From an uncultured Gammaproteobacteria bacterium (GTDB lineage Bacteria > Pseudomonadota > Gammaproteobacteria > DRLM01), in contig CAVSNY010000002.1 of assembly GCA_963729605.1 (NCBI GenBank), forward strand, positions 376,205-440,204: DNA of 64,000 nucleotides, read 5' to 3'. Of the stretch, positions 1-64,000 are shown piece after piece. The translations under genes were made by a program, and so were the position numbers. Every line of letters begins with the position of its first letter. Position 1 is the first letter of the stretch. The notes beneath the pieces are model-generated. The model saw nothing but the letters and a program-made list of their open reading frames with translations, did not search any database and was not told the origin of the DNA.

Positions 1-750
1 GCACAGGCGGTGGCGGCGCTGGCCTACGGCACCGAGAGCGTGCCGCGCGTCGACAAGATCGTCGGCCCCGGCAACATTTATGTCGCCACCGCCAAACGCA
101 TGGTCTACGGCACGGTGGGCATCGACATGATCGCCGGGCCGTCGGAGATCCTCATCGTCTGCGACGGCGAGACCGATCCGGACTGGACGGCGATGGATTT
201 ATTCTCGCAGGCCGAACACGACGAGGACGCGCAATCGATACTGCTGTGTCCGGACGCCGACTACCTCGACGCGGTGCAGGACAGCATCGAAAAATTATTG
301 CCGCAGATGGAACGCGCCGAGATCATCCGCAAATCGCTCTCCGCGCGCGGCGCCTTGATTCAAGTGCGCGATCTCGATGAAGCGGCGGAAGTGGCCAATT
401 TCATCTCGCCGGAACATTTGGAATTGTCGGTGGCCGATCCGCAAACCCTCGTCAAAAGCATCCGTCACGCCGGCGCGATCTTCATGGGCCGCTACACCGC
501 CGAGGCGGTGGGCGATTATTGCGCCGGTCCCAATCACGTGTTGCCGACCTCGCGCACCGCGCGGTTTTCCTCGCCGCTCGGCGTCTACGATTTTCAAAAA
601 CGCTCCAGCCTCATCCTGTGTTCGCCCGAGGGCGCACGCACGCTGGGGGCGACGGCGTCGTTGCTGGCGCGCGGCGAAGGTCTCACCGCCCACGCCCGTT
701 CCGCGGAATACCGGATGGGCGCGCGTGGCGAAGGTCATGAGTTGGAATAG
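1..750 (+). CDS. hisD: Histidinol dehydrogenase (5' truncated by window edge)
   Basis: [28 protein letters not shown] and GPNHVLPT motifs; first gene of the visible his cluster. Confidence 0.97.
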
Positions 751-756
751 GAAGAA

Positions 757-1830
757 ATGAACTCGCGTATTCAACAGTGGGTGCGGCCCGAAATACAGGC
801 CCTCAAGGCCTATCACGTACCCGCGGCTGCGGGCTTCGTCAAACTGGACGCCATGGAAAATCCGTACAGTTGGCCCGCGCCGCTGGTGGACGAATGGCTG
901 GATGCGCTGCGCGCGGTCAGCCTCAATCGTTATCCCGATCCCGGCGCGGCGCGCCTCAAGCAGCGATTGCGCAGCACCTTCGCCGTCCCGGCCGCGAGCG
1001 AGGTATTGCTCGGCAACGGCTCCGACGAATTGATCCAGATGATCTTGATGGCGGTGGCCGGACCGGGCCGCGGCGTACTGGCGCCCGAGCCGGCCTTTTC
1101 CATGTACAAGATCATCAGCGCCGGCCTGGGGCTGAATTATCACGGCGTGCCGCTCAACGGCGATTTCAGCCTGGACGTGCCGGCCATCTTGAGCGCCATC
1201 GCCGAGCGGCGGCCGGCGGTGGTGTTCATCTGTTATCCCAGCAATCCCACCGGCAATCTGTTCGCGCGCGAGGATATTCGCGCCATCATCGAAGCCGCGC
1301 CGGGCGTCGTGGTGGTGGACGAGGCCTACTCGGCGTTTTGCGACGACAGCTTTTTCGATGAATTGTCGCGTTATCCGAATTTGCTGATCCTGCGCACGGT
1401 GTCGAAACTCGGTCTCGCCGGTTTGCGGCTCGGCTTTCTGGTGGGCGGCGCCGACTGGCTGCACGAATTGGACAAGATCCGCCTGCCCTACAACATCGGC
1501 GTGATGACGCAGGTGAGCGCCGAATTCGCGCTCAGCCATTATCCGGTGTTGCTGGATCAAACCGGCCGCATCCGCGCCGAGCGGGCCCACTTGGCGGAGG
1601 CCTTGGCGGCGCTGCCGGGGGTGACGCCTTTCCCGACCGCGGCCAATTTCATTCTATTCCGGGTGGCCGCGGGCCGCGCCGCGGAGATATTCCAGCGGCT
1701 TAAGGACCGCCGCGTGCTGATCAAGAATCTCGATGGCAGCCATCCCGCCCTGCACGATTGTCTGCGGGTGACGGTGGGTACGCCGGAGGAAAACCAGGCC
1801 TTTCTCGCGGCGCTGCGGGCGGCGCTATGA
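757..1830 (+). CDS. hisC: Histidinol-phosphate aminotransferase
   Basis: GNGSDE, PSNPTG, VVDEAY and RTVSK (PLP lysine) motifs; his operon context. Confidence 0.95.
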   Translation: MNSRIQQWVRPEIQALKAYHVPAAAGFVKLDAMENPYSWPAPLVDEWLDALRAVSLNRYPDPGAARLKQRLRSTFAVPAASEVLLGNGSDELIQMILMAVAGPGRGVLAPEPAFSMYKIISAGLGLNYHGVPLNGDFSLDVPAILSAIAERRPAVVFICYPSNPTGNLFAREDIRAIIEAAPGVVVVDEAYSAFCDDSFFDELSRYPNLLILRTVSKLGLAGLRLGFLVGGADWLHELDKIRLPYNIGVMTQVSAEFALSHYPVLLDQTGRIRAERAHLAEALAALPGVTPFPTAANFILFRVAAGRAAEIFQRLKDRRVLIKNLDGSHPALHDCLRVTVGTPEENQAFLAALRAAL

Positions 1831-1887
1831 GGCGGGCGGGGGCGGGAATCATGTACACTCTATGGCCTGACTATCCGGAGACATCGC

Positions 1888-2481
1888 ATGGCTGAGCGCA
1901 AAGCCGGTGTGCAGCGCAATACCTTGGAAACCCGCATCCAGGTCAACGTCAACCTGGACGGCGGCGGCACGGCCAAATTTCAAACCGGCGTGCCCTTTCT
2001 CGATCACATGCTCGACCAGGTGGCGCGCCACGGCATGATCGATATCGAGATCGTCGCCGAAGGCGATTTGCACATCGACGCCCACCACATGGTGGAAGAC
2101 GTCGGCATCACCCTGGGCCAGGCGGTGGCCAAGGCGCTGGGCGACAAAAAAGGTCTGCGCCGTTACGGCCATGCCTATGTGCCGCTCGACGAGGCGCTGT
2201 CGCGGGTGGTGGTGGATTTTTCCGGACGGCCGGGTTTGGAATACGGCGTGGAGTTCACCCGGGCGCGCATCGGCGAATTCGATGTCGATCTGTTCCGCGA
2301 ATTTTTCCAAGGCTTCGTCAATCACGCGATGGTCACGCTGCATGTCGATTGCCTGCGCGGACGCAACAGCCACCACATCGCCGAGACCGTGTTCAAGGCC
2401 TTCGGCCGCGCGTTGCGCATGGCCATCGAACCGGACGCGCGCATGCAGGGCGTGATGCCGTCCACCAAGGGCAGTTTGTAA
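1888..2481 (+). CDS. hisB: Imidazoleglycerol-phosphate dehydratase
   Basis: [21 protein letters not shown] and C-terminal PSTKGSL. Confidence 0.97.
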
Positions 2482-2495
2482 GTTTATTTGAAATA

Positions 2496-2580
2496 CCTCG
2501 CGGCTTGCCGCGGGGACTTTGGCGATGGGGTTTCCAATGGGGAGCGGCACAGCGCTCCCCTTGGGTCGCCCGCGGGGATC
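2496..2580. repeat. REP-like GC-rich hairpin cluster in the hisB-hisH spacer
   Basis: CCTCGCGGC-TT-GCCGCGGGG hairpin (2496-2515), GGGGAGCG...CGCTCCCC hairpin, and a partial second CCGCGGGGA copy near 2570-2578. Confidence 0.4.
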
Positions 2581-2661
2581 CATACTCGGCGGGCGGGCTA
2601 ACTTGATTGGACAGCGTACGGCGCGCCGCGGGCGTGCCGGGAATTAGCGGGATCGTAGGTC

Positions 2662-3309
2662 ATGAGTTCCGTTGCGGTAATTGATTATGGGATGGGCAAC
2701 CTCCGTTCGGTGGCGAAAGCCCTCGAACATGTGGGGCGCGGCGCGAGCGTGCGCGTCACTTACGATCCCGGCCTGATCCGCCGCTGTGATCGGGTGGTGT
2801 TCCCCGGCGTGGGCGCGCTGCGCGATTGCGTGGCGGAGTTGCGGCGTCTCGGCCTCGACGAGGTGATACGCGACTGCGCCCGCAACAAACCCTTTCTCGG
2901 AATTTGTCTCGGCATGCAGGGCCTGCTCGATCACAGCGACGAGAACGGCGGCGCCGACGGCCTGGGCATCTTCGCCGGCCAAGTGCGCGGTTTCGCCGAC
3001 ACGCTGCAAGATCCGGTCAGCGGCGCGCGGCTCAAGGTGCCGCACATGGGCTGGAACCAGGTCCATCAGGCGCGTCCCCATCCCTTGTGGGAAGGCATCG
3101 CCCAGGACAGCCGCTTTTATTTCGTGCACAGCTATTACGCGGCGCCGGCCGCTCCCGCCGAGGTGGCGGCCACCACCCGTTACGGTCATGACTTCGCCTC
3201 CGCGGTGGCGCGCGACAATATCTTCGCCGTGCAATTTCACCCGGAAAAAAGCCAGCAGGCGGGGCTGACCCTGCTGGGCAATTTCATGGCGTGGGACGGT
3301 CGGGCATGA
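2662..3309 (+). CDS. hisH: Imidazole glycerol phosphate synthase, glutaminase subunit
   Basis: [33 protein letters not shown]. Confidence 0.97.
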
Positions 3310-3364
3310 GCCGCGGTACGAGTCCGCACAGGTTTTTTATGGAGCCTAGCTTGAGGGAAACCTT

Positions 3365-4102
3365 ATGTTGTTGATACCCGCCATCGATCTCAAAGACGGC
3401 AAGTGCGTGCGTCTGCGCCAGGGGCGCATGGAAGACGACACGGTGTTTTCCGACGACCCGCTGGCGGTGGCCGATCGCTGGGTGGCGGCGGGCGCGCGGC
3501 GTCTGCACATCGTCGATTTGAACGGCGCCTTCGCCGGCCGGCCGGTCAACGCCGAGGCGATCCGCCGCATCGCCGCCGCCCATCCCGGCGTGCCCATTCA
3601 AGTGGGCGGCGGGATCCGCGACGACGAGACCATCGAGCTCTATCTCGAGATGGGCGTGAGCTACGTCATCCTCGGCACCAACGCGGTGAACGTCCCCCAT
3701 TTCGTCGGCGACGCCTGCTCGGAATTTCCCGGCCACATCATGGTGGGGCTGGACGCCAAAGACGGCAAAGTGGCCATCGACGGCTGGTCGAAACTCTCCA
3801 ACCACGACGTGATCGACATCGCCCAGCGCTTCGAGCGCGAAGGGGTGGAGGCCATCATCTACACCGACATCAACCGCGACGGCATGATGGGCGGCGTCAA
3901 CGTGGACGCCACGGTCGCGCTGGCGCGCGCCATTCACATCCCGGTGATCGCCTCGGGCGGCGTGAGCAGTTTGCAAGACATCCGCAGCCTGTGCGGCGCG
4001 GCGGGCGAGGGCGTGATGGGCGCCATCGTCGGCCGCGCGTTGTATGAAGGCAATATCGATTTGGCCGAGGCGCAAAAGCTCGCGGACGAACTCGGACAGT
4101 AA
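3365..4102 (+). CDS. hisA: ProFAR isomerase
   Basis: [33 protein letters not shown]. Confidence 0.97.
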
Positions 4103-4103
4103 T

Positions 4104-4901
4104 ATGGGCCTCGCCAAACGCATCATTCCCTGCCTGGACGTCGACAAGGGCCGCGTCGTCAAAGGTGTGAAATTCGTCGGCATCCGCGACGCCGGCGATC
4201 CGGTGGAAATCGCCAAGCGTTACGACGAGCAGGGCGCCGACGAACTGGTGTTTCTCGACATCACCGCCAGCCACGAGGGCCGCGACACCATGGCGCAAGT
4301 GGTGGCCGAGGTCGCCGGCCAGGTGTTCATCCCGCTCACCGTGGGCGGCGGCATCCGCACCACCCAGGATATCCGCCGCATGCTCAACGCCGGCGCCGAC
4401 AAGATCGCCGTCAATACCGCGGCGGTCAACCGGCCCGAGTTCGTGCGCGAGGCGGCGGAGCGTTTCGGCGCGCAATGCATCGTGGTGGCGGTCGACGCCA
4501 AGCGGGTGAGCGGCGAAGGCGATACGCCGCGCTGGGAGGTGTTCACTCACGGCGGCCGTAAATCCACCGGCCTGGACGTGGTGGCCTGGGTGAAGCGGAT
4601 GGTGGACTACGGCGCCGGCGAGATTTTATTGACCAGCATGGACCGCGACGGCACCCGCGACGGTTTCGATCTGGCCCTCACCCGCGCCGTGAGCGAGGCG
4701 GTGAACGTGCCGGTGATCGCCTCCGGCGGGGTGGGCAATCTCGACCATCTGGTGTCCGGCATAAAAGAGGGCGGCGCCGACGCGGTGCTGGCCGCCAGTA
4801 TTTTTCACTTCGGCGAATACACCGTGGAAGAGGCCAAGCGCCACTTGGCGGCCCACGGCGTCGAGGTGCGTCTGCCCCCCGGCGAGCGTGCACGGCGATG
4901 A
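4104..4901 (+). CDS. hisF: Imidazole glycerol phosphate synthase, cyclase subunit
   Basis: ATG at 4104 ([13 protein letters not shown]); [26 protein letters not shown]. Confidence 0.97.
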
Positions 4902-5302
4902 GCGCGGCGTGGCTGGATGACATCAAATGGAACGCGGACGGCCTGGTGCCGGCGGTGGCGCAGGAGGCGGGCAGCGGCCGGGTGTTGATGGTGGCGTGGA
5001 TGAATCGCGATGCCCTCGCGGAAACCGCGGCCAGCGGCCGCGCCGTCTATTGGTCGCGTTCGCGTAATAAATTATGGCGCAAGGGCGAGGAGTCGGGCCA
5101 TGTGCAGACCGTGCGGGAGATCCGTCTCGATTGCGACGCCGACGTGGTGTTGCTCACGGTCGAACAGGCCGGCGGCATCGCCTGCCACACTGGCCGCCAC
5201 AGTTGTTTCTTCCGGCGCTTGGATAAGGACCAATGGGTGACGATGGATCCGGTGTTGCAAGACCCGGCGCGGATTTATCGAGGCGGCGCGGGCCATGAAT
5301 GA
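4898..5302 (+). CDS. hisI: Phosphoribosyl-AMP cyclohydrolase
   Basis: [29 protein letters not shown]. Confidence 0.96.
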
Positions 5303-5624
5303 CGAGGTGCTGAGTCGGCTGGCGGCGGTGCTGGAGGCGCGCAAGGGCGCCGACCCGGCCGGCTCCTATGTGGCCGGGCTGTACGCCAAGGGATTGGACG
5401 CGATCTTGAAGAAGATCGGCGAGGAGGCCACCGAAACCGTGCTGGCCGCCAAGGATGGCGCGGCCGACCGGATCGTGTATGAAATCGCCGATCTGTGGTT
5501 TCACAGCCTGGTGTTGCTGGCCCAGCAGGGTTTGCATCCCGACGCGGTGCTGGCGGAGCTGGAGCGGCGTTTCGGTCTGTCCGGCGTGGCGGAAAAGGCG
5601 GGGCGGGATAGCGGTAAATCGTAA
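5295..5624 (+). CDS. hisE: Phosphoribosyl-ATP pyrophosphohydrolase
   Basis: [29 protein letters not shown]. Confidence 0.96.
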
Positions 5625-5729
5625 GCGCCTCATTCCCGGCGGGCGAGGCGGGGAGGTGCGGATTCGTTTGGTATGGCGTAGGATGGGGCGCATTACGCCT
5701 CCGCGGCGCAAGGTCAATGGAGAAATGAA

Positions 5730-5969
5730 ATGGGTATCAGTATCTGGCAGTTGTTGATCATTTTGTTGATCGTCCTGTTATTGTTCGGCGCCAAGCGGCT
5801 GCGCACCATCGGCACCGATCTGGGCGGCGCGGTGAAGGGTTTCCGTGACTCCATGAGCGACGCCGGCAAGGAAGGCGAAGACAAGGAGAAGGAACGCATC
5901 GAGGGAACGGCCGCGCGCAATACCATCGATGGCGAATCGGTCAAGGACACCAGCAAAGACAAGGTGTAA
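5730..5969 (+). CDS. tatA: Tat translocase subunit TatA
   Basis: [21 protein letters not shown]...DLGGAVKGF. Confidence 0.95.
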
Positions 5970-5978
5970 TGCCGAGCC

Positions 5979-6335
5979 ATGTTCGACATCGGCTTTTCGG
6001 AAATCGTCTTGATCGCGGTGGTCGCGTTGCTGGTGGTCGGGCCGCGGGAATTTCCCGGCATGGTGAAGCAGGTGGGGGGTTGGCTGGGCAATATCCGCCA
6101 ATTCGCCAACTCGGTGAAGACCGAGTTCGACAAAGAAATACATAAGGCGGAAGAGCTCAAGCAGTTGATGGCGCGTGAGGCGGAGATCGCCGCGACGCCG
6201 CAGCACACCGACCCGCGACGCTTTCCGGCCAGTCCCGCGCCGGTCCCCGCCCAAGACGCTGCCGAGGTGAACGCAGCGAGCCCGCCCGCCGCGACTCCAA
6301 ATGACAAGCCAGGCCATGGGACGCCGCAACCCTAA
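5979..6335 (+). CDS. tatB: Tat translocase subunit TatB
   Basis: MFDIGFSE...VVGP N-terminus and Pro/Ala-rich tail. Confidence 0.94.
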   Translation: MFDIGFSEIVLIAVVALLVVGPREFPGMVKQVGGWLGNIRQFANSVKTEFDKEIHKAEELKQLMAREAEIAATPQHTDPRRFPASPAPVPAQDAAEVNAASPPAATPNDKPGHGTPQP

Positions 6336-7122
6336 ACCGCAATACACCCCCCAGCAAGAGCAGCCGTTCATGACGCACCTCATCGAGTTGCGTAACCGGT
6401 TGTTGCGAATTTTGCTGTGTGTGGTGCTGATATTCCTGGTGCTGTTTCCGTTCACGGCCGAGCTCTATGCCATGCTCGCCCACCCGCTGCTGGAACGCTT
6501 GCCGGCGGGCGCCACCATGATCGCCACCCAGGTCGCGTCGCCCTTCATTACGCCTTTTAAATTCGTGTTCGTCCTGGCGGTGGCCTTGTCCATGCCGTAT
6601 GTGCTGCATCAATTCTGGCACTTCGTCGCGCCGGGTTTGTATCGCCGCGAACGGCGCATCGCCCTGCCCTTGTTGTTTTCCAGCATCGTGCTGTTCTACG
6701 CGGGTGTCGCCTTTGCATTTTACGTGGTGTTCCCGCTGACTTTCGGATTTCTGATCAACGCCGCGCCGGCCGGGGTGGCGGTGATGACCGACATCAGCAG
6801 TTATCTCGATTTCACCCTGACGCTTTTCTTCGCCTTCGGCCTGGCCTTCGAGGTGCCGGTGGCCACCATTATTTTGGTGTGGGCGGGTATTACCACCCCC
6901 GAGCGACTGGCGGCAAAACGTTCTTATGTCATCGTCGGGGCCTTCGTGATCGGCGCGATCCTGACGCCGCCGGACATATTGTCGCAGACCTTGCTGGCGA
7001 TACCGATGTGGCTGCTGTTCGAACTCGGTCTATTCCTGTCGCGGGCCATGATCCGCAGGCAGGCGGAAGAAGATGAGGCCGCCCGGACCGATTCCGCCTC
7101 CCTCGATAAGGACGGCGGATAA
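6301..7122 (+). CDS. tatC: Tat translocase subunit TatC (start may be 6316)
   Basis: HLIELRNRL, FVAPGLY, AFEVP, TPPD; multiple transmembrane segments. Confidence 0.96.
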   Translation: MTSQAMGRRNPKPQYTPQQEQPFMTHLIELRNRLLRILLCVVLIFLVLFPFTAELYAMLAHPLLERLPAGATMIATQVASPFITPFKFVFVLAVALSMPYVLHQFWHFVAPGLYRRERRIALPLLFSSIVLFYAGVAFAFYVVFPLTFGFLINAAPAGVAVMTDISSYLDFTLTLFFAFGLAFEVPVATIILVWAGITTPERLAAKRSYVIVGAFVIGAILTPPDILSQTLLAIPMWLLFELGLFLSRAMIRRQAEEDEAARTDSASLDKDGG

Positions 7123-7132
7123 GCCGTGTCGT

Positions 7133-8305
7133 TCAGCGGGCGCGCGGCTGGGGCCGTTCGCCGATGGTGATCTTGGCGTTTTTCAGCGCGCCATTTCGTT
7201 TGATTTGCAGCTCGATTATTTCGCCGGGGGCGAAGGCGGAGATGATGTCCATCGCCGCCTTGGCGTCGTCGACGGGGCGGCCGTTGATCCGCAACACGAT
7301 GTCGCCGGGCATGAGCCCGGCCTGGTCGGCGGCGCTGCGCGGATAAACGCCCGCCACCAAGGCGCCGCGGGTGTCGTTCAGGCCGAAGGACTCGGCCAGA
7401 GCGGGACTGATGTCTTGGGCCTCGATGCCCAGCCAGCCGCGGATCACCCGTCCCTGTTGGAGGATCTGCTCCATCACGTTCTTGGCCAGTTGGGCGGGGA
7501 TGGCGAAGCCGATGCCCTGCGAGCCGCCGGTGCGCGAAAAAATCGCGGTGTTGATGCCCACCAGTTGACCGTAGGTGTTGACCAGCGCGCCACCGGAGTT
7601 GCCGGGGTTGATGGCGGCGTCGGTTTGAATGAAGTTTTCAAAGGTGCTGATGCCGAGCTGCTGGCGGCCGGTGGCGCTGATGATGCCCTGGGTCACCGTT
7701 TGCCCGACCCCGAAGGGATTGCCGATGGCGAGCACCACGTCCCCCACGCTGAGCGAATCGGATTGGCCGAACACGATGGCCGGCAGTTCTTGCAAATCGA
7801 TTTTCAATAAGGCCAGGTCGGTTTCCGGGTCGCTGCCCACCACGCGGGCGGTGGCGCTGCGGCCGTCGTTGAGCGCCACTTGGATTTCATCGGCGCCCTC
7901 GATGACGTGATTGTTGGTGAGCAGATAGCCTTCCGGGCTGATGATGACGCCGGAACCCAGGCTGGTTTCGTTGCGTTGGCGGGGCAGGTTGGGATCGCCG
8001 CCGAAGAAGCGGCGGAAATTGGGGTCGTCGAACAAGGGATGGCGCTGTTGCGTGATGGTTTTGCTGGTGTAGATGTTGACCACGGCGGGGGTGGCGACGC
8101 GGACGGCCTTGGCGTATGACGCCGGCGCGCCGCCGGCCGCGGCGTCTTGCTGGCTGTCGCTGACGACGGCGGGCGCCTCCATGATTCTGACCGCCGGGTG
8201 TCGTTCCAGGGCTTGCGGGCGGAACAGCAAAATCATCACGAACGCGACGGCCAAGCCCGAGATGGTCGCCTCGAGCAGGAAAATAAAAATCTTGCGGGTG
8301 TTCAT
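7133..8305 (-). CDS. degS: HtrA-family serine protease with one PDZ domain (DegS-like)
   Basis: N-terminal membrane anchor, TNNHV, DLALLK, QTDAAINPGNSGG, single PDZ domain; usual position next to tatC and nif3. Confidence 0.88.
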   Translation of the reverse strand: MNTRKIFIFLLEATISGLAVAFVMILLFRPQALERHPAVRIMEAPAVVSDSQQDAAAGGAPASYAKAVRVATPAVVNIYTSKTITQQRHPLFDDPNFRRFFGGDPNLPRQRNETSLGSGVIISPEGYLLTNNHVIEGADEIQVALNDGRSATARVVGSDPETDLALLKIDLQELPAIVFGQSDSLSVGDVVLAIGNPFGVGQTVTQGIISATGRQQLGISTFENFIQTDAAINPGNSGGALVNTYGQLVGINTAIFSRTGGSQGIGFAIPAQLAKNVMEQILQQGRVIRGWLGIEAQDISPALAESFGLNDTRGALVAGVYPRSAADQAGLMPGDIVLRINGRPVDDAKAAMDIISAFAPGEIIELQIKRNGALKNAKITIGERPQPRAR

Positions 8306-8417
8306 GGACGCGCTACTCTAATCCGTTCGCGGGTGGATGGCCGAGGATGAAAGATACGGCATTTGCGCTCCGACGAACAGTTTAAGATGACAAAACGTCC
8401 GGGAAGGAAATGACGAC

Positions 8418-9170
8418 ATGGTGCGGCGCGATGAATTGCTGGCGTATCTCGATGTGTTGCTGGAACGGGAGCGTTTCCGCGATTACGCGCCTAACGGTTT
8501 GCAGGTGGAGGGCGCGGAGAGTATTACCAAACTGGTGAGCGGAGTCACCGCCAGCCGTGCCTTGGTGGAGGCGGCGGTGGCGGCGGGCGCCGATGCGCTG
8601 CTGGTGCATCACGGCTATTTTTGGCAAGGCGAGGACCCGCGGGTGGTGGGCATGAAAAAGGCGCGTTTGGCGCCGTTGCTGGCGCATGACGTCAATCTGT
8701 TCGCCTATCATTTGCCTCTCGACGCCCATGACATATACGGCAATAACGCCCAACTCGCCGCTCGGCTGGGGATCACCGTGAGCGGGCGCTTCGGGCCGGA
8801 GTCGGCCCTGGCGATGTACGGCGAGTTGAACGTGCCGCTGTCGATGGACGCGTTCGCGCGGCATATCGAAAGGACGCTGGCGCGTGCGCCAACCTGCGTG
8901 AGCGGCGGTGAACATGTCATACGCCGCGTGGGCTGGTGTACCGGCGCGGCGCAAAAATACCTCGAGGCCGCCGCGGCCCTGGGTCTGGATGCCTACATCA
9001 GCGGTGAAATCTCCGAACATACCGTGCATGCGGCGCGCGAATTGGGCATCCATTTTTTCGCGGCGGGTCACCACGCCACGGAACGCTACGGCGTGGCGGC
9101 CTTGGGTGAGCATGTGGCGCGACGTTACGGAATAGAGCATGTGTTTATCGATCTGGACAATCCCGCGTGA
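8418..9170 (+). CDS. Nif3-like dinuclear metal-centre protein (YbgI/DUF34 family)
   Basis: DYAPNGLQVEG, VHHG, YHLPLDAH, GHHATE. Confidence 0.93.
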   Translation: MVRRDELLAYLDVLLERERFRDYAPNGLQVEGAESITKLVSGVTASRALVEAAVAAGADALLVHHGYFWQGEDPRVVGMKKARLAPLLAHDVNLFAYHLPLDAHDIYGNNAQLAARLGITVSGRFGPESALAMYGELNVPLSMDAFARHIERTLARAPTCVSGGEHVIRRVGWCTGAAQKYLEAAAALGLDAYISGEISEHTVHAARELGIHFFAAGHHATERYGVAALGEHVARRYGIEHVFIDLDNPA

Positions 9171-9258
9171 AATGAACGCGCGTTGCGTCTTCACGAGCGT
9201 GGATTGGCGGGCTTGTAAATGGACAATTTAATTGATTCGATTTGTCTTTTTTCGAGCG

Positions 9259-9288
9259 TTGACACGCTCCGCGCAATTGGTCTAGGAT
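9259..9288 (+). promoter_or_regulatory. Putative sigma70 promoter for the ACIII-like operon
   Basis: TTGACA (9259-9264), 18 bp spacer, TAGGAT (9283-9288). Confidence 0.5.
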
Positions 9289-9658
9289 TCGGGACCCGGC
9301 GTAATTGAAGATGCAACGATAATTAGCGGAATATTTCTAGGGTTTCCGCGAGATAACGACAAGACTCTTGGGGAAATTTGGCGGTTGTTGGAGTGCCAGA
9401 TATAACGAGTTTGTTTTACAGGGTAAGGGGGATGTTCGGATGTGCTGTTTATCCCGCCGTGTTTTCTCGTCGCTTGAAAGTGGATTAGATCCCCTCTGAT
9501 GGGTATCGAAGGAGCGGCTAAAAAGACGGAATCCCAAGTAACGATTTATTATCTCGTGCATGCGGGCCTGACGGTTTGCTGCTCGTTGTTGGTGCGTGCG
9601 TAATCAATCAGAGGCCGCCGCGAACATGGAACTAGGTGAAAGCCGATTTGGGGGGAAG

Positions 9659-10306
9659 ATGTCAGTCAATGATCGTGGCTTCATGAGCCTGATAAGCAAG
9701 GCGGAAGAGTTGGACAGGGGGCGCAAGAGGACGTGGTTGTGGGCGTCTTTTTTGCCGTTGGTGGTGTTTGTGTTCATGATGTCTTCAGTCGAGGCTTATG
9801 CGGAGGGCACGGTGCCCAATGCGGTTGCGCCTAAAGGGACTCATGAAGGCGAAAATGTGCCGCAGCCTATAGATTTCCCTCACGATGTTCATGCCAAGAT
9901 CAACGAAATTAATTGCATGTATTGTCATACCTACGCGCGCCGCAGCGCGGTGGCGGGTATTCCCCCCACCAGCAAATGCATGGGTTGTCATAGCGTCATC
10001 GCTACCGACAAACCCCGTATCCAACAACTGACTGAATACTGGGAAAAGCGTGAGCCGCCGCCGTGGAGAAAAGTCCACGACGTGCCGGATTACGTGCATT
10101 TCACCCATGAAAAACATTTGAAGCGTTTTGTGTTCGATAATCCGGAGTTGCCTGTTGAGCGGGTTTCGGAAGTGTGTGCGTTTTGTCATGGTGATGTTAA
10201 AAACATGACGGTCGCGCACAAGGTAAAACCGCTGAATATGGGTTTTTGTGTGCGGTGTCATGAAGCAAACAAGGGTCCCTCGGACTGCTGGAAGTGCCAT
10301 AAATAA
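9659..10306 (+). CDS. actA: Membrane-anchored pentaheme cytochrome c (ActA/QrcA-like); start uncertain between 9596 and 9683
   Basis: Five CxxCH motifs (CMYCH, CMGCH, CAFCH, CVRCH, CWKCH); PQPIDFPH and PDYVHFTH; N-terminal hydrophobic helix. Confidence 0.85.
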   Translation: MSVNDRGFMSLISKAEELDRGRKRTWLWASFLPLVVFVFMMSSVEAYAEGTVPNAVAPKGTHEGENVPQPIDFPHDVHAKINEINCMYCHTYARRSAVAGIPPTSKCMGCHSVIATDKPRIQQLTEYWEKREPPPWRKVHDVPDYVHFTHEKHLKRFVFDNPELPVERVSEVCAFCHGDVKNMTVAHKVKPLNMGFCVRCHEANKGPSDCWKCHK

Positions 10307-10391
10307 CCAACGGCGCGAGGAGTCGGTGCTCCCCCTAGGGTGGCGTGGCTGTGGGCGCGCCTGATGAAACACTGAAACGGATGGCTTGCTT

Positions 10392-12617
10392 ATGAGTGGT
10401 ATTGAAATCAACCGCAGAGATTTTCTTAAGGTTATGGGCTGGAGTGGCGCGGGTGTCGCATTGGCGGCCTGCGATATGCCGAGCACCGTGACCTTGGAAG
10501 AAGGTAAAGAAGAAGTCACTTCTTATATATTGCCCGAGGAATATGTCATTCCGGGTGTCGGCGTCTATTACGCATCCACCTGTCAGCAGTGTTCGGCGGG
10601 TTGCGGTATATACGGCCGGGTACGGGAAGGCCGGGTCCTGAAATTCGAGGGCAATCCCGACGCCCAGATCAATTACGGCAAGCTTTGCCAGATGGGGCAG
10701 GGCGGCGTGCAGGCGCATTACAATCCGGACCGCATCACCAAGCCCCTCGTCCGCAAGGGCGGCGCCCTGGTGGAGGCGAGCTGGGATGAAGCCTTGGGAC
10801 TCCTCAAGCAACACGTCGGCCCCGAGTCGGCGTTGAGCGGCGATAAGTTTGCCTGGGTGACCGGTACGGTCAGCGGCCATCAAGCGGTGCTGTTGCAGGC
10901 CCATTTGGAAGCCATGGGTTCCGGTCATCACTTCGTCCACGAGGTCATCAATAACGCCGTCGGCCAGGCCGTGAACAGCGAGATGCTGGGCGAGGCGCAG
11001 CCGAGTTATCGTTTCGACGAGGCGCGGGTCATCGTGTCCTTCGGCGCGGACTTCCTCGGCACCTGGATGTCCCCGGTCCATTTCGCGACGCAGTACGCCA
11101 AGTTCCGTGAGGCGCCGCGCGGCATCCTGGTGCAGATCGAACCCAAGATGACGCTCACCGGCGCCAACGCCGATTTGTGGCTGGCGGTGCGGCCCGGTAC
11201 CGAGGGCGTGTTGGCTTTAGGTCTCGCCAATACCTTATTGGTTAAACATAAGCGCGATGCCGGCGCCATTCCCGCCGAAGTCCAAGAAATTATCGCCCGC
11301 TACGATCTCGACACCGTGCAGCGCATCACCGGCGTGGCCGGTGACCGCATCGTCAAGGTCGCCGGCTGGCTGGACAGCCAGTCGCCGAGCTTGGTGTTGG
11401 CGGGTGGCACCGCTGAAGGCCAGGCGCATGGTTATGAAACCACCGCCGCGGTGATGTTGCTCAATATTGTTTTGGGCAACGTGGGGCGCACCATCGTCTC
11501 CAACGGCGAGCTTCCCTTTGCGCAAATGGCGCCCAAGAACGGCAATACCCAGGCCTTGTTGAATTTCGCCGAGACGGTGGAAAAAGGCGGCCTCGAGGCG
11601 GTGTTCTTCTATAACACCAATCCGGTTTACACTGCGCCGTCCTTCCTTAATCTGGCCGAGAAACTCAACGCCGTACCGTTCAAGGTGGCGTTCGCCCAAT
11701 TCCCCGACGAGACCGCGATGCGCGCCGATCTGGTGTTGCCCATCCACTCGCCGTACGAAGACTGGGGCACCCATGTCGCCGCGTATAACGGGAATCAGAT
11801 CGGTGTCCAGCAGCCGCTGATGGAGCCGCTCAATCCCACCACCCGCGGTTTCGGCGACCTGCTGCTGGAGATGCTCAAGTTGCGGAAGGGCGAAACCTAC
11901 GGCGCTTTCGCCGATTATTACGCCTATCTGAAACAGGCGATCAGCGCCTTGCCGGTCGAGCTGAAGCAACCGGCCCGCCTGCACGAGCCGCAATGGCAGC
12001 AGGCCTTGCAGACCGGCCTGATCCCCGTCTCGCGTCAGCCGCGCACCCTCAGTCCCAAGGCGGTGGCGGTGAGCGTGCCGGACTATGCGCCGAACAATCA
12101 ATACCCCTATCACTTGGTGCCTTCGCCGCGGCTGGGTTTGTGGGACGGCCGTCACGCCAATATTCCCTGGCTGCAAGAGGCGCCCGACCAGATCAGTAAA
12201 GTGGTATGGGACTCCTGGGCGGAAATGCACCCCATCACGGCGCAGAAACTGGGCGTGACCCAGGGCGACGTGGTCACCATCACCTCGGATCAAGGGTCCA
12301 TCGACGCCAAGGTCTACATCTATAAAGGCATACACCCGGACGCGATCGCGGTGCCGCTCGGCCAGGGCCATGAAAAAGAGTTCAGCCGTTATGCCAAGGA
12401 TCGCGGCGTGAATCCGTTGAAGATTCTGAGCCCGCTGCGCGATGGCAGGACCGGCGAACTGGCCCTGTACGGCACGCGGGTGCAGATCGCCAAGGCGGGC
12501 CGGCATGGGACGTTGGTGAGGATGGGCGGTAGCGAAATTCAAGTGGGCCGCAAGTTGGTGGCCACGGTTACCGCGGATGTGTTCAGACGGACGGAGGGTG
12601 GTCAAGATGTCGCTTAA
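10392..12617 (+). CDS. Molybdopterin-oxidoreductase-fold subunit (ActB1/QrcB-like), Tat-exported lipoprotein
   Basis: NRRDFLK twin-arginine motif, LAAC lipobox, CQQCSAGC...GKLC Fe-S motif, GADFLGTW, C-terminal molybdopterin dinucleotide-binding-type domain. Confidence 0.85.
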   Translation: MSGIEINRRDFLKVMGWSGAGVALAACDMPSTVTLEEGKEEVTSYILPEEYVIPGVGVYYASTCQQCSAGCGIYGRVREGRVLKFEGNPDAQINYGKLCQMGQGGVQAHYNPDRITKPLVRKGGALVEASWDEALGLLKQHVGPESALSGDKFAWVTGTVSGHQAVLLQAHLEAMGSGHHFVHEVINNAVGQAVNSEMLGEAQPSYRFDEARVIVSFGADFLGTWMSPVHFATQYAKFREAPRGILVQIEPKMTLTGANADLWLAVRPGTEGVLALGLANTLLVKHKRDAGAIPAEVQEIIARYDLDTVQRITGVAGDRIVKVAGWLDSQSPSLVLAGGTAEGQAHGYETTAAVMLLNIVLGNVGRTIVSNGELPFAQMAPKNGNTQALLNFAETVEKGGLEAVFFYNTNPVYTAPSFLNLAEKLNAVPFKVAFAQFPDETAMRADLVLPIHSPYEDWGTHVAAYNGNQIGVQQPLMEPLNPTTRGFGDLLLEMLKLRKGETYGAFADYYAYLKQAISALPVELKQPARLHEPQWQQALQTGLIPVSRQPRTLSPKAVAVSVPDYAPNNQYPYHLVPSPRLGLWDGRHANIPWLQEAPDQISKVVWDSWAEMHPITAQKLGVTQGDVVTITSDQGSIDAKVYIYKGIHPDAIAVPLGQGHEKEFSRYAKDRGVNPLKILSPLRDGRTGELALYGTRVQIAKAGRHGTLVRMGGSEIQVGRKLVATVTADVFRRTEGGQDVA

Positions 12618-13461
12618 GAACATTCTTGAAAATTGGTCGCATTACCGGCGTGGCATCGAACAAGGTGGCCATCACAAATACGAACATATGTGGGGCATGG
12701 CGCTCGACCTCAACAAGTGCATCGGCTGCAACGCCTGTTCCGTGGCCTGTTACGCGGAAAACAACCTGGCGGTGGTCGGCCATGACCGTTTCGCCAAGAA
12801 TCAGGTGATGCATTGGTTGCGCGTCGAGCGTTACTGGGACGAACCGGATCTGGAAAAAGTGGCGGATTCGAGCAGTCAGTATCAGGAGCACGGCGCAAGC
12901 TTCCTGCCGATGATGTGCCAGCAGTGTAACGCCGCGACCTGCGAGCCGGTCTGCCCGGTGGCCGCGACTTATCACACGCCGGACGGTTTGAACGCGCAGG
13001 TCTACAATCGCTGCATCGGCTCGCGTTATTGTTCCAACAACTGTCCCTACCGTCTGCGGTATTTCAACTGGTTCTCCTTCTACGAAAGCTCGTGGCCGGC
13101 GCCGTTGCATCTCCAGCTCAATCCCGACCTCACGGTGCGCGACAAGGGTGTCATGGAAAAATGCACCTTCTGCGTGCAGCGGATTCGAGTCGCCAAAGAT
13201 AAAGCGCATATGGCGGACCGTAAGGTGATCGATGGGGAATTTCAGACCGCCTGCCAACAAAGCTGCCCGACCACGGCCATCGTGTTCGGCGACATGCTCG
13301 ATCCCGACAGCAAGGTGAGCAAGCTTTGGAGTACTCATCAAGTGCAGCTTGGCAAGATCAAGCAAGCCAAGCAGAATCAAGAATTGCGCGGTTATCGGGT
13401 CTTCGAAGCTCTCAATACGGAACCCAAGGTGATGTATATGGAGCGTGTGCGCGAGGTATAG
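12607..13461 (+). CDS. 4Fe-4S ferredoxin subunit (ActB2/QrcC-like)
   Basis: CIGCNACSVAC, CQQC..ATCEPVCP, CIGSRYCSNNCPY, KCTFC...ACQQSCP. Confidence 0.9.
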   Translation: MSLKNILENWSHYRRGIEQGGHHKYEHMWGMALDLNKCIGCNACSVACYAENNLAVVGHDRFAKNQVMHWLRVERYWDEPDLEKVADSSSQYQEHGASFLPMMCQQCNAATCEPVCPVAATYHTPDGLNAQVYNRCIGSRYCSNNCPYRLRYFNWFSFYESSWPAPLHLQLNPDLTVRDKGVMEKCTFCVQRIRVAKDKAHMADRKVIDGEFQTACQQSCPTTAIVFGDMLDPDSKVSKLWSTHQVQLGKIKQAKQNQELRGYRVFEALNTEPKVMYMERVREV

Positions 13462-13515
13462 AGTCGTCGGTACCTCGTGGTAAGGGAGAGAGGAATTTAA
13501 CCAATCAGGTGGCAC

Positions 13516-14919
13516 ATGCAGACGAAAGACATTAACGAGCAAATCAAGTGGGCGCAGATCAACAAAGACGTCCTGAGCAGTATGGAAAATCCGCGCATGG
13601 CCTACTGGGTCGCGGTGGCGGTTTGTATAGCGATGATCGCTTGCGCCGCGGCAGCCGTGGTCTACACCTATACTACCGGGCAAGGCGTGCTCGATCTGTA
13701 CTGGCCGGAAATGTGGGGCTTGTTCATCGCCACCTTCATTTTCTGGATCGGCATGAGCCATTCGGGAACCCTGTTGTCGGCGATTCTGCACATCGTCCAT
13801 GCCGACTGGCGTAAACCGATCTACCGGTTCGCCGAGGCCATGACGACCTTCTCGCTGATGACGGCGGGCCTGTTCCCCATCATCCACTTGGGGCGCATGT
13901 GGAACATGTACTGGGTGCTGCCCTACGTCAGCGACCGCGGCATCTGGCCCAACTTCCGTTCACCGCTGGCCTGGGACTGTTTCGCGATCTTCACCTACCT
14001 CACCTCGTCGGCGTTGTTCCTGTTCATCGGCATGATCCCCGACTTGGCCATTTGCCGCGACAATGCCAAAGGCTGGCGCAAAAAACTCTATACCGTGTTG
14101 TCGCTGGGCTGGGCGGGCACCGATCGCCAATGGCGCCATTTCCGCAAGACCTATCTGTTGATGGCCTGCTTCCTGATCCCGTTGGCGGTGTCGGTGCATT
14201 CCATCGTGTCCTCCGACTTCGCCATGTCCATCATGCCGGGTTGGCACATCACCAGCTTCCCGCCGTACTTCGTGGCGGGCGCGCTGTATTCGGGTTGCGC
14301 GGCGATCATCACCCTGTTCATCATCCTGCGTTACTTCTTCCGCTTTGAGGAATACATGACCATTCCCATTTTGGAGAAGACCTGCAAGCTGACCTTCGTC
14401 ATCGCGATGGTCTGGTCTTACCTGAACTTGGTTGAGTTCGCCGCCACCTGGTACGGCCACGACGTCGCCGCCAAGGAAGTGTTGTGGGACAAGTTCACAG
14501 GGCCTTATTCGCCTTACTTCTGGGCCATGTTGTTCTTCGGATCGGTGTTGCCGTTCACCTTGGCCTTCGAGAAGCTGAGGCGGCATCTGCCGACCATGTT
14601 CGTGGTGTCCCTGCTGCTCAACGTGGGCATGTGGCTGGAACGCTGGATGATCGTCTCGCCCACCCTGTCGCTCGCCTATCACCCCTTCGCCTGGAAGGTG
14701 GTATGGCCGAGCATGGTGCAATGGGCCGTGGTGTTCGGCAGTTTCGGTTGGTTCGGCTTGTTGTTCTTGGTGTTCGTCAAGGTCTTCCCCTCGGTCTCCA
14801 TGTACGAGGTGAAGGAAATGGTCTATCACCGCCGCCGTGCTCATGTGGAAGAGCATGCCAAGACCTTCCATCGCCGGAATTCCGATCCGCAACCGGCCAT
14901 TGATACGCCAAGCACATAG
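13516..14919 (+). CDS. actC: NrfD/PsrC-family quinol-interacting membrane subunit (ActC)
   Basis: FWIGMSHSGTLLSAIL, RFAEAMT, IHLGR, NFRSPLAWD, SVHSIVS.DF. Confidence 0.9.
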   Translation: MQTKDINEQIKWAQINKDVLSSMENPRMAYWVAVAVCIAMIACAAAAVVYTYTTGQGVLDLYWPEMWGLFIATFIFWIGMSHSGTLLSAILHIVHADWRKPIYRFAEAMTTFSLMTAGLFPIIHLGRMWNMYWVLPYVSDRGIWPNFRSPLAWDCFAIFTYLTSSALFLFIGMIPDLAICRDNAKGWRKKLYTVLSLGWAGTDRQWRHFRKTYLLMACFLIPLAVSVHSIVSSDFAMSIMPGWHITSFPPYFVAGALYSGCAAIITLFIILRYFFRFEEYMTIPILEKTCKLTFVIAMVWSYLNLVEFAATWYGHDVAAKEVLWDKFTGPYSPYFWAMLFFGSVLPFTLAFEKLRRHLPTMFVVSLLLNVGMWLERWMIVSPTLSLAYHPFAWKVVWPSMVQWAVVFGSFGWFGLLFLVFVKVFPSVSMYEVKEMVYHRRRAHVEEHAKTFHRRNSDPQPAIDTPST

Positions 14920-14930
14920 GGAGTTTTAGA

Positions 14931-15458
14931 ATGAGCAAGCATCGTATTATGGGATTGTTCAGTGATTTCGAGCAGGCTTTTGCGGCGATAGCGGATATCC
15001 GCGCCCATAAGATTCCGGGCGTGACGGTGGATGACGTGACCTTGAAGTCGCCGATCGAACATCCGGAAATCGAAGAGGTGTTGGGCGAACGTCCGGCCCA
15101 TGTGCCGAAATTCACCTTGATGGGGGCCTTGTTCGGTTTGACCTTCGGGTTCCTGTTCCTGGCCTCGGCGCAGGCCACCTTCCTGGTGCAACCCCAGGGT
15201 GGTAAACCGGTGGTGCCTTTGCCGTCCAATTTCGTGCTGACCTATGAGCTGCTGATCTTGTTCGGTGTCGCCTTCACCGTGATCAGCTTTTTCATCGGCG
15301 CGGGCATGGGGCGCAAGCGCGACACCCTCTACAGCGAGATGGTGAGTCTGGACCAGGTGGGGGTCTTGCTCGAGGTGGATGAAAACAAGGCGCAAGCGCT
15401 CAAGGATTTATTCAAAGAACACAAAGTGGTCGAAATCCGGGAAGAGGTCGCACGATGA
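14931..15458 (+). CDS. actD: ActD-like subunit (DUF3341 type)
   Basis: Two transmembrane helices, GGKP motif and YEL.IL; position after actC. Confidence 0.75.
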   Translation: MSKHRIMGLFSDFEQAFAAIADIRAHKIPGVTVDDVTLKSPIEHPEIEEVLGERPAHVPKFTLMGALFGLTFGFLFLASAQATFLVQPQGGKPVVPLPSNFVLTYELLILFGVAFTVISFFIGAGMGRKRDTLYSEMVSLDQVGVLLEVDENKAQALKDLFKEHKVVEIREEVAR

Positions 15459-16009
15459 GATTGGCTAAATATATATTGGCGGGCGCGTTGCTCCCGGGGA
15501 CCGCCTTCGCATGGCCGTGGTCAACCGACATGGTGAATCAGCCCTCGGTCAAACCCCAGGAAGGGAAGATGATGTTGTTCCCGGCGCGGTCCATCCCGGT
15601 GCAAGGGGTCCCCACCGAGGTGGCGAACCGGGACGAGAGTAAGGAACTGGTTAATCCGGTTCCCGTGAGCCCAGAGTCGCTTGAAAAGGGCCGGATATTG
15701 TACAAGGTGTTCTGCGCCGCTTGTCACGGTCTGACCGGAGCGGCGGAATCGCCGGTCAGTAATAAGATCGGCGCCATCGCCCTCAACGACGATTACGTGC
15801 AGACGATGCTTACCGAAGGCTGGATATGGGGCACGATCACCTTCGGCAGTGCCATCATGCCCGCTTATGGGAAGCCGACCGGCCGGGAGGACATGCGTGG
15901 CACCAACGACTTGAGCGTAGAAGAGCGTTGGCATGTAGTGAATTATGTGAAGCATGGTTTGATGAAAGAGCCGCCGCCGGCCGTGACCGCCGCGACCGCG
16001 AACCAATAA
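15455..16009 (+). CDS. actE: Monoheme cytochrome c (ActE-like)
   Basis: Signal peptide, DM..QP, CAACH, MPAYG, ERWHVVNY. Confidence 0.8.
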   Translation: MRLAKYILAGALLPGTAFAWPWSTDMVNQPSVKPQEGKMMLFPARSIPVQGVPTEVANRDESKELVNPVPVSPESLEKGRILYKVFCAACHGLTGAAESPVSNKIGAIALNDDYVQTMLTEGWIWGTITFGSAIMPAYGKPTGREDMRGTNDLSVEERWHVVNYVKHGLMKEPPPAVTAATANQ

Positions 16010-16048
16010 GTAGTAATGGCGCCACGCTAAGATATTTGAGGGGAATCC

Positions 16049-17083
16049 ATGGAAAACTTCGGCAGCTGGTCAGTATTGACTACCAACTTTCTCTTTGTGC
16101 TGTATTTGGCGTTGGGGGGGGTGACCTTTTCGTCGATTCTGCATCTGGTCAACGGCAAATGGCGTTTTCAGGTGCGCCATCTCGCCTGTTCACTGTCGGT
16201 ATTGTTCCCGATCGCCGGAATCTTGCTGTTGATCCTGCTGGCGAACGGCAATGCGACCTTTAGTTGGCTGGCGGAGGCCAATCATGATCCGGAGCATCAT
16301 TTGCCGGGTTGGCATAATTACACTTTCCTGGTCGCGCGCCAGATCATCGGCTTCTTGCTGGTGTGGGGGATGTATCGCACCTTCATCAAGTACCAGGCGG
16401 CTAGCGAGGTCGATAGTTCTTATGCCGCGCAACGCCGTTTCCGCAATATCGCTTTGATGATTCCCTTCGTCTATGTGCTGTATGGGACGATGGTGGCTTG
16501 GGACTTTGAAATGACTCAGGTGCCCGGCTGGCACAGCGCCAGCTATGGTTTCTATCATTTCCAAAGTGCTTTCCATATGTTCCTGGGTTTCTTCGCGGTG
16601 CTGCTGTATTCCCTGCACCGCTCCGGAAAGCTGGCGATTTCCATCGAGCCGCACATCTTCAATTACATGGGCCAGTTCATGCTGGGTATGACCATATTGT
16701 GGACATATCTCTATTTCACCCAATACCTCATCATGTGGTACGGGCGTTTGCCGGACAACATACTCCGTTACGACGGCATGATGTATAACGATTTGGCGCC
16801 GTTGTGGTGGACCTTCCTGACCCTAAAATTCATCATCCCGTTCTGCACCCTGGTCATCACGCCTAATCGCCATAATCCGGTGATTATCACCCTGGTGGGC
16901 TGCTCCATTGTGTTGGGATGGTGGATCGAACGTTACACCTGGATTGCCGGCTCCGTTGAACCTCAGTATCATCACATTCCGATGTCGTCGATCACCGACA
17001 TCTTGTTTACCGTGGGGGTTCTCGTGGTCGCTTGGATTGCTGTGAAGTGGGGAATGGCGCGCCAAGGGCTTATCCGCGGCTAG
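16049..17083 (+). CDS. actF: ActF-like polytopic membrane subunit
   Basis: Many transmembrane helices, AWDF.M...PGWHS and WTYLYFTQYLIMWY; last gene of the cluster. Confidence 0.78.
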   Translation: MENFGSWSVLTTNFLFVLYLALGGVTFSSILHLVNGKWRFQVRHLACSLSVLFPIAGILLLILLANGNATFSWLAEANHDPEHHLPGWHNYTFLVARQIIGFLLVWGMYRTFIKYQAASEVDSSYAAQRRFRNIALMIPFVYVLYGTMVAWDFEMTQVPGWHSASYGFYHFQSAFHMFLGFFAVLLYSLHRSGKLAISIEPHIFNYMGQFMLGMTILWTYLYFTQYLIMWYGRLPDNILRYDGMMYNDLAPLWWTFLTLKFIIPFCTLVITPNRHNPVIITLVGCSIVLGWWIERYTWIAGSVEPQYHHIPMSSITDILFTVGVLVVAWIAVKWGMARQGLIRG

Positions 17084-17109
17084 TGTAAGGGAGATTGGAT
17101 AAGTCGCCG

Positions 17110-17150
17110 ACGACAACGCCATTTTAAGAAGAATGGCGTTGTCGTTTCTT
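17110..17150 (+). terminator. Rho-independent terminator after the ACIII-like operon
   Basis: Perfect 14-bp stem ACGACAACGCCATT/AATGGCGTTGTCGT, 8-nt loop, followed by TTCTT. Confidence 0.7.
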
Positions 17151-17246
17151 GGTTAGGTTGGAGGGGGAATAATTAACATAACTGTTGTCATGACGGGCGC
17201 GCCTAATAAGACGCCCGATTATAAAGATTAACGAAAAGTCACTTCT

Positions 17247-19754
17247 GTGGTACTTCCGCCTGAAGTAACAATATCGACGCGCAGTCTGGTTTTGGGATTG
17301 CCGCCCCGCGCGGGGCGGCGATGTGACATCCCTTTGTCTGATGGTGATGCTATGAAGGCGTCTGATGTTGAAGGTATGAGGACTCGCCAGGCCGCACGGC
17401 ATGCCATGCGCAGCTTTCCCATGGCGATGGCGGATGGCGTGATGTCGGTCATCGTAATGATGAATGGCCGGGGTGACGTAGTCCGTTACCACTCCGCTTC
17501 CGGGCAAGATTTAACCGGGCCTTATCTCGATAATGACGGCGTGCGAGGTTCCGCTCGGGACGATGACGGGGTGGCGCCTTCCAGCAGTACGTTGACCGAA
17601 CGCCGCCGGTTGCATGCCTTGTTCGATCAGTCGCCTTTCAGCACCCAGATTTTTTCCCCCGACGGTCAGACCATCGCGGTCAATAAGGCCTGGCAGAATT
17701 TATGGCGTTCCACGTCGGAGGCGGCCGCCGGCTACAATATCCTGCTCGATCCGCAATTGATTGAAAAAGGCGTGATGCCTTATATCCTGCGCGGGTTCGG
17801 CGGCGAGCCCACGGCCATTCCCGCGATCGAATACGATACCCAGCAACAGGTCAAAACCGGGGGTTTTAAACGCTGGGTGCGGGCCTTCATCTACCCGGTG
17901 TTCGAAGAAAAACGACTGATTGAAGTCATCCTCATGCATGAGGATGTCACCGGGCAAAAACAGGCGGAAAGCGCCCTGTTGGATGCCCATGAAAAATTGG
18001 AGCGGCGGGTACAGGACCGCACCGCTGAATTGGCGCGCGAGGTCTCCGAACGGGTGCGCGCCGAACGCCTGTTGTTTACCGAAAAGGAACGGGCCGAAGT
18101 CACGTTGCGCTCGATCGGCGACGGAGTGATCACCACCGATCCGGCCGGGTCGGTGGTGTCCATGAACGCGGTCGCGGAAACCCTCACCGCGTGGCGGGAG
18201 TGGGAAGCACGCGGCCGCGCTTTGGGCGACGTGTTTCAGGTGATCGACGAGGATACCCGCCAGTCCATCAAGGACCCGGTGGAGGCCTGTCTAAGACGCG
18301 ACGGCGCGGTGCGGGCGGAAAATACCCCGTTGTTGCTGCTCAATCGCCAGGGCGATGAATGTCCCATCGAAGGCAGCGCCGCGCCCATACGCGGCCGCGA
18401 CGGTGAAAAATTGGGGGCGGTCATCGTGTTTCGCGATGTGACGCAGCAGCGATTGCTCAATAAAGAGATGGCCTATCACGCCCAACACGATGCCTTGACC
18501 GGGCTGGTAAACCGCCGCGAATTCGAACGCCGTCTCGCGCAGGCCCTCTCCAGCAGCCGGGATTACGGCTGGCAACATGCGCTGTGTTTTCTCGATCTCG
18601 ATCGTTTCAAGATCGTCAACGACACCGCCGGCCATATGGCGGGTGATGAGTTGCTGCGGCAGATTACCGCCTTGCTTCTGGACGGCGTGCGCGAGCGCGA
18701 TACCTTGGCACGGCTGGGCGGCGATGAATTCGGTTTGTTGCTGCACAACTGTCCCCTGGAAAAGGCCTGGCAAATCGCCGAAAGCCTGATGACCCAGGTC
18801 CGCGATTTCAATTTTTTATGGAAAGGCCGCAGTTTTCAGATCGGCACCAGCATCGGCATCGTGCCCATCACCGCCGATGCCAGCGATGCCGCGCGCCTGC
18901 TCGGCCGGGCGGATCAGGCCTGTTACATCGCCAAGGATATGGGGCGTGACCGGGTCTTCGTCTGTCCCGTGGACGAACAGGAACCTCTGCGCCGTCCGAC
19001 GAATGTGTTTCAACTCGACGAGCTGCGCAGTGCCTTGGGCGAAGGGCGCCTGCGCTTGTATTGTCAGCCCATCGTGTCCTTGCAGCATGAAGAGGCCGGG
19101 CCGCCCGCCTTCTTCGAAATGCTTCTGAGGCTGATCGACGCGCAGGGCAATGTTCTATTGCCCGCCGCCTTCATCCCCGCCGCCGAGCGGCACGGTGTCA
19201 TGCGTAAATTCGACCGCTGGGTCATCAACGCCACGCTGTGCGGTTTTAAAGAATCGGCGCTGCTGCCCGGACAGGCCCGCATCAGTATCAATTTGTCCGC
19301 GCACAGCCTGGGTGATGAGAGCTTGCCTGACTTCATCGCCGCGCGGCTGGAATCCTGCGGTTTGCAGGCGCGGCAAGTGTGTTTTGAAATCGCCGAGACG
19401 GCGGTGGCGCAGCATTTCACCCGGGCCAGCCGCTTTATCGACGCGGTGCGGGGTTTGGGTTGCCGGGTCGCCTTGGATGAATTCGGCGGCGGTCTGTCGT
19501 CGTTCAGTTACCTGAAAAAACTCACCGTGGATTATGTGAAGATCTCCGGCCAGCTTATCGCCAATATGGTGGAGGATGAGCTGGATCAGGCGATGGTGGC
19601 GGCGGCGCGCCAAGTAGCGGTCGCCGCGGGTTGCCGCACCGTCGCCAAACACGTGGACACCCCCGTTCATCTGGAGCGGGCTCGCCAGTTGGGCCTCGAC
19701 TACGCGCAAGGTTTCGTGGTGGCGGCGCCGCGCCCGTTGATGGAGTTTGTTTAA
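17247..19754 (+). CDS. PAS-PAS-GGDEF-EAL c-di-GMP signalling protein (true start probably downstream, ~17352-17460)
   Basis: PAS/PAC segments, HDALTGLVNRR, DLDRFK.VND, RERD I-site, GGDEF, EML...QGF EAL domain. Confidence 0.9.
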   Translation: MVLPPEVTISTRSLVLGLPPRAGRRCDIPLSDGDAMKASDVEGMRTRQAARHAMRSFPMAMADGVMSVIVMMNGRGDVVRYHSASGQDLTGPYLDNDGVRGSARDDDGVAPSSSTLTERRRLHALFDQSPFSTQIFSPDGQTIAVNKAWQNLWRSTSEAAAGYNILLDPQLIEKGVMPYILRGFGGEPTAIPAIEYDTQQQVKTGGFKRWVRAFIYPVFEEKRLIEVILMHEDVTGQKQAESALLDAHEKLERRVQDRTAELAREVSERVRAERLLFTEKERAEVTLRSIGDGVITTDPAGSVVSMNAVAETLTAWREWEARGRALGDVFQVIDEDTRQSIKDPVEACLRRDGAVRAENTPLLLLNRQGDECPIEGSAAPIRGRDGEKLGAVIVFRDVTQQRLLNKEMAYHAQHDALTGLVNRREFERRLAQALSSSRDYGWQHALCFLDLDRFKIVNDTAGHMAGDELLRQITALLLDGVRERDTLARLGGDEFGLLLHNCPLEKAWQIAESLMTQVRDFNFLWKGRSFQIGTSIGIVPITADASDAARLLGRADQACYIAKDMGRDRVFVCPVDEQEPLRRPTNVFQLDELRSALGEGRLRLYCQPIVSLQHEEAGPPAFFEMLLRLIDAQGNVLLPAAFIPAAERHGVMRKFDRWVINATLCGFKESALLPGQARISINLSAHSLGDESLPDFIAARLESCGLQARQVCFEIAETAVAQHFTRASRFIDAVRGLGCRVALDEFGGGLSSFSYLKKLTVDYVKISGQLIANMVEDELDQAMVAAARQVAVAAGCRTVAKHVDTPVHLERARQLGLDYAQGFVVAAPRPLMEFV

Positions 19755-19797
19755 GAAAGTTTTTCTATTGATCGGGCATCAAAATAGAACTGATTTA

Positions 19798-19945
19798 GGG
19801 AGCTCTGATTTATTCAGAGGTTCCCGCGGCACGCGGATGTGCCGCCATTTGCAATGGTGTCAGCCATTGAAAATGCAGGGCAGCGAACAGCATATTTTTG
19901 CTGTCCGTGCTCTGAAAATTCCAGGATGGAATTTTCAGAGTTTCC
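19798..19945. mobile_element. Candidate MITE (~148 bp)
   Basis: Imperfect terminal inverted repeats GGGAGCTCTGA / TCAGAGTTTCC, TTA on both flanks (19795-97, 19946-48), internal hairpins, no ORF. Confidence 0.45.
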
Positions 19946-19949
19946 TTAG

Positions 19950-19992
19950 ACCTCCCCTCTCCCAACGGGAGAGGGTCAGGGAGAGGGGAGGT
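19950..19992. repeat. CCCTCTCCC/GGGAGAGGG REP-type palindrome
   Basis: CCTCCCCTCTCCC-AAC-GGGAGAGGG-TCA-GGGAGAGGGGAGG between convergent genes. Confidence 0.6.
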
Positions 19993-20089
19993 TGATTGAT
20001 CCTTCATTGAATGCTCCCTCTCTCCAATCCTTCTTCCGCGCACGAAGGCTTTAATAAAGCAAAGATGCCTTAACGGATTTCACGGCTGA

Positions 20090-21049
20090 TTATTCGGGCG
20101 CGGCGTTCACCGCCCGCGCCGCCGCGTGTTTCTTGAGCCAGCCGGCGATACGTTTGACCAGTGTCGTTTCACCGCCCGTAAAAAAATGATCGGCCCCCGG
20201 CAGTTCCATTTGCCGATAGGCAAATTCGGCCTTCGGCGGCGGAGATACGTCGGCGGCGGCCGGGTCTTGCGGCGAGTCGGATGGCGAATCGGCGGCGCGT
20301 GCCGCGTGGCCTTTGCGCGCCGCCAAGGCGCGGGCGGCGGCCTCTTGTTTTACCGCATCCAGGTCCTGGCTGCCGTAGATGTCGAGCATCGGCACGGCGA
20401 TTTTCTCCAACAGACCGGGCTGATAAGGCGTGGCGGCGGTATGCGGCGGCAGCCCCAGGCCTATCGCCACCAAGGCGGCGATCTTGTCGTTGTCCGCGCC
20501 GGCCAGGGCGGCCGTCGCCGCGGCGGCGCCCAGACCATGACCGATCACCACGATCTGCTTCAGGCCCTGTTGTTCGAGAAAGGCCGCCGCCGCGGCGATG
20601 CGCGGCGCGGCCGCCTCGAACACCGGTGCCAGTTCCCACTGGCGATCCGGGTTTTGCGCGGCGGCGGGCAGTTGAATGGAGAGGACCGCCCAGCCGGAGC
20701 GGGGCAGGTCGCGGCGCAAGGGCCGGATCACCTCCGGCCAGTCGGGGTGGGCGCCGAGGCCGTGCAGCAGGATGATGCCGCCTTGGGGATCGCCGGTGAG
20801 GGCCTCGGTGTACAGTCCCCAAAACCGCGTGCCCGCCGCCTCCAGCGATTCCGCGCGGCCCAGTTTGAGATGGACGATCAGCGGGTCTTCCGCTTTGGCG
20901 GCGTCGTCGGGTGCCGGCGGCGGTGACGGCGCGGCGACCGCTGCCGCGGCGGGCGGCTGGTCCGGCGTGGCGGCGTGCGCGTGGGTCAGGCCGAGCAGCG
21001 CGCCGGCCAAGATGAATAGACGGTAGTATCGTAGGTTGGATGGTTTCAT
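20090..21049 (-). CDS. Exported alpha/beta-hydrolase-fold protein (DUF3530-like)
   Basis: Signal peptide, IILLHG.GAHPDWP, GHGLGA (no nucleophile Ser), P.LDIYG, GADHFF. Confidence 0.7.
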   Translation of the reverse strand: MKPSNLRYYRLFILAGALLGLTHAHAATPDQPPAAAAVAAPSPPPAPDDAAKAEDPLIVHLKLGRAESLEAAGTRFWGLYTEALTGDPQGGIILLHGLGAHPDWPEVIRPLRRDLPRSGWAVLSIQLPAAAQNPDRQWELAPVFEAAAPRIAAAAAFLEQQGLKQIVVIGHGLGAAAATAALAGADNDKIAALVAIGLGLPPHTAATPYQPGLLEKIAVPMLDIYGSQDLDAVKQEAAARALAARKGHAARAADSPSDSPQDPAAADVSPPPKAEFAYRQMELPGADHFFTGGETTLVKRIAGWLKKHAAARAVNAAPE

Positions 21050-21225
21050 GGCAGTCCGTTGCGGAAGACGCTGTCTAGCGGATCGGCCCGCGCGGCGTCC
21101 ACTTTAACCCGGGGCCGAGTGAAAAAAGCCGCGCAATCGGGTAAAGTCGCAATTCTTGCCGGGCCGGCCGTGAAACGGCCGGCCCGGATTTATCCGTAGT
21201 GCCCTGATTCAATAGCGAGAGAGCC

Positions 21226-21918
21226 ATGTCCGATTACAAAATTGCCCCGTCGATCCTGTCGGCGGATTTCGCCCGGCTGGGCGAGGAAGTGAAAAACGTC
21301 CTGGCCGCCGGCGCCGACATCGTCCATTTCGACGTGATGGACAACCACTATGTGCCCAACCTCACCATCGGCCCGCTGGTGTGCGAGGCGCTGCGCAAAC
21401 ACGGCATCACGGCGGATATCGACGTGCACCTGATGGTGAAGCCGGTGGACCGCATCATCCCGGACTTCGCCAAGGCCGGCGCGACCTACATCACCTTCCA
21501 CCCCGAGGCCTCCGACCACATCGACCGCTCCTTGGCGCTGATCCGCGAATCGGGCTGTAAATCGGGTCTGGTGTTCAATCCCGCCACGCCGCTCGACTAT
21601 CTGAAATATGTGATGGATAAAGTGGACATGGTGTTGCTGATGTCGGTGAATCCCGGTTTCGGCGGCCAGAAGTTCATCCCCGCCACCTTGAACAAGCTGC
21701 GCGAGGCGCGCCGGATGATCGATGAGAGCGGTTATAAAATCCGCTTGGAGATCGACGGCGGCGTGAAGACCGACAACATCCGCGAAATCGCCGAGGCCGG
21801 CGCCGACACCTTCGTGGCCGGCTCCGCGGTGTTCAGCGCGGGCAAGGCGAGCGATCCGAATCGTTATGATTCCGTCATCGCCGCCATGCGTGCCGAGTTG
21901 GCCAAGGCCGGTAAATAA
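21226..21918 (+). CDS. rpe: Ribulose-phosphate 3-epimerase
   Basis: [36 protein letters not shown]. Confidence 0.98.
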
Positions 21919-21923
21919 TACGA

Positions 21924-22619
21924 GTGAGCGGCGCGGTGAGCATCAACAAACAACCCAAGATGGTATTGATCGACCTCGACGGCACCCTGGTGGACAGCGT
22001 GCCCGACCTCGCCTATTGCGTGGACGAGATGATGACGGTCTTGGGCCAATCCGCCCGCGGCGAAGCGCGAGTGCGGCACTGGGTGGGCAACGGTGTCGAG
22101 CGTTTGGTGAAGCGCGCGCTGCTCGACCGGCTGGACGGCGAGCCGGCCGCGGCGGATTTTCAGCGCGCCCTGCCGATCTTCATGGCCTTGTATAAAGACA
22201 ATGTCTCCAAGCGCAGCCAGCTTTATCCCGGCGTGAAGGACGGCCTGGAGTTTCTGCGCGGCGCCGGTTACAAGCTGGGCTGCATCACCAACAAGGCCGA
22301 GGCCTTCACCGTGCCCTTGCTGAAAGACCTCGGCGTCTACGATTATTTCCAGATCGTGGTGAGCGGCGACACCTTGCCGGTGAAAAAACCCGATCCCGCG
22401 CCCTTGCTGCACGCGGCGAAATTTTTCAATGTCGCCGCCGATCAGGCCTTGATGGTGGGCGATTCCATCAGCGACGTGCAGGCGGCGCGCAACGCCGGTT
22501 TCCAAATCGTGTGCCTGAGCTACGGCTACAACCACGGTGTCGATATCCGCGAGGCCCGGCCCGACGCGGTGATCGACTCCCTCGCGGAATTGTCCGGCCT
22601 GCTGGCCAAGGCCGCCTGA
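21924..22619 (+). CDS. gph: Phosphoglycolate phosphatase (HAD family)
   Basis: DLDGTLVDS, TNK, KKPDP, MVGDS, YGYNHG; rpe-gph-trpE synteny. Confidence 0.93.
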   Translation: MSGAVSINKQPKMVLIDLDGTLVDSVPDLAYCVDEMMTVLGQSARGEARVRHWVGNGVERLVKRALLDRLDGEPAAADFQRALPIFMALYKDNVSKRSQLYPGVKDGLEFLRGAGYKLGCITNKAEAFTVPLLKDLGVYDYFQIVVSGDTLPVKKPDPAPLLHAAKFFNVAADQALMVGDSISDVQAARNAGFQIVCLSYGYNHGVDIREARPDAVIDSLAELSGLLAKAA

Positions 22620-22634
22620 ACGGGACGATGAGTC

Positions 22635-22691
22635 ATGCGGCTTGAAACGACGTTAACCAACACAGCGCGGCTGTGGCGATGGCGCGGGTGA
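22635..22691 (+). CDS. trpL: trp leader peptide [18 protein letters not shown] (below the ORF-track length cutoff)
   Basis: 18-codon ORF with Trp-Arg-Trp just before the stop, ending 40 bp upstream of trpE. Confidence 0.75.
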
Positions 22692-22713
22692 AGGCCCGCC
22701 GTCATCGGTTTTT
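22677..22713 (+). promoter_or_regulatory. trp attenuator hairpin
   Basis: CGATGGCG-CGGG pairs with CCCG-(C)-CGTCATCG, followed by GTTTTT; overlaps the second Trp codon and the stop of the leader. Confidence 0.65.
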
Positions 22714-22731
22714 GTCGCGTCGTTTTCGAGA

Positions 22732-24246
22732 GTGAGCAACATGAGTCCTGAACAATTTCGCGCCCTGGCGGACCAGGGTTACAACCGCATCCCCGTCATG
22801 CGCGAGGTGCTGGCGGATCTCGATACCCCGCTCAGTACCTATCTCAAATTGGCCGACGGCCCTTACTCCTATCTGCTGGAATCGGTGCAGGGCGGCGAGA
22901 AGTGGGGTCGTTATTCCATCATCGGCCTGCCCTGCCGCAATCGCATCGAAGTGCGCGGCCGACAGCTCACCCTGCTGCGCGACGGCGCGGCGGTGGAGAC
23001 CTTGCACAGCGACGACCCGTTGGCCTGGATTGAAAACTTCCACGCCCATCACCGTGTCCCCGAACTGCCCGGTCTGCCGCGCTTCACCGGCGGCCTGGTC
23101 GGCTACTTCGGCTACGACACCGTGCGCTACGTCGAACCGCGTTTGGCGGTGTGCCCCAATCCCGATAGCTTGAATACCCCGGACATCCTGCTGCTGATCT
23201 CCGACGAGGTGGTGGTGTTCGACAATCTGCGCGGCAAGTTGTACGTGGTGGTGCACGCCAATCCCGCCGCGGCCGATGCCTATGCGCGGGCGCAGGCCCG
23301 CCTCGCGGAATTGGTGCGGCACATGCAGCAAGCCGCGCCGCTGTACGGGCGCGGCCGGCGCGCCGCTACCGTGCACGGCGAGGCGGATTTCGTCTCGGAC
23401 TTCACTCGCGAAAAATTCGAGGCGGCGGTGGCGCGGGTCAAGGATTACATCCTCGCCGGCGACGTGATGCAGGTGGTGTTGTCGCAGCGCTTATCCATCC
23501 CCTTCGCCGCCGCGCCGCTGGATTTGTACCGCGCCCTGCGCAGCCTCAATCCCTCGCCCTATCTTTTTTATTTGCACCTCGGCGATTTTCAGATCGTCGG
23601 CTCGTCGCCGGAGATTCTGGTGCACGTCGAACACGGCATGGTCACCGTGCGGCCCATCGCCGGCACGCGCAAACGCGGCGCCGACGAGGCCGAAGACCGC
23701 GCCCTCGAACAGGACCTGCTCGCCGATCCCAAAGAACGCGCCGAACACCTGATGCTCATCGACCTCGGCCGCAACGACGTGGGCCGCGTCGCGCAAGTCG
23801 GCAGCGTGGCGGTCACCGAGCGCATGGCGGTGGAACGTTATTCGCACGTGATGCACATCGTCTCCAACGTCACCGGCCGCTTGCGGCCCGGCACCGGCGC
23901 GATCGCCGCGCTGCGCGCCACCTTTCCCGCCGGCACCTTGAGCGGCGCGCCCAAGATACGCGCGATGGAGATCATCGACGAATTGGAACCGGTGAAGCGC
24001 GGCATCTACGGCGGCGCGGTCGGCTACCTCGGCTGGAACGGCAATATGGACACCGCCATCGCGATCCGCACCGCCGTGATCAAAGACGGCGCTTTGCATA
24101 TTCAAGCCGGCGCCGGCATCGTCGCCGACTCCGTGCCCGCCAGCGAATGGGAAGAGACCATGAACAAAGGCCGCGCCATCTTCCGCGCGGTGGCGATGGC
24201 GGAGGCGGGTTTGGACGGCGGCGCCGCGGCGCCGCGGGCAGGGTAA
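22732..24246 (+). CDS. trpE: Anthranilate synthase component I (start 22732 or 22741)
   Basis: [50 protein letters not shown]. Confidence 0.97.
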
Positions 24247-24250
24247 TGTC

Positions 24251-24271
24251 ATGTTGTTGATGATCGATAAT
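24251..24271 (+). pseudogene. trpG: Disrupted 5' end of trpG (MLLMIDN), forming attL of island 1
   Basis: ATGTTGTTGATGATCGATAAT 4 bp after the trpE stop; matches the TrpG/PabA N-terminus MLLMIDNYDSF and then diverges. Confidence 0.85.
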
Positions 24272-24320
24272 CTGCATCGCGGTTTTTCTTGATCCGCCAA
24301 CGTCCAATGAGTAGACCATA

Positions 24321-24350
24321 AGGCCCCGATTCAAGGGGCTTTTGTTTGTT
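24321..24350 (+). terminator. Terminator-like hairpin just inside attL
   Basis: AGGCCCC-GATTCAA-GGGGCTT followed by TTGTTTGTT. Confidence 0.55.
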
Positions 24351-24386
24351 GACGTTCGATGCTGTTCATTGGCATCCAGAACAAAA

Positions 24387-24443
24387 GCGGGTATCGTTGC
24401 GGGTATCAAAACAACATATAAGCATCACAGGTTTGATACCCAC
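24387..24443. promoter_or_regulatory. Putative integrase arm-type sites, left end of island 1
   Basis: GCGGGTA-N5-GCGGGTA (24387-24405) plus inverted TACCCAC (24437-24443) abutting the int ATG. Confidence 0.65.
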
Positions 24444-25667
24444 ATGTTGACCGACACCAAAATCCGCAATGCCAAGCCTGGCGACAAACCGATTAAGCTT
24501 CCTGACAGTAACGGGCTGTATCTCGAAGTGCGGCCGACAGGAGCGAAGTTGTGGCGATACCGCTACCGCATCGCGGGCAAGGAGAATGTCTTTGCCGTAG
24601 GCGAATATCCTGCGATTGGATTGGCAGAGGCGAGGGCAATCCGAGCCGATGCACGGGAGTTGGTGAAACAAGGTATTCACCCCGCGCATGACCGCAAGGC
24701 ATGCATGGCGGCGCAAGTTGCAGAGAACGCCAACACCTTCAAGGCCGTTGCGGTGGAATGGGCCGAGCAACGCAAGAAGAAGTGGACGCCCTATTATGCC
24801 CGGCAAGTTGATCGCTTCCTGAATACCGATGTTTATCCCTACATCGGCACCTTGCCGATCCGCAACGTGACGGCGGCGCACCTGTTGGAAATCGTCAAGC
24901 GAATTGAGAAGCGCGGCGCGGAGACTGTTGCGTTGGTGGTCCGCCAGTGGTGTAGCGCAATCTTTCGCTATGCCGTGGCAACGCTGCGAGCAGACCACGA
25001 TCCGGCGGCTACTTTAAAGGGAGCAATTCACCGACCAAAGGTCGAACATCATAAGCCCCTATCCCGCGAACAGGTGGCAACCTTCGTGAAGGCGCTTGAT
25101 GATTATGGTGGCTATCGGACTACGGTTATTGCGCTACGTCTAATGTTGCTCACCTTTGTGCGCACTGTGGAGCTACGGGCGGCGCAGTGGGCGGAAATTG
25201 ATCTAGACCGGGCGGAGTGGCGCATACCGGCTGAGCGCATGAAGATGCGGGAGCCGCACTTTGTTCCCTTGTCGCATCAAGCGGTGGAATTGTTGCGGGA
25301 GCTAAACACGTACACCGGAGGGCGCGATTTTTTGTTTCCAAATTACCGCAGCCCTAGAGCCTGCATGACGCCAACTACGCTTAATCGGGCGCTGGAACGT
25401 ATGGGCTTTAATGGCAAGGACAGCATAGGCTTTTCTGCTCACGGCTTCCGTGCGACGGCATCGACCATCCTTAATGAAATGGGTTTTCGCCCTGATGTGA
25501 TCGAGCGCCAACTCGCCCATAAAGAACGAAATAAGGTGCGAGCGGCTTATAACCAAGCCGAGTACCTGGAAGAACGGCGGGCGATGATGCAGCAATGGGC
25601 GGACTACCTCAATAGGCTAGTGGTTGGTGCCGAGGTGATGCCTATTCGTGGAGCTAGAATAGCGTGA
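24444..25667 (+). CDS. P4-like tyrosine integrase with arm-binding domain
   Basis: MLTDTKIRNAKP...DSNGLYL N-terminus; catalytic R (VRTVE), HGFR, LAH, Y (AAYN). Confidence 0.95.
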   Translation: MLTDTKIRNAKPGDKPIKLPDSNGLYLEVRPTGAKLWRYRYRIAGKENVFAVGEYPAIGLAEARAIRADARELVKQGIHPAHDRKACMAAQVAENANTFKAVAVEWAEQRKKKWTPYYARQVDRFLNTDVYPYIGTLPIRNVTAAHLLEIVKRIEKRGAETVALVVRQWCSAIFRYAVATLRADHDPAATLKGAIHRPKVEHHKPLSREQVATFVKALDDYGGYRTTVIALRLMLLTFVRTVELRAAQWAEIDLDRAEWRIPAERMKMREPHFVPLSHQAVELLRELNTYTGGRDFLFPNYRSPRACMTPTTLNRALERMGFNGKDSIGFSAHGFRATASTILNEMGFRPDVIERQLAHKERNKVRAAYNQAEYLEERRAMMQQWADYLNRLVVGAEVMPIRGARIA

Positions 25668-26881
25668 CGGCGAGGTCCTCGGACTCTCTTGTTACTTATC
25701 TCCTCGATCGAACGGATCAGCACGTCGTCTGAGCTCCGGCCATAGAAGAACACCCGAGGAAGTGACACACAGAAGCGTGAGCACAGTTCCTTGCGCAAGG
25801 GCGACAGGAGATGCGTTAAGCCCAGACATGCTGCGATCCATGTTGTGCACGACGATGCCGCCGAACGCCAAGAGTGGAAAAGAGCAGTGCTGCCGCGCCA
25901 ATCCAGCGGCAAATCATTTGTGCGACGGGATATCGATTTGGTATCGCCGCGGGGACCCACAGCGGCGTGGCGAAGACCATACCAACCAGGAACCAGAACG
26001 TAGCGGCAGTGTAGCTTTCCGGTTCCACTGCACGAGAGAAGTCGCCGCCCAAAAGCGCTATGAACCCACCACATAGTGCGGTGGTGGTGGGTAGGAAGAA
26101 TCGGGCCTATAGTGGCATTTGCGCTGCTCTAACGATAATTGCCGTAGGGAAAAGCTGAACAGCAACCTCTAAAATGGACAATACAGCCTCATTAGCCACC
26201 AGAACAGCTGAGACGCCTTTCCCCGTTTCTGGCTTGAGCTCCCCCCAAGTCCCAATTTCCACAAGGCTTGAGGAACCCACATCACCCGCACTTGACAAGA
26301 TCGCTGTCGGTAAATATTCTGCGGTTTGACCCGCGCGAACCTTGGTTGACCCTGGGCAATCGGAGCCCAGAAGTGCCAAGAACAGCGCGGGTTTTATTTT
26401 GGTCGATGCACCGCAACTTCCCTTCATCCGCCCAGCGCTGTGCCGGGATCTTCCCGGTCCTGTCATACGTTGATAAGCATGCTCACTTCGACATGACTAA
26501 GCGCGGTCTTTAGCTACGCAATCATCATCACGGGATAGCCGCGAACAGGCTCAGGCGCATGAAGGCCAAGCGATCAGGAACGGTATTGGAGTGGATCCTG
26601 ATGCGGTTAGTATCTCTTTGTCGTCCCGGCCTGAATGGGCTCGTCGTCGCTCTCAATGTCCTTCATCGTGAAAACGCTCCGCTACTTCAGTTGATTTTCT
26701 GCTGCCTTCCTCGTAATTTGAACTTGCTAGTTTGTGCCCTATGGAACTGCTGTGCGCAAGTGCCCCGATAATTCCTCCAACATACGATGGCCAACCTTAA
26801 GAAGCAAAGGAGAAAGACAACTAGAGCGCAAGGAGTGCGCCGGTCTTCGGCATTGATACGCAAATAGGAGATATAGAGTTA

Positions 26882-27655
26882 GTGAGTGTCCAGAAAAAGA
26901 AAGCCAGAAAGTCTAGGAAGAATGCATTCGCCGAAGCTGCGAACATAGCGCCTCTTAAAAAAATTATTTTCGATTTTCCCGCTGATAGATCTGGCGAATT
27001 TGTGATCAGCTGTAGTCAGTTAACCCGAGTCGAACGTCAGATTCTCCGAGGGATGGTGGACCTTCATTACCAATTGTTCAGCGTTGTTTGGGTGACCAAC
27101 AAACTTCCCCATGGCGATTTATCATCCTTGATGGTGATTGCGTTTGATGCCGAGTTAAGAAAGGCTGATATTGAGGCTTGTATTGATCGTATATGGGGTA
27201 CATCCTTTGACGAAGTGCTGTCTCCAGAGACGGATAAAGCAGTCGCGCAGATTTTTAGCGATGTGGCTGCTCTTGCCGCGGCCAATGCGCTTCGTGCACT
27301 CACTTCGCTGGAAGCAAAGGATTACGAACGTTGCATCGCATGCCACACGCGCGCCGTAAGACTAGCTCAACTAATGGCAGAGGCAGTTCGGCGTATTGAT
27401 ATCTTTTTCGAAGCAGAGCCGCGAATCAGTTTCTCCAGGCTTGGAACGGCTGGCGCAAAAAAACGCCATGCACCAATGGCCGAGCTTCGCAAGTGGGCGG
27501 TGGAGCAATACCGCAAGGGAACGTGGCGGTCTGCGAATCAGGCAGCACATGTGTTAAAGGCAGCAATAATTGCTCACGGGCGCAGTATCAATGCCCATCT
27601 TTCAGAAGAAAATGCGCAGCGCACAATTGCGGATTGGTTCCGCGCGTCTGTTTAG
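26882..27655 (+). CDS. Hypothetical protein with a possible C-terminal DNA-binding helical domain
   Basis: 257-aa ORF preceded by AGGAGA, directly upstream of alpA; basic C-terminus. Confidence 0.6.
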   Translation: MSVQKKKARKSRKNAFAEAANIAPLKKIIFDFPADRSGEFVISCSQLTRVERQILRGMVDLHYQLFSVVWVTNKLPHGDLSSLMVIAFDAELRKADIEACIDRIWGTSFDEVLSPETDKAVAQIFSDVAALAAANALRALTSLEAKDYERCIACHTRAVRLAQLMAEAVRRIDIFFEAEPRISFSRLGTAGAKKRHAPMAELRKWAVEQYRKGTWRSANQAAHVLKAAIIAHGRSINAHLSEENAQRTIADWFRASV

Positions 27656-27774
27656 CTGCTACACCGACACGCCAAGCGGCTATGGTGGCTCAGCTATCAG
27701 CTTATCCGCATTTATCCACCGAGCACCCTAGAAATACGATGCAGCCGTCTCACATTGAACGAGGACGGACGCAA

Positions 27775-27999
27775 ATGAATCCCAAACTTCCCGAAACCGG
27801 CTATCTCCGGCTTTCTCAAATAATCGGTAATCCAAAAGCAAACCCGCCTATTCCCGCCCTGATACCGGTCGGCAAATCGACCTGGTGGGAGGGTGTTAAA
27901 ACCGGCCGTTATCCAGCGCCAACTAAAACGTTGGGCCGCAGAATTACGGCCTGGCACGTGGAGGACATCCGTGCCTTGATCGAGAGGAGCCGGCCATGA
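27775..27999 (+). CDS. AlpA-family regulator / recombination directionality factor
   Basis: GAGG RBS; MNPKLPETGYLRL.QI...IPVGKSTWW.GV..GRYP.P..LG.R.TAW..EDI. Confidence 0.88.
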   Translation: MNPKLPETGYLRLSQIIGNPKANPPIPALIPVGKSTWWEGVKTGRYPAPTKTLGRRITAWHVEDIRALIERSRP

Positions 28000-28499
28000 G
28001 TCTTCCGATTAATGACGCCTGCAGGCTCGCGGAGACTCAACACGGCTGGGCTATTCAGCGTATCCACACGAGAAAACACGGACGTACCCGCGAGGCGCTG
28101 GAAGCGTGGAAGGACATGCACTGGTTCACCTCAATTGAGGTCGACGTCCTTGCCGAGCTGTTGCTGACGACATCTGACGTAGAGACCGTAGCCGAGGCAT
28201 TGGCTGAGGCTAAAAACGTCGCGGCAATGCTTGGTCAAGCGCTGCATCCGCACGTTGAGGTGGCTATGAGAGGATTGCCGATGAGCGGAGAGACCTGCCC
28301 CGGCTTCACGGCGCCAACCCAGAGGCACGACACGGAGCAAGCGTTACCCTTTTTGACTTCGGCTTGGTCGGATGATCTGGCCATGCGGTTGGCACGTTTC
28401 GTCAGCGCGTTGGGCACCGGTCATGGGCTTGCGGGTTTCATGCTGTCGCAGGTGTGGAACCATTGCCAATGCTCCCGACGCGTGGGGTTTTTGTCATGA
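27996..28499 (+). CDS. Hypothetical protein
   Basis: ATGA overlaps with both neighbours (translational coupling). Confidence 0.55.
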   Translation: MSLPINDACRLAETQHGWAIQRIHTRKHGRTREALEAWKDMHWFTSIEVDVLAELLLTTSDVETVAEALAEAKNVAAMLGQALHPHVEVAMRGLPMSGETCPGFTAPTQRHDTEQALPFLTSAWSDDLAMRLARFVSALGTGHGLAGFMLSQVWNHCQCSRRVGFLS

Positions 28500-28975
28500 G
28501 TCGCAATAGACTTAGGACCAAGGGTCGCAAGGAAATCGGTTCTTTTGTTGCCTTGCCGCATGCCGTCTTAGAACACCCGAACTTCACAAAGCTGAGCCCC
28601 CGCGCCGTAAAGCTTCTGATAGACATCTACGCTCAATATCGCGGCAACAACAACGGCGACCTTTGCGCCGCCTTCACCATTATGAAAACACGTGGGTGGA
28701 CATCAAAGGATCAGTTGCAAAAAGCCAAAGACGAACTGCTGGAGGTGGGCTGGCTGATCGTCACCCGCCAAGGCGGCCGCAACAAGCCCACGCTGTACGC
28801 CGTTACGTTCCAACCCATCGACGAGTGCAAAGGCAAGCTGGACGTGAACCCCACAGCCGCCCCTCCCGGGAATTGGAAGAATTTCCCTTCCGAAGTTAAA
28901 AGCAGTGCCCCAAATACGGGGCAAGTTGGTTCTCATGGCGGGGCAATTGTAACCCAATTTAGAAAAACAGCATGA
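28496..28975 (+). CDS. Winged-HTH protein of phage-satellite/island type (possibly replication related)
   Basis: F.ALPH.VL..P.F..LS..A.KLL...Y.G.NNGDL...EL...G.L..TRQG pattern. Confidence 0.65.
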   Translation: MSRNRLRTKGRKEIGSFVALPHAVLEHPNFTKLSPRAVKLLIDIYAQYRGNNNGDLCAAFTIMKTRGWTSKDQLQKAKDELLEVGWLIVTRQGGRNKPTLYAVTFQPIDECKGKLDVNPTAAPPGNWKNFPSEVKSSAPNTGQVGSHGGAIVTQFRKTA

Positions 28976-29352
28976 TCATTAGCCCGCACGGCGGACCAGT
29001 CCTACCCTTTTTGGAGATTTCGCTGCCCCGTGCGACGGACCCCTTTATATATTTACCAAGGGGGTTACTGCTAGTGACATACACAGACGTAGTAATGACC
29101 AAGCATTTTGACCTTGCCTCGGAACATGGAAAAGAGAATCGGCTAGGAACGGACAGCAGCTGACATGAGCCCCTAACCTGTTATTAAATGTTATGGTAGA
29201 AAGCGACGCTACACGAGAATTCAACCTATCGCCAAAGCTCTTTGCTGTGGTTTAACGGCTTACAGGTATCACAGACAGATCAAAAGGAGACGTTATGACT
29301 TGGCGGCAAAGTCTGACTATCGGAGAAGTACGCGCGCGTGCGCGTGCGCGTC

Positions 29353-29565
29353 ATGGGGTTCGGGATGAGACGATCTAAACAGCGCTGCGGTGCTCGCACC
29401 CGCCGAGGCACCGAGTGCCTTGCCTCGGCACTCGCGAATGGCCGGTGTCGGCTGCACGGCGGATTATCGACCGGTCCCAAAACACTGACGGGCCGGCGGG
29501 CCGCACTAGCCAATTTAAAGCAATTCCGGAAATCAGCTGCGAACGATAATAAGGAGAATGGCTAA
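29353..29565 (+). CDS. HGGxSTG-domain protein
   Basis: RCGARTRRGTEC...NGRCRLHGGLSTGPKT..G. Confidence 0.8.
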   Translation: MGFGMRRSKQRCGARTRRGTECLASALANGRCRLHGGLSTGPKTLTGRRAALANLKQFRKSAANDNKENG

Positions 29566-30131
29566 TCGTTCAGTGTTCAGTGCCATAAGGCATATCTGAC
29601 CAAAAGGCGGAGCACCAAATCGACACCTCGCGTGCGCACATAGACGTGAAGGGAAGAGGACGGTTTCTGCATGAAGGCTTTTTCCAGGTTGTCTCCATTG
29701 GTCGCGTATCCCCAAAGCCTTTCGCGCGGGACATCAACCTTGAACGGAGAACTGAACCCCGCCGATATTCGCGAAGACTCATTTCATGAGGGGATGGAGT
29801 TCCAGGAGACTCCCGCGGAAGTGTAGCGATCAGTCAGACATGAAAGGTAAGTAAAACTCCCAGTTGCTGTAGAGGTATCTTTGCGGCACGCTTGTGTGGC
29901 GCACGGTCTTCCACTAACGGCATGGATGCCCCCGGGTAGCAGTCCCACTAGTATTAACACCCTGCTTGTGCGCCAGCTGTCAAACGGTAGTGACACATCC
30001 GTGGCACGAGCGAAAAAATCGCTGCGAGGGCGGTGACCGGCACCGGCTCCGTACTAAGGGGCCTCTGTAAATCAGCGTTATAGGTAGGGCGAAGAGTGAG
30101 GCGTTGCACACGAAATATTCGAGGAGAAAAT

Positions 30132-30704
30132 ATGAAAAATGGCCAGCTGTGTCTTGCATTTCTCTGCATTGCAATCTCATTCTGCGCACAGGCAGAAAAC
30201 AACCTTGATGGGTGGGGCTTTGGAATTGGCATCGGGTTCGAACTTTATAATAACCCGTATATAAAGACCGCATCAATGAATGGGGCAGAAAAAATAGTTT
30301 CAGTGAATGAAGAATATAAAAGCATACCAGCTCTTTGGTCAGCTGTTAATTGGACAGTTACTGCTCAGTGCAAACATGTACATATCCCGGCAAGATGGGT
30401 ATGCACGGAGTGGGTAAAGCCGGGTTGGTTCGTCGGCGCAAAGTTGATTGGACAAAATGGGGCTGGTCTAGACGGTGCCGCCGTGGGAATTCAATGGGCA
30501 TTTCTTCGACCTGCTGATGGCGGGGGTGCAGGAAAGCGAAAGAGCCTTAATCTTGGCGTAGGTATTGGCGTGACAAAGTTTCGTGAGCTGGCGTCCGGTA
30601 TTAAGGAGGGCCAAGCGCTCCCAAGTTATTATGACGATGTAAGATACAGGGATACAACTAAGCCAATGTTTCTCATTCTAGTTACAAAAGACATCGCCAT
30701 GTAA
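30132..30704 (+). CDS. Exported hypothetical protein
   Basis: GAGGAG RBS, signal peptide ending AQA, Gly/aromatic alternating strands (WGFGIGIGF, LNLGVGIG), lower GC. Confidence 0.7.
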   Translation: MKNGQLCLAFLCIAISFCAQAENNLDGWGFGIGIGFELYNNPYIKTASMNGAEKIVSVNEEYKSIPALWSAVNWTVTAQCKHVHIPARWVCTEWVKPGWFVGAKLIGQNGAGLDGAAVGIQWAFLRPADGGGAGKRKSLNLGVGIGVTKFRELASGIKEGQALPSYYDDVRYRDTTKPMFLILVTKDIAM

Positions 30705-30732
30705 AAACTTCTATAGCTCAGCTGCTCCTGAC

Positions 30733-30970
30733 TGTAATAACATCTGACAGCCACGCTGGCTCAAGCTGCCACGCTATGGCATCGGATTTCATATATGTCC
30801 GATCCAGTTGCTTTGCGAATGCTAGGGGTTCACTGTCGAATGTCTGCATGGGTGTTTGCCGTAGCAGTACTTTCCGGAATGCGTCTGCTCGATATTATTT
30901 CGCGTGGTCCACTTATCGATATCGGCCTGCGGTTCTTCCATATTGTGATATAGCTTGCGCCGCGCAATGC
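30733..30970 (-). pseudogene. IS481-family transposase 3' remnant
   Basis: RRKLYHNMEEPQADIDKW..RNNIEQTHSGKYCYGK / frameshift / PMQTF resembles the IS481 C-terminus; no N-terminal part. Confidence 0.6.
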
Positions 30971-31764
30971 ATGATGCGAGCTTCCAATTCGTGATGCGAT
31001 GCACGCCCCCGGCGCGATTGCCCGACCTGGTTGAAACGAGGAAGCTGCACCGCGTCCCTGGTATCGGCAAATGCAACGGCAATACCGCGGCTGGCGCAAT
31101 CTGTTCGATGACGGCGTGGGCTGTTGTTTCGGTCTTCCCCAGCGTAACACGAAGCTTTCAAGCGTGATGTTACGGGGGCGCAAGCGCAGCTTGATGTCGA
31201 GCGCAAGCGCGGCAGGCCGAAGCTGCGGAGAAGGCGGCGGTGATCCGGAATGTGGCGGCGCCCGCGACAGGCGCTCATCCCTACCTTATGAGCGAGGACA
31301 TCCAAGTCCACGGCGCGCGCGAGCGATCTTTATTCCATTCTTGAGCCCGTCTCTGTGAGAATCTTCTAGTCGCAGTGCGAGTACGGTGCGGGGATAACAC
31401 GGGTAAAATGCACGTGGAACTCACAACACAGATTCCTCACTATGGGAATGTGTCTTAGCCACTCATGTCTTGAGCGCTGCGCGTACTTGATGAACCTTGT
31501 TCGATATTAGGCATAGGATCTTAGCCGGATAGGGACGCTGGCATAAAAAGATAATGGGGTCGTCCAACGTTTGAGCCAACCGGCACATTGTGCGTGACGG
31601 AATCTGGCCCAGAATGAATGGCAAGACAATGACGGCACGACGCAATGTGTTCGGTTGCGCGAATTGTGACCGAGCGCCGTCGTGAACCCGGGAGCAATGT
31701 GTCAGGCCAAGTCTGTCAATCGCCCTCCGGGCAGGAATCTTCAGAGTAGAGGTGATCGGACATC

Positions 31765-33072
31765 GTGACAGTGGATCAGGACACCACTACGGTATCAGCA
31801 TCGCTGCCTTACCGTGGCGACAGTCCCGTCAGCCGAGAAGCGCTTTATGAGATTGTCTGGAACGCGCCCATGCTCAAGGTGGCGGCACGCTTCGGCGTCT
31901 CGTCGAGCTATATGGCCCGGGTCTGCACGCTGCTCAACGTACCACGGCCGGAGCGTGGCTATTGGGCAAAGCTGGCGGTGGGTAAAGCGCCCACGCAACC
32001 GCCACTCCCTGAGCCGCGTCACGGCGACGTGCTCGAGTGGCGACGCGACGGCACGTTTCCGAAACGTGCCCGTTCGCTGCCAAAACCTCCTGACCCAAGA
32101 CCTCAGCGGCAGCGCACAGCTAGACCCCCGCTGCCAGATCGACATCCGCTAGCGTATGGCGTCAAGCCGCTATTCGAGGCAGGTCGTTACTCTTGGGACG
32201 GCAACTATCTCAAGCCGGCCAAGCGACTGCTCGTCGACCTGATAGTTACCAAGACGGGGCTGGAAAAAGCAATCGCCTTTGCGAACGAATTGTTCCTAGC
32301 CCTAGAGGCGCAAGGCCACCGCGTGATCATTGCGCCGAACTCCGAGCACTTCCATCGCGCGACCGTCGATGAGCGTGAAAATCCCACGAAAGGCCACCAC
32401 CATAACAACCTGTGGTCGCCGATGCGGTGCACGGTAGTGTATATCGGGACCGTGGCGATCGGCCTCACCGTTATCGAGATGTCCGAGCAAGCGGAAGCCC
32501 GATACGTGAACGGCGAGTACGTTCGGCTGACCGACTACGTTTCCAAGCGAGGTGGTAGGTACACGCAGCGTCATGGCTGGACGAGTACCCACGAGTTCGC
32601 GACCGGGCGCCTCTGCCTCCAGGCCTACTCGCCGTACCCGCGTGCTGACTGGGTCCAGCAGTGGCGAGAGACGCCGGCCCGGGACCTTTCTAGCCGCATC
32701 CCCGCCATCATGCGTGAGCTGGAGAAGGCTACGATCGAGATCGCCCGACGCGTCGAAGAAGGTGAGCGCCGGGCGGAAATTGAGCGTAAGCGTTTGGCAG
32801 CTGAATACGAACGCTGGCGTCGCGAAGAGGAGGCGCGGCAGGCCGCAAAAGCTCTGCAGGACAGCAAAGACGAGCTGCTTCAGATCATCGATGCCTGGGC
32901 AGCTGCGAAGCGGCTCGAGGAGTTCTTCGCGGACGCCGAACGCCGAGCGCAGGATTTACCGGCCGAACATCGGGAGCGCGCACTGGAACGACTTCGACGC
33001 GCACGCGGCTTGATCGGTAGCACCGATGCGCTGGAGCGATTCGACGCATGGCGTGCGCCGCAGGAGCGCTAA
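31765..33072 (+). CDS. Hypothetical 435-aa protein (N-terminal HTH-like region, C-terminal coiled coil)
   Basis: GAGGTG RBS; SREALYE.VW..PM..VA..FGVS...C..L.VP.P.RGYWAK; E/R-rich C-terminus. Confidence 0.75.
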   Translation: MTVDQDTTTVSASLPYRGDSPVSREALYEIVWNAPMLKVAARFGVSSSYMARVCTLLNVPRPERGYWAKLAVGKAPTQPPLPEPRHGDVLEWRRDGTFPKRARSLPKPPDPRPQRQRTARPPLPDRHPLAYGVKPLFEAGRYSWDGNYLKPAKRLLVDLIVTKTGLEKAIAFANELFLALEAQGHRVIIAPNSEHFHRATVDERENPTKGHHHNNLWSPMRCTVVYIGTVAIGLTVIEMSEQAEARYVNGEYVRLTDYVSKRGGRYTQRHGWTSTHEFATGRLCLQAYSPYPRADWVQQWRETPARDLSSRIPAIMRELEKATIEIARRVEEGERRAEIERKRLAAEYERWRREEEARQAAKALQDSKDELLQIIDAWAAAKRLEEFFADAERRAQDLPAEHRERALERLRRARGLIGSTDALERFDAWRAPQER

Positions 33073-33631
33073 GGTTGGTAGGAATTCAGTCGAAGAATGT
33101 GCCGGCGCCTAGCCTCGATATCTGAGCGCACTGAATCACTCGCAAATCATTGAACAGCGCAAGAAGATCATTGCAGAGGCTGCAGAACAGCGCTATAGGG
33201 AATTAGCCGGCAGTGAAATCAAATACACATCAGCGGAACGGTGCATGAACTCAAGGAAGACACCCCCCATCAGCGTGAATTCCTTGATTTCTACCGTACT
33301 CCCAGAGGCAAGTCCACTTCCAAAGGCTCTCGCCGAAGCTAAGGACTCACTCGACGCTTGTCAGCAACATCAAGTTCATGAACTTTTATCCGTTCATTGA
33401 CATCGCGATGATCTCTCCGCGCCCGATTGGCCTTTCCGCGATGGCCTATGCGACCGCCCGGCGCTACGCCAAAGACTCGCGTTTTGCCTTTGGCACCCGG
33501 AGATTGCCTTGGGGGCTTTGCCAGCGCTATCTTCCTGCTGGCGCCATTCTCGGACCGGTCAATGTTGTCTGCGCACTGATCCTGGGTAAAGTGCACCACC
33601 ATGGGCACGGGGCATTCCCAGCGGCACGATC

Positions 33632-33765
33632 ATCACGCCACTGAACATCACCTAGTAGACCAAGGCAACCTATGCCGAGGGAGAGTTAACCGAGGCGCAA
33701 CTTGTAAGGAATTCTTACAAATTTGCCAGGAGGCTGCACAAGTAGGCGGCAAGTGAGCTATTCAA
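33632..33765 (+). pseudogene. Decayed rhuM N-terminal fragment retaining a 25-bp palindrome
   Basis: Reads ITPLNIT**TKATYAEGELTEA /frameshift/ TCKEFLQI, aligning with [31 protein letters not shown] of the ORF at 41628. Confidence 0.75.
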
Positions 33766-33838
33766 AGAATACTTTAGCATTGGCACTGCTTAATTAAAGA
33801 ATGCTTTAATTATTTTAAGCCATATTAAAGAAATATTT
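33764..33838. promoter_or_regulatory. Three spaced AT-rich AAAG-N4-(C/A)TTT boxes (candidate operators)
   Basis: AAAGAATACTTT 33764, AAAGAATGCTTT 33796 (inside palindrome TAATTAAAG-N4-CTTTAATTA), AAAGAAATATTT 33827. Confidence 0.45.
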
Positions 33839-34144
33839 GGCATGAAGCGGGTCCTCTGCGGGGCTGGTTCTTCGCCGGCGCGCCATGAGTTGTAGTCTCC
33901 TCTAATCGTCCGAATGCGAGATTCGATAGCCGACGCTCACCCGAATCTTCAAAAAATACCATATTGGCATCTGGTTCTAATCGCGTCCGTGAGCGCGTCT
34001 ACGGTGAGCGCGAGCGCGGTCCTGCCCCTGCCGTCAGGTCCAGATCGAGGTTGCCGAGTTTGCGCCTTGCACCGGCGAAAAATCCGACAACTGACAGATA
34101 CGATGATCGCGTGATAGCATCGCGGGCACACAGGGGGAGTATCC

Positions 34145-34477
34145 ATGCGCACGGTCGTCGGCATTCGCCCGAGTAAACAGGTTCGCCGGGCTTCCAGTCA
34201 AACCGAAGAGACTATGCCTACCGTCTGGTTCGCTTCATGGCGACAGCTGGTCGGCGTGCTGTCGGACGAAAACCGTGCACTGCTGCGCCTGATGCAGGAT
34301 AAGCAGCCGCGCACGGTACTGGAACTGGCCGAACTGTCCGGCCGCGCGGCCAGCAACTTGTCGCGCACGCTGCGCAATCTGGAGGGCTACGGATTGGTCA
34401 AGCTGCACCGTAGCCCGGACACCCGCGCCGTGCGCCCCGAGGCGCTGGCCACCGAGTTTCTGGTGATGTTGGACTGA
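34145..34477 (+). CDS. Winged-HTH transcriptional regulator heading the R-M cluster
   Basis: GGGGAG RBS; [10 protein letters not shown]...[26 protein letters not shown]. Confidence 0.8.
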
Positions 34478-34509
34478 TCTGCCACCCCAAACCACAACAG
34501 GAATCACAC

Positions 34510-36085
<1,576 letters not shown>

Positions 36086-36096
<11 letters not shown>

Positions 36097-37333
36097 GTGG
36101 CAAGAGGTAGTTATTGCTGAAGCCCCGCTTGAGATTATCGACGGTGATCGGGGTCCCAATTATCCGAGACAGGATGAGTTTGCATCCGTCGGTCATTGCC
36201 TGTTTCTAAACGCTGGAAACGTCACGAATGCAGGGTTCAGTTTCTCAGATTGCAGCTTCATATCTAAAAATAAAGATGCGGCTTTACGAAAAGGGAAGGC
36301 CAAACGGGATGATGTTGTTCTTACGACACGCGGCACCGTTGGGAATGTGGCTCTATATGACGCATCAGTACCGTATGAGCATGTACGGATCAATTCCGGA
36401 ATGGTTTTGCTACGGCCGGATAGTTCTAAACTTTCACCTCGCTTCCTCTACCAATTTGTCCGATCCGCTGTTTTTAGGGAGCGAGTGACGGCACTAACAA
36501 CAGGCAGTGCACAACCCCAGCTCCCAATTCGTGATATCAGGCGAATTGAGTTTCCTCTGCCACCCCTCACCGAACAACTCACTATCGCCCACATCCTTGG
36601 CACGCTGGACGACAAGATCGAACTCAACCGCCGCCGCAACCAGACCCTGGAGACCATGGCTCGCGCCCTGTTCCAGGACTGGTTCGTCGACTTCGGCCCT
36701 GTCCGCGCTAAAATGGAAGGCCGCGAACCCTACCTTCCCGCCGACCTCTGGCAACTCTTCCCCGACCGGCTCAATGATGAGGGGAAGCCGGAGGGGTGGG
36801 AGCTTAAACGCGTTTCTTATTACCTGACACTTGCCTACGGAAAATCGTTGCCGGCGGGCAAGCGAAATCACGGAGGCGTTCCGGTTTACGGTTCCGGCGG
36901 AATCACTGGGTTTCATAGCGAGGCATTAGTCAACGGACCGGCGATCATCGTCGGACGTAAAGGAACCGTTGGAAGTTTGTATTGGGAAGATCGCCCATGC
37001 TTCCCCATTGATACTGTGTTCTATGTTCAACCAGAGGCCCCACTGTCGTTCTGCTATTACTTGCTCGAAAGCTTGCCGCTCCGAGACATGAACACCGATG
37101 CAGCTGTGCCAGGCTTGAATCGTGAGAATGTCTATCGACTCGAAGTCGCCGCACCACCGGCCAGGCTTATTTCGGCTTTCACTGAGACAGCCACTCGCCT
37201 TCGCGAGGGCATCGCGGCAATTTCCAGAGACAGTGACACCCTCGCCCAACTACGCGACACCCTGCTGCCCAAACTGATCTCCGGCGAGCTGCGTATCGCC
37301 GATGCCGAGAAATTTCTGGAGAAAGCCCTATGA
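36086..37333 (+). CDS. hsdS: Type I R-M specificity subunit
   Basis: ATG at 36086; two lower-GC TRDs separated by conserved [18 protein letters not shown]; ends [15 protein letters not shown]. Confidence 0.95.
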
Positions 37334-38535
37334 CGCACACCAGCCAGCCACCGCGCATCGAGAGCCTGCATGTCAAAAACTACCGGGCGCTGAGGGACAT
37401 TAAACTGGAGAAGATGACTCCGCTCACCGTGCTGCTTGGACCGAATGGCAGCGGCAAGTCCACGGTGTTCGATGTGTTCGCCTTTCTCGCCGAGTGCTTT
37501 ACCGACGGACTGCGCAAGGCATGGGATCGCAGGGGCCGTTTCAAGGAACTGCGCAGCCGGGATCAGGATGGGCCTATCGTCATTGAAATTCAGTATCGTG
37601 AGAAGCCGCAAACGCCCCTGATCACCTATCACCTTGAGATTGAGGAGCAACTCAAAGGGCCGGTGGTGGCGCGGGAGTTCCTGCGTTGGAAGCGTGGACA
37701 CCCGGCGGCGCCGTTTCACTTCCTCGACTATCAATACGGCAAGGGCAAGGTCATCACCGGAGAAGAGCCGGAATCGACGGACACGCGCGTCGAAAAGCCG
37801 CTTTCCGGCCCGGATGTACTGGCGGTCAGCACATTGGGAACGCTGGCGGAAAACCCGCGCGTCATCGCGCTTCGGAACTTCATCTCGGGCTGGCATCTCT
37901 CCTACCTGTCGGCGGATGCTGCCCGTGGCAACCCGGAGGCGGGTGCGGAGGAGCGCCTCTCCCCCACCGGGGACAACCTGCCCAATGTCATCCAGTATCT
38001 GCGCGAACAGCACCCCGAGCGGTTGGAGCAAATCTTCGAGACCTTGAGGCGGCGCATCCCGCGCATCGAGCGGGTGCAGGCTGAGGTCTTGCAGGACAGT
38101 CGGCTGTTGTTACTGGTGAAGGACGCTCCGTTTTCGACGCCAGTGCTCTCCCGCTTCGCCTCCGATGGTACGCTCAAGCTCTTGGCCTATCTGACGGTGC
38201 TCTACGATCCAGAACCACCGCAGTTGATCGGCATCGAGGAGCCGGAGAACTATCTGCACCCGCGTTTGCTGCCGGAACTGGCTGAAGAGTGCCAGCAAGC
38301 CGCCGACCTTACCCAGTTGATCGTCACCACCCACTCGCCCTTTTTTATCAATCCGCTGCGACCTGAAGAGGTGCGTGTGCTTTACCGTGCGGCGGATGGC
38401 TATACGCGGGTGCGTCGGGTGGCGGATATGCCCGGCATCGCCGCGCTCCTCGATCAGGGGGCCACGCTGGGCGAGCTCTGGATGGAGGGGCATTTCGATG
38501 TCGGCGATCCTCTGGCGATGGGAGATGCGGAGTGA
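37330..38535 (+). CDS. AAA/ABC-type ATPase (AAA_21-like)
   Basis: VKNYRAL, Walker [13 protein letters not shown] signature, Walker B IGIEEPE, TTHS. Confidence 0.9.
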
Positions 38536-39146
38536 TGCGGGTCGAATTCCTGGTCGAGGAACAATCCGCCGAGGAGGCGTTGAAGCACCTGCTGCCGCGA
38601 CTGATCGGCCGACGCGCCCAATGGGGAATCATAAACCTCGGCAGTAAATACAAACTGCTCAAGGTGCTGCCACAGCGGTTGGCTGCCTATCGGCAGCGCA
38701 TCGATCAGGGCGAAGACCTGCGTGTGGTGGTACTGGTGGATCGCGATAAAGACGACTGCGAGGCGCTCAAGCGCCAACTCGAAGGCGCGGCACTGGAAAC
38801 GGGGCTCGCGACCAAATCCACGCCCGATGCCCAAGGTCGCTTTCTCGTGGTCAACCGCATCGTGATTGAGGAGCTGGAATCCTGGTTTATCGGTGACCCG
38901 GCCGCCCTGCGCCAGGCTTTCACCAGTCTGCCGAGGATTGATGAGAAGAAGGGCATCTTTCGCAACCCGGACAATGGTGGTTCCTGGGAGGCGCTGCATC
39001 GCTTTCTCAAGAAGCACGGCATCTACAAGAGCAGCTATCCCAAGATCGACGCCGCGCGGCGTATTGCACCACGGATCGATCTCCAGGCCAATCGCTCGCA
39101 CAGCTTTCAGGTCTTCGTCCAAGGTGTGGAGGCGTTACTGCTATGA
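38532..39146 (+). CDS. DUF4276-like TOPRIM-fold putative nuclease
   Basis: FLVEEQS, VLVDRD (E...DxD), [10 protein letters not shown]; coupled to the ATPase. Confidence 0.75.
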
Positions 39147-40294
39147 CCCGCATCCCCGTCAACCCCGAGCTGCTGACCTGGGCGCGTGAGCGCGCCGGGC
39201 TGGATACGCTCGCGCTGGCGGGGCGTTTCCCCAAACTCAGCGAATGGGAAGACGGCGCCTTGCAGCCGACCTTGCGCCAACTGGAAGACTTCGCCCGCAC
39301 CGTGCATGTGGCTGTTGGCTATTTGTTCTTGCCGGCGCCACCGGATGAGCCGTTGCCGATTCCGGATTTCCGCACGCTGGCCGGTCGTCAAGTGGCCAGT
39401 CCCAGCCCAAATCTACTCGACACGATTTATTTGTGTCAGCAGCGGCAGGACTGGTTTCGCGACTATGCCCGCGTACACGCGCTGCCTGCGCTGGACTTTC
39501 CGGGCAGTGCCACGGTGGAGGACGCGCCCGAGCGCGTGGCCGAGGCGATGCGACAAAGGCTCGCGCTTACCATTTCCGAGCGTCAGCAACTGCCAACATG
39601 GACCGATGCCCTGCGCCAGCTGATCGGCAAGGCTGAGGATGCGGGTGTATTGGTGATGACCAGCGGCGTCGTAGGCAGCAACAGCCACCGCAAGCTGGAC
39701 GTGGAGGAGTTTCGCGGCTTCGCGCTGGCGGATGACTTGGCGCCGCTGGTGTTTATCAATGGCGCCGACAGCAAGGCGGCGCAGATATTCACCCTGGCCC
39801 ATGAGCTGGGGCACCTGTGGCTTGGCGAGAGCGGCATATCCGATCCCGAAGCGGGCCGACCGGCCGAACCGGGCATCGAACGCTGGTGCAATGCCGTGGC
39901 GGCGGAGTTTCTGATGCCGCTGGCGATGTTGCGCCGGGAATATCAGGGCGGCGTGGCGGTCGCGAACGAAATTCAACGCCTGGCGCGCAGCTTCAAGGTC
40001 AGCACGCTGGTCGTCTTGCGGCGTCTCTTCGATGCGGGCTTTATCGACGAGCCAACCCTTTGGCAGAGTTACCGTGAAGAGCTGGAGCGCATCCGCGCGC
40101 TCGACCGGAGCGGCAGCGGCGGCGGCGACTTCTACCGCACGCTGGGTGCGCGCACCGGCAAGCGCTTTGCCCGCGCCGTGCTATCGAGCACGCTGGAAGG
40201 CCAGACCCTATTTCAGGATGCCTTTCGCATGCTGGGTGTGCGCAAGACCTCCACTTTCTATGAAGCTGCGCGCGAGCTGGGGGTGATGCTGTGA
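39143..40294 (+). CDS. XRE-HTH plus ImmA/IrrE zinc metallopeptidase
   Basis: NPELL.WARER...WE.G...PT..QL; FTLAHELGH (HExxH); E.WCN.VAAEFLMP. Confidence 0.9.
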   Translation: MTRIPVNPELLTWARERAGLDTLALAGRFPKLSEWEDGALQPTLRQLEDFARTVHVAVGYLFLPAPPDEPLPIPDFRTLAGRQVASPSPNLLDTIYLCQQRQDWFRDYARVHALPALDFPGSATVEDAPERVAEAMRQRLALTISERQQLPTWTDALRQLIGKAEDAGVLVMTSGVVGSNSHRKLDVEEFRGFALADDLAPLVFINGADSKAAQIFTLAHELGHLWLGESGISDPEAGRPAEPGIERWCNAVAAEFLMPLAMLRREYQGGVAVANEIQRLARSFKVSTLVVLRRLFDAGFIDEPTLWQSYREELERIRALDRSGSGGGDFYRTLGARTGKRFARAVLSSTLEGQTLFQDAFRMLGVRKTSTFYEAARELGVML

Positions 40295-40788
40295 CCTACC
40301 TGCTCGATGCCAACGTGTTTATCCAAGCCAAGAACCTGCACTACGGGCTGGATTTCTGTCCCGCCTTTTGGCAATGGCTGCTCGACAACCATGCTGCCGG
40401 TCGGGTATTCAGCGTTGATAAAGTGGCCGATGAAATCGCGGCGGGCGGCGATGAATTGACCGATTGGATGCGTGACCACGGCAATGGCCTGTTCGTTAAG
40501 ACCGGTGCGGAGGTAGCCGCCCAGTTCGGTAAGGTCAGCGCCTGGACCACACAGCAAAACTGTGAACCGGCTGCCATCAACACCTTTTTGCAGGTGGCCG
40601 ATTACTATTTGATTGCCCACGCCCTGGCGAATGGACATGTGGTGGTTACGCACGAAGTGCCTGCCAACTCCGTTAAGCGCATCAAGTTCCCCAATGTCTG
40701 CGTCGGCCTGAATCTGCGGTTCATGACGCCTTACGAAATGCTGCGGCGGGAACGCGCGCGGTTTGTGTTAGGTGGTGCGCAAGCATGA
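40291..40788 (+). CDS. PIN-domain protein (DUF4411-like)
   Basis: YLLDANVFI, FW.WL, V..EI, AD..LIA.A, VVTHE, IK.P.VC. Confidence 0.85.
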   Translation: MTYLLDANVFIQAKNLHYGLDFCPAFWQWLLDNHAAGRVFSVDKVADEIAAGGDELTDWMRDHGNGLFVKTGAEVAAQFGKVSAWTTQQNCEPAAINTFLQVADYYLIAHALANGHVVVTHEVPANSVKRIKFPNVCVGLNLRFMTPYEMLRRERARFVLGGAQA

Positions 40789-41510
40789 CCATGGACTGGT
40801 GCCCGGGCATCCGCGAAGCCTGCACCCACTGGCGCGACGCTCCAATGTTGCAGCAAAACCTGGAAGCCCTGGAGCAGACGCTCGGCCAAGACAACGACGC
40901 CTGCATCGACTGCGTAAAGACGATGGTCGAGGTTGTCTGCCGGGTCATCGTCGAGAGCTTCCATACACCGCTGGCGCCGCTCAAGCCTCTGCAGGAAGCG
41001 CCTAGCCTTTCCGACTGGCTGAGCGCCGCGGTACGTGCGTTGAAACTGGGCGACATCCGCGACGAGAAGTTCAAAAAGTTAGTATCCAGCCACCACAAGC
41101 TGGCGGGTGCACTTAACGATCTGCGCAATCAGGCCGGTCCCGCCAGCCACGGCAAAGACCCGTACCTGGAGCGGCTCGCCGTCCATCATCGTCGTTCGGC
41201 AGTGCTCGCTGCCGACGCCATAGTGGCCTTTCTGCACAAGGCCTATCTAGAAGCGCAACTGGACCCTACCAGTTCGCGCGAGCCCTGGGAGCGTTTTGCC
41301 GATAACAATGCGGTCATCGATGCGCAGGTTGGACTGTCAGTGGATACTGACGAAGACGGATCGACCACGCTGCAGTTTTCTCTGCCCGGTGGCGACGTGT
41401 TGCCTGTTGCTATCGAAGTCAGTCGATTGCTCTATCTGCTCGATCGCTATGCGTATGTGGAGGCGCTGAACGCAGCGCGTAGCGTCAGTGAGTCGGAGGT
41501 TGCGGAGTGA
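40785..41510 (+). CDS. Abortive-infection C-terminal (Abi_C)-like protein
   Basis: K..VE.VC..I and LNDLRN...ASHG motifs; defence operon context. Confidence 0.7.
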   Translation: MTMDWCPGIREACTHWRDAPMLQQNLEALEQTLGQDNDACIDCVKTMVEVVCRVIVESFHTPLAPLKPLQEAPSLSDWLSAAVRALKLGDIRDEKFKKLVSSHHKLAGALNDLRNQAGPASHGKDPYLERLAVHHRRSAVLAADAIVAFLHKAYLEAQLDPTSSREPWERFADNNAVIDAQVGLSVDTDEDGSTTLQFSLPGGDVLPVAIEVSRLLYLLDRYAYVEALNAARSVSESEVAE

Positions 41511-41627
41511 CGCGAACGCCCGACGCAGTCATCGAGTTATCAGCGCGTTTCAAAGCGTTGCTGGATAGTGACCCCGTTGAAGCCGTGAGGCAGGCACGAC
41601 AGATTCGGGGGCGCGAGGAGGCAACCT

Positions 41628-42631
41628 ATGAATAACATCGTGATTTTCGAGTCCGGCGAGCGGTCGGTTGACGTCCGGCTGGAGGGTGAAACCGTCTGGC
41701 TGACCCAGGCTCAGGTTGCCGAGCTTTTTTCGGTCAGTCCCCAAAACATCACCATGCACCTAAAAAATATATACGAAGAACAGGAGCTTGAAGAGGACTC
41801 AACCTGTAAGGATTTCTTACAGGTTCAAACCGAAGGCGACCGAGAGGTTAAAAGAAAGCGCAAGCACTACAACCTGGACGCCGTCATCTCGGTTGGCTAC
41901 CGCGTCAATTCCCGTCGCGCCACCCAGTTCCGTATCTGGGCCACCAACATCTTGAAACAATACTTGGTGGAAGGCTACACCCTCAACCAGCATCGCCTGC
42001 GGGAACGGGGCATCGAGTTCGAGCAGGCGCTGAGCTTGCTGTCGCGCACGCTGGCCAATCAGCAACTGGTCAGTGCCGAGGGCGAGGCGGTGCTGCATGT
42101 CATCAGCGAGTACGCCCGCAGCTGGAGCCTGTTGCAGGGTTACGACGAGCAGAGCTTGAGCGGCCAGACCGGCAGGCAGGACGGTATGCGGTCGCTGCAA
42201 CTGGACGAGGTGCTGGCGGCTATTAATCAGCTCAAGGCCGAGCTGATTCGCAAGGGCGAAGCCACCGCGCTGTTCGGCCAATTGCGCGGCGACGGCCTGG
42301 CCTCCGCGCTGGCTACCATCGAGCAGGGCTTCGGTGATGAGCTGTTCTACCCCAATGTGGCCAGCCGCGCGGCGCACCTGCTGTATTTCGTGATTAAGAA
42401 CCACCCACTGGCCGACGGCAACAAACGCACCGGCTCCTTCCTGTTCCTCTGGTATCTGCGCCTGAACCAGCACCTGCTGGCCCGGCCGGTGGAGCGTCTG
42501 ATCAATGACAACACGCTGGTGGCGCTGGCACTGCTGGTGGCCGAGAGCTTGCCCGGTCAAAAGGAACTGATGGTGCGGCTGGTGGAGCATTTCGTACTGC
42601 TAAAAGACACTGCCAACACAAGGGGCGACTG

Positions 42632-42632
<1 letters not shown>
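41628..42632 (+). CDS. RhuM-Fic/Doc fusion protein
   Basis: GAGGAGG RBS; [35 protein letters not shown]; Doc-type HPLADGNKR. Confidence 0.9.
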
Positions 42633-45844
<3,212 letters not shown>

Positions 45845-45874
45845 GAGTTTTGACATGACCGATGGCGTTTGATC

Positions 45875-48800
45875 ATGCAGTTCATCACCAACGGCCCCGA
45901 TATTCCGGATGCGCTCGTGCAAGCGCACGAGGAAGGTCGCGTGGTGTTTTTCTGCGGCGCGGGCATCTCTTATCCCGCCGGCCTGCCGGGCTTCAAGGGG
46001 CTGGTCGAAGAGATCTACCGGCTAAACGGCACCGCGCCCTGGGAGATCGAGCGCGAGGTATTGGACCGTGGGCAGTTCGACGCCACGCTAGACCTGCTGG
46101 AGAGGCGCCTGCCGGGTCAGCGTCTGGCCGTCCGCCGCAAACTTGCGCAAGCACTGAAACCGAAACTGCGTCGCAAGGGTGCCACCGATACGCACGCGGC
46201 CCTGCTGCGGCTTGGACGCAGCCGTGAGGGCGCGCTACGGCTGGTCACCACCAACTTTGACCGCGTGTTTCACGCGGCAGCCAAACGCATCGGTCAGGCA
46301 TTCCAGGCCTATGCCGCGCCGATGTTGCCGGTCCCGAAGAACAGCCGTTGGAACGGGCTGGTCTACCTTCACGGCCTACTGCCTGAAAAGGTCGACGACA
46401 CAACACTGAACCGCCTAGTGGTCACCAGCGGTGATTTCGGCCTAGCCTATTTAACCGAACGCTGGGCTGCCCGCTTCGTGAGTGAGCTGTTCCGCAACTA
46501 CGTCGTCTGCTTCGTCGGCTACAGCATTAACGATCCGGTGTTGCGCTACATGATGGATGCGCTGGCCGCCGATCGGATGCTCGGCGAAATCACACCGCAG
46601 GCATGGGCGTTGGGCGACTGCGAGCCAGGACAGGAGCACCGCAAGACAATCGAGTGGAAAGCGAAGGGTGTCACGCCCATTCTTTACCATGTGTCTGGGA
46701 GCCTTGGGCATTCGGTATTGCACCAAACATTGCAAGCATGGGGAGACACCTACCGCGACGGCGTTCTGGGTAAGGAGCGCATCGTCGTCAGTTACGCTCT
46801 GGCGCGGCCATCGGCAAGTACGCAGCAGGACAATTTCGTTGGTCGGATGTTATGGGCCATATCGGACAAATCGGGGCTGCCAGCTAAACGTTTTGCCGAC
46901 TTTAACCCTGTTCCGTCGCTGGACTGGTTACTCGAAGCCTTCTCAGATGAACGCTTTGGGCACAGCGATCTGGCCCGGTTTGGCGTGCCGCCGCGGGACG
47001 AGACCGACGCCAAATTGCGCTTCTGCCTGATTCACCGGCCTCCGCCTTATGACCACGCGCCACCGATGCTGCTAGCTTTCGGTGACATCGTCGGCAGCCG
47101 GTGGGACGACGTGATGTTGCACCTGGCGCGCTGGCTCACGCGACATTTGGATGACCCGAGGCTGATTCTCTGGATTGCGCAACGCGGCGGCCGGTTGCAC
47201 GATCGCTGGCTGTGGCTGATCGAAAGCGAGCTGGATCGTTTGGCGTCGTTGGAGCGTAGCGACAAGACGGCCGAACTTGACGACATCCGCTCACACGCGC
47301 CCAGGGCCATCCCTGGTCCCTTGATGCGCACCCTGTGGCGTCTGCTGCTCAGCGGCCGGGTAAAATCATCGTCGCACGATCGTGATCTCTATCGATGGAA
47401 AGATCGGCTAAAGCGGGAGGGGCTGACCACTACGCTGCGCTTGGAGTTACGCGAACTGCTCGCGCCACAGGTGGCCTTGAAGAAGCCGTTACGCTGGGGT
47501 GAGGAAGAAGAAAGCGCGGACGAACCCACGCGCTTGCGGCGACTCGTGGATTGGGAGCTGGTGCTCGGAGCCGATCATGTGCATTCGGCCCGGCGCACCT
47601 TTGCCCACGAGCAATGGGCATCTGCCCTGCCGAAACTACTGGAGGACTTCCAGCAACTGCTGCGTGATGCGTTGGACTTGTTGCGCGAGCTGGGCGAGGC
47701 TGATGACCGCAACGACCGATCGCACTGGGATATGCCATCGATTACGCCGCACTGGCAGAACCGGGGGTTCCGCGACTGGGTGAGCCTGATCGAATTGCTG
47801 CGTGATGCGTGGCTGTCGCTTCGTGACAGCGACAGTGCGCGCGCGACGCGGATTGCCCAGATCTGGTTTACGTTGCCGTATCCCACCTTCAAACGCTTGG
47901 CGCTGTTTGCCGCCAGCCAAGATGACTGCATCCCGCCCGAACAGTGGGTGGATTGGCTATTGGCCGATGGCACATGGTGGCTGTGGTCCACCGATGCGAG
48001 ACGGGAGGTATTCAGACTGATCGTTCTGCAGGGGCGGCAGCTGGCAGCGACTGCTCAGCAACGTTTGGAAGCCGCTATCTTGGCCGGCCCGCCGCGCGAG
48101 ATGTACCGGGATGATCTGGAATCAGAGCAGTGGCAAGGCCTGGTGGCCCGCTCCGTCTGGCTGCATCTGGCCAAACTGAGCGCATCGGGCCTCGCTCTGG
48201 GAGGGCCGGCAGCGGCACGCTTGGCGGAACTGTCCAATGCCTACCCAAAATGGCAATTGGCGGTTAACGAGCGTGACGAGTTTTCCCACTGGATGAGCGG
48301 CACCGGTGATCCAGACTATAAAGACAGCCGGGATGTCGACATCGCACCTCGAAAGCGGCGTGAACTTGTTGAATGGCTCAGAAAGCCATCGCCCGAACCG
48401 CGTTCCTTCCACGAAGACACTTGGCGCGACGTCTGTCGCACCCGATTTTTTCACAGCCTGTATGCACTGTGCGATTTAGCGCGTGAAGGCGTATGGCCGG
48501 AAGGACGATGGCGAGAGGCTCTGCAGGCTTGGAGAGAGGAAGGCATGGTGCTGCGATCGTGGAGCTATGCCGCGCCGCTGGTGCAGACCATGCCCGACAC
48601 CGTCATCCAGGAAATTGCTCACGGTGTGACATTGTGGATCGAAGCCGTGTCCAAGTCGATCAACCAGCACGAGACCATCCTGTTGGATCTTTGCCGCCGC
48701 GTGCTGGCGCTGCCACTCGAAGCGGACACCGGCATGACTCGCAATGGCGAGCCGATTGACCAGCCTGTTACCGAAGCCATCAATCATCCGATTGGACATA

Positions 48801-49696
48801 TTTCGCAGGCGCTGATTAACCTTTGGTTCAAAGGTAACCCGAACGACAACGATTTGCTCCCAGCCCACATCAAACCTTTCTTCACTGTGCTGTGCGACGT
48901 ACGGGTAGACCGATTCCGCCACGGCCGTGTGCTGCTCGGCTGGACTTTGATCGCGTTCTTCCGGGTGGATCGAACTTGGACCGAGCAATACCTTTTGCCA
49001 CTGTTCAGTTGGAGCAACCCGGCCGAAGCAAAAGCAGTGTGGGAAGGCTTCCTGTGGTCCCCCCGCCCCTATCAGCCTTTGCTGACGGCTTTCAAACGCC
49101 AGTTCCTGGAAAGCGCACATCACTACGCCGATCTTGGTGAGCATCGCCAGCAGTTTGCAGCCTTCCTGACGTATGCAGCGTTAGGCCCGACCGAGGGATA
49201 CACTCTGGATGAGTTCCGATCCGCAATTGGTGCGCTGCCTCAAGAAGGGTTGGAGGAATCCGCTCAGGCGCTTTGCCAGGCACTTGAAGGAGCCGCCGAT
49301 CAGCGCGAGGACTATTGGAAGAATCGCGTCTGGCCGTTCTGGCTACAGGTCTGGCCCAAGTCCCGAGATTTGGCCACCCAGCGAATTGCAAAATCCTTGA
49401 CCCAGCTAGCTATTGCTGCCCGAGGCGAATTCCCGGCGGCCTTGATTGCAGTGCAGGGCTGGTTGCAACCGATTGAGCACCCGAATTACGTCGTACATCT
49501 GCTGCAAGAATCGGGCTTGTGCACGCGATTCCCGGCGGAAGCACTGCACCTACTAGATGCGGTGATTTCCGACCAACAATGGGCGCCTCGGGAGTTGAGG
49601 GAATGTTTGGACGAGATCGAGAAAGCAGCACCACGATTTGAACAAGATGCCCGTTACCAACGTCTTCGAAATTATTTGCGGAGACAAGGAATTTGA
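45875..49696 (+). CDS. dsr1: Defence-associated sirtuin, DSR1-like (SIR2 domain plus long helical C-terminus)
   Basis: MQFITNGPDIP..., FCGAGIS, TTNFD, YLHG, FVGYS..D; ~1270 aa. Confidence 0.85.
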   Translation: MQFITNGPDIPDALVQAHEEGRVVFFCGAGISYPAGLPGFKGLVEEIYRLNGTAPWEIEREVLDRGQFDATLDLLERRLPGQRLAVRRKLAQALKPKLRRKGATDTHAALLRLGRSREGALRLVTTNFDRVFHAAAKRIGQAFQAYAAPMLPVPKNSRWNGLVYLHGLLPEKVDDTTLNRLVVTSGDFGLAYLTERWAARFVSELFRNYVVCFVGYSINDPVLRYMMDALAADRMLGEITPQAWALGDCEPGQEHRKTIEWKAKGVTPILYHVSGSLGHSVLHQTLQAWGDTYRDGVLGKERIVVSYALARPSASTQQDNFVGRMLWAISDKSGLPAKRFADFNPVPSLDWLLEAFSDERFGHSDLARFGVPPRDETDAKLRFCLIHRPPPYDHAPPMLLAFGDIVGSRWDDVMLHLARWLTRHLDDPRLILWIAQRGGRLHDRWLWLIESELDRLASLERSDKTAELDDIRSHAPRAIPGPLMRTLWRLLLSGRVKSSSHDRDLYRWKDRLKREGLTTTLRLELRELLAPQVALKKPLRWGEEEESADEPTRLRRLVDWELVLGADHVHSARRTFAHEQWASALPKLLEDFQQLLRDALDLLRELGEADDRNDRSHWDMPSITPHWQNRGFRDWVSLIELLRDAWLSLRDSDSARATRIAQIWFTLPYPTFKRLALFAASQDDCIPPEQWVDWLLADGTWWLWSTDARREVFRLIVLQGRQLAATAQQRLEAAILAGPPREMYRDDLESEQWQGLVARSVWLHLAKLSASGLALGGPAAARLAELSNAYPKWQLAVNERDEFSHWMSGTGDPDYKDSRDVDIAPRKRRELVEWLRKPSPEPRSFHEDTWRDVCRTRFFHSLYALCDLAREGVWPEGRWREALQAWREEGMVLRSWSYAAPLVQTMPDTVIQEIAHGVTLWIEAVSKSINQHETILLDLCRRVLALPLEADTGMTRNGEPIDQPVTEAINHPIGHISQALINLWFKGNPNDNDLLPAHIKPFFTVLCDVRVDRFRHGRVLLGWTLIAFFRVDRTWTEQYLLPLFSWSNPAEAKAVWEGFLWSPRPYQPLLTAFKRQFLESAHHYADLGEHRQQFAAFLTYAALGPTEGYTLDEFRSAIGALPQEGLEESAQALCQALEGAADQREDYWKNRVWPFWLQVWPKSRDLATQRIAKSLTQLAIAARGEFPAALIAVQGWLQPIEHPNYVVHLLQESGLCTRFPAEALHLLDAVISDQQWAPRELRECLDEIEKAAPRFEQDARYQRLRNYLRRQGI

Positions 49697-49792
49697 GGTC
49701 AATGCGGCGGATTTCCTCATCGACCTCAGGGAGTACTTACCGCCCTGTGAGTCAGTTGTGCAGACGTCAACCATCCGCTACCAATAACAACC

Positions 49793-49820
49793 CCCAACCG
49801 TTCTTGGTTGGGATTTTCTT
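49793..49820 (+). terminator. Putative terminator after dsr1
   Basis: CCCAACC-GTTCTT-GGTTGGG followed by ATTTTCTT. Confidence 0.55.
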
Positions 49821-49913
49821 GCTCTGGTTTATAGCGCGCCCAATTTAGGTGACAATAGCTTGGCTTCTGGCATTCGGTTCCAAGACCGTCAGCGACAAGT
49901 ATCGGCGGAAAAA

Positions 49914-49932
49914 GCGGGTACGAGAGCGGGTA
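49914..49932. promoter_or_regulatory. Putative integrase arm-type sites, right end of island 1
   Basis: GCGGGTA-N5-GCGGGTA preceded by AAAA, same as at 24387-24405. Confidence 0.7.
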
Positions 49933-49986
49933 TTAAAGCAGAAGTGACAGGTAATGTTCCTTAAGGAACAATAGGATGTGCTTATA

Positions 49987-50016
49987 ATGCTGCTGATGAT
50001 CGATAACTACGATTAG
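49987..50016 (+). pseudogene. trpG: Regenerated trpG 5' end (MLLMIDNYD*), forming attR of island 1 and attL of the ICE
   Basis: ATGCTGCTGATGATCGATAACTACGATTAG, preceded by AGGA. Confidence 0.85.
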
Positions 50017-50053
50017 CGTCTACTGAAGGCCATTGACTTCCAAGGTGTAAACG

Positions 50054-50169
50054 TAAGTTGTTGATTATGAACTGTTGATCGTCTGCTGCTGTCTGCTCCC
50101 TGCTAGACCGATCCACTGCAAAAGTGTATAATGGTGTGTATAACGACTCGACGGGAGGGCGTTATACAC
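50054..50169. promoter_or_regulatory. IHF consensus and arm-type sites of the ICE integrase
   Basis: TAAGTTGTTGATT (50054-50066) fits YAANNNNTTGATW; GTGTATA-N5-GTGTATA (50124-50142); inverted TATACAC abutting the ATG. Confidence 0.65.
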
Positions 50170-51438
50170 ATGGCACTCAACCTTCTTACAGTACGCAAGA
50201 TCGAAGCGGCGCAACCTGGCCCCCGTGCCTATCTGCTCAGGGACGGCGGTAGCCTGTACGTGCGCGTCCAGGTCAATGGAAGCAAGCTCTGGTGGTATCG
50301 ATACCGCCTTGGGAAGACTCCCCACAACTACTCGATCGGTCCCTTCCCCAAGGTGTCCTTGGAGGCTGCGCGCAAGGAACGCGATTGGGCGCGTGCGCTG
50401 GTCCGCGAAGGTCGTGATCCGATCCTGGAGAAGCGGGTAAAGATCGCCAATCAGGTCGAGCAGAACGAGTACACGTTTGAAGAGGTCGCCCGCAGATGGA
50501 TGGCGAGCAATGTGCAGTGGGGCGAAGGGTACGCGGATCAAGTCAAGACCGTTCTCGAAAAGGACGTGTTTCCCGAGATTGGCAAGCTGCCGTTCGGTGC
50601 CATCAGGGCTTCTCACCTGCGTCCCATCATTCAACGTGTGGTTGAGCGCGGCGCCCCAACCGTTGCGATCTTGATCCGGCAGTGGTTCGGTCAGATCTTC
50701 GGATATGCGTCGGGTGAAGGGCTCTGTGACAACGACCCATCCGCCTTGCTGAAGCGATCGGTCAAGCGCCCGAGAGTTCGGCATCATCCACCGCTGACGT
50801 GGCAGGAGATTCCCGCCTTCTTGAACGGTGTGGATGATGCGGGCTATCGGGCCACCGTTATTGCGTTGCGGTTGATGGCTTTGACCTACGTCCGCACGGC
50901 CGAACTGCGCAAGGCGCACTGGTCCGAGTTCGATCTGGACAGTGCGTTGTGGACGGTTCCTGCGGGGCGCATGAAGATGCGCGATCCTCACATCGTGCCA
51001 CTCTCGAAACAGGCGATTGCGCTCTTGAAGGAGCTGCACACGCTGACGGGTGGTGGCAAGGTTCTGTTTCCCAGCTATCGGAAGCCAGGGGAGACGATCT
51101 CAGCCACAACGCTCAACAAGGTGTTGGAGCGCATGGGTTATGGTGGACGGTTTTCCTCGCACGGCTTCCGCTCAACTGCCACTACGCTGCTTGGTCTGTT
51201 GAGCTATCCCGAGAACCGAGTCGATCTGCAACTGGCCCACTCGAAGCGGAAGAAAGATTCGTCGCGCGCACCCTACGACCACACCAAGTACATCTCATCG
51301 CGGAAGATCATCATGCAGGATTGGGCGGACATCCTCGATGCGCTGGCCCGTGGCGATTCGATGAGCGAGGTCATGGAAACCTTCGGGCCGCTGTCGAAGC
51401 GGCGCAGGGCCTTGCTGCGGGTCATCGAGCGGGAGTGA
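50170..51438 (+). CDS. P4-like tyrosine integrase of the ICE
   Basis: DGGSLY arm-binding domain; VRTAE, HGFR, LAH, APY. Confidence 0.95.
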   Translation: MALNLLTVRKIEAAQPGPRAYLLRDGGSLYVRVQVNGSKLWWYRYRLGKTPHNYSIGPFPKVSLEAARKERDWARALVREGRDPILEKRVKIANQVEQNEYTFEEVARRWMASNVQWGEGYADQVKTVLEKDVFPEIGKLPFGAIRASHLRPIIQRVVERGAPTVAILIRQWFGQIFGYASGEGLCDNDPSALLKRSVKRPRVRHHPPLTWQEIPAFLNGVDDAGYRATVIALRLMALTYVRTAELRKAHWSEFDLDSALWTVPAGRMKMRDPHIVPLSKQAIALLKELHTLTGGGKVLFPSYRKPGETISATTLNKVLERMGYGGRFSSHGFRSTATTLLGLLSYPENRVDLQLAHSKRKKDSSRAPYDHTKYISSRKIIMQDWADILDALARGDSMSEVMETFGPLSKRRRALLRVIERE

Positions 51439-51461
51439 GGTGAGTGCCGGGCGGAGGCTGC

Positions 51462-52094
51462 TCAGGACATTGAGCGGGCGCGTCGAAGAAAGCCCTCTTG
51501 AGGCGCTGTCAGGGAAGCATCGGGTCGAATCAGGTAGGCGGTCACGATCATCGGTGCGCTCGCCAACGGCCGCAGAGCGATGCCCTGGCATTGATACCCG
51601 GCAAGCCTCTTGGATGGGGCCACAGCAATTCCGTACCCCGCTGCGACCATTGTCATGGCGACCTCGAACGTACTGACGGCTTCTTCGCGGTTCCACAGTT
51701 CGTTCTCGAACGCGCTCTGTGCGACCGTGCGCCACGATGCTTCGGCGGTTGATTGCGCATAGATCAGCGGCTGTTTGAGCGCTTCCTGGCAGGGTACTTC
51801 GCGGTAGGCCAGCAAGTGGGATCGCTTTGCCACAGCGACGGCCAGGGTGTCGTGCCACAGCGGTTCGCAAACCCAGCCCGGCCACTCCCGATGGGTGGTG
51901 GACAACGCGAAGTCGAAGCCATTGTCAGGTCGTTCCTGTTGTTGTCCGGTGGCCGCTGTACCGATCAGAACGGCCATGGTTTCCGGTTCTTCGGCGCGCT
52001 GTATGGCGAGCACGTCGGCGAGTTGGGGAGGAACCCAATCGCCGAGGACTGCCAGACGGATTTCAGTGGAGACGTCGATCGATCTCACGTGCAA
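51462..52094 (-). CDS. LysR substrate-binding-domain protein lacking the HTH
   Basis: EEPE, DFALS, EPLW.D.L.VAV...S.LL, MVAAGYGIA. Confidence 0.7.
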   Translation of the reverse strand: MHVRSIDVSTEIRLAVLGDWVPPQLADVLAIQRAEEPETMAVLIGTAATGQQQERPDNGFDFALSTTHREWPGWVCEPLWHDTLAVAVAKRSHLLAYREVPCQEALKQPLIYAQSTAEASWRTVAQSAFENELWNREEAVSTFEVAMTMVAAGYGIAVAPSKRLAGYQCQGIALRPLASAPMIVTAYLIRPDASLTAPQEGFLRRARSMS

Positions 52095-52182
52095 CTTCCG
52101 AAGGCGCTAAAGCATGGAAACTTAATCGAATGAGTTAAGTTTAACGTGGTTTATATCGTGGCGCTGATCGACGCTTTTGGCA

Positions 52183-52488
52183 ATGCAAAAGCGATCGATT
52201 CAACGCGGCCGACCAGCCGGGACAACTACATACGAAGCGGAACCAGCGATCGCGTTTGGGGCGGTGGTGCGGGAGGAAAGAACGAACCAGGGGATCGCAC
52301 AGGAAACGCTGGCCCACCTGGCCGGGATCGAGCGGTCGCACATGGGCAAGATCGAACGGGGCGAGCACGTACCCACGCTTCCCCTGATCCTCAAGATCGC
52401 CCGCGCCCTGAAATGCAGCTCTGCCCACCTGATGGCTGCGATGGAAACCAAGCTGGCCGAACTCGACCCACCCAAGCGCGGCAACTGA
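52183..52488 (+). CDS. XRE-family HTH regulator
   Basis: FG.VVR..R...GIAQE.LA..AGIERSHMGKIERGE..PTL. Confidence 0.9.
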   Translation: MQKRSIQRGRPAGTTTYEAEPAIAFGAVVREERTNQGIAQETLAHLAGIERSHMGKIERGEHVPTLPLILKIARALKCSSAHLMAAMETKLAELDPPKRGN

Positions 52489-52506
52489 GGGCGCGGTCAT
52501 CGCATC

Positions 52507-54354
52507 CTATTCCTGTTCGCCGTCGTTCTTGGCCCGAAGCGCCGAGTCGTCGCGCTTTGCCTCGGTGTTGGCGAGGCGCAGATAGGGGTTGTCCGGGGGT
52601 GTTTCATGGAACAGCGAATCGGCGCTGGTCAGTAGGTATCCGTGCAGCCGTCTGGACTTGCGCGGTCCCGTCACCTCGCAGTTCCAGATGTTCAGCCCGC
52701 TGGCCTGCTTGCGGTGCAAGCCCAGCTTCTCGAACTTTTTCTGCATCCACTGCCATTCCGGCAACTTGTCCTGCTTGACCAGCGGGCTGATCTGCGGGTG
52801 TTCCTGCGCATAGCGCTGGAACACGCCGGGACTGACGAGATACGCCGTGCCAGCCACGGTATGCACCAGTGCCTTGGCGTCGTTGATGATGAGCTTGCGG
52901 GTCTGGATGCTCTGACGCAGCCACGCGAGGAAATGAGCACCGGATGGATCGGAGCCGCTTTGGTGTACCGCTTGGACCGGCGTGGCGTCGGCAGGTCTGT
53001 CGTCCAGCAACGATGCGGGTTCGGGTTTCACGAGAGGTTGAAGCGGCGTAGCCGGGATGGTGGACGCGGGGGAGTCAAGCAGTTCCAGCAGTTCCGCGAC
53101 GCTGCTGTCCGCAGTCACTGGTGCGGCGGATTCGGTGGGCGCCAGGACGGATTCCCCTCTTTCCACGTCGATAGCCTCGGATGCTGTTGCCTGCGCCGCC
53201 GGTTCCTCCGACTCCACCTGCACGGTGCCCACGAAGGCCGCCGGGCGGTCGGCTGCTTCCCAAATCATCGCCGGGGACAGTTTCAGGAAGGTGAAGCTGT
53301 GCGACCAGCCGGCATCGCTCGTGACTGTGGCTTTCCAGATCGCCTTGCCGTCCGGCGTGGCCAAGGCGATGCCATGGTCCTGAAGCACGTTGAACACCGC
53401 CGTGTTACTGGCCGGGATGCCATCGATGCCCTGCGATAGCAGATGCGCCCGCAGCCTGTCGGAGACGGTCTTGCTCACCAGCCAGAGCGCGTCCTGGGTC
53501 AGCCAGCCGTCCGAAGCCTGGGGCTGGTTCAGCTTGAATTCCTCCTTGAGCAGATAGCGCAGGCCGTCGAGCAGCTTGCGTTGCAGCGCGTGCTTGGGTG
53601 CGGCCAGCGCTTTGTTCGGGTCGCCGCCGAGTTCGTGGGCGACCGAAGCCTGGTCGGCCTGCACGACTAACTCGCCAAGCGTGCCGGCATGCTCATACTG
53701 GCCGGCCAGGACGTACAACAGTGAGGTCCACAGATCGGTGAAGCTGCTGAGCCAGTCGAGGATCTCGCGGTCCAGCAGTCGGGTGTACAGCAGTCCGGTG
53801 GCGGCACCGTGCAGCCGATACTCGCGGTCCTTGCGGTAGCGGAAGCGATACGGCCGCTGCAACGGGCCATGCCAGGGATGCCAGAGAGTGCCATCGGCAT
53901 ATTCGACATGCAGATCGACAGCGATCTTGCCGATGTCGTGCAGCAGCGCCGCATAGGCGGTGCCAGCGGTCCAGGCTTCGGCCTGGGCCGCCTGCGCTTC
54001 CGGCGTGACGCCGGCGGGCAGCAGATGCGACTGCCGCAGCTTCAATGCGTAAGCCACGATCTCCAGGCCGTGGTCCAGCATGCCGCCCGGATAGGCGTGG
54101 TGGTGGCTCTCGGAGGCGGGGAACTGCTGCACCAGCTCGGCGTAGCGCTCCAGGGGCGCAGATACAGCGTGGCGAACTGCTTGCGCGACAGCGAGGTGCG
54201 TTGCCAGATGTGTTCCAGCAGCTTCTGCCGGCGCGGCGTCGCCAGCAGCGAGGCAGCCGACTCCGGCCGCGTCAGCCCTTTGGGGCATCGCTATGGAGGC
54301 GGTGGGCGGAGTGCCGGCGGTTGGTACCCTTTTGCGTTGGAACAGCGAGAACAT
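52507..54354 (-). CDS. traI: MobH-family relaxase (ICE TraI), with compensating +1/-1 frameshifts near the N-terminus
   Basis: PASESHHHAYPGGMLDH, ALLHDIGK (HD), ADQASV, IINDAKALVH. Confidence 0.9.
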   Translation of the reverse strand: MFSLFQRKRVPTAGTPPTASIAMPQRADAAGVGCLAAGDAAPAEAAGTHLATHLAVAQAVRHAVSAPLERYAELVQQFPASESHHHAYPGGMLDHGLEIVAYALKLRQSHLLPAGVTPEAQAAQAEAWTAGTAYAALLHDIGKIAVDLHVEYADGTLWHPWHGPLQRPYRFRYRKDREYRLHGAATGLLYTRLLDREILDWLSSFTDLWTSLLYVLAGQYEHAGTLGELVVQADQASVAHELGGDPNKALAAPKHALQRKLLDGLRYLLKEEFKLNQPQASDGWLTQDALWLVSKTVSDRLRAHLLSQGIDGIPASNTAVFNVLQDHGIALATPDGKAIWKATVTSDAGWSHSFTFLKLSPAMIWEAADRPAAFVGTVQVESEEPAAQATASEAIDVERGESVLAPTESAAPVTADSSVAELLELLDSPASTIPATPLQPLVKPEPASLLDDRPADATPVQAVHQSGSDPSGAHFLAWLRQSIQTRKLIINDAKALVHTVAGTAYLVSPGVFQRYAQEHPQISPLVKQDKLPEWQWMQKKFEKLGLHRKQASGLNIWNCEVTGPRKSRRLHGYLLTSADSLFHETPPDNPYLRLANTEAKRDDSALRAKNDGEQE

Positions 54355-54379
54355 GACGAACACCGGAGTAACGGGCTGG

Positions 54380-54480
54380 TGGGGGAGCCTTTTGGCCTTT
54401 TCGGGTAGGGCCTTTCCCCTTGACCCCGTTCCCTTGCCCCTTCCCAGCCCTTTTGGCCTTTATGGAAGCCTTTGGGTATA
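54380..54480. repeat. Pyrimidine-rich GCCTTT/CCCTT repeat tract upstream of the relaxase
   Basis: Many GCCTTT and CCCTT units on the + strand; CCTTTTGGCCTTT occurs twice. Confidence 0.45.
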
Positions 54481-54635
54481 GGGCAACCCGTGGGTATCCA
54501 GCCACAGACAAACGGGTTCTGGCCCATGCCGCTTTGAAAGCGGAAGGCAGCCTGTGTCCTGCTTACGATGTGCCTTTCCGCAGTGGGATGGAGCACAGCT
54601 TATGCAGCAGCACGACGCACCAAAGGGTTCCTGGA

Positions 54636-54664
54636 TTGACAAGGTAAGGAAATTTCCTTACTAT
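54636..54664 (+). promoter_or_regulatory. Sigma70 promoter with palindromic operator for prlF-yhaV
   Basis: TTGACA, 17 bp, TACTAT; perfect palindrome GTAAGGAAATTTCCTTAC (54644-54661) in the spacer. Confidence 0.8.
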
Positions 54665-54697
54665 CAAAGCATGAGGATCAAAGACAGGAGCCCGACC

Positions 54698-55015
54698 ATG
54701 CCCGGCATCCACGAACTCGCCACACTCACGTCCAAGGGACAGATCACGTTGCCCAAGTCCATCCGGCAGGCGCTGGGTGTGACCACCGGCGGCAAGGTGG
54801 CCTTCGAGCTACGCGGCGGCGAAGTCGTCGTCACCCGCGCCGAGGCCGAGCACGAAGACCCGGCGATCAGCGCCTTCCTGGGCCTGCTGGAAGCGGACAT
54901 CCGCAGCGGCAGGAACGTCGGAGCGCTGCCGGTGGAACTCGCCCAGGCCATGCTCGCCAACATGGGCCACGCCTCAGACCTCGATGAAGACATCGAGGGA
55001 GAAGTGGCACTTTGA
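54698..55015 (+). CDS. prlF: PrlF-family antitoxin (AbrB fold)
   Basis: AGGAG RBS; ATLTSKGQITLPK.IRQALG, EDP.I..FL.LL..DI. Confidence 0.85.
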   Translation: MPGIHELATLTSKGQITLPKSIRQALGVTTGGKVAFELRGGEVVVTRAEAEHEDPAISAFLGLLEADIRSGRNVGALPVELAQAMLANMGHASDLDEDIEGEVAL

Positions 55016-55479
55016 TGCAGCGCCACGGATGGGTGCTGCTGTTCCATGAGTGCATCGTGGAGCAGCTTCAGAAGCTGCACGCGGCGGCCGGACGCGCCGA
55101 GCGCAACGATCCGAAGGGCTTTGAGCGCAACGCCAACGTCAAGCTGTTTCGTGCGTTGAGCCAGTTGATCCTGGAGACGGTGCCGAGCGATCCGGCACGG
55201 GACGAATACCGCCAGGGTAATACCCTTGGGCCAGCCTATCGGCACTGGCGGCGCGCGAAGGTCGGACGGCGGTTTCGCTTGTTCTTTCGCTACGACTCCA
55301 AGGCGAAGACCATCGTGTTCGCCTGGGTCAACGATGAGCAGACGCTGCGGTCGGCGGGCAGCAAGTCCGACCCCTACGCCATGTTCGAGAAGATGCTCGA
55401 ACGAGGGAATCCGCCGGACGATTGGGACAGCCTGGTTGCCGCGAGCAGGTCTGATTGGTCCACACAGGAGAAGCGATAA
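55015..55479 (+). CDS. yhaV: YhaV-family RNase toxin
   Basis: GW.LLFH, YRQGNTLG...HWRRAK, RLFFRYDS, AWVNDE.TLR, PPDDW. Confidence 0.88.
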   Translation: MQRHGWVLLFHECIVEQLQKLHAAAGRAERNDPKGFERNANVKLFRALSQLILETVPSDPARDEYRQGNTLGPAYRHWRRAKVGRRFRLFFRYDSKAKTIVFAWVNDEQTLRSAGSKSDPYAMFEKMLERGNPPDDWDSLVAASRSDWSTQEKR

Positions 55480-55502
55480 ATCCTCCGCATGAGGTAACAG
55501 TG

Positions 55503-55862
55503 ATGAACGCGACGCCCCGTACCACAAAAGCAGAACGCGCCGGCAGATGGCTCGGCCGTGCGTGGCGTGGCCTTGCACGGCAAGAGGCCCGTGCCATCCA
55601 ATGGCTGGGGGGCAAGGGACTGCCGGCCGGCGTAGCACGGCTGCTGTTCTGGATCGTGAAACTCGTCGTGTTCGGCGTGCTGCTGTACGCAGCGTTCTGG
55701 CTGGCCCTGCTGATCGCGTTCGCGCTGATCGCAGCCTGGCTTGTGCGCAATGCCGACCTGGATGAAGAAAAGCAGCCTGAACTCAGGGATGGCCACTCGG
55801 GCATTGGCTGGTACAACAAAGATGACTTGCGGATCGACATGGGTGATCCAGACGATCCGTAG
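55503..55862 (+). CDS. ICE membrane protein (DUF3742-like)
   Basis: GRWLGR.WR, LLFW.VKL...LLY.AFWLALL, PE.R.G.SG.G.Y. Confidence 0.75.
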   Translation: MNATPRTTKAERAGRWLGRAWRGLARQEARAIQWLGGKGLPAGVARLLFWIVKLVVFGVLLYAAFWLALLIAFALIAAWLVRNADLDEEKQPELRDGHSGIGWYNKDDLRIDMGDPDDP

Positions 55863-55893
55863 CGCTCCCGTACTTCGCACCAGCACGTTCCTT

Positions 55894-57417
55894 CTACTTC
55901 GCGGCTCCCTTAGTTGCAGCCGCCATCGCGATACGTGAGCCGCTACCACCGGCCGACTTCGCATCCATGGAGCCGGTGGCCAGTCCGCCAACAATACCGC
56001 CCGTTTTGATTCCTGCCCAAGTCAAGGCGATTACCCAAAATCCCGGCAGGATGATGAACATCATCGCCATCACGAAGTTCAGCAACATGTCGCCGAATGC
56101 GTTGTTCAACCCCATCAGCGGATTGAAATTGCTGTGCGGCGGTGAATCCCAGCCGTAGAGCGCGTCGAGGATCGTGCTGTCGATCCAGCGCGCGAGCTGG
56201 AACCAGAAGTCGACGAAGAACAGCGCGAACTGCACGCAGCTCACCGTGACCACCGTCCGCAAATCGTAGGTGCCGAAGATCAGCACCAGCGGGATGCAGA
56301 TGACCAGTCGCCATCTTCAGCAGCGACAGGACCATGGGCAGCGCCTGGCGCACCACGTCCATGGCCGGAAAGAATCCCATCGAGCCCACCGTCAGCCCCA
56401 GGTCCGACACGGCGCGGGTCGCGACATTGGGCAGCGTCATGCCGATCTGCCCACCGTAGTCGGTGTAGACTGCCCCTGGTTCATGACCTGTTGCCGTGGC
56501 GAGGCAATGGCGCGAATCACGGAATCATCGACCTCGGCCTGGTCAGAAAGCCGGCCCACTGGCCGATGCCGGGACAGCAGGCTCGGATCGACCTGGGCCA
56601 GCAGCCGGGCACGCAGTCCGTCGCCGCTGTCCGACCACCATTGCCGGCAAGTCGGATAGCCGCCGCCGCTGGATACCTGGGCCAGGCCCGCGTCGCGCGT
56701 ATCGTCATAGGGCCAGGCCGTCGCGTGGGTCCGTGCGAGCGATACGTGTCGTAGAAGCCGGCCGTGTCGAGGAAGTAGCGCGAACCGATCCAGGTCACGT
56801 CGTTCATCTGCTCGTCGCTGAGCGTCGGCCGGCTCATGAACAGCCTGGCGCGGGCCGGCCCGTAGCAGTCGTGCGTGAAGTCGGCGACTTCCTGGGCCAG
56901 CACCGGGTCGTCGATGCGCGTGCGTCGATCTCCATGCGCATCTGCCGCAGGTCCGTGCCGCAGGGGATCGCCGCCACCGCGGCGCCGGTGACGGCCTTGG
57001 ACAGCGCGTGCATGAAGAACCACCAGACCGGCACCAGGGCGCTCTGGTTGTTGAGCGTCGTGAACGAAGCGACCAGCCCGTGTCCGAGGGCAGCGGCACA
57101 TTGACCTGGCATTGCGTCGAGCGCGTGCGATCGAACTGGATGGTGCTGAGGTCAACGGGAATGAAGGGAATGCCGGCGAACATGATGACCACGATCGCCA
57201 CCCACACGCGGTTCTCGATGCGCATGGACGAGCAGCACGCCCTTGTTGCCTTCGTCCGCGCCCTCGCGCGGGCCTTGAGCCATTCCTGGATGACGATGGC
57301 CAGGAACGGCAGCGCGAAGACGCCGCTGGCCACCAGCACATTCCAGATGCCGTTGTTGACGATCCAGCCGACCAGGGTCAGGTAATACTCCAGATAGTCC
57401 GTCGTGTAGAGGGTCAT
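55894..57417 (-). pseudogene. TraG N-terminal-domain conjugation protein, multiply frameshifted
   Basis: MTLYTTDYLEYYLTLVGW, VPVWW.FMHALSK, FWFQLARWIDS segments spread across frames. Confidence 0.8.
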
Positions 57418-57437
57418 GGTCAGTCGTCCCGCATCTG

Positions 57438-57793
57438 CTACGGTTGTCGCAGCAGCGCGCTGATTTCGAGCAGCACGACGGCGGCGACGGCGCGCGATCT
57501 CCGCGCGCAGCAGGCGCTGATGCGCCTCGCGGGATGCGGCTCGCGCTCCCGCAGGCGGCGACGCATCCACCACCAGCCGTAGGCCGTCGCGCCATAGAGG
57601 CACAGCCGCCAAACGAGGAAGTGGGCCGGCATGCTCGTCGCAGCCAGCGACTCCAGGCGTCCGACGCCGCCGACGAGGTGGATGCCGACGAGGTTGACGG
57701 CGACGGCGACGACACGACCAGCAGCAATGCATCCACAGCAGCGCAGTGCCGAGACGCCGGTTGAACAGCCACGTCCGCAGCCCGATCCGTCAT
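57438..57793 (-). pseudogene. Small ICE membrane protein, frameshifted
   Basis: HFLVWRLCLYGATAYGWWWMRRRL segment; ATG overlaps the upstream stop. Confidence 0.6.
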
Positions 57794-59225
57794 GGCGGAT
57801 TGCCGGCGGTCTGCGGCTGCTGGATGGCGTCGAGCCGATCGCGCGTCGGTGTCGCCCTGGAAGACGCCGCGCGAGCCGGCGGCTGCGCGTGCCGTGCCGC
57901 TGGATGATCGCCATCGGCGAATTCGCCGGCCAGTTCGCGCCGCAGTTCCAGTTCGGTCTTGAGGTTGTTGATCTCCTGTTCCAGCAGACCGCTTTCGTGG
58001 GCGACGGCCTGCCTGCGCCAGCTCGTTGGCCGCGACGTTGGGCTCCTTGCGGCCGGCGAGCAGCGTGCGCTGCAGCAGCAGGGCCTTCTCCAGCACGCTG
58101 GACAGCGCGGCTTCGGAGGCGAGGCGCCGCGCGAGCACGTCCTGATCGGGCTCGTCGCGCAGCGCCTCGATGACGCCGCGCGTGATCGGCAGCGAACTGC
58201 TGCCGGCCGCTTCGAGGTTGTCGACCGTGGTCGCGCCGTGCACCCGTCACCAGCTCCTGCAGCGCCTGCAGCTTGGTCTCGTACTCTTCCTGGATCAGCG
58301 GGCGTCAGGCCGACGCCGGCGCGTGGTCTGGGTCTTGAGTGCAGCTCATCGCAGGTGCGCGTGCTCGTGCTCGCCCAGCACGCGGGTCGCCCAGGTCGGT
58401 GGCGGCCTCGCGGCGAAGGCCAGGTCTGGCAGGTCAGGCGGTTGCCGCAGGTGCTGCTGTCGATCGGCGCGGTATCGGTCGACGCCGCGGCCGTTGAGCA
58501 GGTTGTAGCCGGCGCGGGTCACGTCGCTGACCACGCGGATCGGGATTCTGTCCGGCGCCGCCGGCATTGCCGCCGCCGACCCAGGGCACGCCGTCGTTGC
58601 CGCGGCTGGTTTCGGCCTGTTCGATGGCCGAGACGGCATCGGTGCTGGCCGACGCGCCTGCTTGCAGCGCCATGCCTTCGGCGAGTTGATCCCAGCCGAG
58701 CCTGGCCACCGGCCACGTCGGCCATGCGGTTGGCGATCGCGCGGCAGGTGAGCTTCGAGCGGTCGAAATCCAGCCGCGCCTGCAGGATGCCGTTGGTCAG
58801 CAGGTTGTACAGCCCCGGATCGGCGCGCTGGATGATGAGCGCGGGCAGCGAGGCCACGGCCGCCGTGGCGTTCTGGATCACGTGGCTCATGATCGTCTGG
58901 AAGCCGTTGGTGATGCCGTTGAGCTGGTTCTGCAGCGTGGTGGTGATGCTCATGTCGCCGCAGATCAGGTTGCTGTTCCAGCCGATGCCGACACCGAGGC
59001 TCTGCATGCTGGCCGACGCGGCCCATCGACACGGCCCGGCCGCCGCCGATGCTGTAGAGCACGTCATCGCCGATGACGCTGCCGCTGATGATGCACGCCA
59101 TAGTCATTGACGCTGGTCTGCGCCGACAGCGGGCTGCTCATGGCGGCCAGGACGGCCCGGCAAACAGGAGGCTGCGCAGCCAGCCGCGTCATGGCGAAGG
59201 GGTGTGAGAATAAGGACATGCTCAT
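57790..59225 (-). pseudogene. ICE protein PFL_4711-type (TIGR03755-like), frameshifted
   Basis: IGDDVLYSIGGG, WNSNLICG, RADPGLYNLLTNG, ITRGVIEALR segments in different frames. Confidence 0.8.
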
Positions 59226-59235
59226 GGGCCGCACC

Positions 59236-60184
59236 TCAGTTGAAATCGATGCTGCCGAGGAACACCTGACCGCGCCGCTGGCAGCAGGAGTACGGGCGCC
59301 ACAGCGCCCAGGCATAGTCGCCTTGCTGCGCCTGCACGCGGGCGTTGTTGTGCGGGAAGACCGCGCAGGAGGATCGAAAGGGTCGGGCGTCAGTTCCTGC
59401 CACTTGCCCGTGGAAGCATCGCTTTCCACCAAGCGCACCTGCGGGCCAGTAGCCCGTCGCTCGCGCTGGCAAGCAGCGGCTGATAGACGTGGATCTGGCC
59501 GCGCCGGGTCACGATGTCGCCGGCGCGCTGGGCGACGACGGCAGCCGCCTTGTAGTCGTCCACATGATGCAGGAACCCGCCGCGCGGATAGACATTGCCC
59601 CACAGGTTCAGGCCGGTGCGCGTGCCGATCTCGCGCATGCCAGGGATCAGCGCCTCGGGATAGACGGCATCTCGGGGATGTTGTAGCGCCAGGCCAGGGT
59701 ATCGAGCGTGCTCAGCAGGTACGGCATGAACGCCGTGCCCGCACCTTCGCAGGAGTAACCGAACTGCGCTGACGAACTCGCTGAACGATGGTAGCGCCTG
59801 GATGCCCGATCACGTCGGCGTTCTTGAACTTCGCGCAGGTTGTTCTCGTGCTCTTCGTTCGTCGTGCCGTCACCGCCACCTTGAGCGGTGGGATTGGGCA
59901 TGCTCATCGCCCGCACTTCCACCCAGGGGTTCTCGCCGGTGTTCGAGTAGCTCGACACGACGGCATCGGGAACGTAGTGCTGCACCTTGACCGAGGTACG
60001 CACCGTGCAGCCGGTGAGCGTGCAGTACAGCCAGTAGCAAATGCCTTGCACGCGATACGACAGGCAATCGGGCGACAGCACCGAGCGCGGTGATAGTGGC
60101 GGTGTTGAGCGCGAAGGCGGAAGCGGCGGTGCCCAGCAGGACGGATGCCATGCAGGTGCGCCATGCGCGGCGGGATAGCTTCAT
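59236..60184 (-). pseudogene. ICE protein PFL_4710-type (TIGR03756-like), frameshifted
   Basis: LSPDCL.YRV.GICYWL.C, WGNVYPRGGF, YAWALWRPYSCC. Confidence 0.8.
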
Positions 60185-60639
60185 GGTTGAGTCCTCCGGT
60201 ATTCCTCGATGCGCGCCAGAGCGCGCGACACGTCGGTCTCGCCGTAGACGACGTAGCGCCGATCGACCACCACGGCGGGAATCCTGGTGATGCCCAGGCT
60301 CCAGGCGTCGGTCACGCCCTGGTAGGCATCAGCCAGGCGTTGTTGGAGTGGTGTGCCGCCATCCTGCAACCGCTGTTGGACGATCGCGGTCGCCTGCTCC
60401 GGATCGGCGGGGAGGTTTGCGGCCAGCTCCGCTTCGATGCCGGCCGGTGCGTCCAGCTTGACGACGTGGATACCGGCGGGCGCCTCTAAGGCGTGGTGCC
60501 GGTCGGTGAATACCCGGACGTCCGCCGCTTCCGCGTGGGCCATCGCGGCTACCGCCATTGCCAGGAGGCATGAAGCCAGCGTTGGGCGGCAGCGCAGCCG
60601 GTGTCGTTGTGTCTCGACGTGTTCAGAGCGTGGGTACAT
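60181..60639 (-). CDS. ICE protein PFL_4709-type (TIGR03757-like)
   Basis: Signal-like N-terminus; AYQGVTDAWSLGITRIPAVVVDRRYVVYGE. Confidence 0.82.
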   Translation of the reverse strand: MYPRSEHVETQRHRLRCRPTLASCLLAMAVAAMAHAEAADVRVFTDRHHALEAPAGIHVVKLDAPAGIEAELAANLPADPEQATAIVQQRLQDGGTPLQQRLADAYQGVTDAWSLGITRIPAVVVDRRYVVYGETDVSRALARIEEYRRTQP

Positions 60640-60781
60640 GGGGTAGCTCCCATTGGGTCGATACTCGCGCTAGTCGATCCCATCGGGCAGATGGACACCA
60701 TCAAGAAAGGGAACTGTCCCGCGACCGCTTTCATCCGACCCGAACACGAAAAAAGAGGCGCCTGGTGGGGCGCCTCAAGGA

Positions 60782-61282
60782 CTACAGCAAGCCGGCTTCC
60801 GCGAAGGAAAAAGGCGTTCCTTCACCGACGATGAAATGGTCCAGAACACGAACGTCCACCAATTCGAGAACCGATTTCAATCGGGTCGTGATTGCCTTGT
60901 CGGCATGGCTCGGCTCGGTCACGCCCGAAGGGTGATTGTGGGCAAAGATGACCGCGCTGCAATTGTGCTCGATCGCCCGCTTGAGGACCGCGCGGGGATA
61001 CACACTGGCGCCATCGATGGTGCCGTGGAACATCGGCTCGAAAGCGATCACGCGGTGCTGCGAGTCGAGAAACACGACGGCAAAGACTTCCAGTGCTTCG
61101 CTGGCGAGTTTCAGCCATAGATATTCTCGCACGCTGGCCGGGCTGGTTAGCTCGGCACCGTGTTTGAATAGACGTTCCTCCAGCACACCGATGGCTTGCC
61201 GGATCAACGGATCTTCGTGGATGCTCGCGTACCGGACGAGCGCTGATGATGCACCGTCGGTGACGGTATCGGACGGATTCAT
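60782..61282 (-). CDS. radC: RadC-family JAB-domain protein
   Basis: GGAGGT RBS; EVF.V.FLD, VYPR, AHNHPSG, D..IT, VLDHFIV. Confidence 0.92.
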   Translation of the reverse strand: MNPSDTVTDGASSALVRYASIHEDPLIRQAIGVLEERLFKHGAELTSPASVREYLWLKLASEALEVFAVVFLDSQHRVIAFEPMFHGTIDGASVYPRAVLKRAIEHNCSAVIFAHNHPSGVTEPSHADKAITTRLKSVLELVDVRVLDHFIVGEGTPFSFAEAGLL

Positions 61283-61485
61283 GGGAACCTCCTTGATAAA
61301 TGAAACGGAGGCTCCCGTCCCCGTGTGGGGGTGAGACCCCCGTGGGACGTGATGAAGAAAGCCCGGAATCGGGCTTGGACGATTGGCATCCTCCATCGAA
61401 AACGATGGATGTTCGCGCGTGGGATGCGGTGCGAACTGGAACGATCAACGCGGTCGAAACCGCGCCGCAGCCTTGAAGATCGCGG

Positions 61486-62229
61486 CTACCTGGGCATGTC
61501 GCTGACGTTGTCAGCAGGCATCTCGGGTATCTCGGGCAAGGTTTCGGCCATCGCCGGCTCATCGCCCGATGACGTCAGCAGATCAATGGCCGACAGCAAG
61601 GCATCGCCTTCGACGGCACCCGGCAGCAGCAATGCCTGGCCGGTGCGGTTGTCGATTACGCGCAGCATCGGGGTCGCGGTGATGCCGGCCAGCGCGGCTT
61701 CCTCGGCCTGCGCTCGGATCACGGCGTCGGGCCGTGCGCTGGTCAGGCATTCGCGCAACTCGGGTGTCGCGCCGGGTGGCTGGATGCCGGACGGAAGGCC
61801 TCGACCGCCGCCGCGGGTATGCTGGTAAATCCAGGCGACGGTGTTCCAGAACGCTTCCCGCCCGCCGGTTTCTCCCGCGCATTCCGCCAGGCGTGCCGAT
61901 TGCGTGACGGCTGGTTCGTGCATCGGCAGCGGCAGATGGTGCCATTGCCAGTTCACGTCGGGATTGGCGTCGATCCAGCGCTTCAGTACGGGGAAGTAGG
62001 CTTGGCAGTACGGGCATTCCAAATCGGCGTACTCGATCAGCGTGAACCGCGCGTCGATGCGGCCGTAGCGCCACGGTGGACCCGCTGACGCGGCAGCCTC
62101 GGCGGACGCCGGGTCGCCAGTGTGCGGGCTGCGTCCAAGCGACCAGGCCAGCAGAACGAGCAGCACCGCGATCCCGGCCAGCATCGGCCCCAGGTAACGT
62201 CGTAGCGTGTGCAGGCCTGGCGTGCGCAT
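61486..62229 (-). CDS. DsbA-like thioredoxin-fold protein
   Basis: Membrane anchor, EYADLECPYC, HLPL..H, GI.ATP. Confidence 0.85.
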   Translation of the reverse strand: MRTPGLHTLRRYLGPMLAGIAVLLVLLAWSLGRSPHTGDPASAEAAASAGPPWRYGRIDARFTLIEYADLECPYCQAYFPVLKRWIDANPDVNWQWHHLPLPMHEPAVTQSARLAECAGETGGREAFWNTVAWIYQHTRGGGRGLPSGIQPPGATPELRECLTSARPDAVIRAQAEEAALAGITATPMLRVIDNRTGQALLLPGAVEGDALLSAIDLLTSSGDEPAMAETLPEIPEMPADNVSDMPR

Positions 62230-62241
62230 GATCTTTCCGCC

Positions 62242-64000
62242 TCAACCGAGGGCGTCGAGCGGCAATGGCTCGATGCCGCGTGCCCGGTCGATTTTCTCCG
62301 CGACCTTGAAAGCGGCCTCCAGCTCACCGATGCCGTGTTGCCGCATCAACTGATAGCGCTCGGCCTTCTCCTCGGGCTCGGTCATCGCCATGGCTAGGTA
62401 GAGACTCGGCGGCACGGCGCGGAACAGGACTTCCATCGACTTCGACAGGATCACGCCTTCGCTGAACTTGCCGGACTCCTTGCGCGCCGACAGTATCAGC
62501 GCCTTCTGTGCCGGATTGAGTTCGCGGAAGCGCGCGACCTTCTCCACTTCGTCGGGTGGCATCGACAGGCAGATCCACCACTCGATCATCGACAGCATCG
62601 GTTCGGCGGCCTTGGGCAGATCGTCCAGGTTCTGCGTCGCCAGCCAGAACCAGGCGCCGAGCTTGCGCCACATCTTGGTGATCTTGACGACGTAAGGGGC
62701 AAGCAATGGATTGCGGGTGATGATGTGACCCTCGTCGGTGACGTTGACGATGGGGCGCCCCAGGAATTGATCCCTTTCGGCGATGTTGTTGACGGTGTTG
62801 ATCAGCGAGATGTAGGCGATGGAAAGCTGCGCGTTGTAGCCCTCGCGCGCGAAGGTCGCCAGATCGACGATGGTGATGTCCGCTTCCGGCCATGGCGTGC
62901 CGGGACGGTTGAACATTTCCCCATCCAGTCCCTGGCAGAACATATCCATCGCGTCCGCCATTTCCAGCAGGCGAGCGCGCCGGGCTTCTGGCAGCGCGGA
63001 ATCGCGGGCGCGTTCGCGCAGCGCGTCGCGCACGTCCTCGGTCAGCACCGTGCGCTTCTCCGGCGCACAGCGATGCGCCGCGTCGAGAATGCACTGGCGG
63101 ATCAGGCTGCGGTCGGCGCGGGTCATGCGCGCCTCTTCCTTGTCCTCGCCGCCGGTGATCATCAGGCGGGCGGTGATCTCCAGCTCGCCGAGCACGTCGC
63201 GCTGTTCATCGCTTTCGCTCGATGCATCTTCGGTTTCCTGTTCCTCGTCCAGGGCATCGGCGTCCAGCGTCCGCACCTGGCTGGGCGTATCGACCAGGCG
63301 CCACGCATCGGCGAAAGGCGCGAGGCTCACGCCAGCGCCGGGCGCGAGGCTCACGCCAGCGCCGGGCGCGAGGCTCACGCCAGCGCCGGGCGCGAGCTTC
63401 ACCCGATGCACCGTCAGGCCAAGGCGCTGGGCGAATTCGCCAAACAGACCGAAGCTGTTCCCCGCTTCGACGATGAACAGCCGGGGCCGGTAGATCGCGA
63501 CGAGCTGGTTGAGGATGTTGTTGAGCGTGGCCGACTTGCCCGAGCCGGTCGGGCCGAACAGAAACAGATGGGCATTCATCTGCCGGTCGCGCCGGTTGAG
63601 CGGGTCGAAGGCGACGGTGCCGCCACCGCGATTGAAGAAGGTGATGCCGGGGTGCCCGGTGCCCTGATTGCGCCCCCACACGGGCGCGAGATTCGCCGCG
63701 TGCTGCGCGAACATGAGCTGGGTGTACCACTGGCGCCGATCCCTGGCCGGGTCGTAGAGCGCAGGGAAGCCAGCGCAGGTAACTGTTGAGCGGCGCGACC
63801 TCATCCTCCTCGCGCACGGGCTGGAGGCCAGCGTTGAGCATGACATTGGCGAGTTGCAGGCCGCGCGCATCGAGTTCGGCCATGTCGCGACCGCGCAGGT
63901 AGAAGGCCAGCGCGCCGCGATAGAGCTTGTGTGCACTGCCGATCAGCGAACGTGCCTGCTGCACGTCCTGCCGGGCCTGCTCGGACGCCAGTGTTTCGCC
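62242..64000 (-). CDS. VirB4/TraC-like conjugative transfer ATPase (partial; frameshift near 63765)
   Basis: GPTGSGKS, EAGNSFG, DEGH, KMWRKLGAW.WLATQ; upstream part in another frame (LNSYLRWLP). Confidence 0.88.
63317..63396. repeat. 24-bp tandem repeat, 3 copies plus 8 bp
   Basis: GGCGCGAGGCTCACGCCAGCGCCG at 63317, 63341 and 63365; encodes LAPGAGVS x3. Confidence 0.95.

What the first reader, a model, noticed from the sequence alone, without database searches (positions are those of the whole stretch)
24251..50016. Two different mobile elements integrated in tandem into the first codons of trpG, with the gene start re-supplied
Seen: after trpE the sequence reads MLLMIDN and breaks off. 25.7 kb later ATGCTGCTGATGATCGATAACTACGAT (MLLMIDNYD, synonymous TTG to CTG changes, upstream AGGA) reappears and is cut again by TAG just before a second integrase. 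The two integrases share close blocks (GYRTTVIALRLMLLTFVRTVELR vs GYRATVIALRLMALTYVRTAELR). Known: P4-like integrases usually target tRNA/ssrA 3' ends, and some target genes such as guaA or the dusA 5' end; ICEclc-class ICEs typically use tRNA genes. Inference: a trpG-specific integrase clade shared by a satellite-like island and an ICE, making trpG a stacking hotspot. I do not recall this target being described, but could not search.
Basis: partly seen in the sequence, partly recalled or inferred. Interest (0 to 1): 0.8.

Follow-up and report, generated by a model that had tools for sequence, protein, structure and literature searches.

The report
Two mobile elements stacked in trpG start
A defence-gene island and a conjugative element have each inserted into the first codons of the tryptophan gene trpG, each bringing a replacement gene start, using related integrases that dock at this site in many bacteria.

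Summary
trpE (22732-24246) is followed by a truncated trpG start (24251). A 25.7-kb integrase/defence island follows, then a second trpG start (49987-50016), then a PFGI-1/ICEclc-class ICE that runs off the contig. A third copy of the start, fused to intact trpG-trpD-trpC, lies on contig C6. It is preceded by the same GTGTATAAT-N3-GTGTATAAC pair that sits beside int2; this pair occurs only twice in the genome. Same-genus genomes have the empty site.

Integrase relatives carry the same junction: 16 of 77 scored genome loci, all in one tree group, while 42 others sit at tRNA/tmRNA genes. Of 73 scorable metagenome relatives of int2, 68 match a junction pattern and 5 show variants read by eye. Polymorphisms bound the island-type crossover to ATGATCGA.

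Tandem arrays recur elsewhere. The ICE's middle is unassembled, so the C2-C6 link is inferred, and several transfer genes are frameshifted. "Satellite-like" is not supported for the island.

The mechanism is of a known kind (dusA, prfC; ICESh95 at pabA). I found no paper on trpG as a target. This scan had already noted trpG-start islands in four other genomes. New here are the ICE subclade and the mixed stack.

The parts
22732..24246 (+). trpE (anthranilate synthase component I), 504 aa, intact. In same-genus genomes its stop lies 4 nt before the trpG ATG.
   Evidence: Pfam Chorismate_bind + Anth_synt_I_N; empty sites in G001-G003
24251..24292 (+). attL: host-derived trpG start (MLLMIDN) running into the island arm, with a stop after 13 codons. 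The core ATGATCGATAA is at 24260-24270.
24320..24342 (+). Terminator-like hairpin plus T-run in the island's int-proximal arm, placed to end the trpE transcript.
   Evidence: consensus scan only
24382..24447 (+). GGGTATC repeats, two direct and one inverted. They are candidate arm-type integrase sites of island 1; the same motif recurs in the distal arm at 49911-49940.
   Evidence: Sequence; conserved in the trpG-proximal arms of related islands
24444..25667 (+). int1, a P4-type tyrosine integrase. The ORF opens at 24342, but homology starts at the ATG at 24444.
   Evidence: 70-78% identical relatives at trpG starts
25668..34140 (.). Island 1 region of small and medium ORFs without family assignment. 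The one weak hit is to replication-initiation O-like/DnaD-like families, for 28454-28975.
34145..49696 (+). Island 1 defence cargo. It comprises wHTH; type I RM hsdM (34510-36096), hsdS (to 37333) and hsdR (42632-45844). Between hsdS and hsdR lie the HEC-01 pair (37330-39146), M78/RmrA-like + DUF4411 (39143-40788), Abi_C (40785-41510) and RhuM/Fic PDC-S23 (41628-42632). Dsr1 follows at 45869-49696.
49793..49812 (+). Terminator-like hairpin after dsr1.
49905..49986 (+). Distal arm of island 1: GGGTAC/GGGTAT repeats, the palindrome GTTCCTTAAGGAAC, and AGGA before the re-supplied ATG.
   Evidence: homologous arms upstream of trpG in 8 other genomes
49987..50016 (+). Middle junction: an island-supplied trpG start (MLLMIDNYD) cut by TAG in the ICE arm. 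The core ATGATCGATAA is at 49996-50006.
   Evidence: contigs of other samples match the window only from 49991 rightwards
50124..50169 (+). GTGTATAAT-N3-GTGTATAAC plus an inverted GTTATACAC. These are candidate arm-type sites of int2 and overlap a promoter-like TAGACC-17-TATAAT.
   Evidence: the composite motif occurs only here and 55-67 nt before trpG on C6
50170..51438 (+). int2, a P4-type tyrosine integrase of the ICE. The ORF opens at 50131.
52507..54363 (-). traI, a MobH relaxase of the PFGI-1 class, intact.
   Evidence: TIGR03760 249.7 bits (cut-off 161.4) and NF041494
54554..55479 (+). PrlF/YhaV toxin-antitoxin pair inside the ICE.
55894..64000 (-). ICE transfer genes: TraG_N, TIGR03755, TIGR03756, TIGR03757, RadC, DsbA-like, TraC_PFL_4706. 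TraG_N, TIGR03755, TIGR03756 and TraC are split over frames. The region runs off the contig.

Best explanation
Two unrelated mobile elements sit head to tail in one attachment site, the first codons of trpG. Each was put there by its own P4-type tyrosine integrase, and the two integrases come from one related group. The crossover lies in the codons Met-Ile-Asp: within ATGATCGA for the island type, and within ATGATCGATAA at most for the ICE type. Each element's int-proximal arm truncates the old trpG start. The island's arm also carries a terminator-like hairpin behind trpE. Each element's distal arm carries a ribosome-binding site and a synonymous or slightly altered copy of the first codons (MLLMIDN for the island, MAKLLMIDN for the ICE). 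The gene next to the last element is therefore complete again. Element 1 (about 25.7 kb) is an integrase island whose recognisable cargo is anti-phage defence. Element 2 is a PFGI-1/ICEclc-class ICE with heavy-metal-resistance cargo. It continues from the end of contig C2, through an unassembled middle, to contig C6, where it ends at intact trpG-trpD-trpC. Shown: the three junctions, the empty site in congeners, the association of the integrase clade with the site, and the ICE's left boundary. Inferred: the continuity from C2 to C6, the order of the two insertions, the source of trpGDC transcription, and present-day mobility.
For: The junctions and integrases are. It is the only close trpG-type GATase found by tblastn; the only other hit is 22% identical (E 1e-5) on C7. 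The empty site, trpE stop + 4 nt + ATGTTGCTGATGATCGAYAAYTACGATTC, is present in all 3 same-genus genomes searched. GTGTATAAT-N3-GTGTATAAC occurs exactly twice in 3.48 Mb: beside int2 and 55-67 nt before trpG on C6. C6 467248-505528 holds metal-resistance genes, then LysR, AlpA and ParA, and no integrase. In complete genome G383 the homologous LysR/255-aa/AlpA/ParA genes lie within about 5 kb upstream of trpG, behind the same kind of arm, and an 85% identical int2 homologue lies next to trpE. Genome scan: of 80 loci, 3 short ones were dropped. Of the 77 scored, 16 have the trpG-start junction, 42 have a tRNA/tmRNA gene directly upstream, 16 have nothing recognised, and 3 have no upstream DNA. 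All trpG rows form one group (SH-aLRT 87) inside a starred set of 22. Complete island-type elements are bounded by the two half-sites in G031 (8.05 kb) and G035 (38.5 kb), and as a 2 x 7.4 kb tandem in G039. The flanking polymorphisms place the crossover within ATGATCGA. Metagenome scan with int2 gave 80 loci at 66-98% identity. Of 73 with at least 200 nt upstream, 68 match the start motif and the other 5 show variant junctions read by eye. Of 51 with at least 2.5 kb upstream, trpE ends within 300 nt in 22 and within 3 kb in 34. A MobH traI lies within 3 kb downstream in 26 of 80. Contigs of 3 of the 4 laid runs, each run from a different study, match the window from 49991 rightwards with 0-1 differences. 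Depth to the left is near zero, and two of those contigs continue 660-715 nt into unlike DNA.
Against: The ICE is not contiguous in the assembly. C2 ends inside traC. TraD (TIGR03743) and TIGR03752 were not found anywhere in the 94%-complete genome. No overlap joins the C2 and C6 ends. In G383 the related ICE is split by a roughly 200-kb inversion, so a rearrangement here cannot be excluded. The group uniting the two integrase types has SH-aLRT 87, which is not starred, on a quick tree. The ICE type sits on a long branch (0.94), and the sample was chosen by similarity to the queries. No convincing sigma-70 promoter was found in the 450 nt before trpG on C6, so how trpGDC is transcribed is open. 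Four transfer genes are frameshifted, so the ICE may no longer move.
Confidence: 0.85

Rival explanations
1. The two integrase types acquired trpG specificity independently (convergence) and do not descend from one trpG-specific ancestor.
For: They are only 46% identical. The branch joining them has SH-aLRT 87, not starred. The ICE type is a long branch (0.94), which can be misplaced. Their element arms differ: nnAGCATCG against CTACGATT.
Against: In the ML tree every trpG-associated row falls in one group, and no tRNA-associated row is inside it. Int2 is 45-50% identical to the 13 island-type loci L013-L025, against 35-41% to the tRNA/tmRNA-associated loci. Both types use the same crossover segment of 11 bp or less.
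Confidence: 0.2
2. The trpG-proximal DNA on C6 is not the far end of the window's ICE. It would then be a separate, third element, or the ICE has been rearranged or partly deleted so that C2 and C6 are not adjacent.
For: The contig break, the missing T4CP and TIGR03752, the inversion splitting the related ICE in G383, and the frameshifted transfer genes that suggest decay.
Against: The int2-type arm motif pair occurs only at these two places. No integrase was found in C6 467248-505528. Gene order at the C6 end matches the trpG-proximal end of the G383 ICE. In other samples the ICE continues more than 10 kb past the window end (record 22).
Confidence: 0.15
3. The tandem arrangement is an assembly chimera of two strains that each carry one element at the same site.
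For: The genome has 7 contigs at 94% completeness and may be a metagenome bin. The ICE region differs from circulating copies by many single-base indels.
Against: The shared exact repeat between junctions is only 11-13 nt, too short to mislead an assembler. Tandem arrays at this site occur independently elsewhere. G039 has 2 x 7.4 kb. ICE-arm DNA lies directly before int2-type junctions in L163, L176, L189 and L209, which is 4 of 51 loci.
Confidence: 0.03
4. The trpE-trpG boundary is a generic recombination hotspot, and the integrases are passengers with no specificity for it.
For: In Pseudomonas aeruginosa the R/F pyocin or prophage cluster sits between trpE and trpG (passages read in PMC7344871 and PMC5467263). 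The passages do not say whether an integrase accompanies it.
Against: The junction is at the same base positions in dozens of loci from different orders. It follows integrase phylogeny, not host phylogeny. It also occurs where trpG is not next to trpE.
Confidence: 0.02

Closest known systems
dusA-associated integrases and their islands/prophages (Farrugia et al. 2015, PMC4482086; abstract and outline read)
   Same: A dedicated tyrosine-integrase group targets one conserved site in the 5' end of a housekeeping protein gene. The integrase is the only universal gene of otherwise diverse islands. The element is proposed to restore the gene's 5' end.
   Different: The target gene differs (trpG, not dusA). 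This integrase group is P4-type with the Arm-DNA-bind_3 domain. Here the site also separates trpG-trpD-trpC from trpE. Excision has not been shown for these elements.
SXT/R391 ICEs at the 5' end of prfC (statement read in PMC7251087 and PMC6947025; the original paper was not read)
   Same: An ICE inserts in the first codons of an essential gene and supplies a new start, giving a hybrid protein. Here the ICE-supplied start changes MLLMIDN to MAKLLMIDN.
   Different: The conjugation family differs (PFGI-1/ICEclc class with a MobH relaxase, against SXT/R391). The integrase and the target also differ.
ICESh95 of Shewanella sp. Sh95, integrated at pabA (passages read in PMC6541609, PMC10011109, PMC7251087, PMC6947025)
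   Same: An ICE integrates in the glutamine-amidotransferase gene pabA, a paralogue of trpG. From my own knowledge (recalled, from no call), the first codons of pabA are similar to those of trpG.
   Different: ICESh95 has an SXT/R391 backbone. The passages I could read do not say which part of pabA is used or give the att sequence. The 2016 description is not held, so I could not test whether its integrase belongs to this group.
ICEclc / PFGI-1 / PAGI-2 family ICEs at tRNA-Gly (passages read in PMC10732049)
   Same: The same relaxase and mating-pair-formation gene families are present (TIGR03760, TIGR03744, TIGR03755-57), and there is a ParA end opposite the integrase end.
   Different: Those elements use the 3' 18 bp of tRNA-Gly genes. 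This one uses the trpG start with a different integrase.
P4-type integrases of satellites and islands at tRNA/tmRNA genes (phage P4 int, 42% identical)
   Same: The three-domain architecture, the arm-type repeats on both attP arms, and the integrase gene next to attL.
   Different: The target is the start of a protein-coding gene, so the element must carry translation signals rather than a tRNA 3' end.

Membership tests
P4-type (Arm-DNA-bind_3/DUF4102) tyrosine integrases | N-terminal arm-DNA-binding domain, central SAM-like domain and C-terminal catalytic domain | tested here: met
   PF13356, PF22022 and PF00589 are all above cut-off in both proteins. NF007246 matches at full length but below its cut-off. 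Int1 is 42% identical to P4 Int.
P4-type (Arm-DNA-bind_3/DUF4102) tyrosine integrases | Catalytic R...HxxR...Y residues | tested here: inconclusive
   Conserved VRT.ELR, HGFR and a late Y are visible in the pairwise alignment. I did not map them onto a solved structure.
P4-type (Arm-DNA-bind_3/DUF4102) tyrosine integrases | Integration at the 3' end of a tRNA or tmRNA gene (usual, not obligatory) | tested here: not met
   No tRNA lies at either junction. 42 of 77 scored relatives do sit at tRNA/tmRNA genes, but none of these is inside the trpG group.
PFGI-1 / ICEclc-class ICE | MobH-type relaxase TraI of the PFGI-1 class | tested here: met
   TIGR03760 249.7 bits against cut-off 161.4; NF041494 332 bits against 200.
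PFGI-1 / ICEclc-class ICE | Family-specific mating-pair-formation genes (TraC_PFL_4706, TIGR03755, TIGR03756, TIGR03757, TraG_N) | tested here: met
   All are present. However, TraC, TIGR03755, TIGR03756 and TraG_N are split over frames.
PFGI-1 / ICEclc-class ICE | Coupling protein (TraD-type T4CP) and the remaining T4SS genes | tested here: not met
   TIGR03743 and TIGR03752 were not found in the own genome, which is 94.5% complete. The contig ends inside traC, so this is probably an assembly gap and not proof of loss.
PFGI-1 / ICEclc-class ICE | Integration into a tRNA-Gly (or other tRNA) gene by an IntB13-type integrase | tested here: not met
   The junction is the trpG start. I did not compare the integrase with IntB13.
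Integrase groups dedicated to the 5' end of one protein gene (dusA type) | The same site in the same gene across many hosts, following integrase phylogeny | tested here: met
   16 of 77 scored genome loci carry the junction. Of 73 scorable metagenome loci, 68 match the pattern and 5 show variants read by eye. The trpG rows form one tree group.
Integrase groups dedicated to the 5' end of one protein gene (dusA type) | The element restores the interrupted gene start | tested here: met
   Element-derived arms with an SD-like motif plus ATG and the first codons stand before an intact trpG in G000 and in all 12 other genomes where the trpG locus of an integrase carrier was found. One of these (L130) shows only 5 nt upstream.
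Integrase groups dedicated to the 5' end of one protein gene (dusA type) | Excision as a circle with restoration of attB | not testable with these tools
   The only indirect evidence is empty sites in congeners and near-identical ICE ends joined to other DNA in other samples.
Phage satellites (P4-like, PICI, PICMI) | A replication module (primase/helicase), AlpA-type regulator, and capsid-redirection or packaging genes | tested here: not met
   There are no such families in 25.7-34.1 kb with Pfam, NCBIfam or PHROGs. The one weak hit is to replication-initiation O-like (E 5e-5).

The most novel reading that the evidence does not exclude
The first codons of trpG are a widely used landing pad shared by a whole integrase lineage that has spread onto very different vehicles: minimal islands, defence islands and PFGI-1-class ICEs. 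Occupying it gives the element control over tryptophan synthesis. Insertion cuts trpG-trpD-trpC off from trpE and its transcription. It replaces that transcription with signals in the element's distal arm, where the integrase's own arm-type sites (GTGTATAAT, containing a perfect TATAAT) lie 55-67 nt before the new start. Integrase occupancy or excision state could therefore set trpGDC expression. The conserved pyocin/prophage cluster between trpE and trpG in Pseudomonas aeruginosa might be a fossil of the same site use.
Probability: 0.12. Interest if true: 0.75.

Novelty: new variant of a known kind. Interest (0 to 1): 0.5.

Why it matters
It adds a well-defined protein-gene attachment site to the short list that includes dusA, prfC and guaA. 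The crossover is located to 8-11 bases, the arm motifs are identified, and there are dozens of natural examples. The data show that one integrase lineage has been exchanged between minimal or defence islands and a major ICE family that is usually described at tRNA genes. Tools that delimit ICEclc-type elements by tRNA-Gly repeats would therefore miss these. Because the site sits inside the trp operon, every insertion rewires how trpG-trpD-trpC is expressed, and this can be tested directly. The tandem arrays make the site a natural place to study competition and co-excision between unrelated elements that share an attB.

Tried and rejected
- Looking for the ICE middle in the genome: TIGR03743 (TraD) and TIGR03752 gave nothing, and blastn of the C2 and C6 ICE parts found no overlap or second copy.
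- Dating the ICE-derived part of trpG from nucleotide identity to congeners: divergence is even along the gene, so this is uninformative.
- Shared genes among island-type elements: tblastx found only the integrase and one 48-codon patch at 27784-27927. Pfam gave no family for that patch.
- Promoter for trpGDC on C6: one weak hit 520 nt upstream, no more than the shuffles give.
- Deposited phages: none is 60% or more identical to int1. The best is 51% (Yersinia phages YeP4-6).
- Searching metagenome records for trpG through locus handles was not possible. Complete int2-type ICEs in long metagenome contigs could therefore not be delimited.
- Literature: I used 8 full-text searches. Searches combined trpG, pabA, anthranilate synthase or trpE with integrase, attB, ICE, genomic island or ICEclc. 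One search located the TIGER/Islander papers, and followed up ICESh95. None gave a paper naming trpG as an integrase target. The TIGER 2020 paper and the ICESh95 2016 paper are not held. The TIGER/Islander and Integrase-On-Demand texts do not mention trpG or pabA; I did not open their supplements or database, which may list such islands.
Full report
OBSERVATION.

The window is G000:C2:376205-440204, and its last base is the end of contig C2. trpE (22732-24246) ends with TAA. Four bases later ATGTTGTTGATGATCGATAA begins (24251). The frame then leaves trpG (MLLMIDN-LHRGFS-stop, 24251-24292).

At 49987 ATGCTGCTGATGATCGATAACTACGATTAG encodes MLLMIDNYD-stop, with AGGA upstream. These are the only two matches in the window at up to 2 mismatches, and none was expected in 100 shuffles.

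Directly after each copy lies a P4-type integrase gene with Arm-DNA-bind_3, Phage_int_M and Phage_integrase domains. The two proteins are 46% identical over 409 residues. Homology to relatives starts at the ATGs at 24444 and 50170, so these are the likely starts.

THE THIRD COPY.

A search of the whole genome found one more copy, with 2 mismatches, on contig C6 at 467247 on the minus strand. It reads ATGGCTAAGCTGCTAATGATCGATAATTATGAT... It opens an intact 200-aa class-I glutamine amidotransferase, followed by anthranilate phosphoribosyltransferase and indole-3-glycerol-phosphate synthase. It is the only close trpG-type gene in the assembly; tblastn found just one other hit, 22% identical (E 1e-5), on C7.

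In all three same-genus genomes searched, trpE and trpG are uninterrupted. Their sites read trpE stop, 4 nt, then ATGTTGCTGATGATCGAYAAYTACGATTC. That is the empty attB.

WHAT THE TWO ELEMENTS ARE.

Element 1 spans core to core, 24260 to 49996, about 25.7 kb. It contains:
- int1;
- about 8 kb of ORFs with no family in Pfam, NCBIfam or PHROGs, apart from one weak replication-initiator hit;
- a defence block.

The defence block holds a type I restriction-modification system with several candidate systems inserted between hsdS and hsdR. These are an HEC-01 pair, an M78/RmrA-like protein with DUF4411, Abi_C, and a RhuM/Fic PDC-S23 protein. Dsr1 follows the block. I found no satellite hallmarks, so "satellite-like" is not supported.

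Element 2 starts at 50007. It has:
- int2;
- a MobH relaxase of the PFGI-1 class, above cut-off;
- a PrlF/YhaV pair;
- the family-specific transfer genes TraG_N, TIGR03755, TIGR03756, TIGR03757 and TraC_PFL_4706.

It is therefore an ICE of the ICEclc/PFGI-1 kind.

Four of its transfer genes are split over reading frames. TIGR03755 is in three pieces, and TIGR03756, TraG_N and TraC are each in two.

IS C6 THE OTHER END OF THIS ICE?

The middle of the ICE is not in the assembly. No TraD-type coupling protein or TIGR03752 was found, and no sequence overlap joins the contig ends. The link therefore rests on three indirect results.

First, the composite motif GTGTATAAT-N3-GTGTATAAC occurs exactly twice in 3.48 Mb. 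One copy is at window 50124 beside int2. The other is on C6, 55-67 nt before the trpG start. This is the pattern expected of arm-type integrase sites on the two arms of one attP.

Second, C6 467248-505528 contains czc, cus, cop, P-type ATPase and MerR genes, then LysR, AlpA and ParA up to the contig end, and no integrase.

Third, complete genome G383 has an 85% identical int2 homologue next to trpE. Its trpG is preceded by the same kind of arm, and within about 5 kb by homologues of exactly those LysR, 255-aa, AlpA and ParA genes; ParA is up to 86% identical in tblastx. There the two ICE ends are about 200 kb apart and inverted relative to each other, so an inversion has split that ICE. This is a warning that the same could apply here.

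ASSOCIATION OF THE INTEGRASES WITH THE SITE.

A scan of one genome per species, using the alignment of the two integrases, kept the best 80 of 585 relatives. Three short ones were dropped (L035, L080, L089). Of the 77 scored:
- 16 have a trpG-start junction 100-300 nt before the integrase gene;
- 42 have a tRNA or tmRNA gene there;
- 16 have nothing I could recognise;
- 3 have no upstream DNA.

The 16 are every locus at least 60% identical to int1 that has upstream DNA (14 loci), plus two that are 79% identical to int2. They come from Xanthomonas, Rhodanobacter, Dyella, Pseudoxanthomonas, Thiobacillus, Uliginosibacterium, Aquabacterium and several uncultured Beta- and Gammaproteobacteria.

In a quick maximum-likelihood tree all trpG-associated rows form one group, with SH-aLRT 87. 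The tool stars branches at 95 or more, so this one is unstarred. The group also holds one row without upstream DNA. It lies inside a starred set of 22. The int2 type is a starred trio on a long branch. The sample was chosen by similarity to the queries, so this is not an unbiased survey.

A metagenome scan with int2 gave 80 loci at 66-98% identity. Of 73 with at least 200 nt upstream and a full N-terminus, 68 match a start-motif pattern. The other five show ...GAYAACTAYGATTGA after a variant or extended start when read by eye.

Of 51 loci with at least 2.5 kb upstream, trpE ends:
- within 300 nt of the integrase gene in 22;
- at 301-1000 nt in 9;
- at 1-3 kb in 3;
- not within 3 kb in 17.

In most of these 17 the flank looks like a trpG with its own upstream region. 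A MobH traI lies within the 3-kb downstream flank in 26 of 80. Many of these loci are copies of the same ICE in different samples, so they are not independent events.

ANATOMY OF THE SITE.

Complete island-type elements are bounded by the two half-sites in three genomes: G031 (8.05 kb), G035 (38.5 kb) and G039 (two 7.4-kb copies in tandem). In these, the host and element versions differ just before ATGATCGA (CTG against CTA or CTC) and just after it (GAA or GAT against GAC). The strand exchange of the int1 type must therefore fall within ATGATCGA.

For the int2 type, the window's own junctions bound the exchange to ATGATCGATAA.

The int-proximal arms differ between types. The int1 type has nnAGCATCG. 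The int2 type has CTACGATT, which mimics the next trpG codons.

The distal arms of island-type elements are conserved across eight genomes. They carry GGGTAT(C) repeats and AATAGGATGCA-like SD-bearing sequence before ATGCTGCTN.

The distal arms of ICE-type elements share GTGTATA-type repeats and AAGAGGTT. In three of four genomes they encode a start extended by two residues: MAKLL, MSRIL or MPRIL.

A terminator-like hairpin follows attL at 24320-24342. A promoter-like TAGACC-17-TATAAT precedes int2 and overlaps its arm repeats. No convincing promoter was found before trpG on C6.

INDEPENDENT SUPPORT FROM OTHER SAMPLES.

Twenty public runs from ten studies hold about half of the words of 49700-50300. 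I laid four of them, each from a different study. In three (X1, X2, X8) a contig matches the window from exactly 49991 rightwards, with 0-1 differences over 600-930 nt. Depth to the left is near zero, and two of those contigs continue 660-715 nt into DNA unlike island 1. A near-identical ICE end is therefore joined to other DNA at the same core elsewhere. This fixes the ICE's left boundary and argues for recent mobility of this ICE lineage.

The int-traI segment is almost identical to those contigs: 2 differences and no gaps in 3064 nt. The transfer-gene region is different. One 4.6-kb contig there shows 152 substitutions and 45 gaps. The same single-base indels appear in all four runs at 56719, 56727, 56923 and 58541.

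The window's copy is therefore the odd one. Either its transfer genes are decaying, or the consensus is poor in a strain-variable region close to a contig end. I cannot tell which without the source reads.

STACKING.

Besides this window and G039, ICE-arm DNA homologous to the C6 arm lies directly before an int2-type junction in L163, L176, L189 and L209, which is 4 of 51 loci. L160 shows what looks like an island-type arm before an int2-type junction (by eye only).

Tandem occupation is thus recurrent, though a minority state. Either order of insertion would give the arrangement seen here, so the order is open.

COMPARISON WITH WHAT IS KNOWN.

The logic is that of the dusA-associated integrases (abstract read) and of SXT/R391 at prfC (statements read).

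The nearest target in print is pabA, a paralogue of trpG, used by the hybrid SXT/R391 element ICESh95. The passages available do not give the position in pabA or the att sequence, and the original paper is not held.

ICEclc-family elements are described at tRNA-Gly. I used eight full-text searches: six keyword combinations on the target genes, one to locate the TIGER/Islander papers, and one to follow up ICESh95. None found a paper naming trpG as an integrase target. Island databases may list such elements without comment, and I could not query them.

This scan had already recorded trpG-start (or amidotransferase-start) islands in four other genomes: e1-4298935, e1-3801269, e1-4083462 and e1-2216539. 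The site itself is therefore not new to the scan.

What this window adds:
- a second, ICE-borne integrase subclade at the same core;
- a mixed island-plus-ICE stack;
- base-level bounds on the crossover;
- evidence from other samples for the ICE boundary.

VERDICT.

The finding is real and correctly read in its main points. It is a new variant of a known kind of system and of moderate interest.

Noticed in passing
window 37330-42632: Four defence-type modules are inserted between hsdS and hsdR of one type I RM system. They are the HEC-01 candidate pair, an M78/RmrA-like protein plus DUF4411, Abi_C, and a RhuM/Fic PDC-S23 protein. This looks like a small hotspot within an operon.
   Followed up: partly
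window 49956-49969: The perfect palindrome GTTCCTTAAGGAAC lies in the island's distal arm, 18 nt before the re-supplied ATG. I did not examine whether the two are related.
   Followed up: no
window 63316-63363: The window has 48 nt in traC that contigs of all four laid runs lack (a joint 63315 to 63364 in X1, X2, X11 and X8). It is an in-frame insertion or duplication specific to this copy.
   Followed up: no
G383:C1 about 1,477,000-1,688,000 (loci L225, L228, L230, L233, L234): In this complete genome the int2-type ICE is split. trpE-attL-int lie on the minus strand at 1.686 Mb. ParA-AlpA-LysR-arm-trpG lie on the plus strand at 1.482 Mb. This is consistent with a roughly 200-kb inversion with one breakpoint inside the ICE.
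   Followed up: partly
window 27784-27927: A 48-codon patch, 71-73% identical by tblastx, is the only sequence besides the integrase that island 1 shares with the small islands of G031 and G039. It has no Pfam family and could be a small conserved regulator or excision factor.
   Followed up: partly
window 51462-52094 (-): This LysR-type ORF has only the substrate-binding domain and no HTH. It is probably a truncated regulator next to int2; full-length LysR genes sit at the other ICE end on C6.
   Followed up: no
window 9596-19754: This stretch has a lower G+C content (0.53-0.60, against about 0.64 around it) upstream of the rpe-gph-trpE genes. It may be another acquired region; I did not examine it.
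   Followed up: no
loci L040, L028, L048: These are the nearest outgroups of the trpG-associated integrases. None has a tRNA or a trpG start upstream. In L040 and L048 the flank ends with the 3' end of a protein-coding ORF, which suggests further protein-gene targets in this lineage.
   Followed up: partly
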